From an uncultured Dehalococcoidia bacterium (GTDB lineage: Bacteria; Chloroflexota; Dehalococcoidia; Lucifugimonadales; CATQGZ01): a stretch of 64,000 nt of DNA. This document shows positions 1 to 64,000 of the stretch, piece by piece (positions within the stretch are counted from its first letter, which is position 1; each line of letters opens with the position of its first letter). The position numbers were made by a program, and so were the translations under genes. Under the pieces are notes generated by a model. The model was not told the origin of the DNA. It saw nothing but the letters and a program-made list of their open reading frames with translations, and did not search any database. The stretch is taken from the NCBI GenBank assembly GCA_958295685.2, contig OY282365.1, forward strand, positions 633,207 to 697,206. Direction: 5' to 3'.

Positions 1-1011
1 GTGCATTCCGGGGCGGATCGGTATGGGTTCCCTGGTTATGTCCACGCCTGCGAAGTCTCTGGCGATGTCCTGTATCTGCGACAGCTTTTCCCGGATCACC
101 TGCTCGCCGAGGTGTCGGCAGTCGAGCAGGACGCAGCCGTCTATGCCTCTGCCTTCGTCGATCTCCGTCTGTTCGGAACGCGAGACCACGTCCCTGGACG
201 CCAGCTCCATCATGTTGGGGGCGTAGCGTTCCATGAAGCGCTCACCCTTGGAGTTGAGCAGGTGGGCGCCTTCGCCTCTCGCGCCCTCGGTGATCAGCAC
301 GCCGCTGCCCTTGAGGGTCGTGGGGTGGTACTGGACCATCTCCTGGTCCATCAGTGGAGCGCCTGCGCGGTAGCTGAGGGCCATCCCGTCGCCGGTGCAG
401 ATGAGCGCGTTGGTGCTGGGCTCGAAGACCCGCCCCAGCCCTCCGGAGGCCATGATCACGGCCTTGGCCCGCATCACGTGGACGCCGCCGGTTCGCATCT
501 CCATGACCACTGCGCCCGCGCACTGGCCTTCCTCGACGATGAGCGAGAGCACGAACCACTCTTCGTATACCCTGACGCCGGCCTTCAGTACCTGTTCGTG
601 GAGGACGTGCAGGAGGGCCTGGCCCGTGAAGTCGGCGACGAAGAAGGTTCGCGCCTGTCTCTGACCGCCGAACGCGCGGGTGCCGAGGCGGCCCTCTTCG
701 TCGCGGCTGAAGATCACGCCCATGTGTTCCATGGAGATGACTTCGCTGCCAGCCTCGCGGCACATGATCTCGATGGCGTCCTGGTCGCCCAGGTAGTCGC
801 TGCCCTTGATGGTGTCGTAGGCGTGGTCCCGCCAGTCGTCGCCGCGGTCGGTGAGGGCGGCGTTGATCCCGCCCTGCGCGGCGTTGGAGTGGCTTCGGAC
901 GGGGTGTACCTTCGTGACGACAGCTACGTCGGCGCCGTTGTCTCCGGCAGCCAAGGCAGCCCTCATGCCGGCCAGTCCAGCGCCTATTATGAGTACGTCG
1001 TGGTTGATCAT
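1..1011 (-). CDS. sdhA: Succinate dehydrogenase/fumarate reductase flavoprotein subunit (N-terminal part, runs off window start)
   Basis: Manual minus-strand translation from ATG 1011: MINHDVLIIGAGLAGMRAAL...TKVHPVRSHSNAAQGGINA (GxGxxG FAD fold, covalent-FAD His motif), DTIKGSDY, QFHPT. Confidence 0.92.
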   Translation of the reverse strand, partial: MINHDVLIIGAGLAGMRAALAAGDNGADVAVVTKVHPVRSHSNAAQGGINAALTDRGDDWRDHAYDTIKGSDYLGDQDAIEIMCREAGSEVISMEHMGVIFSRDEEGRLGTRAFGGQRQARTFFVADFTGQALLHVLHEQVLKAGVRVYEEWFVLSLIVEEGQCAGAVVMEMRTGGVHVMRAKAVIMASGGLGRVFEPSTNALICTGDGMALSYRAGAPLMDQEMVQYHPTTLKGSGVLITEGARGEGAHLLNSKGERFMERYAPNMMELASRDVVSRSEQTEIDEGRGIDGCVLLDCRHLGEQVIREKLSQIQDIARDFAGVDITREPIPIRPGMH

Positions 1012-1151
1012 TTGCTGAGGAAACGTGGTTGGAGTTTAGCACATTGCCCCAGGCGTTTGACAGGCCGGAGCCTAGGCAAATCGGTGGTCAGTGGTCGGTG
1101 GTCGGGTTGAGGTGGGGCGGGACAGTTGCTACAATTGGCTGCGCGCGGCGG

Positions 1152-1226
1152 GCGGGTGTAACTCAGGGGTAGAGTGTCTGCTTCCCAAGCAGAATGTCGT
1201 GGGTTCGAATCCCATCACCCGCTCCA
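1152..1226 (+). tRNA. tRNA-Gly (CCC)
   Basis: GCGGGTG...CACCCGC acceptor stem, anticodon arm TCTGC-TTCCCAA-GCAGA, GGTTCGAATCC T-loop, encoded CCA. Confidence 0.96.
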
Positions 1227-1338
1227 GGTCGCATGAACGACGATCCCGACGCCAGCATGGAAGACGCGGCGCTGTGGTGGCTGCGTCGGTCATCGGAGCC
1301 GCGGTTCGAGGCCTGTCCCCTCCCCCTCCTGAATGGGT

Positions 1339-2508
1339 CTACCAGTTCGTGAACGCGCCGTCGTTGCGGCGGAGCACGGGCGGGAACCCGCCGTGCTCGG
1401 CTCTCCTGGCCACTACCGCCTCTTCGTCGAAGTCCACGCCTAGGCCGGGCGTGTCTGGGGCGAAGGCGTAGCCGTCCTTCCACCCGATCTGTTGGGGGAA
1501 GAGTTCGACATCGAGCGTGCCGGGCCTTTTCGGCATTTCCTGGACGCCGACGTTCGTGGAGGCCATGCAGAGGGCGACGCAGGCGGCTGCGCTGACGGGG
1601 CCCAGGGGGTTGTGCGGGACGATGTCGATGTAGTGGGTCTCGCACCAGTGGGTCACCTTCAGGGCCTCGGTCAGGCCGCCCACGATGCAGAGGTCGATGC
1701 GGGCGTAGCTGATCAGTTCCTCCTCGACGACCTCACGGAAGGCCCACTTTCCCGCCCATTGCTCTCCGGCTGCGATGGGCAGTGAGACGTGCCTGGCGAG
1801 TGTGCGGTAGCTGCCGGGGTTTTCCGACCGCAGGGGGTCTTCGATGAAGAAGGGTCTGTAGGGCTCCAGGGCCTTGCACAGGCTGATCACGTGCGCGGTG
1901 TCGAGGCGGGTGTGGACGTCTAGGAGGAGTTGGACGTCCGGGCCGACGGCTTCTCTCACGGCGGCCATCTGGGTCTCGCCGAGGCGGATCGCCTCGACGG
2001 GTTCGAGGGTGCCGGCGCCTCCGAACGGGGAGGCGCCGGTCGCGCCGGTCTCAGAGAGGCCCCACCGGGCGAACTTCCAGCCCTCCTGAGTGGTTTGCCG
2101 GCAACTCTCCACGAGGGCCGCGGTGTCTCCGCCCTCGTTGTGCGGGTAGCAGACCACCATGTCGCGGACGGGTCCGCCCAGCAGCTTGTAGACCGGCATT
2201 CCGAGCGCCTTGCCCTTGATGTCCCAGAGCGCGATGTCGATGGCGCTGATGGCCGAGCAGTAGGTGGTGTCGGCGGGGAAGAAGGAGCCGCGGAACATGT
2301 GCTGCCAGAGGCGCTCGGTGGAGAACGGGTCCTGGCCCACGACGATCTGGGAGAGGTGCTTGAGCGATTCGTCCACCGCAGCTCCCCAGAACGACACCCC
2401 CACCTCTCCCAGGCCATATATGCCCTCGTCGGTCTCCACCTTGACGACGTGGTATTGGCGGCCTATGCCGCTCCGGAAGGGAAAGCTCTTGACGGCGGTT
2501 ATTTTCAC
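1339..2508 (-). CDS. Mandelate racemase/muconate lactonizing enzyme family (galactonate dehydratase-like)
   Basis: VKVETDEGIYGLGE, SAIDIALWDIKGKALGMPVYKLLGG, LDVH, FIEDP, AAGE, PHN motifs. Confidence 0.9.
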   Translation of the reverse strand: MKITAVKSFPFRSGIGRQYHVVKVETDEGIYGLGEVGVSFWGAAVDESLKHLSQIVVGQDPFSTERLWQHMFRGSFFPADTTYCSAISAIDIALWDIKGKALGMPVYKLLGGPVRDMVVCYPHNEGGDTAALVESCRQTTQEGWKFARWGLSETGATGASPFGGAGTLEPVEAIRLGETQMAAVREAVGPDVQLLLDVHTRLDTAHVISLCKALEPYRPFFIEDPLRSENPGSYRTLARHVSLPIAAGEQWAGKWAFREVVEEELISYARIDLCIVGGLTEALKVTHWCETHYIDIVPHNPLGPVSAAACVALCMASTNVGVQEMPKRPGTLDVELFPQQIGWKDGYAFAPDTPGLGVDFDEEAVVARRAEHGGFPPVLRRNDGAFTNW

Positions 2509-2600
2509 GGCGCTGCCTCCTCAGTCGGCGGGGCTGTCTCGGATGGCGTTACCGGCCCGCGCCGATCCACAATGGGCGGCCCCTGCCGGGATCTGCGGTC

Positions 2601-2802
2601 TTCGCCGAAAACTGTCCCAAACTGTTCCATTTTGTTCCATCTCGTAGCTGAGGGTTCGATTTCGTGGAACAAAAGTGGGGCACTTGTGGAACAGATGTGG
2701 AACAGAACCGGAGCAGTTCTGGGACAATTGTGGAACAGGCCTTCGGCGCTGGGTTGGCTACTTGCATGGGGGAAGTGTAGTACAGCGGTTCGGGGTTGTC
2801 AA
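2601..2802 (-). repeat. LexA-box promoter / phased-repeat cassette copy 1 (class A, TGTTCCAC)
   Basis: TTGACA(2797-2802)-17-TACACT(2774-2779), GAAC-CGCT-GTAC at 2780-2791, ATG 2767, 7 motifs at 11-bp spacing, core CTCAGCTACG 2643-2652, 3 inverted motifs. Confidence 0.85.
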
Positions 2803-2812
2803 GGGGGGGGGG

Positions 2813-3129
2813 TCTGAATCAGGATTCTCAGGATTGGGAAGATTGGGGATTGGCTGATGGGGCGATTTACGAATCGCCCCCACATGTTGGGGCGGCTACT
2901 GGCATAGCTGTTCAGACTTATGGGGTCTTTCGATCATTGTAGTCCTGATAAGCGGACGGCTGGTCTTCCCCACCCGCCCGCCCATTTGGAAACTGGGGGC
3001 AAGCCCCCAGACCCCCGGCCATTGTCTGAATCAGGATTTTCAGGATTGGAGGATTTTCAGGATTGGGAAGATTGGGGATTGGCTGATGCGGGTGATTCAC
3101 GAATCGCTCCTACGCGTTGGGGCAGTTAC
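2813..3129. repeat. Repeat cluster: two TCTGAATCAGGATT.. repeats, two GTAG-type REP palindromes, partial MITE left end
   Basis: AGGATT units at 2813 and 3025; palindromes GGGGCGATT-TACG-AATCGCCCC (2859) and GCGGGTGATTCACGAATCGCTCCTAC (3088); 2904-3020 aligns by eye with MITE 12243-12355. Confidence 0.8.
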
Positions 3130-3252
3130 GAATTGGACGCGGAGCGAGCCGTTCGAGTATCCTATGCCCGTCATATCGCCTGCGACCCGCAGCAGAGGCG
3201 GGTTTCGGGTGGATTTCTTTCGTCCCCGATCTTGGCGCGCGAGTGAGGCTTA

Positions 3253-3813
3253 GTGATAGACCAACTTCGAATCAGGGAGGCTGTCTCGTCGATCATTTCG
3301 GCCGCCGGAGAGGATCCGGACCGGGAGGGGCTGAGAGACACCCCTGACCGGGTGGCCCGCATGTACGCGTCCTTCTTCTCGGGCTTGGATCAGGATCCGC
3401 GGGAGACGCTCAGCACCGGATTCGACGAGGATTTCAGGGACGTCGTGGTTCTCCGCGACGTCCCTTTCTTCTCGATCTGCGAGCATCATCTGCTGCCGAT
3501 GGTGGGCAGGGCTCAGATCGGCTACATTCCGAACGGGCGGGTGGTCGGAGTTAGCAAGCTGGTCCGCGCGCTCGACATCCTATCCAGGCGTCCGCAGATA
3601 CAGGAGCGGATCACGGCCCAGCTCGTGGACGTGGTGCACGAGGCGGTGTCTCCCGACGGCGTGGGGGCCGTCTTGGACGCGGAGCACATGTGCATGGCTC
3701 TCAGGGGAGTGAGCAGGCCGGGGAGCCGCGTCGTGACGCGCTCGGTCCGCGGCAGCTTCTCATCGGGCGCGGCGACGCGGGACGGCCTGCTGGCGACGCT
3801 CGACCGGGGATAG
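3253..3813 (+). CDS. folE: GTP cyclohydrolase I
   Basis: GEDPDREGLRDTPDRVA, SICEHHLLP, RRPQIQERIT, EHMCMALRG. Confidence 0.95.
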   Translation: MIDQLRIREAVSSIISAAGEDPDREGLRDTPDRVARMYASFFSGLDQDPRETLSTGFDEDFRDVVVLRDVPFFSICEHHLLPMVGRAQIGYIPNGRVVGVSKLVRALDILSRRPQIQERITAQLVDVVHEAVSPDGVGAVLDAEHMCMALRGVSRPGSRVVTRSVRGSFSSGAATRDGLLATLDRG

Positions 3814-3814
3814 G

Positions 3815-4792
3815 GTGTACGGCTCCCTCACAACGGACAGTTTCGAGGAGGCGGCGGATCGTTGGGAGAGGCTGCTCCCGCGGTGCTGGACCAACACTGT
3901 CTTCGTCACCCCGGCCTGGCAGCGTGTCTGGTGGCGCAGCTTCGGGCGGGAGAGCGAACTCTTCATCCTCTCGGTGCGCGATCGGGGTGACGAGCTCGGC
4001 ATCGCTCCGATGATGATCAGGGACGGGGCGCTCTCGTTCGTGGGCGGCTCCGACCTGTTCGACTATAACGATTTTCTGGTGCCGAAGGGCGGCGAGGACC
4101 GATTCTATCGGGCGCTGCTCGATGAGCTGATGGGCCTCGATTGGGACAGGATCGAACTCGAGTCGATCCCCCAGGGTTCTCCCACGCTGCACGGCCTGCC
4201 GGCGGCTGCCGCAGAGGTCGGCCTTTCGGCGGACGTGGAGGAGGAGGACGTGACGCCCTTGGTCCGTCTCCCGGGCACCTGGGACGAGTATCTCTCAGGT
4301 CTGGCCAAGAAGAACAGACACGAGCTGCGAAGGAAGCTGCGCCGTCTTGACGCGGCGGGGTCGGTGAGGCAGTCGGAGTGCCGAGATCCGGGCGGCGATC
4401 ATGGCTGCATGGACGAGTTCTTCAGCCTGATGAGAGCCAGCAGCCCGGAGAAGGCCGAGTTCTTGAACCGGGAGCGAGAGGGCTTTTTCCGCGCGATTGC
4501 GTCCGAGCTGGGCCCCGCAGGCGTCTTCAGGCTCTATTTTCTGGAGGTCGACGGCCGAAGGGTCGCGTCGTGCATCTGCTTCGACCATTCCGGCTCCTTC
4601 TTGCTGTATAATAGCGGCTACGATCCGGGGTACTCATCTTTGAGCGTGGGGCTGCTCAACAAGGCGTTATGTATCAAGGAGGCGATCGAGGAGGGTCGAG
4701 GCTCGTTCGATTTCCTGAGGGGGCCGGAGCGCTACAAGTACCATCTCGGTGGAACGGACCGGCTTCTCTACCGCATGGTCGTGCGCCGATGA
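3815..4792 (+). CDS. GNAT family N-acetyltransferase (CelD/BcsL-like, Acetyltransf_6)
   Basis: VFVTPAWQRVWW, DYNDFL, LPGTWDEYL..L.KKNRHELRRKLRRL, YNSGYDP, FDFLRGPERYKYHLG. Confidence 0.85.
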   Translation: MYGSLTTDSFEEAADRWERLLPRCWTNTVFVTPAWQRVWWRSFGRESELFILSVRDRGDELGIAPMMIRDGALSFVGGSDLFDYNDFLVPKGGEDRFYRALLDELMGLDWDRIELESIPQGSPTLHGLPAAAAEVGLSADVEEEDVTPLVRLPGTWDEYLSGLAKKNRHELRRKLRRLDAAGSVRQSECRDPGGDHGCMDEFFSLMRASSPEKAEFLNREREGFFRAIASELGPAGVFRLYFLEVDGRRVASCICFDHSGSFLLYNSGYDPGYSSLSVGLLNKALCIKEAIEEGRGSFDFLRGPERYKYHLGGTDRLLYRMVVRR

Positions 4793-4838
4793 AGCCGGGG
4801 GTGACGGCGAGCTCCTGGGGTAGCTTACGGAGAGTCGG

Positions 4839-6065
4839 ATGTCGGGGCTAAGCGTCGCTATGCTGAGCTTCCACGGCTGTCCCTTCGCTCGGCTGGGCGA
4901 AGGGGACGGCGGGGGGATGAACGTCTACGTTCTCCAGGCGGCGCGGGAGCTTGCCAAGCTGGGGCACCGCGTCGACATCTTCACCCGCCATCACGACCCT
5001 GACGACCTCGAGGTCGTGGACATCGAGGCCGGGGTGCGTCTGATCCACGTCAGGGCCGGGCCGTTCGACATCGACAAGGGCGGCCTGTACGAGCGGATTC
5101 CCGAATTCCTGGCGAATCTCACCGCCTTCCATCGGGAACGCGGCACACGGTACGACGTCGTCCACAGCCATTACTGGCTGTCCGGCCCGGTTGGCGAGGC
5201 TCTGAGCGGCAGGTGGAACGTGCCCCACGTGATCACCTTCCACACGCTGGCCAAGACCAAGAAGATGGCCCACGCCGGAGAGGTGGAGTCTCCACGGCGC
5301 CCTGTGGTCGAGCAGCGCATGATAGGAGCGGCCGACGCGGTCGTGGTGTCGACGGAGGACGAGATAGAGGCGATCCGCAGCCTGTATAGGATGCCTCTCC
5401 ACAACGTCAGGGCGATCTCCGCGGGCGTCGACCTGGACCTCTTCAGGCCCATGCCGAAGCGCGCTGCCAGAGACGCGCTCGGTCTGGACGGAGAGAACTT
5501 GGTGCTGTACGTCGGCAGGCTGGAGCCGCTGAAGGGTGTCGACATCCTGCTGGAGGCTCTGCGGCGTCTCGATTACAGCCCCTGCACCAGGCTGATGGTG
5601 GTCGGAGGGAGCTTCGAGGAAGGCGAGATGCTTCGTCTGAAGTCTTCGGCTGAGCGGCTGGGATTGGGAGACAGCATCACGTTCACCGGCTCGGTCGATC
5701 AGCACGAGCTGCCGCTGTACTACAATGCGGCCGACATCTTCGCCCTGCCGTCCTACTATGAGAGCTTCGGCCTGGCCGCCCTGGAGGCTATGGCGTGCGC
5801 GACTCCGGTGGTGGTTTCGAGAGTCGGCGGCCTCAAGACTTTCGTGAAGGACGGCCTGTGTGGGTATCTGATACCCAGGCGCTGTCCCGACCCGTTCGCC
5901 CAGAGGCTGGACATGCTGCTGGCCAATCCTGCGCTGAGGGAGAAGATGGGCATGGCCGGCCGGACCACCGCTCTGGGTATGAACTGGGGCCGGACGGCCG
6001 ACGGTCTGGCAGATCTGTACAGCGGTCTGACCGGCGCGATTGTCGAGAGCGCGCGAGGAGGATGA
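4839..6065 (+). CDS. GT4 glycosyltransferase, MshA (D-inositol-3-phosphate glycosyltransferase)-like
   Basis: GDGGGMNVYV, HSHYWLSG, FHTLA, VGRLEPLKG, PSYYESFGLAALEAMAC. Confidence 0.85.
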   Translation: MSGLSVAMLSFHGCPFARLGEGDGGGMNVYVLQAARELAKLGHRVDIFTRHHDPDDLEVVDIEAGVRLIHVRAGPFDIDKGGLYERIPEFLANLTAFHRERGTRYDVVHSHYWLSGPVGEALSGRWNVPHVITFHTLAKTKKMAHAGEVESPRRPVVEQRMIGAADAVVVSTEDEIEAIRSLYRMPLHNVRAISAGVDLDLFRPMPKRAARDALGLDGENLVLYVGRLEPLKGVDILLEALRRLDYSPCTRLMVVGGSFEEGEMLRLKSSAERLGLGDSITFTGSVDQHELPLYYNAADIFALPSYYESFGLAALEAMACATPVVVSRVGGLKTFVKDGLCGYLIPRRCPDPFAQRLDMLLANPALREKMGMAGRTTALGMNWGRTADGLADLYSGLTGAIVESARGG

Positions 6066-6068
6066 TCA

Positions 6069-6812
6069 ATGGCAACCAAGGTTGAGAAAGAGCCGAACAT
6101 TCTTCAGAGGTTCGAGCGCCACTTCCAGAGCAGGACGCTGGACGGACTCATGGGACTGGTGCCGCTAATCGTCACCATCATCGTGGTCGTCTTCGTCATT
6201 GGGAAATCCGACGACTTCCTCAGACCTCTGCTGAGGAGCGTCGAGGTCATGGCCGGCACGGACCAGGACGGCCCGCTGCGAAGCGTCGCAGCCACCGTGT
6301 TGCGCGTCCTGGGCTATCCGATCGTCGGGCTGATCTTAAGCATTATCATCTTCTACCTCGTCGGGCTGATGGCTTCCAAACGGTGGGGCCGCAGAGTGAT
6401 GGACATGCAGAGCGCAATCATGAGCCGCATACCCGTCGTCAAGGTCATATTCGGAGTCACTCAGCAGGCGATGACGGCCCTGACCTCGCAGTACAACTTC
6501 AGCCGGGTCGTCTTCTTGGAGTGGCCGCGTGACGGGATGGTCGCCATGGGGTTCGTCACCGGCCGCGCCTACTCACATGAGAAGAGCGAGTCCATGGTCG
6601 TGGTCTACATTCCGACCGTTCCGAATCCCACTTCGGGCAACATGGCGTTCGTCCCCGAGGACGACGTGATCGAGACCGACCTGCGGGTCGAGGATGCCAT
6701 GAAGCTGGTGTTTTCGGGCGGGATCGTGCTGCCTGAAGCGATTTCCCTGGCCAGGCTCGGTAAGAGTGACTTCGGTCTCATCGGCCAGTTCGAATCGGAC
6801 GATTCGGTGTGA
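6069..6812 (+). CDS. DUF502 domain membrane protein
   Basis: Two TM segments, RIPVVKVIF, VYIPTVPNPTSG signature. Confidence 0.88.
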   Translation: MATKVEKEPNILQRFERHFQSRTLDGLMGLVPLIVTIIVVVFVIGKSDDFLRPLLRSVEVMAGTDQDGPLRSVAATVLRVLGYPIVGLILSIIIFYLVGLMASKRWGRRVMDMQSAIMSRIPVVKVIFGVTQQAMTALTSQYNFSRVVFLEWPRDGMVAMGFVTGRAYSHEKSESMVVVYIPTVPNPTSGNMAFVPEDDVIETDLRVEDAMKLVFSGGIVLPEAISLARLGKSDFGLIGQFESDDSV

Positions 6813-6827
6813 GCCGGAGGATGAGGC

Positions 6828-7745
6828 TCAGTCCAGCCGCCTCTCGAACCAGAGGGTCTCCGACGTCTTCCTGAAGCCGAGTTTGACGTAGGCGGCGAGG
6901 GCAGCCACGTTCTGGGAGTCGACCTCCAGCTCGACAGCCTCGACGCCCCCTGCTTGGAGGTAAGACATTCCCGCGGCCACCGCGGCCTTGCCGACTCCCC
7001 TGCCCCGATACTCCGGGCGGACGCCCACCATGGATATCCATCCGATGGAGCCGAAGCGGTTCTGCGCCCGCGTGGTCCAGCAGTAGGCGGCCTTCCTGCC
7101 CGAGTGGAGAATGAACATGATGCCGTCCGGGTCCGATCTGTCCATGCGTACCCTGGCGGAGATCTGCTCGACCGTGTTGGGGCAGAACCCCCACGTGCCA
7201 TCGAAGGCCGAGTTCTGCAGTTCGGTTAGGGCCTCCTCGTCTCTGTCCAGGGTGAACGGGCGAAGCGTGTACCCCTTCGGGAGTTCGATCTCCGGCGCGT
7301 CGGCCGCCTCCCATCTCATGTCCCAGTAGTCTCTGGCCGTCTCGAACCCGGCGGAGCGGAGGGCCTGGTGAGCGTCCCTGTCCGACGAGGGGGCCCGCAC
7401 GTGCAGAGCGCCGGCCCCGAGGCTCACGGCGTGATCGACCGCCGCCGCAATCAGAGAGCTTTCGATCCCCATGCCTCGATAGGCATCGAGGATGCCTCCC
7501 GTGACGACGGCCCTGTCTATCATCAGTTCAGGGGAGACGTGGAGGAAGCCTGCGGGGGCGCCGTCGAACGAGGCCAGGAGGATGTCCCGCTCCGGGGCGC
7601 AGGACGGGTCTTCCAGGCGCTCCCTCATCAAGCGCGGCGAGTATGCGCTGGGCGTGGCCTCGCAGTCGAATACGGCGTTGAAGAGTCCGGTGAACGCCTC
7701 CAGCCCATCCCAGGAGAATCTGCGTATTTCCGTTCCGGCGCTCAT
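6828..7745 (-). CDS. Tandem-GNAT acetyltransferase, MshD (mycothiol synthase)-like
   Basis: Two GNAT folds; GVRPEYRGRGVG, VELEVDSQN..A..Y.KLGF; ATG 7745 overlaps tmk stop (ATGA). Confidence 0.78.
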   Translation of the reverse strand: MSAGTEIRRFSWDGLEAFTGLFNAVFDCEATPSAYSPRLMRERLEDPSCAPERDILLASFDGAPAGFLHVSPELMIDRAVVTGGILDAYRGMGIESSLIAAAVDHAVSLGAGALHVRAPSSDRDAHQALRSAGFETARDYWDMRWEAADAPEIELPKGYTLRPFTLDRDEEALTELQNSAFDGTWGFCPNTVEQISARVRMDRSDPDGIMFILHSGRKAAYCWTTRAQNRFGSIGWISMVGVRPEYRGRGVGKAAVAAGMSYLQAGGVEAVELEVDSQNVAALAAYVKLGFRKTSETLWFERRLD

Positions 7746-8539
7746 GGGGGCGGCATCCGCCGGGCCGCAGGCGCTTCGACCATCTCCCGCGCTCTGGGCG
7801 GCAGACGGTCCACGACCGCGCCGAGCACGTCCTGGGCTATCGTGTCCGCCGGTCTGTCGGCGTCCAGTACCAGCCACCTGAGCGGCTCCCGTTCGGCCAG
7901 CGCGAGGTAGCCCGCCCTTACCCGTTCGTGAAACTCGGGCGGCTCCTCCTCGAATCGAGCGCCTTCTTCATCCCTCTCGGCGGTGTCGAAGCCTGCGCCC
8001 TGCTGCGTCCGCCCGGCACTCTTGCGTTCGGCGGCTTCGCCGGTCCCGAAGGCGGAGTTTCCGGGGTCCAGCGGCAGCTTCATTTGAAACGAGCCGACGC
8101 GCCGCAGTCCGACCTCGGGCTCGCAGTCCAGCAGGATCGTGAGGTTTGGCCGTATGCCCTGCGCGGCCAGGTCGTTGACCACCTCGACGCGCTCCAGCGG
8201 GATCCGCCTTCCATAGCCCTGGTAGGCGGTGGTGGAGTCGCCGTATCTGTCGGCGATGATCACGGCGTCCGGGCGGTCGAGGATCGGCCTGACGACCTTG
8301 CCGACCAGTTCTGCGCGCGCGGCTGCGAACAGGAAGAGTTCGGCGCCGTGGGAGATCGTCTCCCCGGCGCCGGGCCCCCGCTTCAGCCAGTCTCTCACCT
8401 GCCATCCGAGCCGAGTCGATCCGGGTTCGCGTATCTCCCTGACGTCCACCCCTGCCGCGCGGAGCCGGGCGGCGAGGCGGTGAGCCTGGGTCGACTTGCC
8501 CGACCCTTCTCCCCCCTCGAAAGTTACGAAAAGCGACAT
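7742..8539 (-). CDS. tmk: Thymidylate kinase
   Basis: FVTFEGGEGSGKSTQ P-loop, REPG, ELFLFAAARAE, DRY..STTAYQGYGR. Confidence 0.95.
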   Translation of the reverse strand: MSLFVTFEGGEGSGKSTQAHRLAARLRAAGVDVREIREPGSTRLGWQVRDWLKRGPGAGETISHGAELFLFAAARAELVGKVVRPILDRPDAVIIADRYGDSTTAYQGYGRRIPLERVEVVNDLAAQGIRPNLTILLDCEPEVGLRRVGSFQMKLPLDPGNSAFGTGEAAERKSAGRTQQGAGFDTAERDEEGARFEEEPPEFHERVRAGYLALAEREPLRWLVLDADRPADTIAQDVLGAVVDRLPPRAREMVEAPAARRMPPP

Positions 8540-8555
8540 GGGCGTGTCGTCGTTC

Positions 8556-10193
8556 TCACTGGCGGCGGAAGACGACGCGCCGCGCCGGCTCGCGCCCCGC
8601 GCTGGACGATGAGAGCGAGTGACTCTGGGCGATCTGGTGCTGGAGCCTTCGGATGAAGGCTCCCTGGGGGCTGAGGTCGACGCGAGGTTCGCCGCGGCCG
8701 ATGCGTCCGGCGGCTTCCTGCGCCTCGCCTATGGCCGAGGCGACGCTCTGCGGGTCTCGCGTTCCGCCCTGTTTCCGCACGATGGCCCTTACGAACTCCT
8801 CGATCTGTGGGAGGGTGGTCTTGCGGAGGACGTAGACGGGCTTGCCGCTGTCTTCGGCGGTCTTCAGCGCGGTGGTGCGCCGCCGGTAGTAGTTCTTGGT
8901 GGTCAGCACCATGTCGGCGCTGCCCATGTCGCCGACGACCTCGACGGGGGCATGGGCCGCTCGGACGGCCTGATTCAGCTTGCCTTTGTTGATGCCGTAG
9001 GGGAGTATGCTCGTCACCCTGGCGGGCGGGGCGTGTTCGTCGGGGAGGGGCGGTTCGGCTGAGGTGAAGGAGAGGCCGCCGCCGGGTCGGGAGGGTGTCT
9101 GCGGCTCGGCGCGGACGACCGCGCCGTCCCCACCGATCGAGCGCGTCTCGGGCGCCACGGGGTCGCCTCTCAGCATCCTGTCCACCACCTCAGCGACGTT
9201 GGAGTGGATGGCGACCTCGTCCCATCCCCGTATTTCGACGAGCACGTCGAAGGTCGGCGGGGACCTGCGTTCGAGGATGGTCTTCTGGGTGCGTCTGCGG
9301 CGCGCCTCTATGTCTCCCAGGGTAACCGACTCTATGCCGCCCACGAGGTCGGACAGGACCGGGTTCATGACCAGATTTTCGAGGGTGTTGCCGTGCGCGG
9401 TGGCGATCAGCTGCACGCCGCGCTCGGCTATGGTTCGCGCCGCGTCGGCCTCCCGCTCCGTGCCGATCTCGTCGATGACTATGACCTCCGGCATGTGGTT
9501 TTCCACGGCCTCTATCATAACGGAGTGCTGGAGTAGCGGGCTGGGCACCTGCATTCTTCTGGCGTGCCCGATTCCCGGGTGTGGGATGTCGCCGTCTCCG
9601 GCGATCTCGTTCGACGTGTCGACGACGATGACTCGCTTGTCGGCATCGTCCGCGAGGACCCTGGCCACCTCTCTGAGCATCGTCGTCTTTCCGACGCCTG
9701 GTTTCCCGACCAGCAGGAGGCTCTTTCCGGCGTATATGAGGTCTTCGACGATCCTGATCGTGCCGTAGACCGCCCTTCCGACTCTGAGGGTCAGGCCGAC
9801 GACCTTGGCGGCTCTGTTTCGTATCGCGGATATGCGGTGCAGCGTCCGCTCGATGCCGGCCCTGTTGTCCTCGCCGAAGGCGCCTACCCTGTCGGTGACG
9901 TAGGCGATGTCCTCCTCGGTGACCTCGAACTCGCCCAGCGGCGCGCTGGCGTCCAGGTATCGGGCCTCGGGCTGCCGGCCGAGGTCGAGGACCACCTCCA
10001 GCAGCTTCTCATCGTTGTTCATCTCATCGAGAAGCGCCCTGATTCGCGGGGGCACCTTGTCGATGAGGGCCTTCATGTCCGTCTCTATCCGATTTTGCGG
10101 GTCAGGCAATGGGTCCTCCGGGGCGTGATGGGTGTCTGGGAGCGGCCGGTCGGAGTCCGGCGGGCTCCCGCCCGTCGGCTCAGCGCGGGTCAT
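8556..10193 (-). CDS. Ycf45/SpoIIIAA-like AAA ATPase with C-terminal R3H domain
   Basis: EVVLDLGRQPEARY, GKPGVGKTT, VDTSNEIAGDGDIPH, IDEIG, RRLQH (R3H). Confidence 0.9.
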   Translation of the reverse strand: MTRAEPTGGSPPDSDRPLPDTHHAPEDPLPDPQNRIETDMKALIDKVPPRIRALLDEMNNDEKLLEVVLDLGRQPEARYLDASAPLGEFEVTEEDIAYVTDRVGAFGEDNRAGIERTLHRISAIRNRAAKVVGLTLRVGRAVYGTIRIVEDLIYAGKSLLLVGKPGVGKTTMLREVARVLADDADKRVIVVDTSNEIAGDGDIPHPGIGHARRMQVPSPLLQHSVMIEAVENHMPEVIVIDEIGTEREADAARTIAERGVQLIATAHGNTLENLVMNPVLSDLVGGIESVTLGDIEARRRRTQKTILERRSPPTFDVLVEIRGWDEVAIHSNVAEVVDRMLRGDPVAPETRSIGGDGAVVRAEPQTPSRPGGGLSFTSAEPPLPDEHAPPARVTSILPYGINKGKLNQAVRAAHAPVEVVGDMGSADMVLTTKNYYRRRTTALKTAEDSGKPVYVLRKTTLPQIEEFVRAIVRKQGGTRDPQSVASAIGEAQEAAGRIGRGEPRVDLSPQGAFIRRLQHQIAQSHSLSSSSAGREPARRVVFRRQ

Positions 10194-10260
10194 CGCGGGC
10201 GCGGCCTCTTCGGGCAGTTGGGGCCCTGCGCCGCGGGGTCTCGTCGGGTCCGCCGCTGGC

Positions 10261-10863
10261 CTAATCGACTTTCACACTCCGTTGGGCCGCGTCTTCCACG
10301 ACGTCGACGAACAGCCGATGGACGCGGGGGTCGTCGGTGAGCTCGGGGTGGAAGGCCGTGGCGAGCAGGCGGCCCTGTCGGACGGCGACTGGGCGGCCGT
10401 CTGCGAGGGAGGCGAGCACGCTGACCCCGGGGCCGATTTCTTCGACGACGGGGGCCCTGATGAATACGGCGCGGTACGGGAGGCCGGCCAGGCCGGCTAT
10501 CTCTACGTCGGTCTCGAAGCTGTCCACCTGACGGCCGAAGGCGTTCCGCGTAACCACGATGTCCATGAGTCCGAGGGGTTCGGGTCTGTGGTCGGTGAGG
10601 CGCGAGGCGAGGACGATCATTCCCGCGCAGGTGCCCCAGATCGGCATACCCTCCGCAGCTTTGTCCTTCAGGGCTGGGCGGAAGCCGTATATGTCGATGA
10701 GCTGCGCGATGGTGGTGCTCTCGCCGCCCGGGATGATCAGTCCGTCCACGTCGTCTAGCTGGCGGGGCAGCCGCACCTCCGGGGCGTCGACTCCCATTCC
10801 GCTCAGGACCGTCCGATGCTCTAGGAAATCTCCCTGGATCGCCAGTATGCCGACCCTGGGCAA
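10261..10863 (-). CDS. pdxT: Pyridoxal 5'-phosphate synthase glutaminase subunit
   Basis: GILAIQGDF, IPGGESTT, GTCAG, RNAFGRQVDSFE, FHPELT. Confidence 0.96.
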   Translation of the reverse strand: MPRVGILAIQGDFLEHRTVLSGMGVDAPEVRLPRQLDDVDGLIIPGGESTTIAQLIDIYGFRPALKDKAAEGMPIWGTCAGMIVLASRLTDHRPEPLGLMDIVVTRNAFGRQVDSFETDVEIAGLAGLPYRAVFIRAPVVEEIGPGVSVLASLADGRPVAVRQGRLLATAFHPELTDDPRVHRLFVDVVEDAAQRSVKVD

Positions 10864-10864
10864 G

Positions 10865-11764
10865 CTACCACCCCCGTACGGACAGCTGCTCCTCGATCGG
10901 CATGGTCTTCACGTCGAGGCCGGGCATGGCGTCGCCCAGCCCCCTGGAAACGTCGGCGATGATCTGGGGGTCTCTGAAGTGAGTGGTGGCCTTCACCACC
11001 GCCTGCGCCATGAGGCCGGGGTTCTGGGACTTGAAGATTCCCGAGCCGACGAAGACGCCGTCCACGCCGAGCTGCATCATGAGGGCGGCGTCTGCCGGGG
11101 TGGCTATTCCGCCCGCGGCGAAGTTCACGACGGGCGCCTTGCCGGTCTCGTGGACCTCCTTGACCAGCTCGTAGGGCGCCTTGAGGTCTCGGGCGGTGGA
11201 CATGAGCTCGTCCTCGCCCATCCCCTGGATACGGCGAATCTCGCTCATGACCTGCCTGGCGTGCCGGACGGCCTCGACGATGTTGCCGGTTCCGGCCTCG
11301 CCCTTGGTGCGGATCATCGCGGCGCCCTCGCCGATGCGGCGCAGGGCCTCTCCGAGGTCACGGCATCCGCAGACGAACGGGACCTTGAAGTCGTTCTTGT
11401 TGACGTGGTTGTTCTCGTCCGCCGGGGTGAGCACCTCGGATTCGTCCACGTAGTCGACGCCGAGGGCCTCCAGGACCTGGGCCTCGACGAAGTGGCCGAT
11501 GCGGCACTTGGCCATGACGGGGATGGTGACCGCGTCGATGATCTCCATGATCTTGGTGGGGTCGGCCATCCTGGCGACGCCGCCTGCGGCGCGGATGTCG
11601 GAGGGGACGCGCTCCAGCGCCATCACGGCGACGGCTCCGGCGTCCTCGGCGATTCGGGCCTGCTCGGCGGTGACCACGTCCATGATGACGCCGCCCTTGA
11701 GCATCTGGGCCAGCCCAGCCTTGACCCGCCACGTCCCGCTCTCAACTCTGGTGTCTACTGTCAT
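10865..11764 (-). CDS. pdxS: Pyridoxal 5'-phosphate synthase lyase subunit
   Basis: [48 protein letters not shown]; start ATG 11764 after GGAGG RBS, own TATAAT at 11808-11813. Confidence 0.97.
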
Positions 11765-11862
11765 ATCAGCCCCTCCGTCTCCCGGAATCGGGTAAGCCTG
11801 TGGCTGCATTATACCTGCGCGGGGCAGCCGCCCGCAAACGCCGGTCATGCGGCGAACCTGCG

Positions 11863-12143
11863 AGAAATTTTTGCGAAAGTGTCGCATTTGCGGCGTTTCG
11901 CAGCCATTTCGTAGCTGAGAGGGGCGATTTTGCCTGACACTATGTGACACTATGTGACACTATGTGACACTTATGTGACACTTTTCTGACACTTATGTGA
12001 CACTTATGTGACACTTATGTGACACTTATGTGACACTTTCTGACACTTATGTGACAGGCGCTTCAGGAGTCGCGCGGGCTGGTTTGTGGAGAGAGGCGGC
12101 TGTGTCATGGGGATACTCTAGCACAGCGGTTCGTGGCTGTCAA
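11863..12143 (-). repeat. LexA-box promoter / phased-repeat cassette copy 2 (class B, TGTCAC) with 12-unit tandem array
   Basis: TTGACA(12138-12143)-17-TAGAGT, GAAC-CGCT-GTGC, ATG 12108; plus-strand TGACA at 11935,11945,11955,11965,11976,11987,11998,12009,12020,12031,12041,12052; core 11910-11919. Confidence 0.88.
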
Positions 12144-12242
12144 TTGTCTGAATCAGGATTCTCAGGATTTGAGGATTTTCAGGATTGGGGACCAAATCCC
12201 CGCCCACCCAATTCGGGTGGGCGGCGTGATGGACGTCAGGCT

Positions 12243-12476
12243 GTAACAGTTCAGAGTTGGTGAGGTCTTTCGATCAGCGCAGTCCCGATAAGCGGACGGC
12301 TTTGTCTCCCACCCACCCGCCCATTTGAAACTGGGGGCAAAGCCCCCAGACCCCCTGCCAGAGGGGTGAACCGGTCTCCCGCCAGCTCCGTCAGTGTGTC
12401 TATGGCCAGACCCCCTGCCAGAGGGGTTCACCCCTCTGGACTCCCCCTTCGGGTCTCACAGAGTCTGAACAGTTAC
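12243..12476. mobile_element. MITE with IS66-like ends (GTAAC.GTTCAG) and perfect 8-bp target duplication
   Basis: Left GTAACAGTTCAGAGTTGGTGAGG, right CTCACAGAGTCTGAACAGTTAC; GTCAGGCT at 12235-12242 and 12477-12484; no transposase ORF. Confidence 0.85.
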
Positions 12477-12542
12477 GTCAGGCTGGGCCGGATTGGTTGT
12501 CTGAGTCAGGACTGGAGGATTGGCAGGATTGGGAGCGGAGTC

Positions 12543-13766
12543 TCATGCGGCGCGGACGACACGGCGGGCTTCTCGGCGCAGCGCGGTGACTCTGTCAGCC
12601 AGGAGCTTGACGCGAGCGAGTGTGTCGTCCAGCGCGCCGGAGAGGTCGAGCGCGGCGACCTCCAGCCGCTTGCGGGAGTGCATGACTTCGTGGACCACCG
12701 GCTCGGCCTCGCCCTGGGCGTAGATGAGCAGTCCGCCGGGCAGATCGAGGGCGGTGGCGTATGCGAGCATCTGGTATAGGTCGGCGTTGGGGACGTGGTC
12801 GTTGCGGACCCGTTTGTACTTGGCGTCGCCGACGAACGTGCAGTCGGGGCCGTCCCACCAGGAGAGGTCGGGCTTGAGCCGAATGTTCCCAGCCTCGTCT
12901 AGGGCAACGCGGCGGCGCATACCCTCGTCGGAGCGCAGCACGCGGTCGGAGACGTTCAGCGCCTCCCGCAGCGCCGCCGTGACGAACTCCTGGAAGACTT
13001 CGTTCATGTCCATCAGGAATCCTGCGGCGCGCGCCTCCCCGCGGTCGGCCTCTAAAGCCGAGCGCCTCAGGATGAGCCGCGACAGGGCGACCACGTCTCG
13101 GTAGTGCAGGTTCAGCCTGTCGAATCCGATTTCCGGCACCGCGTTCGGGGGGAATTCGACCGGCGATACGTTGTCGAGCGTGGCAGCGATCCACCCCAGT
13201 CCGCTGCGCGCGGCCCGCGAGCGGAGCCGCATCCGGCCGAGGCGCGCGGCGGCCGCCTTCACCAGGCGGTTTGCCAGGACGTCGTCGGTGAACTCGTCGT
13301 ACCGCACCTCGACCGGCAGGGGCACGCCGAGCCTGCGGCGTATCTGTTCGTCGAACCTGATGCGCCCGCGCACGGTGTGCAGGGCCTCCTCCTCCGTGCG
13401 GTAGCCGTGGAGGAGGCCGTGAGCGAACGCCCGCCGCGCGTGGGATGCGAGGGCGAGGGCGAGCACGTCTGGCAGGGCGTCCGCGTCGGGGAAGTCGAAG
13501 TCTTGCCGCCGTAGTTTGACTCTGCCGATGGCGTAGCACGCCAGCGACAGCAGCTGCGGGATGCCGATCTTCGGCTGTATGAGCACCGACAGACCGCCAA
13601 CCTCGACCGCGCCCACGGTCGAGCCGGGCTTCAGGTGGTATACGCCGTCTTCACCGGGGTGAGGCTCGACGGTGAGCGACGGGATCTCCCCCAGCGCGCC
13701 GCGCTCGGCGACCGAAAGCGGAAGCGGGCCGCTCCTGGCGTATTCCCGCAGGTCAATCCGACGCAT
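12543..13766 (-). CDS. mcrC: McrC family restriction endonuclease subunit
   Basis: VLIQPKI, GLLHGYR..EE..TVRGRI, FLMDMNEVFQEFV, LKPD...VGDAKYK, ADLYQMLAY (PD-(D/E)xK); overlaps mcrB. Confidence 0.92.
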   Translation of the reverse strand: MRRIDLREYARSGPLPLSVAERGALGEIPSLTVEPHPGEDGVYHLKPGSTVGAVEVGGLSVLIQPKIGIPQLLSLACYAIGRVKLRRQDFDFPDADALPDVLALALASHARRAFAHGLLHGYRTEEEALHTVRGRIRFDEQIRRRLGVPLPVEVRYDEFTDDVLANRLVKAAAARLGRMRLRSRAARSGLGWIAATLDNVSPVEFPPNAVPEIGFDRLNLHYRDVVALSRLILRRSALEADRGEARAAGFLMDMNEVFQEFVTAALREALNVSDRVLRSDEGMRRRVALDEAGNIRLKPDLSWWDGPDCTFVGDAKYKRVRNDHVPNADLYQMLAYATALDLPGGLLIYAQGEAEPVVHEVMHSRKRLEVAALDLSGALDDTLARVKLLADRVTALRREARRVVRAA

Positions 13767-16086
13767 CGCCTGGGGCGCCCTCGTTCATCAGCCTTTGGAG
13801 GTCGAACTCCCCGATCCGGTCGCCTTCCCCGAAGAGGCGCTCCTCGACGTACGGCCTCACGCTGTGCTTCCAGATGCGCTCGACGGCAGCGTCGTCGAGG
13901 TTTTCCTTCATGAAGTAGCTCGGCCCGATGGCGGCGCTGCGGTCGTCGAGCTTCTCGTTCGCGCGGTCGACGATATCGGCGACCCACAGCATGTCCGGGG
14001 CGTTCTCTTCCAGCCAGCGCCGGAGCAGGCCCTTTATCGGCGGCTGGTCCGGGCGGAACTCCACGAAGTGGAACCGGCGGCGCAGCGCCAGATCCACCAG
14101 CGCGATGGAGCGGTCGGCGGTGTTCATCGTGCCGATGAAGTAGAGGTTCTCGGGCAGCGAGAACGATTCGTCGTCGGAGTACTGGAGGCGCATCTCCTCG
14201 CCGCGGTACTCCAGCAGGAAGTAGAGCTCGCCGAAGACCTTGGAGAGGTTTCCCCTGTTGATCTCGTCTATCACGAGGAAGTGGGGCGCGTCCGGCTCAT
14301 TCCGCGCCATCTCGGCCATTTCGATCAGCGGCCCTCTCATGAGTTGGAAGCCGGGCTGCCTGCCGATGAGCTTGGGGCGGTAGCCCTGCACGAAGTCCTC
14401 GTAGGCATACGACGGGTGGAACTGGACGACCCGCACGCGGTCTTCCTGCCCGGCGAGGCATACGGCCAGCTTCCGCGCGGTGTAGGTCTTGCCGGTGCCG
14501 GGCGGCCCCTGGAAGATGACCTGCCGCTTGTCCTGGAGCAGCGTATGGATCTCCTCTAGGAAGGTGACGGGAACGCGCAGTTCGTCGGCGAGCGCCTGGA
14601 GAGAGGCGAGCGCGTGGAGGGGCTGAGGCGTGCCATTCCGCGGCGTGCCGTTCCGCGGCGTCCCCCACACCACGGACTGCGCGTCGAGACGGTGGCGCAG
14701 GGTCAGTCCGCGCTTTTTCGCTTCTTCCGTGAACCTGTCGAGGAAGCCGAGAGCATGATCATAGAGCGCCGCCGCGTCCGCGTTCTGTTCGGGTTTGTCG
14801 TATCCCGTGCGCTCGTACGCGCTGTCGAACACTCTGATTCTGAAGGGCGGGTACTGCTCGGGGCCCAGCGCCATGAGTAAGACGGATATGACGTTCGCGC
14901 GGCTGCCTGCCGCGCCTCTGAGCGCCGAATCGGGCAGTATGTTCGTGAAGGCGCGGATGCGCTCGGCGTCCGGCAGGTCGTCTTCCGTCCACAGGGCCTG
15001 CAACGCGCGCAACGCTTCTTCCGAACGATCGACGCACCACTTGTTGAGGTCACTCATGAGCATCCAGGCAATGGGGTGGCCAGCCCTGGCTCTGAGAGCA
15101 CGCTTCAACAGGTCGTGCCAGTTGGCTGCGCCTGTGAGAACAGCATCACGCGCGGCCGCGAGGTCCTCGCCCATCTCGCTCTTGTAACCGATCTCCTCGG
15201 TCTCCAGCCTGCCGGAGTCTACGTAGACCTTGGCATGACTGACGAACTCATCCCAGGGGTCGGGCTTGTGTGCATCGTCCCACTGACCGCGGATGTAGTC
15301 ATCATTGTAGAATTCAGTGCTTCTCCCAAGCTCCTTATCGAGGCCCTGACGGATCTGCCTCAGTTTGCGGTCGTCATCCTCCGTCGGCTCCGTAACGTGT
15401 CTCTCGAAAGCGCTGACAATCCTGTCCCTATGGCTTTGAGAGAGTATCCTCTCGAAGGTGTCGGGGAAGACGAGATGGAGCAGTGCCCATCTCTGTGGGT
15501 GTAGAGGCGCTTTGGAGTCCCGCAGCAACTCACCTCGGAAGCTCAGACTCTCCGCGAAACCCTTGAACTCCCACGGATCGGCGAGCAGACGACGCTGCTC
15601 GTCCGCTCCCTGCTCCTTCCATTGCTCGACGAACTCAATGAGGAAGCCGATCTGATATGGACGATATCTGATGAAAGGCTGTCCCGTGCTGGCAATACCC
15701 GCGGCCAGGCCAGCGACGAGGTCATCAGGGATTGTTACGCGCTTACCCGACCATCCGAGAACCCTGTTGATATTGGCTTCTTTAGCGCCGCCTCTCATTC
15801 TCACGTGCGAGATAATCAGGAGATGGAAGTACAGGGCCTCGCCCATCAGCTGGTAGACTTCGGCAGGACTGTCTTTCAGAGCCCGCTCCAGCTTGTCTTC
15901 GAATGCACCCTCTGCCATGTCGGGGTTGTCCAGGAACCGCTCCCGCAGCTCCCCAAGCCACCGGCTCGACCAGATCGGCTCGCCCGGCGTGAAGAGCGAG
16001 TCGTCGTGCCGCAGCGCGCGTTCGACCCATATGCCGGCTGCCGCGTAGACCCTCTCCCTACCGACTCCCGTCGCTCTGATGCCCAT
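13753..16086 (-). CDS. mcrB: McrB family AAA+ GTPase with long uncharacterised N-terminal region
   Basis: QGPPGTGKT, VQFHPSYAYEDFVQGYRP, IDEINRGN, GTMNTADRS, ALRRRF; start ATG 16086 or GTG 16101. Confidence 0.92.
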   Translation of the reverse strand: MGIRATGVGRERVYAAAGIWVERALRHDDSLFTPGEPIWSSRWLGELRERFLDNPDMAEGAFEDKLERALKDSPAEVYQLMGEALYFHLLIISHVRMRGGAKEANINRVLGWSGKRVTIPDDLVAGLAAGIASTGQPFIRYRPYQIGFLIEFVEQWKEQGADEQRRLLADPWEFKGFAESLSFRGELLRDSKAPLHPQRWALLHLVFPDTFERILSQSHRDRIVSAFERHVTEPTEDDDRKLRQIRQGLDKELGRSTEFYNDDYIRGQWDDAHKPDPWDEFVSHAKVYVDSGRLETEEIGYKSEMGEDLAAARDAVLTGAANWHDLLKRALRARAGHPIAWMLMSDLNKWCVDRSEEALRALQALWTEDDLPDAERIRAFTNILPDSALRGAAGSRANVISVLLMALGPEQYPPFRIRVFDSAYERTGYDKPEQNADAAALYDHALGFLDRFTEEAKKRGLTLRHRLDAQSVVWGTPRNGTPRNGTPQPLHALASLQALADELRVPVTFLEEIHTLLQDKRQVIFQGPPGTGKTYTARKLAVCLAGQEDRVRVVQFHPSYAYEDFVQGYRPKLIGRQPGFQLMRGPLIEMAEMARNEPDAPHFLVIDEINRGNLSKVFGELYFLLEYRGEEMRLQYSDDESFSLPENLYFIGTMNTADRSIALVDLALRRRFHFVEFRPDQPPIKGLLRRWLEENAPDMLWVADIVDRANEKLDDRSAAIGPSYFMKENLDDAAVERIWKHSVRPYVEERLFGEGDRIGEFDLQRLMNEGAPGDASD

Positions 16087-16323
16087 CGTCTTCCTTTCCA
16101 CTGCCCACTTGCTGCGTCCGGTCGTTCCGGCGCGACCGCAGTTCGCAGTCTACCACGCCGGCACACGGTCGGGCCTGTGGCTCCGACGCCTAATTCGGCC
16201 GAGCGGCGCGGGGTCTGTTGCTACGGATTTCTGGCTGATGGTAGACTGGGATTGGGGATTAGGTCAGCGGGCGGGCGCGGAATCGCCGCGCAGACCGTGC
16301 GCTCTCCCGAAGGAGGCATCAGA

Positions 16324-17292
16324 ATGGACCGCAGATTGCTGGCGATGGCTGCGTTGGTTGCCGTGTTTTCCATTTCGCTGGTTGCCTACGGCGCTCGGCA
16401 TATGGCGACGGGAAGCGAAGCCTCGGCTTCTCTGGCCGTGTCGTCGTCCGATGACGGCGGCGCATCGGGTCAGGCACAGATTCCCCCGCCCACGATGACG
16501 ATGCTCGCGGACGGCGTGTATCACTATTTCGGATTCTTTACCGGCAGCCTGGTTGTGATTTCCGATGACGGCGTGCTCGTCACCGACCCGTCCAATCCGA
16601 TGAGGGCGCAGTCTCTCAAGGATGAGATCGCGAAGGTCACGGACGCCCCGGTGACGACCATTGCGCTCACGCACGAGCACTTCGACCACGTGGGCGGAAC
16701 GGGGGTGTTCCCGGAAGCGACGGTCATATGTCATCGGAACTGCGTTGCCACCTTTGCGCTCAGCTCGCTGGGAGACGTTCCGACCGTAGACCGCACCTTC
16801 GACGACATGATGGAGGTGGAGGTGGGCGGCAAGGCCGTTCAGCTTCATTATCTGGGGCCCGGCGACGGCGCGGCGACTACCATCGTCTACATGCCACAGG
16901 AACAGATCGTGGTCACTTCGGACATGTACGAGCCCCGCGCGCTCACCCACAAGAACTGGGTGGACGACAAACACTACGTGGGCACGCGGCGCATCCTCAA
17001 CGAAATTAGCACGTGGCCGATAACCCATGCCATCAACGCCCACTCGCCGGGGACCGATCCGGTCGACCTCATGGAGAACGTTGGGTACTACAACGACCTG
17101 TACGACGCGGTGAAGGCGGAGGTGGACGCGGCAATCGCGGCGGCGGGCGGCGCTCCGTTCGGCGCGTACTCGCTGTTCGACACCCTGCCGCAGACGTTGG
17201 AGCTTCCACAGTACAGCGACTGGGCGAACTACGACACTTCGTTCCCGCGCCACGTGGAGAGGATGCTGCTGTCGATCTATCATGGGGACTAG
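16324..17292 (+). CDS. Secreted MBL-fold metallo-hydrolase (paralog 1)
   Basis: Signal-like N-terminus MDRRLLAMAALVAVFSISLVAYG, THEHFDHVGG (HxHxDH), SD, NAH; GAAGGAGG RBS. Confidence 0.85.
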   Translation: MDRRLLAMAALVAVFSISLVAYGARHMATGSEASASLAVSSSDDGGASGQAQIPPPTMTMLADGVYHYFGFFTGSLVVISDDGVLVTDPSNPMRAQSLKDEIAKVTDAPVTTIALTHEHFDHVGGTGVFPEATVICHRNCVATFALSSLGDVPTVDRTFDDMMEVEVGGKAVQLHYLGPGDGAATTIVYMPQEQIVVTSDMYEPRALTHKNWVDDKHYVGTRRILNEISTWPITHAINAHSPGTDPVDLMENVGYYNDLYDAVKAEVDAAIAAAGGAPFGAYSLFDTLPQTLELPQYSDWANYDTSFPRHVERMLLSIYHGD

Positions 17293-17412
17293 GCGCCCAT
17301 AGCGCTAGTTGGAAGTCACGAGGATGAATTGAGCGATGGAAGCGGCGCTCGTCAGTCGGTTAGCATCCCTCACCCGCGTTCGTTTCCACTGTCACAACCA
17401 GGAGTCGACACT

Positions 17413-18513
17413 ATGAACAACAGATTGAAGCCTGTCTTTGTAGTCTTCTGCGCCGCGTTGCCGTTCCTGGTGTTGCTGGCCGGGTGCGGCACGGACCCTG
17501 CGCCGACGCCGACGCCCGTCCCTACTCCCACGGCCATGCCCGAACCCACGGCCATGCCCGAACCCACGGCCATGCCTGAACCCACGGCCATGCCCGAACC
17601 CACGGCTATGCCCGAACCTACGGCTATGCCCGAACCCACGGCCGTGCCTGAACCTACGGCAGAGCCTACGACGGAGGCGCCGCCCGATGGCGGTTTCCAG
17701 ATTCCCCCGCCGACTGTGACGATGCTCGCGGACGGCGTGTATCACTACTTTGGGTTCTTTACCGGCAGCTTGGTCGTGGTATCCGACGACGGTGTTCTGA
17801 TCACCGATCCGTCCAATCCGATGAGGGCGCAGTCTCTCAGGGACGAGATCTCGAAGGTCACGGACGCCCCGGTGACGACCATTGCGCTCACGCACGAGCA
17901 CTTCGACCACGTGGGCGGGACAGGCGTGTTCCCGGACGCGAACGTTCTCTGCCACTGGAACTGCAAGGCTGCCTTCGAGCTGAGTCCCCTTGGGGACGTC
18001 CCGCTCAAAATCGAGACGTTCGATGACACGATGGACGTAGTGATGGGAGACAAGACGGTCCAGCTTCATTATCTGGGGCCCGGCGACGGCGACGCGACCA
18101 CCATCATCTACATGCCGAAGGAGCAGATCGTGGTCACGTCGGACATGTACGAGCCCCGCGCGCTCACCCACAAGAACTGGGTGGACGACAAGAACTTCGC
18201 CGGCACGCGGCGCATCCTCAACGAAATTAGCACGTGGCCGATAACCCATGCCATCAACGCCCACTCGCCGGGGACCGATCCGGTCGACCTCATGGAGAAC
18301 GTTGGGTACTACAACGACCTGTACGACGCGGTGAAGGCGGAGGTGGACGCGGCAATCGCGGCGGCGGGCGGCGCTACGTTCGGCGCGTACTCGCTGTTCG
18401 ACACCCTGCCGCAAACGCTGGAGCTTGCGCAGTACAGCGACTGGGCGAACTACGACACTTCGTTCCCGCGCCACGTGGAGAGGATGCTGCTGGGGATTTA
18501 CCACGGGGACTAA
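17413..18513 (+). CDS. Lipoprotein MBL-fold metallo-hydrolase (paralog 2) with (PTAMPE)n linker
   Basis: Lipobox LLAGC, Pro/Thr repeat stalk, THEHFDHVGG; catalytic domain nearly identical to paralog 1. Confidence 0.87.
   Translation: MNNRLKPVFVVFCAALPFLVLLAGCGTDPAPTPTPVPTPTAMPEPTAMPEPTAMPEPTAMPEPTAMPEPTAMPEPTAVPEPTAEPTTEAPPDGGFQIPPPTVTMLADGVYHYFGFFTGSLVVVSDDGVLITDPSNPMRAQSLRDEISKVTDAPVTTIALTHEHFDHVGGTGVFPDANVLCHWNCKAAFELSPLGDVPLKIETFDDTMDVVMGDKTVQLHYLGPGDGDATTIIYMPKEQIVVTSDMYEPRALTHKNWVDDKNFAGTRRILNEISTWPITHAINAHSPGTDPVDLMENVGYYNDLYDAVKAEVDAAIAAAGGATFGAYSLFDTLPQTLELAQYSDWANYDTSFPRHVERMLLGIYHGD
17527..17661 (+). repeat. In-frame 18-bp tandem repeat (CCCACGGCCATGCCCGAA) x~7
   Basis: Encodes PTAMPE repeats. 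Confidence 0.9.
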
Positions 18514-18579
18514 GGGGGCATTCTCCATACGCGCAGGTGTGTCGGAGCCGTCCCTGTTGCAGGGGGCGCGGCGGCTTCC

Positions 18580-18609
18580 TTGACCATCCCGTCGGCCGCT
18601 CCCTATAAT
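18580..18609 (+). promoter_or_regulatory. Sigma70-type promoter of the metE-like/CoA-transferase/acyl-CoA ligase operon
   Basis: TTGACC-18-TATAAT followed by AGGAGG/AGGAG before ATG 18645. Confidence 0.65.
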
Positions 18610-18644
18610 CGGGGGCGCCTCGACTAGGAGGTCAGGAGTTCCGT

Positions 18645-19673
18645 ATGGACAGCGAACCGCTTCCACTACTGCCCACCACCGTCATCGGCAGCCACGCCTA
18701 CCCCGGTTGGATGTGGACCGCGCTCGACGAGGTGGAGAAGGGGAACTACGGCCGCACCGACGAGCGCGAGTTGTACGACGACGCCGTGAACATGGCGATC
18801 CGCGACCAGGAGAGGGCGGGCGTCGACGTCATCTCGGACGGCGAGATGCGCCGGTGGTACTTCGTCCAGAGCTTCTACAATAGGGTTCGGGGCATCGAGC
18901 GTGAGCCGGAGTTGCGGAAGGTGGGGCTGTACGGCTACGACTCCCCTCCCCGCTACAAGGCGGTGGAGAAGCTCGTGGCGCCGGACGGTCTGGGCATCGT
19001 GGACGAGTACAGATACGCCCGCGCCAACACCGAGAGGCCCATCAAGGTCACCTGTCCCGGCCCTCTGACGATCACGATTCACATCCGGCCCGGGGGCGTG
19101 TACGAGGACCGCATCGAGATGGCGTGGGACTTCGCGAAGGTCATCAACAGGGAGCTGAAGGCGCTCGTCGAGCAGGGCGTGGACTACATACAGATCGACG
19201 AGCCGTCGTTTGCCGTGATTCCCGGCCGGCTCGACGACTGGATCGACCTGTACAACGCATCCGTCGAGGGGGTGGACGCCAGGCTGGCGCTCCACATCTG
19301 CTTCGGCAACCTGACCAGCAGGCCGCGCGGCAAGCGTTCCTATGCCTGGATGTTTCCCAGGATGCAGGAGTGCCGTTACGACGAGCTCGTCCTGGAGTAT
19401 GCCAACCGGGAGATGAGCGAGATCGAGCGCTGGAGTGAGTGGGCCGGCGACCGGAAGCTCGGAGCGGGGGTCATCGACGTGAAGTCCTTCTACGTCGAGA
19501 AGCCGGATGACGTGGCCGAGCGCATCCGCCTCGCCATGAAGCACGGCCCGCCGGAGCGGCTGGTCGTCAACCCGGACTGCGGGTTCTTCCAGCTCCCCAG
19601 ATGGATAACCTACAAGAAGCTCGTGGCAATGGTCGCCGGGGCGAACATCGTCAGGAAGGAGCTGGCCGGATAG
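18645..19673 (+). CDS. Cobalamin-independent methionine synthase II family protein (Zn-dependent)
   Basis: PTTVIGS, DVISDGEMRR, YIQIDEP, LHICFGN, LEYA, NPDCG Zn-ligand motifs. Confidence 0.88.
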   Translation: MDSEPLPLLPTTVIGSHAYPGWMWTALDEVEKGNYGRTDERELYDDAVNMAIRDQERAGVDVISDGEMRRWYFVQSFYNRVRGIEREPELRKVGLYGYDSPPRYKAVEKLVAPDGLGIVDEYRYARANTERPIKVTCPGPLTITIHIRPGGVYEDRIEMAWDFAKVINRELKALVEQGVDYIQIDEPSFAVIPGRLDDWIDLYNASVEGVDARLALHICFGNLTSRPRGKRSYAWMFPRMQECRYDELVLEYANREMSEIERWSEWAGDRKLGAGVIDVKSFYVEKPDDVAERIRLAMKHGPPERLVVNPDCGFFQLPRWITYKKLVAMVAGANIVRKELAG

Positions 19674-19702
19674 ACCGGGGCCTCACCTGATCTAAGGCCA
19701 GC

Positions 19703-20806
19703 ATGAAACCGCTCTCTCACATAACGGTCGTCGACCTGACGGTCAACTCTCCCGGCCCCTTCTGCTCCATGACGCTGAGCGACCTCGGGGCGCGCGTGAT
19801 AAAGGTGGAGCCGCCGGGCGGCGACCCGCTTCGCCGCGACGCTGACATGTTCGCGGCGTTCAACAGGGGCAAGGAGAGCATCGAGCTCGACCTGAAGACC
19901 GCGGATGCCCGGCGCGTCCTCCTGGCGCTGGCACGTAGAGCCGACGTCGTGCTGGAGGGGTCCCGCCCAGGGGTGGCGGAGCGTCTCGGCGCGGACTACC
20001 CTACCCTCTCGGCCGGGAATCCGGGGCTGGTCTACTGCTCGATCTCCGGATTCGGTCAGGAGGGTCCCTGGAGGAACCGACCCGCGCACGACCTGAACTA
20101 TCTGGCGCTGAGCGGCTACCTGGCGCTCCAAGGCCGCATGGACGGGCGGCCCCGGCCTCCGGCCGTTCTGCTGTCCGACTTGGCCGCCGGGCTCTACGCC
20201 GCGACTCTGGTTCTGGCGCAGCTGGGCGGCAGGAGCGTGTCGGGCCTGGGCGGCTACGTGGACCTGTCGATAACGGAGGCAGCCCTCTCCCTGATGGCGC
20301 CGGAGGTTGCCAGACAGCCGGACGCCGGAGGCCCGCGCGGCCGGCCGAACGTCGCAGGCATCCCGCACTACGACGTGTTCGAGTGCGCGGACGGACGCTG
20401 GTTCAGCCTGGGGATCGTCCACGAGGACCACTTCTGGGACCGGTTCTGCGCCGCCGCCGGGATCGAAGATCTGGCGGGGCTGGGACACTCCGAGCGCATG
20501 GCGCGCTCATGCGAGATTCGAGAGAGGCTGTCCGACGCCTTCCGGCGGCGGACGGCGGACGACTGGGAGAGCCGCCTGGCGGCCGCGGACGTTCCGGGCG
20601 CCGCGCCGGTGGAGATCGAGGACGTTCACCACTCTCCCCAGTTTCAGGCCCGCGGCGCGTTCGTGGAGATAGACGGAAGGCGCTACGTCACACAGCCCGC
20701 GGCGCTCTCCACGGGCCGGGTCGGCCCCGACAGAGGGCCGCCCGAGCTCGACGAGCACGCAGCCGACATCCTCAGGGAGCTCGGTCATCCGACCGCCGCC
20801 CACTAA
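19703..20806 (+). CDS. CaiB/BaiF family III CoA-transferase
   Basis: PGPFC...DLGARVIKVEPPGGDP, NRGKES, SISGFGQEGP, HDLNY. Confidence 0.92.
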   Translation: MKPLSHITVVDLTVNSPGPFCSMTLSDLGARVIKVEPPGGDPLRRDADMFAAFNRGKESIELDLKTADARRVLLALARRADVVLEGSRPGVAERLGADYPTLSAGNPGLVYCSISGFGQEGPWRNRPAHDLNYLALSGYLALQGRMDGRPRPPAVLLSDLAAGLYAATLVLAQLGGRSVSGLGGYVDLSITEAALSLMAPEVARQPDAGGPRGRPNVAGIPHYDVFECADGRWFSLGIVHEDHFWDRFCAAAGIEDLAGLGHSERMARSCEIRERLSDAFRRRTADDWESRLAAADVPGAAPVEIEDVHHSPQFQARGAFVEIDGRRYVTQPAALSTGRVGPDRGPPELDEHAADILRELGHPTAAH

Positions 20807-20820
20807 TCACCGGAGACCAC

Positions 20821-22464
20821 ATGACACACCACTACCAGATCGGCAACTACGAGGAGACCTACAGGAGCTTTCGCCTAGAGGTTCCCGAACGCTACAACTG
20901 GGCCTACGAGGTCTTCGACCGCTGGGGCATGGATCGGTCGAAGACCGCCATGGTCTGGGTGGGCCCGGACGGCGCGTCCCGCGAGGTGACCTTCCGCGAG
21001 CTGGGGGAGCGCTCCCGGCGCGCCGCCAATTTCCTGTCCGGCCTCGGCGCCGTGCCGGGAGACCGCGTATTCATCATGCTGCCCCGTCTGGTGGAGTGGT
21101 GGGAGCTCGTCCTGGGCTGCATTCGGGGCCGCTTCGTCTCCGTCCCCGGCACGACTCTGCTCACGACCAAGGATATTTCGTACCGGCTCAACACGGCCGG
21201 GGTGAAGATAGCGGTCACCGATTCGGAAAACGCCGAGAAGATCGAGGCGGTCCGCGGCGAGTGCCCGTCGTTGGAGAGGGTCGTTACGGTCGACAGGACG
21301 CCGGGGCTGCCCTGCTACGACGACCTGATGGCCTCGGCCTCTCCCAACCTGGGCAATCCGAACAACCTGTCGAGCGACCCGCTGATGGGCTACTTCACGT
21401 CGGGGACCACCGGCCTCCCGAAGATGGTGATCAACACCCACGCATCCTATCCGATCGGGCACGTGATCACCGGGAAGTTCTGGCTCGACAACAGGCCGAG
21501 CGACCTCCACTTCACCATATCCGACCCCGGCTGGGCCCAGGCGGCGTGGACGCTCTTCTTCGCGCCTTGGAACATGGGGGCGGCCATCCTGGTCTGGGAT
21601 CAGCGCGGGGCGTTCGACCCGGACGCGACGCTGCGCCTGCTGGAGGACTATCCGGTCACCACGTTCTTCGCGCCTCCCACAGCCTATCGGATGCTGGCGC
21701 AGCTCGACCTGACGAGGTACAGGCCCAGGGCGCTGCGCCACTGCCTGGGCGCCGGGGAAGCGGTGAACCCCGACCTGGTGGAGGCGTGGAGAGAGGGAAC
21801 AGGCCAGCACATATGGGAGGGCTACGGCCAGACCGAGACGGTGCTCTGCGCCGCCACTTTTCCTGGGATGAGGCACAAGCCCGGCTCCATGGGCGTTGCG
21901 GCGCCCGGATACACGCTCGGCGTGGTAGACGAGGACGGGGGCGAGCTGCCGAGGGGCGAGGAGGGCGAGGTCGCCATTCGGGTCAGCCCCGACAGGCCGG
22001 TGGGCCTGTTCACGGGCTACTGGGAGAACCCGGAGGCGAACGCCAGGTCGTTCCGCGGCGATTGGTACTACACGGGCGACCGGGCGTCGAGGGACGAGGA
22101 CGGGTATTTCTGGTTCGTGGGCCGGGCGGACGACGTGATCATCAGCGCGTCGTACCGCATCGGGCCGTTCGAGGTGGAGTCGGCGGTGGCCGAGCATCCG
22201 GGGGTGGCCGAGACTGCGGTGGTGGCCAGCCCCCACGAGGTGCGGGGCCAGATCGTGAAGGCATACGTGGTTCCCGCCGAGGGCTTCGAGCCCTCGGACG
22301 ACCTCGTCCGGCAGATACAGGATCACGTAAAGGCCGTGACCGCGCCCTACAAGTATCCCAGGGAGATAGAGTTCGTCACGGAGCTGCCGAAGACGATCAG
22401 CGGGAAGATCAGACGCACGGAGCTCCGCGACAGGGAGCTTGCCCGCAAGAGGGGGGCGCGGTAG
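20821..22464 (+). CDS. Medium-chain acyl-CoA synthetase (AMP-forming, ACSM-like)
   Basis: YFTSGTTGLPK, EGYGQTET, YYTGDRA, GRADDVI, PYKYPREIEF, PKTISGKIRR. Confidence 0.93.
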   Translation: MTHHYQIGNYEETYRSFRLEVPERYNWAYEVFDRWGMDRSKTAMVWVGPDGASREVTFRELGERSRRAANFLSGLGAVPGDRVFIMLPRLVEWWELVLGCIRGRFVSVPGTTLLTTKDISYRLNTAGVKIAVTDSENAEKIEAVRGECPSLERVVTVDRTPGLPCYDDLMASASPNLGNPNNLSSDPLMGYFTSGTTGLPKMVINTHASYPIGHVITGKFWLDNRPSDLHFTISDPGWAQAAWTLFFAPWNMGAAILVWDQRGAFDPDATLRLLEDYPVTTFFAPPTAYRMLAQLDLTRYRPRALRHCLGAGEAVNPDLVEAWREGTGQHIWEGYGQTETVLCAATFPGMRHKPGSMGVAAPGYTLGVVDEDGGELPRGEEGEVAIRVSPDRPVGLFTGYWENPEANARSFRGDWYYTGDRASRDEDGYFWFVGRADDVIISASYRIGPFEVESAVAEHPGVAETAVVASPHEVRGQIVKAYVVPAEGFEPSDDLVRQIQDHVKAVTAPYKYPREIEFVTELPKTISGKIRRTELRDRELARKRGAR

Positions 22465-22468
22465 GGCC

Positions 22469-23547
22469 GTGCCGAACCCTGTGAGCCTCTTCGACATGGA
22501 GGCGATGGCGAAGCTGCGCATGGCCCACAACACGTGGGACTACGTGGCCGGCGGGGCCGCGGATGAGATCACGCTGAGACGGAACCGCGAGGCGTTCGAC
22601 GAGATAGCCGTCAACCCCCGTTACCTCCAAGCCCTGACCGAGCGGGACACGTCCACGACCGTGCTGGGGCGGAGAATCGAGATGCCGGTGATGGCCGCGC
22701 CCACCGGGGCCCAGTTCCTGGCCCACTCGGAGGCCGAGGTGGCCGTTGCGCGGGGCGCAGGGGCCGTGGGGACGCTGACGACGGTCGCCACGGGCGCGTC
22801 CCGGACGGTGGAGGAGGTCGCCGAAGCCGCCTCCGGGCCGCTCTGGCTCCAGCTCTATCACCTACACGACGACCTGACCGAGTTCATGGCCGGGAAGGCG
22901 GAGGCCGCCGGGTTCTCGGCGCTCTGCCTGACCGTCGACGGCGTCGGAACCGGCATGAAGGAGAGGGACTCTAGGAACGACTTCAGCCCCCTGATGGGGG
23001 ATTCGTGGGCCGATCTCCGGGAGCGGCCCGACCTTCTCGAGAGGGCGAGGTTCGACGAGGAGTCGCGCTCAAGGCGGCCCACCTGGGAGAAGCTGGCGTG
23101 GTTCAGGTCAATCACCTCCATGCCGTTGGTGGTGAAGGGGATACTCACGGCCCGCGACGCGGTGAAGTGCGCCGAGCACGGCGTCGACCCATCGTGGTGT
23201 CGAATCACGGCGCGCGCGTCATCGATACGACGCTGGCCTCGATCGAGGCGCTGCCGGCGGTCGTCGAGGCGGTCGGGGACCGGATGGAGGTCTACCTCGA
23301 CTCGGGAGTGCGGCGCGGCACGGACGTTCTCAAGGCGCTCGCCCTGGGGGCGCGGGCCGTCCTGGTGGGTCGGCCCGTGATGTGGGGCCTCGCCATAGAC
23401 GGCGGCATGGGCGTCAGGGGCATGTTCGAGATACTCAGGCGCGAGTTGGAGTTGGCCATGAACTTCGTCGGGATCAGCTCGATACGCGACGTCGAACCGG
23501 GCATGGTCACACTCGGCTGGCGGTCTGCCCGGCAGCCGTATCCGTGA
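22469..23547 (+). pseudogene. FMN-dependent alpha-hydroxy acid oxidase/dehydrogenase with -1 frameshift near 23189
   Basis: WDYVAGGA, WLQLY, LTVD, LVVKGI in frame 1; IVVSNHGAR, LDSGVRRGTDVLKALALGA in a second frame; GTCGAC-CC-ATC lacks one base of expected GCC. Confidence 0.8.
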
Positions 23548-23567
23548 GCGGCGGCGGAAGGGCAGGC

Positions 23568-24578
23568 TCACCCGCGCCGGGCGTGGTCTCGCCAGACTTG
23601 GCGGAAGAGGCGGAGCCAGTTTTCGCCGAGTATCTTGCTTACGTCTTGGTCGCGGTATCCCCTGCCCTTCAGTTCTGCGGCCACGTTTGACAGCTTGTCC
23701 GGGGTCTCCATTCCCGACGGGTGCGTCACCGGGTCGGGGAACGAGGCCAGCCACTCCTCCTGTGGGATCGTTCCCTGCCGGGACAGCAGCCATTTGAAGA
23801 AGTCTCTCGATTGGTCCTGGGTGAAGTCGGTGCCGATTCCCACGTGGTCGATGCCGACCCTCTCGACCAAGTCGTCGATGGCGTCCACGTAGTCGGAAAG
23901 GGTGGACTGCCACTCGTTTCTGAGGAACGGGGGGAAGCCGTTCGCGCCGACCACGCCGCCCTTCTCCGCGAGGAGCTTCAGGGCCTCGCCGGTCTTGTTG
24001 CGGACGTGGTCGAAGAACGGTCTGGCGTTGGCGTGGGTGCACGCGACGGGGTCGTCGGACAGATCGATGGCTTCCAGCGTGGTCCGGTCTCCCACGTGTG
24101 AGAGGTCGATCAGTATCCCCAGGCGGTTCATCTCTCTGACTGCGTCCACGCCGAAGCTGGACAGCCCATCGTCGACCCGCTCGAAGCAGCCGTTGCCGAT
24201 CAGGTTCCGCTCGTTGTAGGTGATCTGGATAATCCTCACTCCAAGCCCGTGAAACAGTTCCAGCCTGTCGAGGCGGCTCTCGATGGGAGAGGCGTTCTGC
24301 CAGCCGAGGACCACCCCGACCCGGCCATCCTCTTTGGCCCGCAGGATGTCGCCGGCGCTCCTGACCTGGGTCAGCGAGTCGGGGCGGTCTCTGAACCGGC
24401 GCAGCCAGGCCGCCGTGTTGTCCAGCGTCTCGCGGTACCCCTCCCACACGGCCGTGGTGGCGTTGATCGCGGTAACGCGGCCGTTCTTCAGGCTGTCGAA
24501 GACCGCCCGGCTGTCCCAGTTGCTGACGTTCAGACCGTCGATGACCAGCGAATCGTCGTAGATGCTGTCCGGCTTCAT
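23568..24578 (-). CDS. Membrane dipeptidase (peptidase M19, amidohydrolase fold)
   Basis: GVRIIQITYN, DGLSSFG..VREMNRLGILIDLSH, THAN, RNK, GIDHVGIGTDF, KILGENWLR. Confidence 0.92.
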   Translation of the reverse strand: MKPDSIYDDSLVIDGLNVSNWDSRAVFDSLKNGRVTAINATTAVWEGYRETLDNTAAWLRRFRDRPDSLTQVRSAGDILRAKEDGRVGVVLGWQNASPIESRLDRLELFHGLGVRIIQITYNERNLIGNGCFERVDDGLSSFGVDAVREMNRLGILIDLSHVGDRTTLEAIDLSDDPVACTHANARPFFDHVRNKTGEALKLLAEKGGVVGANGFPPFLRNEWQSTLSDYVDAIDDLVERVGIDHVGIGTDFTQDQSRDFFKWLLSRQGTIPQEEWLASFPDPVTHPSGMETPDKLSNVAAELKGRGYRDQDVSKILGENWLRLFRQVWRDHARRG

Positions 24579-24758
24579 GGCAGAGGTCCTCGTCGGGAGT
24601 GAATTGAGGCAGGCGTATACTATCATCAGTCCTCATTGAGTGTCTGAATCAGGATTCTCAGGATTGGAGGATTGGCAGGATGGGGAGGGCGCCTGTTGAT
24701 CTGGGGCGCGCCGATGACGTCATGATCATGATTGCCGAAGGAGGGACGGAGGGGGGTA

Positions 24759-25069
24759 GTAGCTGTTCAGACTCTGTGAGGTCCGAAGGGAAGTCCCCTT
24801 GACGACGGCGAACTCTTGTACTATATTATTCATATGGAAGCAGCCCAGCCAGCAACAGCCCTGAGACCCCTGTTCCACAACTGTACCGGAACTGCTCCGG
24901 TTCCGTTCCACATCCGTTCCACAAATGCCCCACATTTGTCCCACGAAATCGAACCCTCAGCTACGGAGATGGAACAAATGGAACAGTTTGGGACAGTTTT
25001 CGGCGAACCACAGGCCGCGACCGCCCTGCGCTTGCAGATAGGGAGACCTCATCAACTCTGAACAGTTAC
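24759..25069. mobile_element. IS66-like MITE ends enclosing cassette copy 3
   Basis: GTAGCTGTTCAGACTCTGTGAGG ... CCTCATCAACTCTGAACAGTTAC; flanks GGGGGGTA / GGAGAGTA (6/8 match). Confidence 0.72.
24799..25007 (+). repeat. LexA-box promoter / phased-repeat cassette copy 3 (class A)
   Basis: TTGACG(24799)-17-TATATT(24822), GAAC-TCTT-GTAC 24810-24821, ATG 24834, 7 motifs at 11-bp spacing, core 24956-24965, 3 inverted TGG(A/G)ACA. Confidence 0.85.
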
Positions 25070-25094
25070 GGAGAGTACGGATTCGGGGCATGAC

Positions 25095-27854
25095 GTGAGC
25101 GGCGGTCTGGAGCAGTACGAGGAGAAGCGGGACTTTTCCCTGACGCGGGAGCCGAGGCCGGCGCCCGCTGGGAGGGAGCCGGCGAACTTGCGCTTCGTGG
25201 TGCAGAAGCACGCGGCGCGGCGGCTCCACTACGACCTCAGGCTGGAGCTGGACGGCGTCCTCCTGTCATGGGCCGTTCCGAGGGGTCCGTCGCTCGATCC
25301 TTCCGAGAAGCGGATGGCGGCTCAGACGGAGGATCACCCGATGGATTACAGGAGTTTCGAGGGGGTGATCGGCCACGGGGGCTACGGCGCGGGGCAGATG
25401 ATCGTCTGGGACGCGGGGGCGTATTCGCCGGACGAGGGTGGGGCGCTCTCGTTCGGCGACCGCGAGGAGGCGCAGCGTCGGGTCCGCGAGGAGGTGGAGG
25501 CGGGGAAGCTGTCGTTCACGCTGATGGGTCGGAAGCTGAGGGGGTCCTGGGCGCTGGTCAGGACGGCGCGGGGGCCGAAGGACTGGCTGTTGATCAAGCA
25601 CCGGGACGCTCACTCGGGGTCCGAGCGGGACGTTCTGGCCGAGGAGCGCTCGGTGCAGTCGGGCCTGACCATCGAGGACATGAAGGGGGGTCGGCTGCCG
25701 GATCCCTTCGAGGGCGAGGGGCTGGGTCTGGTCGCGCGCTCCGACACGGTGCGGCACTTCGGGGAGCCGGCCCCGTTTCCATCGTCCGTGAAGCCGATGA
25801 TGGCGAGGACTGCCGACCGCGTCTTCTCGGGCGGCGGCTGGCTCTTCGAGCCGAAGCTGGACGGCTACCGGACGATTGCCCTGGTGAGGGGCGGCCGTGT
25901 GACCCTGCTCAGCCGCAACGGGAAGGACATGACCGGGACGATGCCGGTGGTCGTCGGCGAACTGCGCGCGGCGCTCGAGAACGAGCTGGTTCTGGACGGC
26001 GAGGCGGTGGCACTGAACGACCGGGGTCTTCCCGACTTCGGTCTGCTCCAGCGGTCTCTCGACGCCCACCGCACCGCGGCCGGGCGCGCGGCCGGCGGGG
26101 CGGCGATCACCTATTACCCGTTCGACCTGCTGTACGTCACGGGCATGGACTTGCGGAGGGCGCCTCTTATCGAGAGGAAGCGGGTCCTGGCGGATGCGCT
26201 GCCGCCTTCGGAGCACGTGGTCCCGATGGAGTACGTGGAGAGGGACGGCGCCGCGTTCTACGGCGCGGCGACGAGGCTGGGCCTCGAGGGGATGGTGGCG
26301 AAGCGCCGGGACTCGCCATACGAGACGGGCGCGAGGAGCTCGGCCTGGCTGAAGGTCAAGGCGTCGCGCGAGCAGGATTTCGTCGTGGGCGGTTACGCGG
26401 CGGGTGAGGGCGCCCGCGCGGGCACGTTCGGCTCCCTGATTCTGGGCTACTACCGGGGCGGCGGGCTCGTCTACGCCGGGAGGGTCGGCAGCGGATTCGA
26501 CGATACGGCGTTGGTATCTCTGACGAATGCGCTCTCCGGCCTTGAGACTTCGGAGTGTCCCTTTGGACAGGTTCCCGAGCCGGAGGAGGGCGGGGGCCGC
26601 CACTGGGTCAGGCCCGAGCTGGTGGTGAGGGTGAGGTTCGCTCTCTGGACCCACGACGAGCGGCTGCGGTCAGCCGTATACGCAGGGCTGAGGCCCGACC
26701 TGGACCCGGCCGAGGTCGGAAGGGAGGAGGCGCAGGTGGTCGAGGCCGCGGCCGCTCCCGCCGGGGCCTCCCGTCCGATCGGGCCAGGCCCCGACGACGG
26801 CGGCGGCGTGGTGGAGCAGCTGTCGGAGAGGGGTGAGAGGCTGCTGCTGGAGGTCGGGGAGCACAGGGTGGCGCTTACGAATCTGGACAAGGCCCTGTGG
26901 CCAGCGGAGGACGGCAGGGCCGCCGTGACGAAGCGGGACATGATCCGGTATTACGCGCGTATGGGGCGTGTGATTCTCCCTCATCTGCGGGACCGACCGC
27001 TGACGCTGACGAGGTATCCGAACGGGATTCACGGGCAGAGTTTCTACCAGAAGCACTTTGCGCAGGGTGTGCCCGAGTTCGTGGAGACGGTGCGGCTGTT
27101 CTCGTCGCATAACGAGGGGGACGTGGAGTACGTGATGGTGAACAATCTGGCGACGCTGATCTGGCTGGCGCAGCTTGCGGACGTCGAGATGCACCCGTGG
27201 CAGTCGCGGGTCTCCGGGGAGCCGGACGCTCCGGGGCTGCCGAGGACGTTCGCGGGCTCGGGAGAGGCGATCCGCCGGAGCGTTCTGAACTATCCGGACT
27301 TTGTGGTGTTCGACCTGGACCCGTATATCTACTCCGGGCGCGAGAAGGAGGGCGAGGAGCCGGAGCTGAACCGGGCGGCTTTCGCCAGGACGGCCGAGGC
27401 GGCGGCGGCGCTGAAGGAGGTGCTCGACCAGCTGTCGCTGTCGTCGTTTCTGAAGACGTCGGGCAAGACGGGCCTGCACGTGTACGTGCCGGTGGTCAGG
27501 CAGTATGACTACAAGACGACTCGGAGGACGTGCGAGCTGGTGGGCCGGTTCCTGATGCGTCAGCGTCCCGGGGAGGTGACGATGGAGTGGTCGGTGAACA
27601 AGCGGGCGGGAATGGTGTTTTTGGATCACAACCAGAACGTGAGGGGGAAGAATATGGCGTCGGTGTATTCGCTGCGGCCGCTGCCGGGGGCGCCGGTGTC
27701 GACGCCCCTGCGCTGGGACGAGCTTGAGGGCGTCTATCCGACGGACTTCGACGCTGAGAGCGTCCCGGAGCGGGTGGAGCGGATCGGCGACCTGTGGTCG
27801 GGAGTGACGGACGCGAAGCACGACCTACGGCGGCTGCTGGATGCGGTGGGGTAG
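25095..27854 (+). CDS. ligD: NHEJ DNA ligase D (phosphoesterase-ligase-polymerase order)
   Basis: FVVQKHAARRLHYDLRLE (PE), EPKLDGYR and EGMVAKR (ATP ligase), RYPNG, FDLDP, KTSGKTGLHV (Pol). Confidence 0.95.
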   Translation: MSGGLEQYEEKRDFSLTREPRPAPAGREPANLRFVVQKHAARRLHYDLRLELDGVLLSWAVPRGPSLDPSEKRMAAQTEDHPMDYRSFEGVIGHGGYGAGQMIVWDAGAYSPDEGGALSFGDREEAQRRVREEVEAGKLSFTLMGRKLRGSWALVRTARGPKDWLLIKHRDAHSGSERDVLAEERSVQSGLTIEDMKGGRLPDPFEGEGLGLVARSDTVRHFGEPAPFPSSVKPMMARTADRVFSGGGWLFEPKLDGYRTIALVRGGRVTLLSRNGKDMTGTMPVVVGELRAALENELVLDGEAVALNDRGLPDFGLLQRSLDAHRTAAGRAAGGAAITYYPFDLLYVTGMDLRRAPLIERKRVLADALPPSEHVVPMEYVERDGAAFYGAATRLGLEGMVAKRRDSPYETGARSSAWLKVKASREQDFVVGGYAAGEGARAGTFGSLILGYYRGGGLVYAGRVGSGFDDTALVSLTNALSGLETSECPFGQVPEPEEGGGRHWVRPELVVRVRFALWTHDERLRSAVYAGLRPDLDPAEVGREEAQVVEAAAAPAGASRPIGPGPDDGGGVVEQLSERGERLLLEVGEHRVALTNLDKALWPAEDGRAAVTKRDMIRYYARMGRVILPHLRDRPLTLTRYPNGIHGQSFYQKHFAQGVPEFVETVRLFSSHNEGDVEYVMVNNLATLIWLAQLADVEMHPWQSRVSGEPDAPGLPRTFAGSGEAIRRSVLNYPDFVVFDLDPYIYSGREKEGEEPELNRAAFARTAEAAAALKEVLDQLSLSSFLKTSGKTGLHVYVPVVRQYDYKTTRRTCELVGRFLMRQRPGEVTMEWSVNKRAGMVFLDHNQNVRGKNMASVYSLRPLPGAPVSTPLRWDELEGVYPTDFDAESVPERVERIGDLWSGVTDAKHDLRRLLDAVG

Positions 27855-27951
27855 TATGGGTGGATGCTTGAAGGAAGTCTACGACTCGGACAGAACTTCC
27901 GTAGATCCTCCTCTCCACTTCCAGAGACAGTCTTTTAGTCGCTGCACACAG

Positions 27952-28947
27952 CTACGTCGTGGACTTCTTTACTCGCGCTCTAGTTTTGCGGAAGAACTGT
28001 TCATCCCGACGATACTGCTCAACAAGCCAGTCCACGAAAGCTCGGCTGTACTGACCTGGAGAGTTCTTGACCTTACCTTGATAGAAGTGCTCTGATTTAT
28101 TCTTGGTTCTGTAAACCTTATTAACACACTGTATGTCGTATGAATTCATCTGAGCCTCAGGGATCGCTTCTTTCAATTCCTCGATTAGTTCCTTCTGGCG
28201 GTAGGGATGTGTCAGGCTAGGATCCTTGGCAATTTCTATGATTCGAGCCGGTTCATCGCCGGTTGGCCCAGACGATAGCACTATATCCGCATCATCTCGT
28301 CTCTTGGTAAGGACAAGATGATGATTGATACTGATCGAGAATTCAGCGGATTGTTGAAGGTCGTCGAACTCTTGTTTGAGTTCTGCACAGTATCTGGAGA
28401 GAAAGCCAGCCGACGCAGGACCAAGTTGTCGACTCAGGTGTTGGTAAGTCACCTCCTTCTGTTCCGGGTCCCTGTCGTATATGATGCTCATCATTCCCAA
28501 GGGGTATCGGCTGGTAAGTGACTCTTCGAACCACCTACTCAGACGATGATGATAGTTGATTACACCAGCCTGAAAAAGACACATCACGTCGCTTGGGATA
28601 TGATCGATTACAAGATGAACTGACTTGTCACGTAGTTCTTCGATACGCTCTATGTTGCGTCGAGTCGGGTCCTTATCGTTTGGTATGACACGCCTCAAAC
28701 AATCCCTCAAGGAGAGTGACCTCTTATTTCTTCCAGTTCGTTTCTTATAAATAGAATCTGGATTGTCTTCGTGTGCCAAAATCTTTGCTTTCAACAATAG
28801 CTCCCAAGAGTTGCAGAATAGAAAACAGAACGTTTCCAGACGGTATTGAATAGTAAGTCGGTTGATGGTTTCCAACGCGAGGACATATGCCTCGATACTC
28901 TTATCTATCAGGCGCTTCTTGAGATCAAAATCCTCTTGGTCATTCAT
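27952..28947 (-). CDS. DUF3644-like protein with HEPN-type Rx4H motif; low GC
   Basis: KSIEAYVLALETIN...YRLETFCFLFCNSWELLLKA, LRDKSVH; visibly more AT-rich than flanks. Confidence 0.75.
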   Translation of the reverse strand: MNDQEDFDLKKRLIDKSIEAYVLALETINRLTIQYRLETFCFLFCNSWELLLKAKILAHEDNPDSIYKKRTGRNKRSLSLRDCLRRVIPNDKDPTRRNIERIEELRDKSVHLVIDHIPSDVMCLFQAGVINYHHRLSRWFEESLTSRYPLGMMSIIYDRDPEQKEVTYQHLSRQLGPASAGFLSRYCAELKQEFDDLQQSAEFSISINHHLVLTKRRDDADIVLSSGPTGDEPARIIEIAKDPSLTHPYRQKELIEELKEAIPEAQMNSYDIQCVNKVYRTKNKSEHFYQGKVKNSPGQYSRAFVDWLVEQYRRDEQFFRKTRARVKKSTT

Positions 28948-28950
28948 TGG

Positions 28951-29234
28951 CTAATCTTCCCACACTCGTCCGACTACTGCCGCTATCCTCTTCTCCATTC
29001 GTTCGATGGTGGCGCGGGCGCCGTCTATGACCTTCTGGAATCGAGGAGCAGGAAGTCTGCGAAGCCCCTGGTCGTCTTCTGGAAGTCGCTGCCGAGGGCG
29101 TCGAGGTCTGACGCCGCGATGGTGACGCCCGGTTCGAGGCTGACGTTGGCGGGGTTCTCGCCTTCCGGGAAGAAGCGCCAGCCTGCCGCTTCGAGCAGCT
29201 TGTTGATCTTCACGCGGGCGGCTGCTTCGTTCAC
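28951..29234 (-). pseudogene. Deletion scar of type I R-M locus: HsdR N-terminus fused to the C-terminus of an M/S gene
   Basis: VNEAAARVKINKLLEAAGWRFF...GFADFLLLD, then in another frame QKVIDGARATIERMEKRIAAVVGRVWED*. Confidence 0.72.
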
Positions 29235-29260
29235 GCGGGGGCGGTTTCCTGTTTCGGGGG

Positions 29261-30652
29261 TCAGAGGCGGAGTTCGAGTCTGGGTTTGGTGAGGTGGTGG
29301 GCGGTGTTTGTGTCGCGCATGAAGGCTACGAGCCGGGCGTGGAGGTCGCGGGCGAGTTCGGTTTCGGTGTGTATTAGGTTCCTGCGCTGGCCGGGGTCCG
29401 AGGGGAGGTGGTAGAGCTCGGACATGCCGGGCTCGACGCTGTAGAGGAGGGACCAGTCCCCGACGGTTACGGTGGTCACGAGTCCGACCGTAATGGGCCT
29501 GCTCATGTTGTCGACGGATCTCACGCGGTCGCCGGGGTTCGCGAAGGGGATGGTGCTGACGGTTAGTTCGCGGCCTGGGCGCTTCGGGTCTCGGACGGCT
29601 GGGAGGAGGGAGCGGCCCTGCACCCAGCCGGGCTGCGGCTGGTCGAAGATGTCGAGTACCGTGGGCATCAGGTCGATCGCCGACGATTGGCCGGGGTATG
29701 CGCCGCCGTCCGTTCCGGGGACGTAGAGAATCAGGGGCAGCGCGACCAGTTCCTCGTACAGTGGGGAGTGGGACCACTGGGAGTCGGGGTCGCCGCTGCG
29801 GTAGAGGGTGCCGTCGGCTCGCTTGCCGAAGACCATTTTGCCGAAGAGCCCGCCGTGCTCGCCGAAGTAGAAGCCGTGGTCGGTGGTGAAGATGACCGCG
29901 GTGGTCTCCATGAGGCCCATGTTTTCGACCTTGCGGAGGAGGTGGCCGATCCAGGTATCGACCATCGAGACCTCTCCCCGGTACGTGGCGAGGGCCTTTG
30001 CGACCCTGTTCTCGTCGAAGTTCGGGGAGTCCTGCCAGTGGGCGTATAGCGGCTGGACGACTTCGCCGTCGTAGTCGGGCATGTACTGCTCGGTGTAGTA
30101 TGCGGGGGCGTCCCAGGGTTCGTGGGGGTCCCAGGTGTCGACGTAGAGGAAGAAGCGCTCCTTGTAGTGTCGTTCGAGCCACTCCCCTGCCCTCGTCATG
30201 GTTCTGGCGACGTTGCGGTCGGACTCCTTGCGCCACCACGCGACCACGTCGCGGGATTCGTGGTGCCCGATGGCCTGGACGCGGGTGGCGGAGCCCTCCT
30301 GTCCCTGGATGGTGAAGAACGTCTGGAAGCCGCGGTCGTAGTTGAAGCCGTGCCGCCAGTAGAAGGGCGTGTCGACCACTGCCGCGGTGTGGACGCCCTC
30401 GTCGGCCAGGATTTCGGCCAGCGTCGTCACGTCGTCGTCGAACGGCTCCCAGCCCATGAAGGATATGGTCCACCGGCCTGTGTGGTGGTCGGCGCGCGTG
30501 GGCATGGTGGGGAAGCCTGCGGCGTAGTGGCGGTCGAAGCGCATGCTCTTCGCGGCCAGGGCGTCGAGGGCCGGGGTGCGGATGATCGGGTTCCCGTAGG
30601 CGCCGAGATGGTCGCGTCTGAAGGTGTCGGCCACGATCCAGATTACGTTCAT
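29261..30652 (-). CDS. Sulfatase-like hydrolase (alkaline phosphatase superfamily) with Thr in the C/S-x-P-x-R position
   Basis: NVIWIVADTFRRDHLGAYG, RTPALD, FPTMPTRA...TGR, WDPHEPW, FTTDHG. Confidence 0.88.
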   Translation of the reverse strand: MNVIWIVADTFRRDHLGAYGNPIIRTPALDALAAKSMRFDRHYAAGFPTMPTRADHHTGRWTISFMGWEPFDDDVTTLAEILADEGVHTAAVVDTPFYWRHGFNYDRGFQTFFTIQGQEGSATRVQAIGHHESRDVVAWWRKESDRNVARTMTRAGEWLERHYKERFFLYVDTWDPHEPWDAPAYYTEQYMPDYDGEVVQPLYAHWQDSPNFDENRVAKALATYRGEVSMVDTWIGHLLRKVENMGLMETTAVIFTTDHGFYFGEHGGLFGKMVFGKRADGTLYRSGDPDSQWSHSPLYEELVALPLILYVPGTDGGAYPGQSSAIDLMPTVLDIFDQPQPGWVQGRSLLPAVRDPKRPGRELTVSTIPFANPGDRVRSVDNMSRPITVGLVTTVTVGDWSLLYSVEPGMSELYHLPSDPGQRRNLIHTETELARDLHARLVAFMRDTNTAHHLTKPRLELRL

Positions 30653-30654
30653 GG

Positions 30655-31833
30655 TCAGTTCAGGGACCAGCGGGTGGCCATGAGGCTGGTCTTCTCTCCT
30701 ATTCTGTCGATCTGGTAGTAGACGGTCAGGAGCTCGCCGGGGCGCAGCTCCGTGGTTGCGGGGTATCCGAGGTCTCCGCTGGGGGCGTCGCCGCGCAGGA
30801 CTATCTCGTTGGACGAGTCCCAGGTTTCGCCTTCGTCGCGGCTGAGGCAGGCCCTCTGGCCTCTGGGGGGCCATCGGCGGCCATACGTGGCCAGCAGCGA
30901 GCCGTCCTGGAGGCGGATCAGGTGCGGGGGGTATCCCCAGAGGGGCGTGGGCCGAGGGACGGTCCAGGTCTTGCCGCCATCGCGGCTCTCAGATTGGCGC
31001 ATGCGGTGTTCGTGTTCGTCGTCGTCGGAGCCGCAGGTGCAGTAGCCGACGCTCTCCAGGTGACACGTGCAGTGTTCGAAGGCGCGTGTCCGGGGCTGGA
31101 ACCGCCACAGGGAGACGATGCGGCCGTCGGGGAGTTCGACGGCGTGGGGCTCGGAATATGGGAGGAGTCCGTTCTCGTCCGGCTGCGCCGGGAACGTGCC
31201 GATGAGCCGCCATGAGCGAGCGTCGTCGGTGGATTCTGCGGACACCATGGCTTTGTGTCCGTCCAGTTCGGCGGTGCCGATGAAGAGGAGTCGGCCGTCG
31301 GCCAGCTGTATGGGGCCGTGGGGCGCGCTGGCGATGCTGTCGACGGGCGGTTCCCAGACGCGGCCGCCGTCCTCCGAGCGCCTGGTCCAGCGGCCGTGCC
31401 ACTTTTCGCGCACCTCAGGCGATATTTTGTCGAGGTGGCGCTTCCAGGCCTGGAAGGTGTGATCGGGGAGCGGCTCCCAGTACGGCTCCAGGTTTCTGGG
31501 CCTCCACGACGCGCCCGTGAACCAGCTCATGACGACGGCGCCTGAGCGTGTGACGAGGAGGCCGGTGTCGCGGTCGTCGAGGGGGGAGTTGTTCACCGTC
31601 TCCGGGGGCGACCAGGTCTCGCCATCGTCGGAGCTTCGGACGATCTGGTTCTTGCCGTATGGGCCGCGGTGGGCCTCACGGTCGCCTGAGAACCCGACCA
31701 GCAGCTCGCCATCGGGCCGCCGGGCTATGGTCGGCCATCCTACGTAGCTGCCCGGCTGTTTGCAGATGACCCGGCTCCAGAGGAGTGTGGGCGCGGGGGC
31801 CTGGTTCACTTGCGCCGCGGTCTGGGCGTTCAC
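30655..31833 (-). CDS. Sialidase-like BNR/Asp-box beta-propeller glycoside hydrolase
   Basis: Five Asp boxes SSDDGETW, SEDGGRVW, STDDARSW, SRDGGKTW, SRDEGETW; DDRD; DLGYP. Confidence 0.85.
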   Translation of the reverse strand: MNAQTAAQVNQAPAPTLLWSRVICKQPGSYVGWPTIARRPDGELLVGFSGDREAHRGPYGKNQIVRSSDDGETWSPPETVNNSPLDDRDTGLLVTRSGAVVMSWFTGASWRPRNLEPYWEPLPDHTFQAWKRHLDKISPEVREKWHGRWTRRSEDGGRVWEPPVDSIASAPHGPIQLADGRLLFIGTAELDGHKAMVSAESTDDARSWRLIGTFPAQPDENGLLPYSEPHAVELPDGRIVSLWRFQPRTRAFEHCTCHLESVGYCTCGSDDDEHEHRMRQSESRDGGKTWTVPRPTPLWGYPPHLIRLQDGSLLATYGRRWPPRGQRACLSRDEGETWDSSNEIVLRGDAPSGDLGYPATTELRPGELLTVYYQIDRIGEKTSLMATRWSLN

Positions 31834-32114
31834 TACGCCGCGCCTCCGGCGACCGCCGGAACGATGGATATTTCGTCTCCGGACGTGGTGGAGGTATCCA
31901 GGCCGCCCAGGAACCTGACGTCTTCGCCGTTGACGTATATGTTGACGAAGTTGCGTATCTCCCCTTGGTCGTCGCATATCCGGGCTTTTGCGCCCGGGTA
32001 CTGCGTCTCCATATCGTCGATGACGTCCCTCAGCGTTTCGCCCTTTGCGGAGACCTTGTCCGCGCCGTTGGTCACACGGCGAATCGGAGTCGGTATCCTG
32101 ATCGTGACGCTCAC
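31833..32114 (-). CDS. MoaD/ThiS/CysO-family ubiquitin-like sulfur carrier
   Basis: IRIPTPIR, FVNIYVNGEDVRFL, ISIVPAVAGG-AA. Confidence 0.92.
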   Translation of the reverse strand: MSVTIRIPTPIRRVTNGADKVSAKGETLRDVIDDMETQYPGAKARICDDQGEIRNFVNIYVNGEDVRFLGGLDTSTTSGDEISIVPAVAGGAA

Positions 32115-33388
32115 TTCTTACCTCCCGGTGTGCTCGGCTGCACGGCGGCGGAACGAGTCCTGGCCGTGCGAGCCTCCATGGCTGTCTGGAATGCCTCGTG
32201 ATTCGGCGCGGTGCGTACGGGGCTGACGCCGTTTTCCACCACCTCGATCGTCTTGAAGCCGTTCCCGGTGACGTAGGCGACCGTAACCTCGTCGTTCCTG
32301 ATCCTGCCCTCTTCGACGAGTCTTCGCAGTCCCGATATGACGACTCCGCCCGCGGTCTCGGTGAAGATGCCCTCGGTCTCGGCCAACAGCCGGATTCCCT
32401 CCACGACCTCCTCCTCCAGCGCCGCCACGGCAGCGCCGCCGGTCTCCGCCAGGGTCTCCAGCGCGAATGGCCCGGAGGCAGGGTTTCCTATGGCCAGGGA
32501 CTTGGCGATCGTGTCCGGCTTGACCGGCTTCACATGCTTGAGTCCGGCCCGGAAGGCTTCGACGATGGGCGAGGAGCCCTCCGGCTGGGCGAGGTGCATC
32601 CTGGTCCGGGCGTCGTCGATCAGGCCCACGTCGGTCATTTCCTGGATGCCCTTCCATATCTTCGTGTGGAGCTCTCCCGAGGCGGCTGGGACGACGCAGT
32701 GGTCGGGCGCTCTCCATCCCAGCTGCTCGACCGCCTCGTAGCCCAGGGTCTTGCTGCCTTCCGCATAGAACGGGCGCATGTTGATGTTGACGAAGGCCCA
32801 GCGGTTGTCGTCGGCCAGTTCGCTACAGAAGCGGTTCGCCTGGTCGTAGGTGCCGTCGATAGCGACCAGCGTGGAGCCGTACACCGCGGCGCCGATGATC
32901 TTCTCCTTCTCCAGCGTCGCCGGGAAGAAGACCATCGTCTCCATGCCTGCCCTGGCGCCGTGCGCCGCCACCGATCCCATCAGGTTTCCGGTGGACACGC
33001 AGGCCAGCACTTCGAACTCGAACTCCAGCGCCTTGGACGCGGTTACCGAGACGGGCCTGTCTTTGAACGAGTAGGTCGGGTTCACCGCGTCGTTCTTTAT
33101 GTACAGGTGGTCCAGGCCAAGCATTCGGCCGAGGTTCTTCGCCGGAACCAGGGGCGTGAACCCGGTTCCGATGTCCACGGCGGCCTCGACGTCCACGGGG
33201 AGGAAGTCGTGGTAGCGCCACATGCTGGCCGGCCCCTTCTCTATGCTCTGCCTGCTGACGCTCCTGGCGATTGAGGCGTAGTCGTAGCTGATCTCCAGGG
33301 GGCCGAAGCAGAGCTCGCAGACGTTCAGGGGTTCAATCGGATACTCGCTGCCGCACTCTCGGCAACGCATACACCTGACGTGTGGCAA
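32111..33388 (-). CDS. thrC: Threonine synthase family PLP enzyme with N-terminal Zn ribbon
   Basis: CRECG..CELCFGPL, GFTPL, NPTYSFKDR, STGNL, EGSKT; TTG start after GGAGG. Confidence 0.88.
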   Translation of the reverse strand: MPHVRCMRCRECGSEYPIEPLNVCELCFGPLEISYDYASIARSVSRQSIEKGPASMWRYHDFLPVDVEAAVDIGTGFTPLVPAKNLGRMLGLDHLYIKNDAVNPTYSFKDRPVSVTASKALEFEFEVLACVSTGNLMGSVAAHGARAGMETMVFFPATLEKEKIIGAAVYGSTLVAIDGTYDQANRFCSELADDNRWAFVNINMRPFYAEGSKTLGYEAVEQLGWRAPDHCVVPAASGELHTKIWKGIQEMTDVGLIDDARTRMHLAQPEGSSPIVEAFRAGLKHVKPVKPDTIAKSLAIGNPASGPFALETLAETGGAAVAALEEEVVEGIRLLAETEGIFTETAGGVVISGLRRLVEEGRIRNDEVTVAYVTGNGFKTIEVVENGVSPVRTAPNHEAFQTAMEARTARTRSAAVQPSTPGGKK

Positions 33389-33568
33389 GGGCGGTCCCTC
33401 CAAGTGTCGGCCGCCTCAAAGGACCCGTCCAAGCGGGAGGGCGCCGCGCCGTAATGGTAGCAACGGCCCATCGGGCTTGTCAACGCGGCGTACTCGTTCG
33501 TAACGCTCTTCGGCCCCTGGCGGGCCAGGGCCTCAATCCCCTATCGAACCCCGCAGACTCCTCACTTC

Positions 33569-33592
33569 ACCTCATCAACTCTGAACCGTTAC
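33569..33592. mobile_element. Isolated MITE right end
   Basis: ACCTCATCAACTCTGAACCGTTAC, nearly identical to 25046-25069. Confidence 0.7.
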
Positions 33593-33781
33593 CTACGGAT
33601 TACAGCACTTCGCCTCACGCTCAACCTTTGTTTCACGAATCGCCGATTGTTTCGTGTCATAAGGACCCTCCCACCACCCCGAAGATGCCTTCTTATACCG
33701 GTTCAAGTAGTACCAGCATGAAGCCTCGTGGATTTTGTCCTCGCTGTGGTCAGTTGGGTATATGTAAACTACGCATTTCAT
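33593..33781 (-). CDS. Small hypothetical protein (His/Cys-rich, low GC)
   Basis: 62-aa ORF with KIHEASC, GWWEGPYDT and C-terminal CCNP; AT-rich relative to flanks. Confidence 0.55.
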   Translation of the reverse strand: MKCVVYIYPTDHSEDKIHEASCWYYLNRYKKASSGWWEGPYDTKQSAIRETKVEREAKCCNP

Positions 33782-33866
33782 AGTCGATGATACTTAGAAG
33801 ATTGTTCGGTGGATGTCGAACGGGTTACTTTGCCGTCCGCGCCGGGCGGGGTTCAGGACGGCCGCC

Positions 33867-35135
33867 CTATATCTCCTTGCCCAGGGTGGCCAGGAACTCT
33901 TGGTTGTTCTTCGTCTTGGCCATGCGCTCGACGACCTTTTCGGTGGCCTCCGTGGAGTGCATGGAGTCCGACGTGACCATGTTCACCATGCGCCTGAGCA
34001 GCCAGACCTTCTTGAGGGCGACCTCGCTGAGGAGCAGCTCTTCGCGTCTGGTGCTGCTGCGGTCGATGTCTATGGCGGGGTAGACGCGCCGCTCTGCGAG
34101 CTTGCGGTCCAGGTGGACCTCCATGTTGCCGGTGCCCTTGAATTCTTCGTAGATCACGTCGTCCATGCGGCTGCCGGTGTCCACGAGGCAGGCCGCCAGG
34201 ATGGTGAGGCTGCCTCCGTCCTCGATGTTGCGCGCGGCGCCGAAGAACTTCTTAGGGGGATAGAGGGCGACGGGGTCGATGCCTCCGGACAGGGTTCTGC
34301 CGCTGGTGGGGACCGCCAGGTTATAGGCCCGTGTGAGTCTGGTTATGCTGTCAAGGAGGATGACGACGTCGCGGCCGGTCTCGACCATGCGCTTGGCACG
34401 CTCCAGGACGAGCTCGGCGACCCTGCAGTGATCCTCGACGGGCTCGTCGAACGTGGAGCTGTAGACCTCGCCCTTGATGGAGCGCCTCATGTCGGTGACC
34501 TCTTCGGGCCTTTCCCCTATGAGCGCGACCAGTATGCATATGTCGGGGCTGTTCGTGGCGACGCCGTGGGCGACGTCTTTGAGGAGTGTCGTCTTGCCGG
34601 CCTTGGGCGGGGAGACTATGAGACCGCGCTGACCTCTGCCGACGGGCGCGAGGATGTCCATGAGTCTCGCCGACAGCATGGTCTTGGTCGTCTCGAGAAT
34701 GATCTGGTCGGTTGGGAAGACGGGGGTCAGCTTGTCGAAGTGGGGCCGCCTGCGGGACATGTCGGGCTGGACCTGGTTGACCGTCTCGACGCGGACGAGG
34801 CCGAAGTATCTTTCGCCCTCTTTCGGAGGTCTGACCTGGCCCATGACCTCGTCTCCGGATCTGAGTCCGAAGCGCCGTATCTGGGATTGTGATACGTAGA
34901 CGTCCCCGCCTCCCGAGTCGTTTCCGTCTTGTCTCAGGAATCCGTATCCTTCGTTGACGATTGCCAGTATGCCGCTGCTGGTCAGGCTGCCGTAGTGGTC
35001 TACGAGCGACCGGAACATCTTGGCCATCAGTTCCTGGCGCCGGGGCGTCGATCCGTTACCGGGGATGACCCCGAGCTTTACGGCCATCTCCGTGAGCTCT
35101 TCGTTGCTCTTGCTCTGTATCTCGGCTAAGTCCAT
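33867..35135 (-). CDS. rho: Transcription termination factor Rho
   Basis: [53 protein letters not shown]. Confidence 0.98.
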
Positions 35136-35434
35136 TTGCTACTCCGAAGCGGTGAAGGCGGGTACGTCACGATTGGGATGCAGGGACACACGCTGGCTGC
35201 GTCCGGCCGAGCAGGAACGTCCGGCTGGCGGGGGGAGTCTCATGGCTGAGGCTGCGGTCTCTCTGTCGCGCGTCCACCTAGAGGGCTTCGGCCGGCGGGT
35301 CAGCAACGAATGCGCAACTCATTCCGAACCTGTTGGGTGAGGTATCGGTGTCCGACAGAGCCGTCGTCGGGTTTGCCGGACTGCGTAAAGGGGATTGACG
35401 CTCAAAGCTTAGCACACGTCCGAGTGCAAGTCTA
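35136..35434 (-). promoter_or_regulatory. rho promoter and ~265-nt 5' leader
   Basis: TAGACT(35429-35434)-17-TAAGCT(35406-35411) with TG extension; no credible ORF before rho. Confidence 0.55.
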
Positions 35435-35481
35435 TACCAGCTTGGGCCGGTGGCCAGTGGTCGAATGCCTCCTCCCCCTCC

Positions 35482-35507
35482 GGATACCGGCCTGCGCCGG
35501 TATGACG
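35482..35507. repeat. CGTC-type REP half (GGATACCGGC-CTGC-GCCGGTATGACG)
   Basis: Palindrome with CGTCAT foot typical of RAYT-associated REPs. Confidence 0.7.
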
Positions 35508-35634
35508 GCGGCTGCGGGATAACGAGAGTCTTCATAGACTTACCTGCCCGGCGGGGGAGGTGGATTCGAGCCCCCTGTCGGTTAGGGCCAGCAAGCATAT
35601 GGGAGCACCCACTTGCAGGGGGCCGGGCCGGTTT

Positions 35635-35898
35635 TTGCTGAAAACTGCCCCAAACTGTTCCATTTTGTCCCATCTCGTAGCTGAGGGTTCGATTTCGTGG
35701 TACAAATGTGGGGCACTTGTGGAACAGGTCTGGAACGGGACCGGTACAGTTCCGGGACAATTGTGGGACAGGTCCCGGGGGTGAGGGCGCCCCTTGTGTG
35801 CCCTTACGGGCCGGTTGGTTCCGTGCACGTGGTTCGGCATGATCATGGCTGCGTTCCTTCCATGCGAATATCCTAGTACATGGGTTCGCGGCTGTCAA
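35635..35898 (-). repeat. LexA-box promoter / phased-repeat cassette copy 4 (class A), interrupted by a RAYT/REP fragment
   Basis: TTGACA(35893-35898)-17-TAGGAT, GAAC-CCAT-GTAC, ATG 35863, core 35676-35685; insert encodes IMPNHVHG plus a REP-like palindrome. Confidence 0.83.
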
Positions 35899-35991
35899 GG
35901 GCCGGGGGGAGTGGGGAGTGGAGAGTGGGAGTGCTCCTCAGATCCCCTACCAGAGGGGAGAACGTGGCGAGTGGTCAGTGCTCCTCAGATT

Positions 35992-36024
35992 CGGGTCCGC
36001 TGTCAAGATTTGACAGCGGACCCG
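35992..36024. promoter_or_regulatory. Perfect 15-bp inverted repeat containing back-to-back TTGACA
   Basis: CGGGTCCGCTGTCAA-GAT-TTGACAGCGGACCCG upstream of the yihY-family gene. Confidence 0.6.
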
Positions 36025-36088
36025 TGATTCAATAATGTGATATGACGGTTTCGAGGCTTCCTGAACCTGATGAGGGCGGGTCTGCGGG

Positions 36089-36994
36089 TTGTATCTAGTC
36101 AGGCTTGTGCTTTTCTGCACGGACGCGGTGAACGACTTCCTCGGGAAGAACTGTTCTCACGCGGCGGGGGCGATTGCCTTCTACACGCTCTTCTCGTTCT
36201 TTCCTCTTGTGCTGGCGATAATCTCGGTCGCCGCTTTCCTGCGGGCTTCCGACGCCGACCAGGCCGAGCTCACTCGGCAGGTCGCTCAGGTCATCCCCAT
36301 CGAGACTCGCTACGTGAGCGACCGTATAGAGGACGTGGTGAGCGCCAGGGGGCCGCTGGGGTTGGTCGGCGTGATCGGCCTGTTGTGGGCGTCCAGCGCG
36401 GCTTTCGGGGCCATCAGGAAGGGAATCAACTCGGCCTGGGGAATACGGAAGACGAGGCCGTTTCTCAAGGAGAGGCTGATAGACTTCGCCTTGGTCATAG
36501 GAGCCGGCTTCACGATAGTCCTGGTCATGTTCGCAACACCGATACTCGCGCTCCTCCGCGAGTTGGTCGATTCGGTCGCGCCCGATCTGGCGAGCAGCGT
36601 CTTGTGGACGCTGGTCGCCCAATCGATCTCGCCCATCCTTTCATTCCTGCTGTTCCTGCTCATGTACCGCTTCCTGCCGAACACACGGATCCGGATCAGC
36701 GACGTGTGGCTGGGAGCGCTGGCAGCCTCCCTGGCGTTCGAAGGGGCGAAGTGGGGCTTCGTTTGGTACGTGAACACCTTCCCCGTGCATAACATAGTCT
36801 ACGGGTCGATCGGGGCCATAATGGCTCTGTTGACCTGGGTGTACGTGTCTGCTATCATTTTGTTGTTCGGGGCCCACCTCACGTCCCGATATGCATCGTT
36901 CCCGACGAGGATACGTGAGGAGCAGGGTCTCAGACTCGTACTGACTGGACTCTCACGTGTTAGGCTTCGGGTTGTGGCAACGCCGGCAGGCTAA
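36089..36994 (+). CDS. YihY/BrkB family membrane protein
   Basis: AGAIAFYTLFSFFPL, LLWASS, YRFLPN, YGSIGAIMALLTWVY. Confidence 0.92.
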   Translation: MYLVRLVLFCTDAVNDFLGKNCSHAAGAIAFYTLFSFFPLVLAIISVAAFLRASDADQAELTRQVAQVIPIETRYVSDRIEDVVSARGPLGLVGVIGLLWASSAAFGAIRKGINSAWGIRKTRPFLKERLIDFALVIGAGFTIVLVMFATPILALLRELVDSVAPDLASSVLWTLVAQSISPILSFLLFLLMYRFLPNTRIRISDVWLGALAASLAFEGAKWGFVWYVNTFPVHNIVYGSIGAIMALLTWVYVSAIILLFGAHLTSRYASFPTRIREEQGLRLVLTGLSRVRLRVVATPAG

Positions 36995-38123
36995 GAAGAG
37001 AAACCTCCTCCCCGCGCTCGTTTCATGCGCGCTGCTGTTCTCCGCCGCGGCGCTCGCGTGCGGGGGGTCCGAGGATCCACTCAGCGGCGCGATCGTCGAG
37101 CCGGTCGAGCGGCCCACGGTTCCAGCGTTCCCCACAGAGGCGGTACCCACCCCTACCGAGGTTCCACCGCTCTCGGTCCGCACAGGGCTTGGGGAGCTTC
37201 CTTCGCTCGCCAGTCTGGTCAAGGGCGTGAGTCCGTCAGTCGCATCCATCGCCGTCGAGTCGGTGGCGCGGGGCCTCTTCTTCGACTTTACCGGCGAAGG
37301 GGCAGGCACGGGGATAGTGGTCCGCCCGGACGGGTACATCGTCACGAACAGCCACGTCGTGGATGCGGCCGACAGCATCGTGGTCAGTCTATCGAACGGG
37401 GATTCGTATCCTGCGGAGGTGGTCGGGACCGACACGCTGACCGACTTGGCCGTGATCAAGATCGACGCCGATGGGCTAACCCCCGCGGCCTTCGGCAACT
37501 CGGACGCGCTCCAGGTCGGAGACTGGGTGCTGGCGCTGGGAAACGCTCTTGCGTTGAAGGGCGGGCCGTCGGTTACTCTGGGCATAGTGAGCGCACGGGG
37601 CCGCACGGTGGAGACGGATGGGCCCGAGGATCTCTACGACATGATCCAGACGGACGCCGCAATCAACGACGGCAACAGCGGCGGGCCGCTGGTGAGCCTG
37701 AACGGAGAGGTCATCGGGGTCAACACCGCGATCATGCGTCAGGCGCAGGGGATCGGGTTCACGGTCAGTTCCAACGTCGCCGTGCCCATCATAGAGAGCC
37801 TGATCGAGCACAGGCGCGTGGTGCGTCCGCTGATAGGTCTGGGAGGCCGCGACGTTACGCCCGCCCTGGCCAGCAGACACAACCTCAGGGTGAGCCAGGG
37901 ATACATAGTGACCAGCATGTCCAGAAACGGACCTGCCTATCAGGCCGGCATCCGCCCCGGCGACGTCATCACCGCGCTGGACGGCCAGGCAACCCCGGAC
38001 GCGGCGTCGTTCCTGACCATGCTCTGGAGCTACGAGGTGGGGGACGAGGTGGAGGTCGAGTACGTGACGGGCGACGATACCCGGACTGCGACGGTGGAAC
38101 TCATCGAGAGGCCGGCGCAGTAG
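36957..38123 (+). CDS. HtrA/DegP serine protease with PDZ domain (probable lipoprotein; start uncertain)
   Basis: GTG, YIVTNSHVV, TDLAVIKI, IQTDAAINDGNSGGPL, C-terminal PDZ; ALAC lipobox. Confidence 0.92.
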   Translation: MLGFGLWQRRQAKKRNLLPALVSCALLFSAAALACGGSEDPLSGAIVEPVERPTVPAFPTEAVPTPTEVPPLSVRTGLGELPSLASLVKGVSPSVASIAVESVARGLFFDFTGEGAGTGIVVRPDGYIVTNSHVVDAADSIVVSLSNGDSYPAEVVGTDTLTDLAVIKIDADGLTPAAFGNSDALQVGDWVLALGNALALKGGPSVTLGIVSARGRTVETDGPEDLYDMIQTDAAINDGNSGGPLVSLNGEVIGVNTAIMRQAQGIGFTVSSNVAVPIIESLIEHRRVVRPLIGLGGRDVTPALASRHNLRVSQGYIVTSMSRNGPAYQAGIRPGDVITALDGQATPDAASFLTMLWSYEVGDEVEVEYVTGDDTRTATVELIERPAQ

Positions 38124-38201
38124 CCAGGCTCATACGGGGAGGAAGACCTCCTTCTCACAGGAGTCATGGCCGTCCCGGAGAAGCCCGAAAGTGTGGCGCG
38201 G

Positions 38202-38933
38202 TCACTGCCGGGTTCGGGGCCTCTCGCCGACCAGGATGGCCACGGAGCCGAGGGCCCTCTTCCGCACGTCTATTATCTTCAGGCCTGCCTCCTCCATCAT
38301 CGCACCCACTTCTTCCGCGCTGTGGAACTTTTCTACCGACTCGGGCAGATACGTGTATGCGGCCCTGTCACCCGCCAGGGCCGTTCCCAGCAGCGGCGTG
38401 ACTCTGCGGAAGTAGACGGGGAAGACCAGGCTGAGCGGAGAGCGTCCCGTCAGACGCACTATCTCCAGGGCTGCAACGCGCCCGCCCGGTCTGACGACTC
38501 GGGCCATCTCCCTGAGAGCTCGTCCGACGTCGGCGAAGTTGCGTATGCCGAATCCGACCGTGGCCGCTGCGAAGTGGTCGTCGGGGAACGGCAGGTGGTG
38601 GGCGTCGCCTAGGACGAGCGAGACCGACCGCGTCAGGCCGCCGCGCCGGAGCTTGGACCATGCCCTGTCGAGCATGGCGTCCGTGGAGTCGAGTCCGACC
38701 ACGTGTGAGACAGAGGGCCTGAGAGCGAGCGAGATGGCGAAGTCGCCCGTGCCGGCGGCCACGTCCAGGGCGGCGCCCTCCAAGCCGTCGGTGGCGAGCC
38801 GGGAAGCCGTGCGGCGCCAGGCGTGGTGGCGGCCGCCGGACATCACCGTGTTCAGCAGGTCGTATCGGGCGGATATTCGTCCGAACATCCTGCTGACGTA
38901 GCGCGTTCGCTCGCTGCCGTGAAGGTGTGCCAG
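38202..38933 (-). CDS. menG: Demethylmenaquinone methyltransferase (UbiE/MenG)
   Basis: MFGRISARYDLLN, LDVAAGTGD, GFGIRN, AYTYLPES; probable CTG start 38933 after GGAGG (ATG alternative 38888). Confidence 0.9.
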   Translation of the reverse strand: MAHLHGSERTRYVSRMFGRISARYDLLNTVMSGGRHHAWRRTASRLATDGLEGAALDVAAGTGDFAISLALRPSVSHVVGLDSTDAMLDRAWSKLRRGGLTRSVSLVLGDAHHLPFPDDHFAAATVGFGIRNFADVGRALREMARVVRPGGRVAALEIVRLTGRSPLSLVFPVYFRRVTPLLGTALAGDRAAYTYLPESVEKFHSAEEVGAMMEEAGLKIIDVRKRALGSVAILVGERPRTRQ

Positions 38934-38945
38934 AGCCTGCCTCCG

Positions 38946-40511
38946 CTAACGGTTCCGCAGGGCGCGGACCGAGCGCGGGATCTCGGGGAGCAGATCGCCG
39001 GCCACCATGCCCGTCTCTCCCAGATTCCGGCGGACCATCTCACCCGCGGCGCCGTGGAGATACACTCCCAGCGGGGCGGCGGATTCCATCGGGAGGCCCT
39101 GGGAGAGCAGCCCCACGATGACCCCTGCCAGCACGTCGCCCGTTCCGGCGGTGGCCAGCCCCGGGTTCGCGAACGGGCTGAGGTGGATTCCCCCGTCCGG
39201 CGACGCGACTGCGGTGTGCGCTCCTTTCAGGACGACGACCTTGTTCCACTCGCGGGCGGAGCTTCCGACGGCGTCTATCCTGTCGCACGGCCGTATCTGG
39301 CGGCCGCCCATGAGCCTGGACATCTCCCCCAAGTGCGGGGTCAGGACAGCCCGGCGTCGGAAGAGCCTCGGCCAGGGCGAATCTCCGCTCCGGATGAGTG
39401 AGAGGACGTTGAGTCCGTCGGCGTCCACCACGGTGGGGGGCAGGTCTCCCTCGGAGTAGAGGATGGCCTCTACCAGTCGGCGCACTGCGAGAGAGCGGCC
39501 GAGGCCGCACCCGACGAGGAGGGCGTCGTATCCGGCGACGGCCTGAAGCAGCAGAGGAGCGGCATCCGGCGATACGACGCCGGGCTCCGATTCCGGGAGC
39601 GGCAGATAGGTCGGCTCCGGCGCGGCCGCTGCTAGTGGGGAGCGCAAGGCTTCCGGCACCGCCAGCGTCACCAGCCCCGCCCCTGCCCGGTAGGCGCCCA
39701 TGGCGGCCAGGTGAGCGGCGCCGACGTAGCTCCGCGAGCCTGCGACTACCAGTGTTCGACCGAAGGCGCCCTTGTGCGCGTCCGGTGGCCTGTGTGGAAG
39801 GAGGCCCCTTGCCCAGGTCTCCGTCATCATCTCCACGTCCACGTCGTCCGCCACTCCTTCGGGCAGGCCGATGTCGGCGACGTCCACCTCACCGGCGAAC
39901 GCGGCGGCGGACGGGGTGAGCAGTCCTGTTTTTGGGAAGCCGAGCGCCACGGTCAGGTCTGCCGCGACGCAGGCGGCATCTGCTGCGCCGGAATCGGCAT
40001 CGAGTCCTGTGGGAACATCCACGGCGACCAGCCTCATCTCCGGGCGCCCGGCTCTGGCCGACGTGAGCCTGCGCAGAATGGCCTCGAGGCCGCCTGCGAT
40101 TGGGCGCGACCGTCCGGCGCCGAGTACGGCGTCCACCACCACGCCGGCCGAGTCGAGAAGTCGGTCGAGGGCGGCCATGTCCTGGTCATCGTCGGCGCGC
40201 AGGACGGCGACGCCCGCTCCGGCAGCCGCGGCCATCTGCGGGTCGGGCAGCCGGCGTGGGACGCACACGTAGGCAGAGACTCTGTGTCCGCTGTCGGACA
40301 GGCGCTTCGCCGCCACCAGACCGTCGCCGCCGTTATTGCCCCGACCGACCAGGACGACCACCGTTCCGCCGCCGACGGGAATGCCTTCGACTCGGCGCGC
40401 CACCTCCTCACCCGCGCACGCCATCAGATCGGCGGTGGAGACGCCCGCCTCTTCGGAGCGTTCTTCGATCAGGCGCATCTGCCTGGACGTGACCACCTTG
40501 ACGGACGACAT
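38946..40511 (-). CDS. nnr: Bifunctional NAD(P)H-hydrate epimerase/dehydratase (YjeF)
   Basis: GRGNNGGDG, AVDVPTG, HKGAFG, DADGLN, TPHLGE, ATAGTGDVLAG. Confidence 0.95.
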   Translation of the reverse strand: MSSVKVVTSRQMRLIEERSEEAGVSTADLMACAGEEVARRVEGIPVGGGTVVVLVGRGNNGGDGLVAAKRLSDSGHRVSAYVCVPRRLPDPQMAAAAGAGVAVLRADDDQDMAALDRLLDSAGVVVDAVLGAGRSRPIAGGLEAILRRLTSARAGRPEMRLVAVDVPTGLDADSGAADAACVAADLTVALGFPKTGLLTPSAAAFAGEVDVADIGLPEGVADDVDVEMMTETWARGLLPHRPPDAHKGAFGRTLVVAGSRSYVGAAHLAAMGAYRAGAGLVTLAVPEALRSPLAAAAPEPTYLPLPESEPGVVSPDAAPLLLQAVAGYDALLVGCGLGRSLAVRRLVEAILYSEGDLPPTVVDADGLNVLSLIRSGDSPWPRLFRRRAVLTPHLGEMSRLMGGRQIRPCDRIDAVGSSAREWNKVVVLKGAHTAVASPDGGIHLSPFANPGLATAGTGDVLAGVIVGLLSQGLPMESAAPLGVYLHGAAGEMVRRNLGETGMVAGDLLPEIPRSVRALRNR

Positions 40512-40517
40512 CCGGCG

Positions 40518-40892
40518 TCACACGTCCCGTCGTATTTCGCCGACGACCGAGGCCACGGCGAAGTCGCGCGAGTGGGACAGGGAGACCGCCAGGCTGTGGA
40601 TGCCCAGGTCCTCCGCTTTCTTCAGGGCTCGTCCGTGCAGTCGCAGCGAGGGAGGGCCGCCGGGTGGGCGGACGACCTCTATCTCTCGCCAGCTCACGCC
40701 CCTGGCGCCTGTTCCCAGAGCCTTCATGACCGCTTCCTTGGCCGCGAAGCGGCTGGCGAGCTGCGGCGGGCGGCCACGGCAGTAGGCCACCTCGCCCGGC
40801 GTGTATATCCTCTTGAGGAACCGCTCGCCGTGGCGCTCGGCCACGTCCTTGACTCTGACAATTTCGATGATGTCGACCCCTGTGACCAGCAT
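40518..40892 (-). CDS. acpS: Holo-[acyl-carrier-protein] synthase
   Basis: GVDIIE, RFAAKEAVMKALGTG, SLSHS. Confidence 0.96.
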   Translation of the reverse strand: MLVTGVDIIEIVRVKDVAERHGERFLKRIYTPGEVAYCRGRPPQLASRFAAKEAVMKALGTGARGVSWREIEVVRPPGGPPSLRLHGRALKKAEDLGIHSLAVSLSHSRDFAVASVVGEIRRDV

Positions 40893-40968
40893 CAGGAATA
40901 CTCCAGGCTCGGCGGGTCGGCGGCAGGCGGAGCCTGCGAGAAAGACGGGTCCGGCAGACGGAGAGCCG

Positions 40969-41838
40969 TCAGAGGCCCGCCCTCTCCAGCACCGCCGGTA
41001 TGAGCGAATCCCAGCCGATGGGCATTACGTGGACTCCCCTGCACATCGGCTTGATCTCCCGAATCACGCGCCCCGCTATCTCCACGCTGGCCTCGCGCCG
41101 GTCGTCGGCCCGGTCGAGCTCTTCGATAATTCGGCGGGGGACGGAAACTCCTGGCAGATTCTCGTCAAAGTTCCTCGCCATGCGGGCGGACTTGAGCATG
41201 ATGAAGCCTGAGAGGATTGGGGTGTCGTACTGCTCGACCGCCCTCATGAACCGCTCCATGGCTGCGGGGTCGTAGACGGCCTGAGTCTGGAAGAAGGCCG
41301 CGCCGGCCTCCAGCTTGTCCTCGAACCTTCGGAGTTCCTTGTCGAGGTCGTCGGCGCCCGGGTTCGCCACCGCGCCCGCGCAGAACGACGGTGCGCGGTT
41401 CAGGTCGCTGCCGCCGAGGTCTTTCCCCGCGCCCAGCGACGCGATGGCCCTGAGCAGTCCGACGGCGTCCAGGTCGAACACAGGCTTGGCGTCCGGGTGG
41501 TCGCCCGCGCCTGGAGGGTCGCCGCTCATGCACAGTACGTTGGCCGCGCCGAGCGCATAGGCCGCGAGCAGGTCTCCCTGAAGCGCTATCCGGTTCTTGT
41601 CGCGGCACGTCATCTGTAGTATGGACTCTATTCCCCTGTCCGCGAGCGCGTGGGCCACGGCGGCAGGCGACATCGCCATTCTGGAGCTGTGGGAGTCGGT
41701 GAGGTTGAAGGCGTCGACCGTGCCTTTCAGGGAGTCGGCCTTCTGGATCAGCGGGCCGAGGTCGACACCCTTGGGCGGATTCAGCTCCGCAGTGACCAGG
41801 AACTTGCCGGATTGCAGGGCTTCAGAGAACACGCGCAT
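40969..41838 (-). CDS. metF: Methylenetetrahydrofolate reductase family protein
   Basis: TAELNPPKG, NLTD, QMTCRDKNRIALQ, NVLCMSGDP, FFQTQAVYD, GVHVM. Confidence 0.85.
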   Translation of the reverse strand: MRVFSEALQSGKFLVTAELNPPKGVDLGPLIQKADSLKGTVDAFNLTDSHSSRMAMSPAAVAHALADRGIESILQMTCRDKNRIALQGDLLAAYALGAANVLCMSGDPPGAGDHPDAKPVFDLDAVGLLRAIASLGAGKDLGGSDLNRAPSFCAGAVANPGADDLDKELRRFEDKLEAGAAFFQTQAVYDPAAMERFMRAVEQYDTPILSGFIMLKSARMARNFDENLPGVSVPRRIIEELDRADDRREASVEIAGRVIREIKPMCRGVHVMPIGWDSLIPAVLERAGL

Positions 41839-41920
41839 CTCCTCTCCGGGCGGCCGTGTTGGGTGTCCGGCCGACATTATAGTCGGCGGCCTCCCGCAAA
41901 GGAAGCCGCTGCCGTGTCAA

Positions 41921-41960
41921 GGGGATCCCCCTTCGGACCTCACAGAGTCTGAACAGTTAC
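41921..41960. mobile_element. Isolated MITE end
   Basis: CCCCCTTCGGACCTCACAGAGTCTGAACAGTTAC, matching 12443-12476 and 24759-24798 (reverse). Confidence 0.75.
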
Positions 41961-42052
41961 GAGCCTTGCTATCGTATTGAGGCCTCCCGCCCAAAGATGT
42001 ATGGTTGTCAGTCCAGCCGACCGGTACAACCAATCAGCCTCCGGGGAGTGTC

Positions 42053-42469
42053 ATGGCAAAGCTCAAGCACATAGCGATCGCGACGCAGGACCCCGATTCG
42101 GTGTCCGAGTTCTACAAGACGGTCTTCGATCTGGATGAGGTGGGGAGGGTGGACAGCGACAATGCCGAGGGATACTACCTGACCGACGGGAACGTCAACG
42201 TCGCTATTCTTCGCTTCAAGAGCGAGGTGGTGGCCGGAGAGTTGGGCGCGGGCTATTCGGGCATCCATCACATCGGCTTCCAGGTGGAGGACGCCGCGGC
42301 GACCGACCTGGCGCTCAGGAAGGCCAACGCGCCCCCGAAGGATGAGATCAACAAGACGCTGAACTCGGCGATGGGAGGGGGGCACGGCGGCCGGAACGTC
42401 GAGACGAAGTACTCGGGGCCGGACGGCGTGATGATCGACATCTCTCAGGGCGGCTGGGTGGGCGCCTAG
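42053..42469 (+). CDS. VOC/glyoxalase family protein
   Basis: KLKHIAI, YLTDGNVNVAIL, GIHHIGFQVED, GPDGVMIDIS. Confidence 0.88.
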   Translation: MAKLKHIAIATQDPDSVSEFYKTVFDLDEVGRVDSDNAEGYYLTDGNVNVAILRFKSEVVAGELGAGYSGIHHIGFQVEDAAATDLALRKANAPPKDEINKTLNSAMGGGHGGRNVETKYSGPDGVMIDISQGGWVGA

Positions 42470-42555
42470 GGGCGGCCGCCGTCGTCGAACAGCCGAGGGC
42501 CCCGTTCTCGGACGAGCGGGCGGGCTTTCGTCCATCCCGGAACCTTGGTCTCGGT

Positions 42556-44829
42556 CTATTTGTGGAAGAGGTTCAGGGCCGACCCCGCGCGGAACCACTC
42601 TACTTGAGACTCTCCGAAGGAGTGGCAGAGTTCCAACTCGTCTCTCGTCCCGTCGGAGTGTCTGACGACGCATGAGACCGGCGCTCCGGGGGCCAGCCCC
42701 GCGAGGCCGACGAGGTCGATCCTGTCGTCCTCCCGGATCAGGTCGTAGTGGGCCGGGTCGCCGAAGGTGAGTGGAAGAAGGCCCTGCTTCTTCAGGTTGG
42801 TTTCATGGATGCGGGCGAAGCTCCGCGCTATTATGGCGGCTCCGCCCAGCAGTCTGGGGGACAGCGCGGCGTGCTCGCGGCTGCTGCCCTCGCCGTAGTT
42901 GTGGTCACCGACTACCACCCAGCGTACGCCCTTCGCCTTGTAGCGCCGGGCCACGACCGATATGGCCAAGCCGCTCTCGCCGGTGAGGGTGTCCCTGCCC
43001 TTGCCCGCCTCGCCCGTGAAGGCGTTTGCGGCGCCCATGAACATGTTGTCGCTGAACTTGTCGAGGTGGCCTCGCAGTCTGAGCCACGGTCCTGCGGGCG
43101 AGATGTGGTCGGTGGTGCACTTGCCTGTGACCTTGACCAGCAGCGGCATGTCCAGGAGGTCTTCTCCGTTCCACGCGGGCCACGGCTCCATGAGTTGAAG
43201 CCTCGGGCTGTCGGGGTCTACGACTATCTCGATGCCGCTTCCGTCGTCGGGCGGCTGGAAGAATGAGGAGCGGCCGCGCTCGAAGTTCCGCGGCGGCACG
43301 TCCGGCGCGGGTCCGGGCGGGTCCAGCTTGAAGGGGACGCCGTCGGCGCCGGTCAGGGTGTCGGCTGCCGGGTTGAATGAGAGGCGGCCCGCGAGGGATA
43401 GGGCCGTGACCGTCTCGGGGCTTGCGATGAAGTTCATCGTCTCGGAGCGGCCGTCGTTGCGCCTGGGGAAGTTCCTGTTGTACGAGGTGACGATGGTGTT
43501 CGGGACTCCGTCCAGCAGTTTTTCGCGCCGCCACTGGCCGATGCAGGGGCCGCAGGCGTTGGCGAGCACGGTGGCGCCGATGGACTTGAGCGCGTCCATC
43601 TGGCCGTCGCGCTCGATGGTCGCCCGCACCTGTTCGGAGCCGGGCGTCACCATCAGGGGCGCGCCGGCCTTGACGCCACGGGCGGACGCCTGCCGGGCCA
43701 CGTCGGCTGCGCGGCTCATGTCCTCGTAGGACGAATTGGTGCAGCTTCCTATAAGGCAGGTGTCGATCTCGTCGATGAAGGCGCTTTCGGCGTCGTCGAG
43801 TTCCTCGGCGAGGCGTGAGAGCGGTCGGGCGCGGTCCGGCGTGTGGGGGCCGACGACGTGCGGCTCCAGCTTGGAGAGGTCTATCTCCACCACGCGGTCG
43901 AAGTAGCTGTGCGGGTCTGCCTCTATGTCCTCGTCGGGAGTGAGCACGTGCCGGTGCCGGTTGGCGAGCTCCGCCAGGGGGGCCCGGCGGGTCGCGCGAA
44001 GGTAGCTCTCCATGCGCTCGTCGTAGGGGAACATGGAGGTGGTCGCGCCGAGCTCCGCTCCCATGTTGGTGATCGTCGCCTTCCCCGTGCAGCTTATGGA
44101 GCGCGCGCCGGGTCCGAAGTACTCGATAATCGAGTTGGTGCCGCCTGAGACCGTCAGCTCCCCCGCCAGGAACAGGATCACGTCCTTGGGCGCGGTCCAT
44201 CCGCTCATCTCGCCGGTCAGGTGAACGCCGACGCGTTTGGGATACAGCACCTCCCAAGGAAGGCCGGCCATCACCTCGACGGCGTCCGCGCCGCCCACGC
44301 CCACCGCGCACGCGCCGAGGCCGCCGGCGTTTGGGGTGTGGGAGTCGGTGCCGATGATCAGGGCTCCGGGGAACGCGTACTCCTCCAGCACCACCTGGTG
44401 GATGATGCCGGCGCCCGGGGCCCAGAAGCCCGCGCCGTACTTCGCGGCGGCGGACTTCAGGAAGTCGTAGACCTCGCTGTTCTCCTCCAGCGACTGTACG
44501 AGGTCCATCCCTCCTTCGGTCCGGGCCTGTATCAGGTGGTCGCAGTGTACCGTCGTGGGCACTGCGGCGCTCCTGCGCCTAGTCTGCATGAACTGGAGCA
44601 TCACCGTCTGCCCGAGGACGTCCTGCAGGGCCACGCGGTCCGGCCTCAGCGTCAGGTAGCTGCTGCCCGGCTCGAGGCTCCCGGCGGAGGTGTCGTCCAG
44701 ATGGGACAGGAGCACCTTGTCGGCCAGGCCCATGGGCCTTCCGAGGCGCCGCCGGAGCGCCCGGAGGGACGACTCCATCCTCTGGTAGACTCCGGAAACG
44801 AGCTCAGGCGTTGATTCTATGGCGACCAC
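42556..44829 (-). CDS. acnA: Aconitate hydratase (mitochondrial-type AcnA)
   Basis: TTVHCDH, GIIHQ, GTDSHT, IGSCTNSS, NACGPCIG, TTDHISPAG, GEGSSREHAA. Confidence 0.96.
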   Translation of the reverse strand: MVAIESTPELVSGVYQRMESSLRALRRRLGRPMGLADKVLLSHLDDTSAGSLEPGSSYLTLRPDRVALQDVLGQTVMLQFMQTRRRSAAVPTTVHCDHLIQARTEGGMDLVQSLEENSEVYDFLKSAAAKYGAGFWAPGAGIIHQVVLEEYAFPGALIIGTDSHTPNAGGLGACAVGVGGADAVEVMAGLPWEVLYPKRVGVHLTGEMSGWTAPKDVILFLAGELTVSGGTNSIIEYFGPGARSISCTGKATITNMGAELGATTSMFPYDERMESYLRATRRAPLAELANRHRHVLTPDEDIEADPHSYFDRVVEIDLSKLEPHVVGPHTPDRARPLSRLAEELDDAESAFIDEIDTCLIGSCTNSSYEDMSRAADVARQASARGVKAGAPLMVTPGSEQVRATIERDGQMDALKSIGATVLANACGPCIGQWRREKLLDGVPNTIVTSYNRNFPRRNDGRSETMNFIASPETVTALSLAGRLSFNPAADTLTGADGVPFKLDPPGPAPDVPPRNFERGRSSFFQPPDDGSGIEIVVDPDSPRLQLMEPWPAWNGEDLLDMPLLVKVTGKCTTDHISPAGPWLRLRGHLDKFSDNMFMGAANAFTGEAGKGRDTLTGESGLAISVVARRYKAKGVRWVVVGDHNYGEGSSREHAALSPRLLGGAAIIARSFARIHETNLKKQGLLPLTFGDPAHYDLIREDDRIDLVGLAGLAPGAPVSCVVRHSDGTRDELELCHSFGESQVEWFRAGSALNLFHK

Positions 44830-44988
44830 AACCCGGCCTCCTGGTAATTACGTGATTACTCTGTTGGACAGACGGCCGGACAGCAGGACGGCCCGGACCT
44901 CCCGATGCTTCCTCGCCTTCCGGCGGGACGAAGCCCCCCTATGCCCTGACGGACGCCGGGGCAGGGCCTGCCGACCCGTCCCGCTCGG

Positions 44989-45240
44989 TCAGTCTCTGGA
45001 CTGACCGAAGTACTCGTAGTTGAGATCGATGAACTTGTCCCATTCGGAGGGCGTGTCTTCCTCCGCGAAGATGGCAACCACGGGGCACACCGGCTCGCAG
45101 GCCGCGCAGTCGATGCACTCCTCGGGGCTGATCAGGAGCATCTTGTGGTCGGGGGCTTCGTAGATACAGTCGACCGGGCACACGTCGACGCAGGAGCGGT
45201 CGAGCACGTCCACGCACGGCTCGGCGATGATGTAGGTCAT
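44989..45240 (-). CDS. fdxA: 7Fe ([3Fe-4S][4Fe-4S]) ferredoxin
   Basis: CVDVLDRSCVDVCPVDC and CIDCAACEPVCP. Confidence 0.9.
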   Translation of the reverse strand: MTYIIAEPCVDVLDRSCVDVCPVDCIYEAPDHKMLLISPEECIDCAACEPVCPVVAIFAEEDTPSEWDKFIDLNYEYFGQSRD

Positions 45241-45342
45241 GCTTGTGGGGGCCTCCCTTAGTTTCTATCGGTGATTCAGGATTGCGTCTGCGCCCAATTA
45301 TAATAGGTGAGTTTCGCGCCTTTCAAGAACCTGGGGCGTCGC

Positions 45343-45432
45343 AGGTCAGTGGTCAGTGGCCCAGACCCCCCTGCCAGAGGGGAGAACCCCTCTGGACTCC
45401 CCCTTCGGATCTCACCAACTCTGAACAGTTGC
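45343..45432. mobile_element. Partial MITE (right part) preceded by GGTCAGT heptamer repeats
   Basis: CCAGACCCCCTGCCAGAGGGG..CCCCTCTGGACTCCCCCTTCGG..CTCTGAACAGTTGC aligns with 12405-12476. Confidence 0.75.
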
Positions 45433-45488
45433 GACGTCGCAGGTGTGCTGGCATATGCCGAGGGTGCCGCGTCTGGTATGAGACGCGC

Positions 45489-46367
45489 TTATATTTGTCT
45501 CAGCCTGGGGTCGAACCGGTCCCGCATCCAGTCGCCCAGGAAATTGAAGGCGGCCACGGTGAGGAATATGGCGATCCCCGGAACGATGGCGATCCACCAG
45601 GCCTTGAGTATGTAGGTCTGTCCCTCGGCTACCATCGCTCCCCAGGTCGGCCTCGTGCCGCCGGCGCCGATTCCGAGGAAGCTCAGGCCAGCCTCTGCTA
45701 TGATCAGCCCGCCGACCCTCATGCTGGTGATCACGAGCACCACGTGAGTCACCTGGGGCCACAGGTGCCGGTAGATTATCCGCCAGTCCGAAGCGCCGGC
45801 CACCCTGGCCAGCGCCACGTAGTCCCGCTCCCTCAGGGACAGCACTTCGCCCCTCACGTTTCGGGCTCCGGCGGACCATGAAGACAGCGCAAGCAGCCAT
45901 ATGACGGTGACGAGGCCTCCTCCTATGGTCACGGCGACGACCAGGGCGAGCAGCAGGAACGGCAGCGCCAGCCACAGGTCGACGAGGCGCATGATGACCT
46001 CGTCTATGATGCCGCCGTAGTACCCCGCCACTATCCCGGACACGGTGCCCACGAGCAGGCCGAAGCCCAGGGCGATGCCGGCCACCATGAGGGACGTGCG
46101 GGAGCCGACTAGGAGCCGGCTGAAGATGTCGCGGCCCAGGTGGTCGGTCCCCAGCACGTGGTCGATGGAGCCTTCTTCGACCCAGAAGGGCGGGATGAAC
46201 CGCGCGCGGAGGTCCTGGTCCCGAGGGTCGTGGGGCGCGAGGCTGTCGCCAAAGAGGGCGGTGACGGCCACCGCGGCGAGGACGACCGCCGGAATCACGG
46301 GCCAGCGGCGCAGGAACTCCCACGACACTCGTGGAACGTCCAGGAATCTCCGGGCCGCAGTCAGCAA
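45489..46367 (-). CDS. ABC peptide/nickel transporter permease (DppC/OppC)
   Basis: LGTDHLGRDIFSRL, EAA-like loop ARVAGASDWRI, EAGLSFLGIG. Confidence 0.93.
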   Translation of the reverse strand: MLTAARRFLDVPRVSWEFLRRWPVIPAVVLAAVAVTALFGDSLAPHDPRDQDLRARFIPPFWVEEGSIDHVLGTDHLGRDIFSRLLVGSRTSLMVAGIALGFGLLVGTVSGIVAGYYGGIIDEVIMRLVDLWLALPFLLLALVVAVTIGGGLVTVIWLLALSSWSAGARNVRGEVLSLRERDYVALARVAGASDWRIIYRHLWPQVTHVVLVITSMRVGGLIIAEAGLSFLGIGAGGTRPTWGAMVAEGQTYILKAWWIAIVPGIAIFLTVAAFNFLGDWMRDRFDPRLRQI

Positions 46368-46380
46368 AGCACGCCCTCTC

Positions 46381-47328
46381 TCAGGAGTACCGGATGCGCG
46401 GGTCGACGAGAGCGTAGAGCAGGTCGGCCACGAAGTTCATGCCCACGTAGACCACGCCGAAGAACAGGACTATCCCCGACAGAAGCGGGAAGTCGTTGTT
46501 CCAGGTGGCCTGCACCGCCAGTCGGGCGATTCCCGGCCAGGCGAACACCGTCTCGATGAAGAGGACGCCGGTTATGAAGGATGCCAGCACCAGCGCGGAG
46601 ACTGTCAGCGGCTGGACGAGGGCGTTCCTGAGGGCGTGCTTCCAGATGACCAGCCATTCGGTCACTCCCTTGGCCCGGGCCAGCTTCACGTACTCCGAGT
46701 CCAGAATCTCCAGCATGGAAGAGCGGGTGAGGCGCACGTAGCTGGCCAGAGGCTCGAAGGCCAGCACGACGGCCGGGAGCACCATGTGCCTGATCTCCGT
46801 AACGAGGCCCTCATGAATCTCGCGCCCCGATACGGGCAGCCAGCCGAGGTTCACGGCGAAGATGTATATGGCCACGATGGACAGCCAGAAGCTCGGCGTG
46901 GCCTGGCCCACCAGCGCAAGAGATCGGCCGAGGTAATCGAGGACCGATGCCCTCCTGACCGCCGAGAGCACACCCAGGGGTATGCCTACCAGGGTGGCCA
47001 GGACCCAGCCCGCCAATGCCAGCTGGGCGGTCGCTCCCAGCCGTGCCTGGATCGACTCCCTGACCGGCTTTTCTCCGTTGAGGCTCTTGCCGAGGTCTCC
47101 TCTGAGAATCCTTCCCATCCACACCACGTACTGGACGGGGATGGGCCTGTCCAGGCCCCATTTCTTCTGGAGGTGCTCCTTCGCCGTGGGCGCGATGCCG
47201 TAGGCGTCGTCCCTGATGAACATGAGCATGGGGTCCGGGCCGGCTCTTGAAAGGCTGAAGACCACGATGGTTATTCCCCACATGGTCAGGACTCCGAAGA
47301 CCAGTCTCCGGTAGATGAACCTTCTCAT
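46381..47328 (-). CDS. ABC peptide/nickel transporter permease (DppB/OppB)
   Basis: GLDRPIPVQY, GDLGKS, YVKLARAKG, HALRNAL, ETVFAWPG, DPRIR. Confidence 0.94.
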   Translation of the reverse strand: MRRFIYRRLVFGVLTMWGITIVVFSLSRAGPDPMLMFIRDDAYGIAPTAKEHLQKKWGLDRPIPVQYVVWMGRILRGDLGKSLNGEKPVRESIQARLGATAQLALAGWVLATLVGIPLGVLSAVRRASVLDYLGRSLALVGQATPSFWLSIVAIYIFAVNLGWLPVSGREIHEGLVTEIRHMVLPAVVLAFEPLASYVRLTRSSMLEILDSEYVKLARAKGVTEWLVIWKHALRNALVQPLTVSALVLASFITGVLFIETVFAWPGIARLAVQATWNNDFPLLSGIVLFFGVVYVGMNFVADLLYALVDPRIRYS

Positions 47329-47378
47329 GGTCTCCTAACTTGCCGGGCGGCGGGCCCGGCGTACCCGGGCGGCAACTA

Positions 47379-47415
47379 CGGTGAGGGGAGACTGCCGGGC
47401 AGCCTCCCCTCACCG
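47379..47415 (-). terminator. GC-rich hairpin between SBP and permease genes (partial terminator or mRNA stabiliser)
   Basis: CGGTGAGGGGAGACTGCC/GGCAGCCTCCCCTCACCG; no U-tract. Confidence 0.5.
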
Positions 47416-47453
47416 TTCTGAGCGCGTCCGATTGCTCGTTCGGGAGCGCTGCG

Positions 47454-49472
47454 TTACTTGAGCTCTATGTGCGCCCACGGGTTGATGGCGCCGCGGAAGC
47501 CCATCGGGTAGGACCACGCCTCGATCTTGTTGGGGTTGTAGGTCCAGACGCTGCGGAGGATCACGACGCCCGGCGCCAGCGCCTGCTCGCGCATGAAGTC
47601 GGCGAACTTCCGGTTGATCTCTATGCGCTTGTCGTAGTCCTGCTCCGCGCTGGCCATGAGATTGGCTTCAGAGCACTGGGGCGCCTCGACGCCGCGGCTC
47701 TTGCCGCCCCGGCTGAGCGAGCTGCACTGTATTGCCCTCGGCCAGTCGTAAGGCATCAGGGCCGACCACCCGTCGAGCCACGGCTCGACGGCGGAGCGGG
47801 TAACCACGCCCGGCCGCCACACCTCGTAGGCGTAGTGGTTCACGGGAACGTCGATTCCAATGTCTCTGAGCATACCGCCGACGGCGTCGGAGAGCGCGGC
47901 GCGGGTCGCCCGGCCGTAGTTCCAGCCGTACATCGGCATCTCGAACCGGATGCCGTCGCTCCCGCGGGGATACCCTGCCTTGTCCAGCAGCGACTCCGCA
48001 TAGGCCGGGTCGTAGCCGAACGCCCACTTGGGGTCCCAGTTGGGGTCGCGTGGGTCGAAGAGAAGCTGGTGTATGGGCAGGCCGACGCCGCCCAGTATCT
48101 CATCGTTCAGCAGTTCGCGGTCTATGGCGAACGCGATGGCTTCGCGGACGAGCCTCGCCTGCTCCATGTCGTCGATGCCCGGCGGGTTGTTATTGTCGTC
48201 GGGCTTGAACGGGTTGCCTATCCAGGGGAGGTCGTGCACGTAGGTGTTCCTCTCCAGGGTCTCGCCCGTCTTGGCGTGCGTCTCCTCCCACAGGTTGCCG
48301 CTGAACCACAGCCCGTAGGCCGCGCCCGCGCTGGTGGGCGCGGTCTTGAACCCGGACTCCTGAAGGTCTAGGGACTGCGAGGTGGGCACGTCGCTCACGT
48401 CGGCCGAGCCGGCCTCAAGGGCCGCCTGCTTGACCGTCGGATCGGGTGTCTGCGCCCAGACCAGGGAGCTGTATGTGGGGGCTTTCCACCAGTGGTCTGG
48501 GACCGCCTCGAATATGAACCTGTCGCCCCGGACCCACTCGATGAGCTTGAACGGCCCGCTGCCGGCCGTGTGGTCGACGTACCAGTCCTCGCCCAGTTGG
48601 TCGAAGGCGCCTTTGCTGAGGATGCACTCCTGGAGTCCGTCCTCTCCGAAGAACGCCTGCTGCCACTGCGGCAGGAAGGAGGCCCAGCTCAGTTCCACCG
48701 TGTTCTCGTCCACGGCGACCTGCTCATTGCTGCCCAGGAAGGCGCCCAGGTTGCCGCTGCCGTCCGTGGCGCTCTGCGGGTTCGTGTGCGGGTTGGCGTC
48801 GTTGATGCTCCAGACGACGTCGGCCGCGGTCACGTTGCCAAAGTCCCTCCCCTCGAAGCTGTGGAACGGCACGTTCTCCTGGATGTTGACCGTGGCGCCG
48901 AGGTAGTCCGCGTGCAGCTCCCAGGACTTGGCCAGCTTTCCGATCCGCTCCCCAGCCATGTTGACGGTGAACAGGTCCTCGCAGGTCGTCTTGCTGCTGT
49001 ACGGCCCTCCGTAGAAGGCGTTTCTGCCTCCGCCCGAGTCGGGGACGTAGTTGGTGGCGAACCTGACCTCTCCGGCCTTGGTCTTCGGACTGGGGGCCGG
49101 CCTCACCACCCGCGCGGGGGTGGGAATGGGGACGGGCGTTACGACCACTATCCTCTCTTCTATCTTGGTTACCACTCTTTCGACCGGCACTTCCTTGACT
49201 TCAACCACCACCTCCCTGACCACGACCGTCTCGCCCGGGACCTCGACCTCCCTCACGACCTCCTTGATGACCTCCACGGGCTTCTCGATCTCCACGGTCT
49301 CGATGACGCGCTTTTCCACTTCGACTATCTTCTCGACCGGCACCTCTCTGACAACTTCCTGAGTCACCACGCGCTCGACGGGTACCTCCCTGACTACCTC
49401 TGTTGAGCACGCCATCAGTATTAGAGCCGACGAGACGGCGGCGAAGATGATCCAACTTGAGATGTTATTCAT
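47454..49472 (-). CDS. Family 5 ABC substrate-binding lipoprotein with V/E/K/P-rich N-terminal stalk
   Basis: Lipobox LMAC, VREVPVE(K/R) repeats, LAKSWE, TAADVVWS, GSGPF, VREAIAFAIDR. Confidence 0.9.
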   Translation of the reverse strand: MNNISSWIIFAAVSSALILMACSTEVVREVPVERVVTQEVVREVPVEKIVEVEKRVIETVEIEKPVEVIKEVVREVEVPGETVVVREVVVEVKEVPVERVVTKIEERIVVVTPVPIPTPARVVRPAPSPKTKAGEVRFATNYVPDSGGGRNAFYGGPYSSKTTCEDLFTVNMAGERIGKLAKSWELHADYLGATVNIQENVPFHSFEGRDFGNVTAADVVWSINDANPHTNPQSATDGSGNLGAFLGSNEQVAVDENTVELSWASFLPQWQQAFFGEDGLQECILSKGAFDQLGEDWYVDHTAGSGPFKLIEWVRGDRFIFEAVPDHWWKAPTYSSLVWAQTPDPTVKQAALEAGSADVSDVPTSQSLDLQESGFKTAPTSAGAAYGLWFSGNLWEETHAKTGETLERNTYVHDLPWIGNPFKPDDNNNPPGIDDMEQARLVREAIAFAIDRELLNDEILGGVGLPIHQLLFDPRDPNWDPKWAFGYDPAYAESLLDKAGYPRGSDGIRFEMPMYGWNYGRATRAALSDAVGGMLRDIGIDVPVNHYAYEVWRPGVVTRSAVEPWLDGWSALMPYDWPRAIQCSSLSRGGKSRGVEAPQCSEANLMASAEQDYDKRIEINRKFADFMREQALAPGVVILRSVWTYNPNKIEAWSYPMGFRGAINPWAHIELK

Positions 49473-49534
49473 GGGGCTTCCTCCACAGTGCTGCGCTTCC
49501 TATCAATACCCGTTGCCACCAGCCTCCGGCTCAG

Positions 49535-49576
49535 GGATTATCACGTTTCGGGTGTGTGTGTCAAATTCTGTTGACG
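49535..49576 (-). promoter_or_regulatory. Transporter operon promoter with overlapping GTCAA-N6-TTGAC palindrome
   Basis: Minus strand TTGACA-16-GATAAT; GTCAAATTCTGTTGAC at 49560-49575. Confidence 0.55.
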
Positions 49577-49580
49577 GTCC

Positions 49581-49710
49581 GTAACTGTTCATGAGGTCCT
49601 TCCGATCAGCGCCAGTCCTGATAAAATCGGATGGCTGGTTTCCCCACCCGCCCACCCCTTTGGAAACTGGGGGCAGAGCCCCCAGACCCCCTGCCAGAGG
49701 GACTGGGGCG
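49581..49710. mobile_element. Partial MITE (left part)
   Basis: GTAACTGTTCA..GAGGTC..CGATCAGCG..GATAA..CCCACCCGCCCA..GAAACTGGGGGCA.AGCCCCCAGACCCCCTGCCAGAGGG aligns with 12243-12366. Confidence 0.75.
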
Positions 49711-49759
49711 ACGAGCCGGTCCTTGCGTCCGGGGGCCTCCGGGGCTCGGCGGCGGCGGG

Positions 49760-50040
49760 AAATTTTTTGCGAAAGTGTCGGATTTTGCGGGCATTTCGCG
49801 GCCATTTCGTAGCTGGGAGGGCCTCAGACGGCTCGGAATTACGTGACACTATGTGACAGTTATGTGACACTTATCTGACACTTTTGTGACACTTATCTGA
49901 CACTTTTGTGACAGTTTGTGACACTTTTGTGACACTATCTGACAGGTCAACGCAGGCGATGCAGGAGTCCTGCGGGCGGTTTGTGGAGAGAGGCGGCTGT
50001 GTCATGGGAATACTCTAGCACAGCGGTTCGTGGCTGTCAA
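49760..50040 (-). repeat. LexA-box promoter / phased-repeat cassette copy 5 (class B) with 10-unit array
   Basis: TTGACA(50035-50040)-17-TAGAGT, GAAC-CGCT-GTGC, ATG 50005; plus-strand TGACA at 49844-49940, spacing 10-11 bp; core 49808-49815. Confidence 0.88.
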
Positions 50041-50056
50041 GGGTTGTCTGAATCAG

Positions 50057-50101
50057 GTAACTGTTCACCCCCTTCGGACCCCACAGGGTCCGAACTGTTA
50101 C
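50057..50101. mobile_element. 45-bp minimal MITE inserted into an AGGATT repeat
   Basis: GTAACTGTTC...GAACTGTTAC flanked by TGAATCAG / AGAATCAG (7/8 TSD). Confidence 0.75.
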
Positions 50102-50165
50102 AGAATCAGGATTGTCAGGATTGGGCGGGTCCATGATTCTGTGAGGCGCCGGGCTGAATCTGGGG

Positions 50166-51437
50166 TCACCTGGTGACTCCCTCGTCGATCAGCCGCCGGA
50201 TCTGGTTCGGCGCGTATCCCAGGCGCGCCAGTATCTCCTCAGTGTCTTCTCCCAGCGTGGGGGACGCCCGGGACGCGGCCGGAGGCGTGGCGCTCATGTT
50301 CAGTATCGGGCCGACCATCTTCACGGGGCCGGCCAGCGAGTGTTCCAGCTCGACGACGAGGTCGTTGGCCAACACCTGCTCGTCGGACAGGAGTTCGTCG
50401 GGGAGCTTGACGGGCGCGGCGGGCACTCCGGCCCGGTCGAACGTCCGGAGCCAGTCGGCGACGGTCCTGCGACGGAGGACGCCGCGCACCCGCTCGGTCA
50501 GGTCGGCGTCTAGGGCTTCGAAGTCCGCGGAATCGGGGTCGAAGTCGGGATCGAATCTGGGGTCGTCCAGCCCGAGCGCGTCCAGGAGGCGGATTCGGAG
50601 CCGCCTGCTGAGGCACGCCACGGTTATCACTCCGTCGCTGGCCTGGTAGGCGCGGTAGAAGGGGTCGCGCTCCCTCCAGGGAGAACGGAGGCGGCGGTAC
50701 TCCTCGATGATCTCGTCGAAGGGCGCCCCCTGCCCTCTCAGGCGGTCGAGCGCGTCCAGGAAGTCTTTCCGCGGCCCCTGATCGATCGCCTCCACCTGAG
50801 TCAGGACCATCGTCTGGAAGGCCATTGTGGTGGCGAGCAGAGTCGACTCCACAATCTGGCCCCTGCCCGTCCGCTCGCGGTGGTACAGCGCGGCGCAGAT
50901 GCCCCAAGCCATGGCCAGACCGGTGGCGAAGTCGGCCACGGCGGTGGACTGGACGCGGAGTGGGAGTCCGTCCTCCAGCTTGGCCTCCGACGCCATGAGT
51001 CCCGTGACCGCCTGCGCGATCAGGTCGAATCCCGGGCGTCGACGGTCAGGGCCGGTTCTGCCGAAAGCGGTATTGTCGCAGTAGACGAGGTTGGGCTTTT
51101 TCGCTGAGAGCGTCTCGTAGTCGATGCCCAGCTTTGCGCCGACGTCCGGGCGGGCGTTCACTATCACCACGTCGGTGTGTTCCAGAAGCCTGTAGACTAT
51201 CTCTCTGGCCTCCGGCCTGGTCAGGTCGAGCGGGAGGCTGCGCTTGCCGCGGTTCAGGGAGATGAAGTTGCGGCTCTCGTTCGGGATGAACGGGGAGGCG
51301 TGCCTCCAGGGTTCTCCGTCGGGCGGCTCTATCTTGATTACGTGGGCGCCGAGGTCGCCGAGGAGCATCCCTGCGAACGGGCCCGCGATGTACTCGCTGA
51401 ACTCCAGCACCTCTATGCCGCTCAGGGCTCCATCCAT
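50166..51437 (-). CDS. CaiB/BaiF family III CoA-transferase
   Basis: IAGPFA..LGDLGAHVIKIEPPDGE, NRGKRS, AFGRTGP, GFDLIAQA. Confidence 0.92.
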   Translation of the reverse strand: MDGALSGIEVLEFSEYIAGPFAGMLLGDLGAHVIKIEPPDGEPWRHASPFIPNESRNFISLNRGKRSLPLDLTRPEAREIVYRLLEHTDVVIVNARPDVGAKLGIDYETLSAKKPNLVYCDNTAFGRTGPDRRRPGFDLIAQAVTGLMASEAKLEDGLPLRVQSTAVADFATGLAMAWGICAALYHRERTGRGQIVESTLLATTMAFQTMVLTQVEAIDQGPRKDFLDALDRLRGQGAPFDEIIEEYRRLRSPWRERDPFYRAYQASDGVITVACLSRRLRIRLLDALGLDDPRFDPDFDPDSADFEALDADLTERVRGVLRRRTVADWLRTFDRAGVPAAPVKLPDELLSDEQVLANDLVVELEHSLAGPVKMVGPILNMSATPPAASRASPTLGEDTEEILARLGYAPNQIRRLIDEGVTR

Positions 51438-51581
51438 TTTTTCCCTTCTCCTGTGGGTGCTGCCGGACGGCGGTCCGCCTTGCTACGGGCATTCTTATTT
51501 GATACCTTATCCGGCGCCAAGATAAGGATCCGGCGCCAGATAAGGCGAACCAACACGGGCAAAGGACACACGAATCTTACC

Positions 51582-53147
51582 ATGACAATCGGCCGCATAG
51601 CCGACCGGAAGAGGGCCGAGCTGGCCCGCAGGCGAGAACAGTCGGAACAGGGCGGCGGGCCGGCCCGAATCGAGGCCCAGCGGCGGCGCGGCAAGCTCAC
51701 CGCCCGCGACAGGATAGCGCTACTCCTCGACGACTCCACTTTCGAGGAGTTGGACCCGTTTGTGCTGTCCCGGCCAACCGACTTCGACCCGCCGGGCAAG
51801 AGTCACCACCCCGGCGACGCGGTGGTGACGGGGCACGGCCGAGTGAACGGCAGGCTGACCTTCGTCTATTCCCAGGACTTCACCGTCTCGGGCGGCTCGC
51901 TCTCGGAGGTGGTGGCCCAGAAGATATGCAAGGCGATGGATCTCGCGGCCAGCGCCGGAGCCCCCATAGTCGGCCTGATCGACTCCGGCGGAGCCAGGAT
52001 TCAGGAGGGGATAGACAGCCTGTCGGGGTACGGCAGCATCTTCCACAGGAACGTCAGGGCCTCCGGCGTAATACCGCAGATCTCCGCGATTCTCGGCCCG
52101 GCCGCGGGCGGGGCGACCTACTCCCCTGCCCTCACCGACTTCGTGGCGATGGTCAGCGGCATCGGGCAGATGTACATCACCGGCCCCGACGTGATCAAGT
52201 CGGTCACGGGGGAGGTGGTCAGCCTCGAAGACCTCGGGGGCGCCGAGATACACGCCTCCAGGAGCGGTGTCGCTCACTTCTCGTTCGAGTCCGAAGAGAC
52301 CTGCTTCGCCGAGCTCAGGCGGCTTCTCGGCTTCCTGCCGCAGAACAACATGGAGGACCCGCCCGAACACCGGGGCGCCGACGACCCTGCCCGCACCGAC
52401 GAAGCCCTGGCCCACCTCATACCCGACAGCGCCAACGAGCCGTACGACATGCTTGCCGTGGTCGTCCGCGCAGTCGACGACGGCGTCTTCATGCAGGTGC
52501 ACGAGGGGTTTGCCCGGAACATTCTCGTCGGCTTCGCCAGGATGGACGGCCGCACGGTCGGAATCGTAGCCAACCAGCCGAACCACCTGGCAGGAGTCCT
52601 CGACATCGACGCGTCCTCGAAGGCGGCCCGGTTCGTGCGCTTCTGCGACGCGTTCAACATTCCCATAGTCACCTTCATAGACGTGCCCGGCTTCATGCCC
52701 GGCACGTCCCAGGAGTACGGCGGAATCATCAGGCACGGCGCGAAGCTGCTGTACGCCTACGCGGAGGCGACGGTCCCGAAGGTGAGCGTCCTCACGCGCA
52801 AGGCATACGGCGGCGCGTACATCGTCATGAGCAGCAAGAACCTCCGGGGAGACGTCAACCTAGCGTGGCCGACCGGCGAGGTGGCCGTGATGGGCGCCGA
52901 GGGCGCGGTCAACATAATCCACCGCACACGGATCAGGAGCTCCGACGACTCGGACGAGACCCGCAGGCGGCTCGTCGAGGAGTATGAGGAGCGGCTGATG
53001 AACCCATACATCGCGGCCAGCAGGGGACTCATAGACAACGTGATCGACCCGGCCGAGACCCGGCCCAGGATCATCCGCGCCCTGGAGATGCTGCGGAACA
53101 AGCGCGAGACCCTGCCGCCCAAGAAGCACGGCAGCATTCCTCTATGA
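51582..53147 (+). CDS. Acyl-CoA carboxylase carboxyltransferase subunit (PccB/MmdA/transcarboxylase 12S-like)
   Basis: GKLTARDRI, QDFTVSGGS, DSGGARIQEG, DVPGFMPG, RKAYGGAY, VMGAEGA, PKKHGSIPL. Confidence 0.93.
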   Translation: MTIGRIADRKRAELARRREQSEQGGGPARIEAQRRRGKLTARDRIALLLDDSTFEELDPFVLSRPTDFDPPGKSHHPGDAVVTGHGRVNGRLTFVYSQDFTVSGGSLSEVVAQKICKAMDLAASAGAPIVGLIDSGGARIQEGIDSLSGYGSIFHRNVRASGVIPQISAILGPAAGGATYSPALTDFVAMVSGIGQMYITGPDVIKSVTGEVVSLEDLGGAEIHASRSGVAHFSFESEETCFAELRRLLGFLPQNNMEDPPEHRGADDPARTDEALAHLIPDSANEPYDMLAVVVRAVDDGVFMQVHEGFARNILVGFARMDGRTVGIVANQPNHLAGVLDIDASSKAARFVRFCDAFNIPIVTFIDVPGFMPGTSQEYGGIIRHGAKLLYAYAEATVPKVSVLTRKAYGGAYIVMSSKNLRGDVNLAWPTGEVAVMGAEGAVNIIHRTRIRSSDDSDETRRRLVEEYEERLMNPYIAASRGLIDNVIDPAETRPRIIRALEMLRNKRETLPPKKHGSIPL

Positions 53148-53356
53148 GCTCCCAGACGGCGACGGGACCGGACCACAAGACCATGGCCGCCGTAATGGCA
53201 GCCGTGGACGCCTTCCTCTTCGAGGAGGCCCTGAAGGCCAAGGGGCGCGCCCCGGCGCGGTCTCGAGCCTGGAAGATGGCCGCGCGGCAGGCGGCGGACA
53301 TCTGGCTCAGCCGCTCCCGCTCATGGACTGGCCGAGACGGGGCGCCGCGCTCCTGA
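53144..53356 (+). CDS. Small accessory subunit, acyl-CoA carboxylase epsilon-like
   Basis: Overlaps CT stop (ATGA); AAVMAAV helix and SRAWKMAAR motif. Confidence 0.6.
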   Translation: MSSQTATGPDHKTMAAVMAAVDAFLFEEALKAKGRAPARSRAWKMAARQAADIWLSRSRSWTGRDGAPRS

Positions 53357-53389
53357 GCCGACGGCCAAGCGGCAACTAGCGAGATTCTA

Positions 53390-55216
53390 TTGACAGCCAA
53401 TCCCGTAAAGATAACCGATACGACGTTCAGAGACGCGCATCAGAGCCTCATGGCGACGAGGCTCAGGACGGCTGACATGGAGCCCCTGGCTCCGGCTATG
53501 GGCTCGGTGGGCTTCCACTCTATGGAGGTCTGGGGCGGCGCGACCTTCGACTCCGCCACCAGATTCCTGGGCGAGGACCCGTGGGAGCGTCTCCGCAGCT
53601 TCAAGAGGCTCATGCCCGACACTCCTCTGATGATGCTGCTCAGGGGCCAGTCCCTCGTCGGCTACCGGAACTATGCCGACGACGTGGTCACGGCCTTCGT
53701 GCGGCAGTCCGCGGACGCAGGGATCGACATATTCCGAGTGTTCGACGCGCTCAACGACGAGCGCAACCTTCAAACGGCCGCCCAGGCCGTGCGCGAGAGC
53801 GGGAAGCACCTCCAGATCGCCATCTGCTACTCGGTCACCGAAGAAGGCAGGCTCGGCGGCCCGATCTACAGCCTCGACTACTACGTGAAGAAGGCCGTCC
53901 GATTCCTGGAGATGGGCGCGGACAGCATATGCGTCAAGGACATGGCGGGGATGATGGCCCCCTACGACGCCCACGATCTGATCTCGGCCCTCAAGCAGGC
54001 GGTCGACGCGCCCCTCCAGCTGCACACCCACTACACCAGCGGTATGGCGTCCATGACCGCCCTGAAGGCCATCGAGGCCGGCCTCGACGTCGTCGACACG
54101 TGTCTGGCGCCGCTGGCGCTCAGAACCGCCCAACCGGCCGTGGAGCCGCTGACCGTGGCTCTCGCGGGGTCCGACCGCGACCCCGGTCTCGACCTCGACA
54201 AGCTGCTGGACCTGGGCGACCGGCTCGAATCGGCGCTCCCGCCCTACCGCAAGCACATGGAGAGTCCGCGCGCCGCGGTCATAGACGCCAGAGTGCTCAG
54301 CCACCAGATCCCCGGCGGCATGGCCAGCAACCTGGTGTCTCAGCTGAGAGAGGCCGACGCCCTCGACAGGCTCGACGAGGTGCTCGAGGACATACCCAAC
54401 ACCCGCAGGGAGCTGGGTTATCCGCCGCTGGTCACGCCCATGAGCCAGATGGTCGGCTCTCAGGCGGTGAGCAACGTCCTGTTCGGCCGCTACGAGATGG
54501 TCTCCGACCAGGTCAAGGACTACGTCCGCGGCCTGTACGGCAGCCCGCCCGCCTCCATCGATCCGTCGGTCGCCGCCCTCGCTCTGGGAGACCACGACCC
54601 CATCACGGCAAGGCCCGCCGACCTGATCGAGCCGGAGATGGAGCAGGCGCGTGAGGCGGTGAAGAGCATCACGTCCGACGTCGAGGACGTTCTCACCTAC
54701 GCCCTCTATCCCACCACCGGTCTCAGATTCCTCCGAATCAAGCACGGCCTCGAGGAGCTTCCCGACGAGATGAAGCCCGACAGCCCCCAGGCGGAGACCG
54801 GCGGAGCCTCTCTACGGACCGTCCGGCGGGCTTCGGACGCTCCGCCGAAGAGCGCCCGGGCGCGGCGCTTCAACGTATACGTGGGAGACGACCTCTTCGA
54901 AGTCGAGGTCGATCCCGTAGAATCGACACCCCCGGTCGCCGTGTCAGCCGTGTCTGCCGGCGGTGGAAGACCGCCGCAGGCGCAGGCACGGCCTGCCGGC
55001 GGCACGGACATCACCGCCCCGATGCCTGGAATCGTCCTCCGGTACCTCGTCGAGGAGGGCCAGACCGTCAGCGCGGGCGACCCTGTGGTCATCCTGGAGG
55101 CGATGAAGATGGAGAACACGCTGCCCTCGCCGGCCGACGGCAGCGTCGCCCCACTGCCGTTGAAGCCGGGAACGACCGTCAAGAAGGATCAAATACTGGC
55201 TACCATCGTTCGATGA
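53390..55216 (+). CDS. Pyruvate/oxaloacetate carboxyltransferase (PycB/OadA/5S) fused to biotin carrier
   Basis: [53 protein letters not shown] biotinylation motif. Confidence 0.92.
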
Positions 55217-55256
55217 GACGCTCATCGAACAGCCGCCGCTAGCATCAGGAGAACGC

Positions 55257-56462
55257 ATGACAGACCCTTCGGCGATAGAGACCGCAAAGGATCACTTCGG
55301 AACCATCCTGCGGCAGCAGCTCGAAAGAATCGAGCGCCTCAAACTGGATACGGACTGGATGGACTACGGCGCCATGAGACCGATCGTCATAGGCATGATC
55401 GGCGGCGACGGCATCGGCCCCACCATAAGCGCCGAGGCCCACCGGGTGCTCGAACGCCTGCTCCGCGGCCACGTGGCCGACGGACGGGTCGAGTTCCGCG
55501 CCATCGACGGCCTCACCATCGAGAACCGCGCGGCGAAGATGCAGGCGATCCCCGACGACGTGCTCGATGAGATCAGCGCCTGCCACGTCACCCTCAAGGG
55601 GCCAACCCACACTCCCGAAAAGGGCGACGGCTGGCCCAACATCGAGAGCGCGAACGTCGGAATGCGCAAGGCGTTCGACCTATTCGCCAACGTCCGGCCC
55701 GTCAGGATTCCGTCCGAGGACATCGACTGGACGTTCTTCCGCGAGAACACGGAGGACGTCTACGCCCTCGGCAGCCAGGGGCTTGAGGTATCCCCGGACC
55801 TGAGCGTCGACTTCAGAGTAATCACCACGCCCGGCTCCGAGCGCATCATCGACGCCGCGTTCGCCTACGCCAGACGAACCGGCAAGACCCGCGTCACCGT
55901 CGTCACGAAGGCCAACATCGTCAAGACGACCGACGGCAAGTTTCTCGAAGTGGCCGGCAGGGTGGCGGAGAGATACCCCGAAATCGAGTGGGACAGCTGG
56001 TACATAGACATCATGACCGCCAAGCTGCTCGACAAGAAGAGGCGCACCCAGTTCCAGGTGATGGTGCTCCCCAACCTCTACGGCGACATTCTCACCGACG
56101 AAGCCGCCGAGATCCAGGGCGGGGTCGGCACCGCCGGATCAGCCAACTTCAGCAAGCGAAACGCCATGTTCGAGGCCATCCACGGCAGCGCGCCCAGAAT
56201 GGTCCGGGAAGGCAGGGCAAGATACGCGGACCCAAGCTCGATGCTGCGGGCAGCGGCCATGATGCTAGAGCACGTCGGCTACGACCGGATAGGCGGCAGG
56301 CTGCACAAGGCCCTCGACATCTGCGGCCAGTACGAGCGGCGCGTCGTCATGACCGGCAGGAACACCGGAGCCTCCAGCGACGAGTTCGGCGACTACGTGA
56401 TGGCCACCGTCGAGGACTCCGGCATCGAGGCCCGCTGGGACGAATTCATGAGAGTCGGATGA
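55257..56462 (+). CDS. icd: Isocitrate/isopropylmalate dehydrogenase family, probably isocitrate dehydrogenase
   Basis: GDGIGP, LKGP, SANVGMRKAFDLFANVRP, RENTE, KANIVK, NLYGDILTD, FEAIHGSAP; next to mdh. Confidence 0.78.
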   Translation: MTDPSAIETAKDHFGTILRQQLERIERLKLDTDWMDYGAMRPIVIGMIGGDGIGPTISAEAHRVLERLLRGHVADGRVEFRAIDGLTIENRAAKMQAIPDDVLDEISACHVTLKGPTHTPEKGDGWPNIESANVGMRKAFDLFANVRPVRIPSEDIDWTFFRENTEDVYALGSQGLEVSPDLSVDFRVITTPGSERIIDAAFAYARRTGKTRVTVVTKANIVKTTDGKFLEVAGRVAERYPEIEWDSWYIDIMTAKLLDKKRRTQFQVMVLPNLYGDILTDEAAEIQGGVGTAGSANFSKRNAMFEAIHGSAPRMVREGRARYADPSSMLRAAAMMLEHVGYDRIGGRLHKALDICGQYERRVVMTGRNTGASSDEFGDYVMATVEDSGIEARWDEFMRVG

Positions 56463-56504
56463 GGCTGAGGCCATTCGACGACGGCTCACCACAATGAGAA
56501 TCAA

Positions 56505-56807
56505 ATGAGAATCATCAGAAAGCACGGCTTGACGAGAGAGGCGGTCAGGAACAGGATCGAAGACCTGGCGCCGTCCCTCGTGAAGCGCTTCGGCGAAAGC
56601 GTGTCCGACGTCGAGCGAGTCTGGCGGGACGACGAGATGGACTTCTCGTTCCGCGCCCGCGGCCTCAGCGTAAAGGGGACGGTCGCCGTTTCGGACTCTG
56701 AGGTGATACTCGACCTGCGGCTCCCCATGGCCGCCAGGATGTTCGAGGGAAGGATCAGACCCGAGATCGAAAGAGAGCTCGACAGACTCCTGTTCGGGCG
56801 TTCCTGA
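56505..56807 (+). CDS. Polyhydroxyalkanoic acid system (PHA_gran_rgn)-like small protein
   Basis: 100 aa, H.L...., W.....FSF, LP....F...I..EI...L pattern. Confidence 0.65.
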
Positions 56808-56847
56808 TCGCTCCTACAGACCAGCTTACCTGAGGAGACAGTCGAAC

Positions 56848-57780
56848 ATGAGAAGAAAGGTGACGATTGTGGGGGCCGGGAACGTCGGGGCCACCGCGGC
56901 CCAGCGTGTCTTCGACAGCGGCCTCGCGGACATAGTCCTGGTGGACATAGTCGAGGGCCTGCCCCAGGGGAAGGCCCTCGACATGCTCGAAGCCGGCCCG
57001 GTTACCGGCTCCGACTCCAGGATAGTGGGTTCCAACGACTACGAGGAGACCGAAGGCTCCGACGTCGTGGTGGTCACCTCCGGCCTGCCGCGCAAGCCGG
57101 GGATGAGCCGCGACGACCTCCTGCTCACCAACATGAAGATCGTCACCGGCGTCGTCCGGGAAACGGTGCGCCGCTCCCCGAACTGCGTCCTGATCATCGT
57201 CACCAACCCCCTGGACGCAATGGCCCAGCGCGCCCTCGAAGTCAGCGGCCTTCCCAGCCGACGAGTCGTCGGGATGGCGGGCATACTCGACACCGCGCGG
57301 TTCAGGTCCTTCCTTGCGGCCGAGATGAACGTATCCGTGAACTCCGTCTCGGCCTTCGTCCTGGGCGGTCACGGCGACACCATGGTCCCGATCGTGGGCG
57401 GCACGACGGTGGGCAGCACGCCCATCTCGAAGCTGCTCCCGGCATCGCGCATCGAAGAGATAGTCCAGCGAACCCGCGACGGCGGAGCGGAGATCGTCAA
57501 TCTCCTGAAGACGGGCAGCGCCTACTACGCGCCCTCCGCCGCAATCGCCCAGATGGTCGAGGCCATCCTCCTCGACAAGCGCGAGATACTGCCGTGCACC
57601 GCCTACCTCGAAGGCCAGTACGGCCTGAACGGCATATACGTCGGCGTCCCAGTGAAGCTCGGCGCGGGCGGCGTCGAAGAGATCATCGAGTTCGACCTCA
57701 CCGAAGAAGAGGCCGCGCAGCTGAAGGAGTCGGCCGCCGCCGTCGAGGAGCTCCTCGACGTGATGAAGGCGTCCGGCTGA
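56848..57780 (+). CDS. mdh: Malate dehydrogenase (LDH-like)
   Basis: [43 protein letters not shown]. Confidence 0.96.
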
Positions 57781-57796
57781 CCATGGAGCGGATCGG

Positions 57797-58852
57797 TTGA
57801 CGTCGGCTGCCGCCGTAGACATGAGGCCCATCGAGTGGGCCGATGGCAGGGTCAGGCTGCTCGACCAGACCCTCCTGCCGCACAGGGAGGTCTGGATCGA
57901 GTTGGACGGCTGCGGGAAGGTGGTCGACGCGATCCGGCAGATGCGTATTCGCGGCGCGCCCGCCATAGGAGTCGCGGGCGCATACGCCGTGGCTCTCGCG
58001 GCAGCCGAACTGGTCGAAGACCCCCAGTTCATCGCCGCCCTGGAGAAGGCGGCAGCCGAAGTCCGCAACGCCAGACCCACCGGCGCGAACTTGGCCCAAG
58101 CCGTGGACCGGATGTTGGAAGAAGCCCGCCGGGCCTCCTCTCCAGCCGCCGCCCTGGAGGCCCTGATAGCCGAGGCGCAGGCCATTCAGGACGAGGACGA
58201 GTCGGCGAACAGGGCCATCGGCAGGCACGGCGCGGCTCTCCTGCCCCAGGGCTGCGTGGCGCTCACCCACTGCAACACGGGGGCGCTTGCCACCGGAGGC
58301 TTCGGCACGGCCCTCGGGGTGATCGTGACGGCTTGGCGGGACGGGCGGGTCGCCCGAGTCCTGGCGACCGAGACCAGGCCGTTCCTGCAGGGCGCCAGGC
58401 TCACGGCCTGGGAGCTGGCGCGGGCGGGCGTCGAAGCATCCCTGATAGCAGACTCGGCGGCAGGCCACGTGATGCGGACCGGCCAGGTCCACGCCGTCCT
58501 GACCGGGGCCGACCGGATAGCCGCCAACGGCGACGTCGCCAACAAGATAGGCACCTACTCGCTCGCGGTGCTCGCCAGGGAGAACGGCATCCCCTTCTAC
58601 GTCGCCGCCCCTACCACCACGCTCGACCCGAGCATCGCGTCAGGTCGGGAGATAGTCATAGAGCACAGACCGCCGGAGGAGGTGACCGACTTCAACGGTG
58701 AGAGGGTCGCCGCCCCCGGCATCGACGCCCTCAACCCTGCCTTCGACGTCACGCCCCACGAGTACGTGACCGCCATCGTCACCGAGCGCGGCGTCGTCCG
58801 TGAACCATACACCGACGGCCTGCGCCGCATCACGGAGGACGAACGTGGATAG
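57797..58852 (+). CDS. mtnA: Methylthioribose-1-phosphate isomerase
   Basis: LDQTLLP, IRGAPAIG, RPT, THCNTGALAT, ETRP, GADRI, NKIGTY, FDVTP. Confidence 0.96.
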   Translation: MTSAAAVDMRPIEWADGRVRLLDQTLLPHREVWIELDGCGKVVDAIRQMRIRGAPAIGVAGAYAVALAAAELVEDPQFIAALEKAAAEVRNARPTGANLAQAVDRMLEEARRASSPAAALEALIAEAQAIQDEDESANRAIGRHGAALLPQGCVALTHCNTGALATGGFGTALGVIVTAWRDGRVARVLATETRPFLQGARLTAWELARAGVEASLIADSAAGHVMRTGQVHAVLTGADRIAANGDVANKIGTYSLAVLARENGIPFYVAAPTTTLDPSIASGREIVIEHRPPEEVTDFNGERVAAPGIDALNPAFDVTPHEYVTAIVTERGVVREPYTDGLRRITEDERG

Positions 58853-59723
58853 CAGATTGTCTGACCGCCAACCAAGGCTCGCCTTCATAGGCGGCTCCGG
58901 CCTGTACGACGTGGACGACCTCGACGACCGAGAGGAGGTGGAGATCGACACGCCGTTCGGGAAGCCGAGCGACCGGATCGTTCTGGGAAGCCTCGAAGGA
59001 ATCGAGCTTGCCTTCCTGCCCAGACACGGCCGCGGACACCGCGTCTCCCCCACCGAGCTGCCGGCGCGGGCCAACGTGTTCGCGCTCAAGACGCTCGGCG
59101 TGGAGCGTATCGTCTCCGTCAGCGCCGTCGGCAGCCTGAAGGAAGACGTCCACCCGCTGGACGTGGTCGTCCCCGACCAGCTCATCGACAGGACCCGGGG
59201 CCGGCCGAGCACCTTCTTCGGCGGGGGCGTCGTGGCGCACGTAGCCCTCGCCGACCCGTACTGCCCCGTCCTCACTCGCCAGCTGTCCGACGCAGGCAGG
59301 AGGACGGGTCTGAAGACGCACGAGGGCGGGACCTGCGTGGTCATAGAAGGCCCTCAGTTCTCCACCAGGGCGGAGTCCGAGCTGTACCGCTCGTGGGGTG
59401 CGAGCATAATCGGCATGACGGCGCTCCCGGAGGCGCGGCTCGCCCGCGAGGCCGAGATATGCTACGCCACCATGGCGCTCGTCACCGACTACGACTGCTG
59501 GCACGAGGCGGAAGAGCCTGTCACGGTCGAGATGGTCGTTCGGAACCTGCTGGAGAACGTCGCGAGCGCGCGCGGCGTGATCAAACGGCTTGTGCCCACC
59601 GTCCCGGAGTCGCGCGATTGCCCTTGCGCCGCGGCGCTTGAGAACGCGATAATCACGTCGCCGGATCTGGTGCCGCCGGACGTAAGGAGCAGGCTCGCCC
59701 CCATAGTAGGCAAGTACCTCTGA
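58845..59723 (+). CDS. mtnP: S-methyl-5'-thioadenosine phosphorylase
   Basis: IGGSGLY, TPFGKPS, RHGRGH, EGPQFSTRAES, IGMT, VTDYDCW. Confidence 0.95.
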   Translation: MDSRLSDRQPRLAFIGGSGLYDVDDLDDREEVEIDTPFGKPSDRIVLGSLEGIELAFLPRHGRGHRVSPTELPARANVFALKTLGVERIVSVSAVGSLKEDVHPLDVVVPDQLIDRTRGRPSTFFGGGVVAHVALADPYCPVLTRQLSDAGRRTGLKTHEGGTCVVIEGPQFSTRAESELYRSWGASIIGMTALPEARLAREAEICYATMALVTDYDCWHEAEEPVTVEMVVRNLLENVASARGVIKRLVPTVPESRDCPCAAALENAIITSPDLVPPDVRSRLAPIVGKYL

Positions 59724-59797
59724 CGGCCCGGCCGACCCGCTTCGATACCGGCGGAGATGACCACCGCCCAACCACCACTTGAGAGGAGACCGAACTG

Positions 59798-60151
59798 ATG
59801 GCGAGACAGGAGCCCGGTGAGCCTTACTACCGCATAGGCTCGGATGAAGCGGCGGCGCGTTTCGGCGACCCTGACGTCCTGTTCGTGGACGTCCGCAGGC
59901 TGGACGAGTACACGGAGGGGCACGTCAGCGGCGCCCTGTTCATCACCGTCGACGACCTGCTGGCGCGTATAGACGAGCTACCCCAGGACAAGACCCTGAT
60001 GTTCATATGCGCCCAGGGCGTCCGCAGCGGCCTCGCGTGCGAGATGGCAGCCGCTATGGGGTTCGATTCGGAGAAGCTGTACAATATAGAGGATGGAACC
60101 CCTGCCTGGATTCAGAAAGGGCATCCGGCCAGCTACGGCTCCGACTCATGA
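59798..60151 (+). CDS. Single-domain rhodanese-like protein
   Basis: VDVRR..EY..GHVSGA, CAQGVRS, GT.AW. Confidence 0.9.
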   Translation: MARQEPGEPYYRIGSDEAAARFGDPDVLFVDVRRLDEYTEGHVSGALFITVDDLLARIDELPQDKTLMFICAQGVRSGLACEMAAAMGFDSEKLYNIEDGTPAWIQKGHPASYGSDS

Positions 60152-60222
60152 TGCTGCCCGCTGAGGGTCTTGTCCCTCCTATCGACGGGTAACAGATAAA
60201 AGGCCGGTCTGAGGACGATCAC

Positions 60223-62464
<2,242 letters not shown>

Positions 62465-62508
62465 GACCGGACCGATCAAACAAATCATAACCAACAACGA
62501 GGTCAAAC

Positions 62509-63762
62509 ATGCCATACAGCTTCTCCGACTCGCCATCCTACCTGTTCACGTCCGAGTCGGTCACGGAAGGCCACCCCGACAAGCTCTGCGACCAGATCTC
62601 GGACGCCATCCTGGATGCGTTCCTGAGCATCGACCCGATGGCGCGCGTGGCCTGTGAGGTGTGCGTCACCACCGGCCTGGTCGTGGTCATGGGAGAGATC
62701 ACGCTGACCAAGGGCTACGTCGACATCCCCACCGTAGCACGCCGCGCCATCAGGGAGGCCGGCTACGAAGACGCCGGGTTCGGCTTCGACCACCAGTCCT
62801 GCGGCATCGTCGTAGCGGTCCACGAGCAGTCACACGACATAGCCGCCGGCGTGGACACGGCCCTGGAGATCAGAGGAGAGGAGAGCCCCGACGGCAACGG
62901 CGAGGACGTCGAGTCCCTCGGCGCGGGAGACCAGGGAATGATGGTCGGCTTCGCCTGCAACGAGACGCCCGAACTGATGCCCCTGCCGATCGCCCTGTCG
63001 CACCGCATATGCCTCCGTATGGCGGAGGTCCGAAAGGAGCGGTATCTCCCATATCTCCGACCCGACGGCAAGTCCCAGGTAACGGTGGAGTACGAGTTCG
63101 GCCTGCCCAAGAGAATCCACACGGTCGTCATGAGCTCCCAGCACGATCACGAGGTCAGCCAGTCCGTCCTAGAGCGCGACCTCGTAGACCACGTTGCCAA
63201 GGAGGTGATCCCGCACGAGCTGCTGGACAGAAACACCAGGTTCGTCGTCAACCCGTCGGGCCGCTTCGTCATCGGCGGGCCGGTCGGCGACACGGGGCTG
63301 ACCGGACGCAAGATCCTCGTCGATACCTACGGAGGATTCGCAAGGCACGGAGGCGGCGCCTTCTCCGGCAAAGACCCCACCAAGGTAGACAGGTCGGCCG
63401 CCTATGCCGCCAGATACGTCGCCAAGAACCTGGTCGCCGCGGGAGTCGCCGACCGCCTCGAAATACAGGTCTCCTACGCCATAGCCGTGGCCAAGCCCAT
63501 CTCGATCTCGGTCGAGACGTTCGGCACGGGCAAGGTGCCGGACACCAAAATCGTCGACCTCATCGACCGCAACTTCGACCTGCGGCCCGGCGCCATCATT
63601 CGAGACCTGGACCTCCGAAGACCGATCTACCACCAGACCGCCGCATACGGACACTTCGGCCGACAGGACGTCGACCTCCCCTGGGAACGAACCGACAGAG
63701 CCGCCGCGCTCCGGCGAGAGGCATTCATCGGCGCCGTCGACGCGGCCGACACGCCCGCTTGA
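62509..63762 (+). CDS. metK: S-adenosylmethionine synthetase
   Basis: [34 protein letters not shown]. Confidence 0.98.
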
Positions 63763-63781
63763 ACGGCTCGCCTGAAAGCGT

Positions 63782-64000
63782 ATGGGAATAACCTTCGGAA
63801 CCGACGGCTGGCGGGGCATCATAGCCGAAGACTTCACCTTCGCCAACGTCAGGCTCTGCGCCCAGGGCGTCGTCGACCTCCTCAGAAACCAGGGAATCCA
63901 CCAACGCGGCCTCGTCATAGGCTACGACACCCGCTTCGGCTCGGAGCGCTTCGCCGAGGCCGTCGCATCCGTCGCCGCCGGCAACCTGACCCCCTCCACA
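63782..64000 (+). CDS. Phosphoglucomutase/phosphomannomutase family (partial, runs off window end)
   Basis: Manual translation MGITFGTDGWRGIIAEDFT...IGYDTRFGSERFA. Confidence 0.9.
   Translation, partial: MGITFGTDGWRGIIAEDFTFANVRLCAQGVVDLLRNQGIHQRGLVIGYDTRFGSERFAEAVASVAAGNLTPST

Follow-up and report, generated by a model that had tools for sequence, protein, structure and literature searches.

A dispersed family of promoter-bearing, putatively damage-inducible intergenic cassettes in uncultured Dehalococcoidia

Main finding

Five intergenic cassettes were found in a 64-kb window, meaning the whole stretch of DNA that was analyzed (OY282365.1, positions 633,207-697,206, assembly GCA_958295685.2), from an uncultured Dehalococcoidia bacterium (Lucifugimonadales; CATQGZ01). 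They are a sample of a family with about 197 full copies in the 2.67-Mb host genome (G000). Each unit is about 250-300 bp long and consists, in order, of a sigma-70 promoter with a LexA-type box, a variable linker, an array of 6-10 short words with an 11-nt period, the invariant core CAGCTA(C/T)G, and a tail of 1-3 inverted copies of the array's own word. On balance, the evidence favors reading the cassettes as non-autonomous, portable, probably damage-inducible promoter/leader elements of uncultured Dehalococcoidia, and the family is best read as a fresh form of already known kinds of intergenic repeat. The combination of an operator-bearing promoter, a covarying 11-nt word array and an invariant core across at least 16 genera was not found in the searchable literature.

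Anatomy of the window cassettes

The layout that the first-pass annotation had claimed for five loci was present at all five on inspection and alignment. Three belong to subfamily A and two to subfamily B, and two related elements lie close by:

2601-2805, minus strand: cassette 1, A type; promoter with box 2774-2802, ATG 2765-2767, array about 2655-2738, core 2637-2651, inverted words (three) and TTTTCGGCGAA 2601-2640; downstream gene of the enolase family, start 2508
11863-12146, minus strand: cassette 2, B type; promoter with box 12115-12143 (TG-extended -10), ATG 12106-12108, array 11935-12056 of 11.5 x 11-nt GTGTCACATAA, core 11904-11918, tail 11863-11903 with inverted GCGACAC; downstream gene pdxS, start 11764
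12243-12476: MITE of 234 bp without a cassette, just upstream of cassette 2; same terminal-repeat family as the MITE of cassette 3, perfect 8-bp target duplication gtcaggct
24759-25069, plus strand: cassette 3, A type, inside a MITE with terminal repeats 24759-24772 (left) and 25056-25069 (right) and flanks matching at 6/8 bases; promoter with box 24799-24827, ATG 24834-24836, array about 24866-24944, core 24958-24972, tail to 25007; downstream gene ligD, start 25095
35635-35901, minus strand: cassette 4, A2 type; promoter with box 35870-35898, ATG 35861-35863, remnant of a decayed RAYT-like HUH gene (MPNHVHG...) in the linker at about 35780-35846, array about 35690-35772, core 35670-35684, tail to 35635; downstream gene rho, start 35135
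49760-50043, minus strand: cassette 5, B type; promoter with box 50012-50040, ATG 50003-50005, array 49839-49944 (9.9 x 11 nt), core 49802-49816, tail to 49760 with inverted CCGACAC; downstream gene for a family-5 solute-binding protein, start 49472
50057-50101: mini-MITE of 45 bp, two GTAAC... terminal repeats only, flanks matching at 7/8 bases; nested in a repeat module upstream of cassette 5

The pattern TTGACR-N5-GAAC-N4-GTRC-TAnnnT matched the window exactly five times, at the five promoter coordinates and strands listed, and did not occur in any of 100 shuffles. The core pattern YCAGCTACGRRRTGG matched four times against 0.10 expected, with the fifth core, that of cassette 3, deviating by one extra G. 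Period-11 arrays were reported by Tandem Repeats Finder at 11935-12056 (11.5 copies, 92% match), 49839-49944 (9.9 copies) and 2685-2738 (4.9 copies). Two details of the first-pass annotation held in part: about three inverted motifs are present in cassette 1, but the B type has one clear inverted word, and the ATG described as invariant is kept in the five window loci but is not conserved outside the genus.

Family size and spread

The promoter module matched the host genome 213 times, with a core 90-320 nt downstream in 197 cases. The earlier figure of five copies in 64 kb is thus correct for the window but not as a measure of scale, and both the roughly 200 copies in the genome and their spread across an order had been missed. 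Among 151 genomes of the order, from 88 genera, a sequence model detected the family in 30 genomes and 16 genera, at least 26 model matches being found in each of 13 genomes. Among congeners the copy number runs from 197 in the host to about 60 in G001 (70 pattern matches against 12 for a control) and to background level in G002. All-against-all BLAST of the copies placed sharp unit edges at about -30 to +270; the median identity of a copy to its best partner is 92%, and nine copies are at least 98% identical to another copy.

The first-pass annotation had recognised no described family, and the cassettes matched none in Rfam 15, where the whole window gave a tRNA as its sole match at the gathering threshold, and two cassettes searched at E <= 10 gave just sub-threshold chance matches. 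As a practical matter, the cassette repeats break short-read assemblies of such genomes.

Pairing of array and tail

The array words GTTCCA, GTTGCA, GTCTCA, GTGTCGC, GTGTCAG and TGTCCAG differ between elements, at least six different ones occurring within a single genome, and the tail carries the matching complement. Across the 197 copies, the longest complementary run between own array and own tail averaged 9.30 nt, against 7.54 nt for permuted partners. Copies within one genome share descent, so that counts of conservation and covariation exceed the true tally of independent events. In 25 diverse elements from several genomes the values were 8.08 and 6.75 nt (sd 0.23), and none of 200 permutations reached the observed mean. 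One element (L112) has its array and tail words exchanged in strand, and minimum free-energy folds of individual elements mostly pair tail with array. Some elements of G001 show little array/tail complementarity (6 nt). Because array and tail words covary, a hairpin is implied, and either the transcript or an unwound DNA strand probably forms a long interrupted hairpin, tail words pairing with array words and the conserved core lying at its apex. A protein-loading site, one of the functions suggested at first pass, is unlikely, since a single genome holds six or more words, which covary with their inverted copies.

Coding potential

An origin of the cassettes from the 5' ends of a protein-coding gene family by decay, or their identity as small leaderless peptide ORFs, is very improbable. 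Of the 197 copies, 189 do have an ATG or GTG 4-6 nt past the -10, similarity within subfamilies extends over the first 10-19 codons, and the A2 linker is a gene remnant. Against these points, the frame of the core relative to the ATG is split among all three frames genome-wide (42/40/36 in B type, 33/22/16 in A type), ORF lengths run from 6 to more than 100 codons, no ATG was present in 5 of 10 elements read in other metagenome-assembled genomes (MAGs), and the length of the repeat unit, 11 nt, is not divisible by three. No conserved reading frame was found, in agreement with the earlier view that the cassettes are not protein-coding. They can nevertheless be mis-called as ORFs.

Promoter and LexA-type box

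The promoters of cassettes 2 and 3, the two that were scanned, match 10 of 12 sigma-70 consensus positions each. The box, CGAAC-N4-GT(G/A)C, occupies the 17-nt promoter spacer and abuts the -10, so that it overlaps the core promoter in a repressing geometry. Selection on the box, suggested earlier from the window, was supported by the 79 A-type copies, in which conservation is at least 90% in each of TTGAC, CGAAC, GTAC and TA..T but just 40-80% in N4 and beside the -35. The CGAAC half is conserved at this level in both subfamilies, and distant genomes keep CG[ACT]AC while N4 changes.

Comparison was made with the SOS-type boxes of the host and its order. The host recA promoter, TTGACAcggcGAACttttGTCCgTATACT, has its box in the spacer with the same geometry as the cassettes, and the host lexA promoter carries GGACATTCGTTC and GAACGAATGTCC. 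Boxes were found upstream of lexA in 26 of 30 regions of the order, 28 boxes in all, with right halves GTTC (6), GTAC (9), GTCC (6), GTTT (3), GTGC (3) and GTAT (1). Furthermore, three relatives (G023, G034 and G015) have a recA box whose GTGC adjoins the -10 or lies close to it. The cassette box lies within the range of the order's lexA and recA boxes, which makes LexA control plausible. Within the host, all seven non-cassette SOS-type boxes (two at lexA, one at recA, two at a radical-SAM repair-like gene, and C1:94308 and C1:1972011) have a pyrimidine at position 7 (GTCC/GTTC), whereas 191 of 199 cassette boxes have a purine there (GTGC/GTAC). LexA may for this reason bind the cassette boxes weakly or not at all. 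The cassette N4 (CGCT, TCCT) is also unlike the ATNC common in the order's lexA boxes.

Judged from sequence, the box is likely a LexA operator, which would keep the promoter silent until DNA damage. A possible but less probable explanation is that the promoter is real and the box is not a LexA site, being either part of an extended -10 (TGC-TAnnnT, B type) or a target of some other regulator; the cassettes would then be outward-reading repeats that are constitutive or under a different control. This explanation accounts for the absence of GTGC and GTAC from the host's own SOS boxes, for the TG-extended -10 that GTGC-TA yields, and for GTGCTAC(N)AT, which is common just upstream of relatives' recA, seemingly without the GAAC half. 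It does not account for the strongly conserved CGAAC half, which plays no part in an extended -10, for the persistence of CG[ACT]AC in distant genomes despite variation of N4, or for the GTAC that A-type copies keep without TG. GTAC or GTGC right halves, moreover, occur in 12 of the 28 boxes upstream of lexA in the order, and a single LexA-like repressor was found in the host.

Position relative to genes

The earlier account had also missed a strong bias of the cassettes to lie upstream of genes and co-oriented with them. Of 196 copies, 109 lie between divergent genes and 3 between convergent genes; between tandem genes, 71 run in sense and 13 in antisense. The genome as a whole has 305 divergent, 1375 tandem and 310 convergent gaps. 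In total, 180 of the 196 copies face the 5' end of a gene that runs in their own direction, and the excess of sense over antisense in tandem gaps has a binomial probability of 8e-11. These counts rest on gene calls from a crude self-trained caller, with which 27 cassettes overlapped a predicted ORF. In other MAGs a co-oriented high-GC3 ORF stood behind eight of nine cassettes examined. About 8% of the host's genes have a cassette in front. A mechanism can be proposed in which the cassette promoter is active and antisense read-through is selected against, so that the surviving copies would be those facing gene 5' ends; the cassette would then act as a portable, probably damage-inducible promoter or leader before these genes.

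In favor of mobility, comparison with G001 showed that only 10 of its 45 sites are common to the host, with subfamily types agreeing in about half, and copy number differs between congeners. Since this sharing, 22%, exceeds the expected ~8% (p = 0.004), some copies could be old and retained rather than mobile.

The same placement would be expected of host-serving regulatory RNAs, that is, cis leaders, attenuators or small RNAs kept for their own function, in which the array/tail hairpin gates transcription from the cassette promoter into the next gene. Several features agree with such a function besides the placement bias described above: individual copies conserve both the half-sites and the promoter hexamers; covariation favors pairing, with a relative G-U excess on the sense strand (G-U to A-C mismatches 25:23 in own pairs against 39:95 in permuted pairs, Fisher p = 0.005); TTTT follows the last inverted word in A-type copies; A-type arrays, with 38% C and 18% G, resemble Rho-loading RNA in being rich in C and poor in G; and cassettes precede recA in both the host and G001. 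This function is nonetheless unlikely. B-type arrays lack this richness in C, a scan of two cassettes revealed no canonical terminator, and Rfam gave no match. The own promoters of recA and lexA stand between cassette and gene, and the downstream functions are unrelated (an enolase-family enzyme, PdxS, LigD, Rho and a solute-binding protein). In addition, most positions differ between congeners, subfamily types disagree at shared sites, and the distribution across genera is patchy (16/88).

Mobility

The MITEs associated with some cassettes have terminal repeats GTAACTGTTCAGAC and 8-bp target duplications. Among 35 terminal-repeat pairs, the duplication is perfect in 12 and matches at 7/8 bases in 6, and none of the control flanks reaches a 6/8 match. 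A cassette lies inside 14 of 42 such pairs, always of the A type, and some A-type copies travel as MITE cargo. Most cassettes are outside such MITEs, and in genomes such as G054, G061 and G105 cassettes are abundant with the terminal-repeat family rare or absent. The bare cassette is small, non-coding and multicopy like a MITE, but a search for terminal inverted repeats and target duplications on it found none; these occur only on the composite that carries some A-type copies. Its left edge lies at -3 of the -35 and its right edge is ragged. The searches made found no autonomous parent, the IS66, IS240 and Y1 families being absent or not flanked by the ends, and tied no transposase to the bare cassette. 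The proposal that the cassettes derive from a mobile element as non-autonomous copies stands, then, for the 14 A-type copies within MITEs, but no mobilizing enzyme was found.

REPs usually lie 3' of genes, and GTAG is the tag of many of them. One account of cassette spread, which is rather unlikely, holds that the cassettes are DNA substrates of a strand-specific HUH-type or similar enzyme, REP/REPIN-RAYT-like or rolling-circle-origin-like, with the direct repeats as iterons beside an inverted repeat and the apex CAGCTA... as the cleavage site; they would be ORF-less derivatives of an SOS-controlled RAYT-like gene. In line with this account, a decayed RAYT-like piece lies between promoter and array in 36 cassettes (A2 type), all in one orientation and covering the HUH motif region, and the copy in cassette 4 matches an RAYT-like protein of the order with a pairwise E = 1e-4. 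Both RAYT-like genes found in one genome (G097) have a cassette within ~400 bp. Like HUH elements, the bare cassette has neither terminal repeats nor target duplications, and the invariant core usually contains CTAC, the complement of GTAG. On the other hand, searches of G000, G001-G004 and G023 yielded no Y1 transposase domain, and PF01797 gave no match in the host, so that no cognate RAYT was identified there. Cassettes and RAYTs do not co-occur (3 of 14 scored RAYT-positive genomes have cassettes, against a base rate of 30/151). The RAYT similarity is limited to the linker, leaving core and tail uncovered, and the remnant is absent from cassettes outside A2. Many words in one genome would call for an enzyme reading structure, not sequence, and the cassettes lie 5' of genes, unlike REPs.

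The cassettes did not fit an IS110-type element with bridge/seek RNA, PF01548 being absent from the host. The cassette model gave no confident match at 10 IS110 loci; at one locus (L215) two weak matches (E 0.002 and 0.05) lie at a degenerate cassette beside an IS110 gene. In the order, IS110 co-occurs with cassettes (17/30 against 31/121, p = 0.002), genome size being a confounder.

Comparison with known systems

Modular intergenic repeats that are non-coding and multicopy, form RNA or DNA hairpins and affect neighboring genes are known as BOX elements in Streptococcus pneumoniae and as Correia elements in Neisseria. BOX has a variable number of internal tandem units, the 45-bp boxes, and Correia elements can supply promoters and have terminal repeats with a TA duplication. 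The cassettes are likewise modular, non-coding, multicopy and intergenic, with unrelated sequence; their units are 10-11 nt words instead of 45-bp boxes, they hold a complete promoter with a repressor-type box, and the bare cassette is without the terminal repeats or TA duplication of Correia elements.

LexA-controlled promoters of mobile elements, switched on by DNA damage, are known from integron integrases and Tn5. Phage GIL01 is reported to have one as well (PMC4551915). A box overlapping the core promoter is common to these elements and the cassettes, with the role of LexA putative in the cassettes; the promoters of the former drive a protein gene in a single element, whereas the cassettes are non-coding and dispersed in ~200 copies.

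Putative mobile promoters are near-identical promoter-bearing upstream regions before unrelated genes of one genome (PMC3575422). The cassettes share the placement before unrelated genes and add a modular anatomy (operator promoter, word array, core and inverted words), an abundance of ~200 copies per 2.67 Mb, an order-wide spread and covarying internal words. BrickBuilt of Porphyromonas gingivalis (PMC4596501) is a MITE containing a minisatellite; 14 A-type cassettes similarly place a tandem array within a MITE, but most cassettes are not in MITEs. REP/REPIN-RAYT systems comprise hundreds of intergenic hairpin-forming repeats (PMC8049555 and PMC3733652, GTAG-tagged REPs being the subject of the latter). 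The cassettes are similarly numerous and hairpin-forming, and one subfamily embeds a RAYT-like remnant; they are, however, much longer, promoter-bearing and 5' of genes, with no intact RAYT found in the host and no co-occurrence in the order.

Implications

Should the box function as a LexA site, a small genome would contain about 200 additional SOS promoters, most of them facing genes without a link to DNA repair. To our knowledge, this number far exceeds any described LexA regulon. The cassettes would in that case be a natural example of a mobile element spreading a ready-made regulatory switch in an uncultured, widespread class, and would offer a testable model of regulon growth by transposition. 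A bolder and improbable reading of the sequences combines a portable SOS operator-promoter, copied in some Dehalococcoidia to a place before ~8% of genes so that unrelated housekeeping genes (rho, pdxS, ligD and others) come to respond to DNA damage, with spread by a structure-reading mechanism, in which a word-swappable hairpin presents the CAGCTA core to an enzyme; if true, it would define a new class of self-contained, damage-triggered non-autonomous element. Even if the cassettes are purely selfish, conservation of the combination over at least 16 genera points to a trans-acting factor.

Anatomy and copy number of the cassettes

The cassettes are best supported as a non-autonomous, multicopy, promoter-bearing intergenic element. 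As proposed, each would probably carry a LexA operator, would make, or itself be, a hairpin whose apex is invariant, and would be kept where it reads into genes. Cassettes of this kind would work in like manner to mobile promoters, BOX/Correia-type repeats and minisatellite-bearing MITEs. The copies in the window are given here together with those of another family, a MITE that has terminal repeats.

Cassettes and terminal-repeat MITE copies in the window
2601-2805 (-), cassette 1, A type
11863-12146 (-), cassette 2, B type
12243-12476, MITE copy of the terminal-repeat family, without a cassette
24759-25069 (+), cassette 3, A type, carried by a MITE of the terminal-repeat family
35635-35901 (-), cassette 4, A type, A2 subfamily
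49760-50043 (-), cassette 5, B type
50057-50101, 45-bp mini copy of the terminal-repeat MITE family, nested

The layout described in the first-pass annotation, a promoter with the box CGAAC-N4-GT(G/A)C, a linker, an array of short repeated words, a CAGCTA core and a tail of inverted words, was borne out by reading and alignment at all five loci named there. The promoter-plus-box pattern had exactly five matches in the window and none in 100 shuffles. The core pattern had four (0.1 expected), and the fifth copy carries one inserted G. The arrays have a period of 11 and reach 11.5 copies at 92% match (Tandem Repeats Finder). Two subfamilies were found in the window: the A type (2601, 24799 and 35635) has words like CTGTTCCAC and a tail of three inverted words, TGGAACA/TGGGACA, whereas in the B type (11863 and 49760) the words are GTGTCNN and the tail shows a single clear inverted one. 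The three or so inverted motif copies ascribed to every cassette are thus correct for the A type but not for the B type. A sigma-70 scan of two cassette promoters found 10 of 12 consensus positions in each, the -10 of the B-type promoter being TG-extended, and no terminator was predicted in the two cassettes scanned. A search of sequencing runs returned none of RNA; the four it gave are contigs of one sample, which cover the window at 3-6x depth and are broken at the cassettes, with no joints but those that other copies could explain.

The earlier count of five copies in 64 kb is right for the window but far too small for the genome. A relaxed promoter pattern gave 213 matches in the 2.67-Mb host genome, and 197 of these have the core downstream, a copy being counted if the CAGCTACG core, with at most one mismatch, lay 90-320 nt downstream of the promoter. 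A first sorting of the 197 gave 71 A, 118 B and 8 other copies. All-against-all BLAST delimited a discrete unit, in which similarity climbs steeply from -60 to 0 relative to the -35 and falls from +220 to +300. Identity to the best partner has a median of 92%, with nine copies at 98% or more and 59 below 90%, which suggests a long copying history with some recent events. Every match lies on the main contig (C1), of which the window is 633207-697206; the five small contigs (157 kb) contain no cassette promoter or core against about 11 expected at main-contig density, and could be of foreign or plasmid origin or have been mis-binned.

Beyond the host, a strict A-type core/tail pattern was found at 14 loci in nine metagenome-assembled genome (MAG) records, eight of Dehalococcoidia and one of an uncultured Chloroflexi; two more matches fall in what look like coding regions of unrelated MAGs and are taken as chance. 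A model built on sequence alone from 27 elements, and covering the final array words, the core and the tail, has matches in 30 of 151 genomes examined in the order (16 of 88 genera), with at least 26 matches in each of 13 genomes. In the congener G001 the copies number about 60 (70 pattern matches vs 12 in the control), and in the 420-contig assembly of a second congener, G002, matches were at background level only. Distant copies have the same architecture with other words (GTTCCA, GTTGCA, GTCTCA, TGTCCAG and others).

The promoter box and LexA

Among 199 promoter-context matches the right half of the box is GTGC in 121, GTAC in 70 and GTCC in 8. In 79 A-type copies conservation reaches at least 90% in each of TTGAC, CGAAC, GTAC and TA..T but only 40-80% in N4 and in the five nucleotides that follow the -35, in agreement with the earlier view that the box is conserved. 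The 118 B-type copies likewise vary in those five nucleotides, and their next 20 positions are at least 90% conserved. Since sigma-70 promoters do not require a particular spacer sequence, two conserved half-sites around a variable N4 read as the signature of a dimeric DNA-binding protein.

Dehalococcoides LexA binds GAAC-N4-GTTC. The host recA promoter, TTGACAcggcGAACttttGTCCgTATACT, has the same box geometry as the cassettes, and the host lexA promoter has GGACATTCGTTC in its spacer and GAACGAATGTCC after the -10. Boxes were found upstream of lexA at 26 of 30 loci of relatives, and the right halves of these 28 boxes are GTTC (6), GTAC (9), GTCC (6), GTTT (3), GTGC (3) and GTAT (1). Furthermore, GAAC-N4-GTGC is used by the recA promoters of three other genomes of the order (G023, G034 and G015). 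Judged from this variety, position 7 of the LexA box is degenerate in the order, and the cassette boxes fall inside that range. Derivation of the box from the host itself is less favorable: at position 7 the seven SOS-type boxes outside cassettes always have C or T, which counts against LexA. A LexA paralogue as the binder was rejected, as a single LexA (C1:2504040-2504675) was found in the host genome, plus one weak S24 match. On balance, LexA control of the cassette promoters is considered moderately probable.

The sequence upstream of recA in G023 is more simply read as that gene's own SOS promoter than as a cassette. The host recA (locus L011, 1340-1460) apparently has a second promoter, closer to the gene than the one with the LexA box and bearing a TG-extended -10, TGATACGAT; this proximal motif recurs as (G/A)TG(A/C)TAC(N)AT in many genomes of the order, where it too directly precedes recA. 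Two GAAC-N4-GTTC boxes surround the promoter of a radical-SAM gene at 457100-457180 of the host's main contig, so this gene is probably under SOS control; its N-terminus presumably resembles spore-photoproduct-lyase/repair enzymes.

Probable pairing of array and tail

A coding function was rejected by the frame of the core, which falls 42/40/36 across the three frames in the B type and 33/22/16 in the A type. ORFs range from 6 to more than 100 codons, and the ATG at +1 is absent from 5 of 10 MAG elements read, so the earlier statement that reading frames are not conserved stands. Instead, the array word reappears inverted in the tail. Because the copies are related by descent, all the following counts overstate independence: over 197 copies the longest perfect array-tail complement averages 9.30 nt with a copy's own tail, 7.54 with tails of other copies and 5.57 with shuffled tails; in 25 elements from several genomes it is 8.08 against 6.75 (sd 0.23) when permuted, with 0 of 200 permutations reaching the observed value; and mismatches in the best own pairings are 25 G-U and 23 A-C, where permuted partners give 39 and 95 (p = 0.005). 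The last comparison gives a weak hint that the sense RNA would be the folded strand.

The words themselves change while their complementarity is kept. The cassette upstream of recA has GTGTCGG in its array and CCGACAC in its tail in the host, and GTGTCTCA and TGAGACAC in G001; in another element (L112) array and tail words exchange strands with the core orientation unchanged. At least six words coexist within one genome, which argues against a single sequence-reading protein, and so against the protein-loading site put forward in the first-pass annotation, and for intramolecular pairing. Minimum free energy folding predicts pairing of tail and array words around the core, and two of the window copies gave z = -3.0 and -3.9. 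Readings as PhoB-like 11-bp direct repeats or as DnaA boxes were dropped because the words differ between copies. A search of the host genome found no complementary site elsewhere as a trans target of the core, and Rfam searches matched the cassettes to no family.

Genomic position

Genes were taken from a self-trained ORF caller (1996 genes), which is crude, 27 cassettes overlapping a called ORF. Of 196 cassettes, 109 lie in divergent gaps, 71 in tandem gaps toward the next gene, 13 in tandem gaps backwards and 3 in convergent gaps, against a background of 305 divergent, 1375 tandem and 310 convergent gaps. Within tandem gaps the bias of 71 vs 13 is strong (binomial 8e-11), as would be expected of an active promoter whose antisense read-through is counterselected. 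The genes ahead of the five window cassettes are, in turn, one of the enolase family, pdxS, ligD, rho and one for a solute-binding protein; recA and lexA of the host each have a cassette upstream and retain their own promoters. About 8% of genes are preceded by such a promoter, and in other MAGs a co-oriented high-GC3 ORF follows 8 of 9 elements examined.

The recA-upstream cassette is common to the host and G001. Where the downstream gene at a G001 site has a host homologue, the host also has a cassette at 10 of 45 (22% vs about 8% expected, p = 0.004), and subfamily types agree in only about half. Given these discordant types, the shared sites are read as preferred sites with turnover, not inheritance.

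Mobility and candidate parent elements

The bare cassette starts 3 nt before the -35 (modal edge of 27 copies) and showed no terminal repeat or target duplication; in this form it is not a MITE. The separate MITE family has terminal repeats GTAACTGTTCAGAC, 8-bp target duplications and sizes of 45 to about 510 bp. Duplications are perfect in 12 of 35 pairs and agree at 7 of 8 positions in 6 more, where control flanks never reach 6. An A-type cassette lies inside 14 of 42 terminal-repeat pairs. Across the order, 32 of 201 genomes have the repeat, with up to 150 matches in one. Since cassettes are abundant in genomes without it (G054, G061 and G105), they must also spread by another route.

Searches for RAYT/Y1, IS66, IS6/IS240, IS110 and terminal-repeat pairs tied no enzyme to the cassettes and identified no transposase for the MITE. 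An HUH-type origin is a minority reading suggested by the A2 subfamily, in which 36 cassettes, including that at 35635, have a decayed RAYT-like HUH gene piece (MPNHVHG...) between promoter and array. RAYT/IS200 was rejected as mobiliser, for PF01797 is absent from the host and five relatives, the similarity is limited to the A2 linker, and the intact RAYT-like relatives (18 of 201 genomes) do not co-occur with cassettes in the order. The remnant is therefore treated as a captured fragment, and the family is not placed with REP-RAYT elements.

IS66, whose ends begin with GTAA and which makes 8-bp duplications, was rejected as parent of the GTAAC terminal-repeat MITE because PF03050 is absent. 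IS6/IS240 was rejected because none of its four loci in three terminal-repeat-rich genomes is flanked by the repeat, and long terminal-repeat pairs in the host enclose ordinary genes or repeats with no transposase. IS110 is absent from the host, and the cassettes are not placed in that family; among 10 IS110 loci fetched, L208 has one terminal-repeat copy distant from the gene, and only L215 (genome G131) has the repeat word at the gene. There, at 1200-3000, an IS110-family transposase gene lies between two GTAAC... repeats with a degenerate cassette directly downstream. This could alternatively be a clue to the parent element, but it is treated as a nested insertion of IS110 into a MITE.

Other repeats beside the cassettes

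Several repeat families together form a mosaic in the intergenic DNA of the host. Directly upstream of cassette promoters, at 3031-3066, 12153-12186 and 24650-24681, a 9-bp unit (TCAGGATT / CCAATCCTG) is repeated in short tandem arrays, and a module CCAATCCTGAGAATCCTGATTCAGAC precedes the -35 in many B-type copies. Another dispersed module, gcccccagtttccaaa..gggcgggtgggga..ccgcttatcaggact..gatcgaaagacc, flanks cassettes 1, 2 and 5 (2940-3000 and 49600-49690 in the window). An 18-bp tandem repeat at 17527-17660 (7.4 copies, 92% match) lies within the predicted coding region 17329-18513 (+), which probably encodes a repeat-containing protein.
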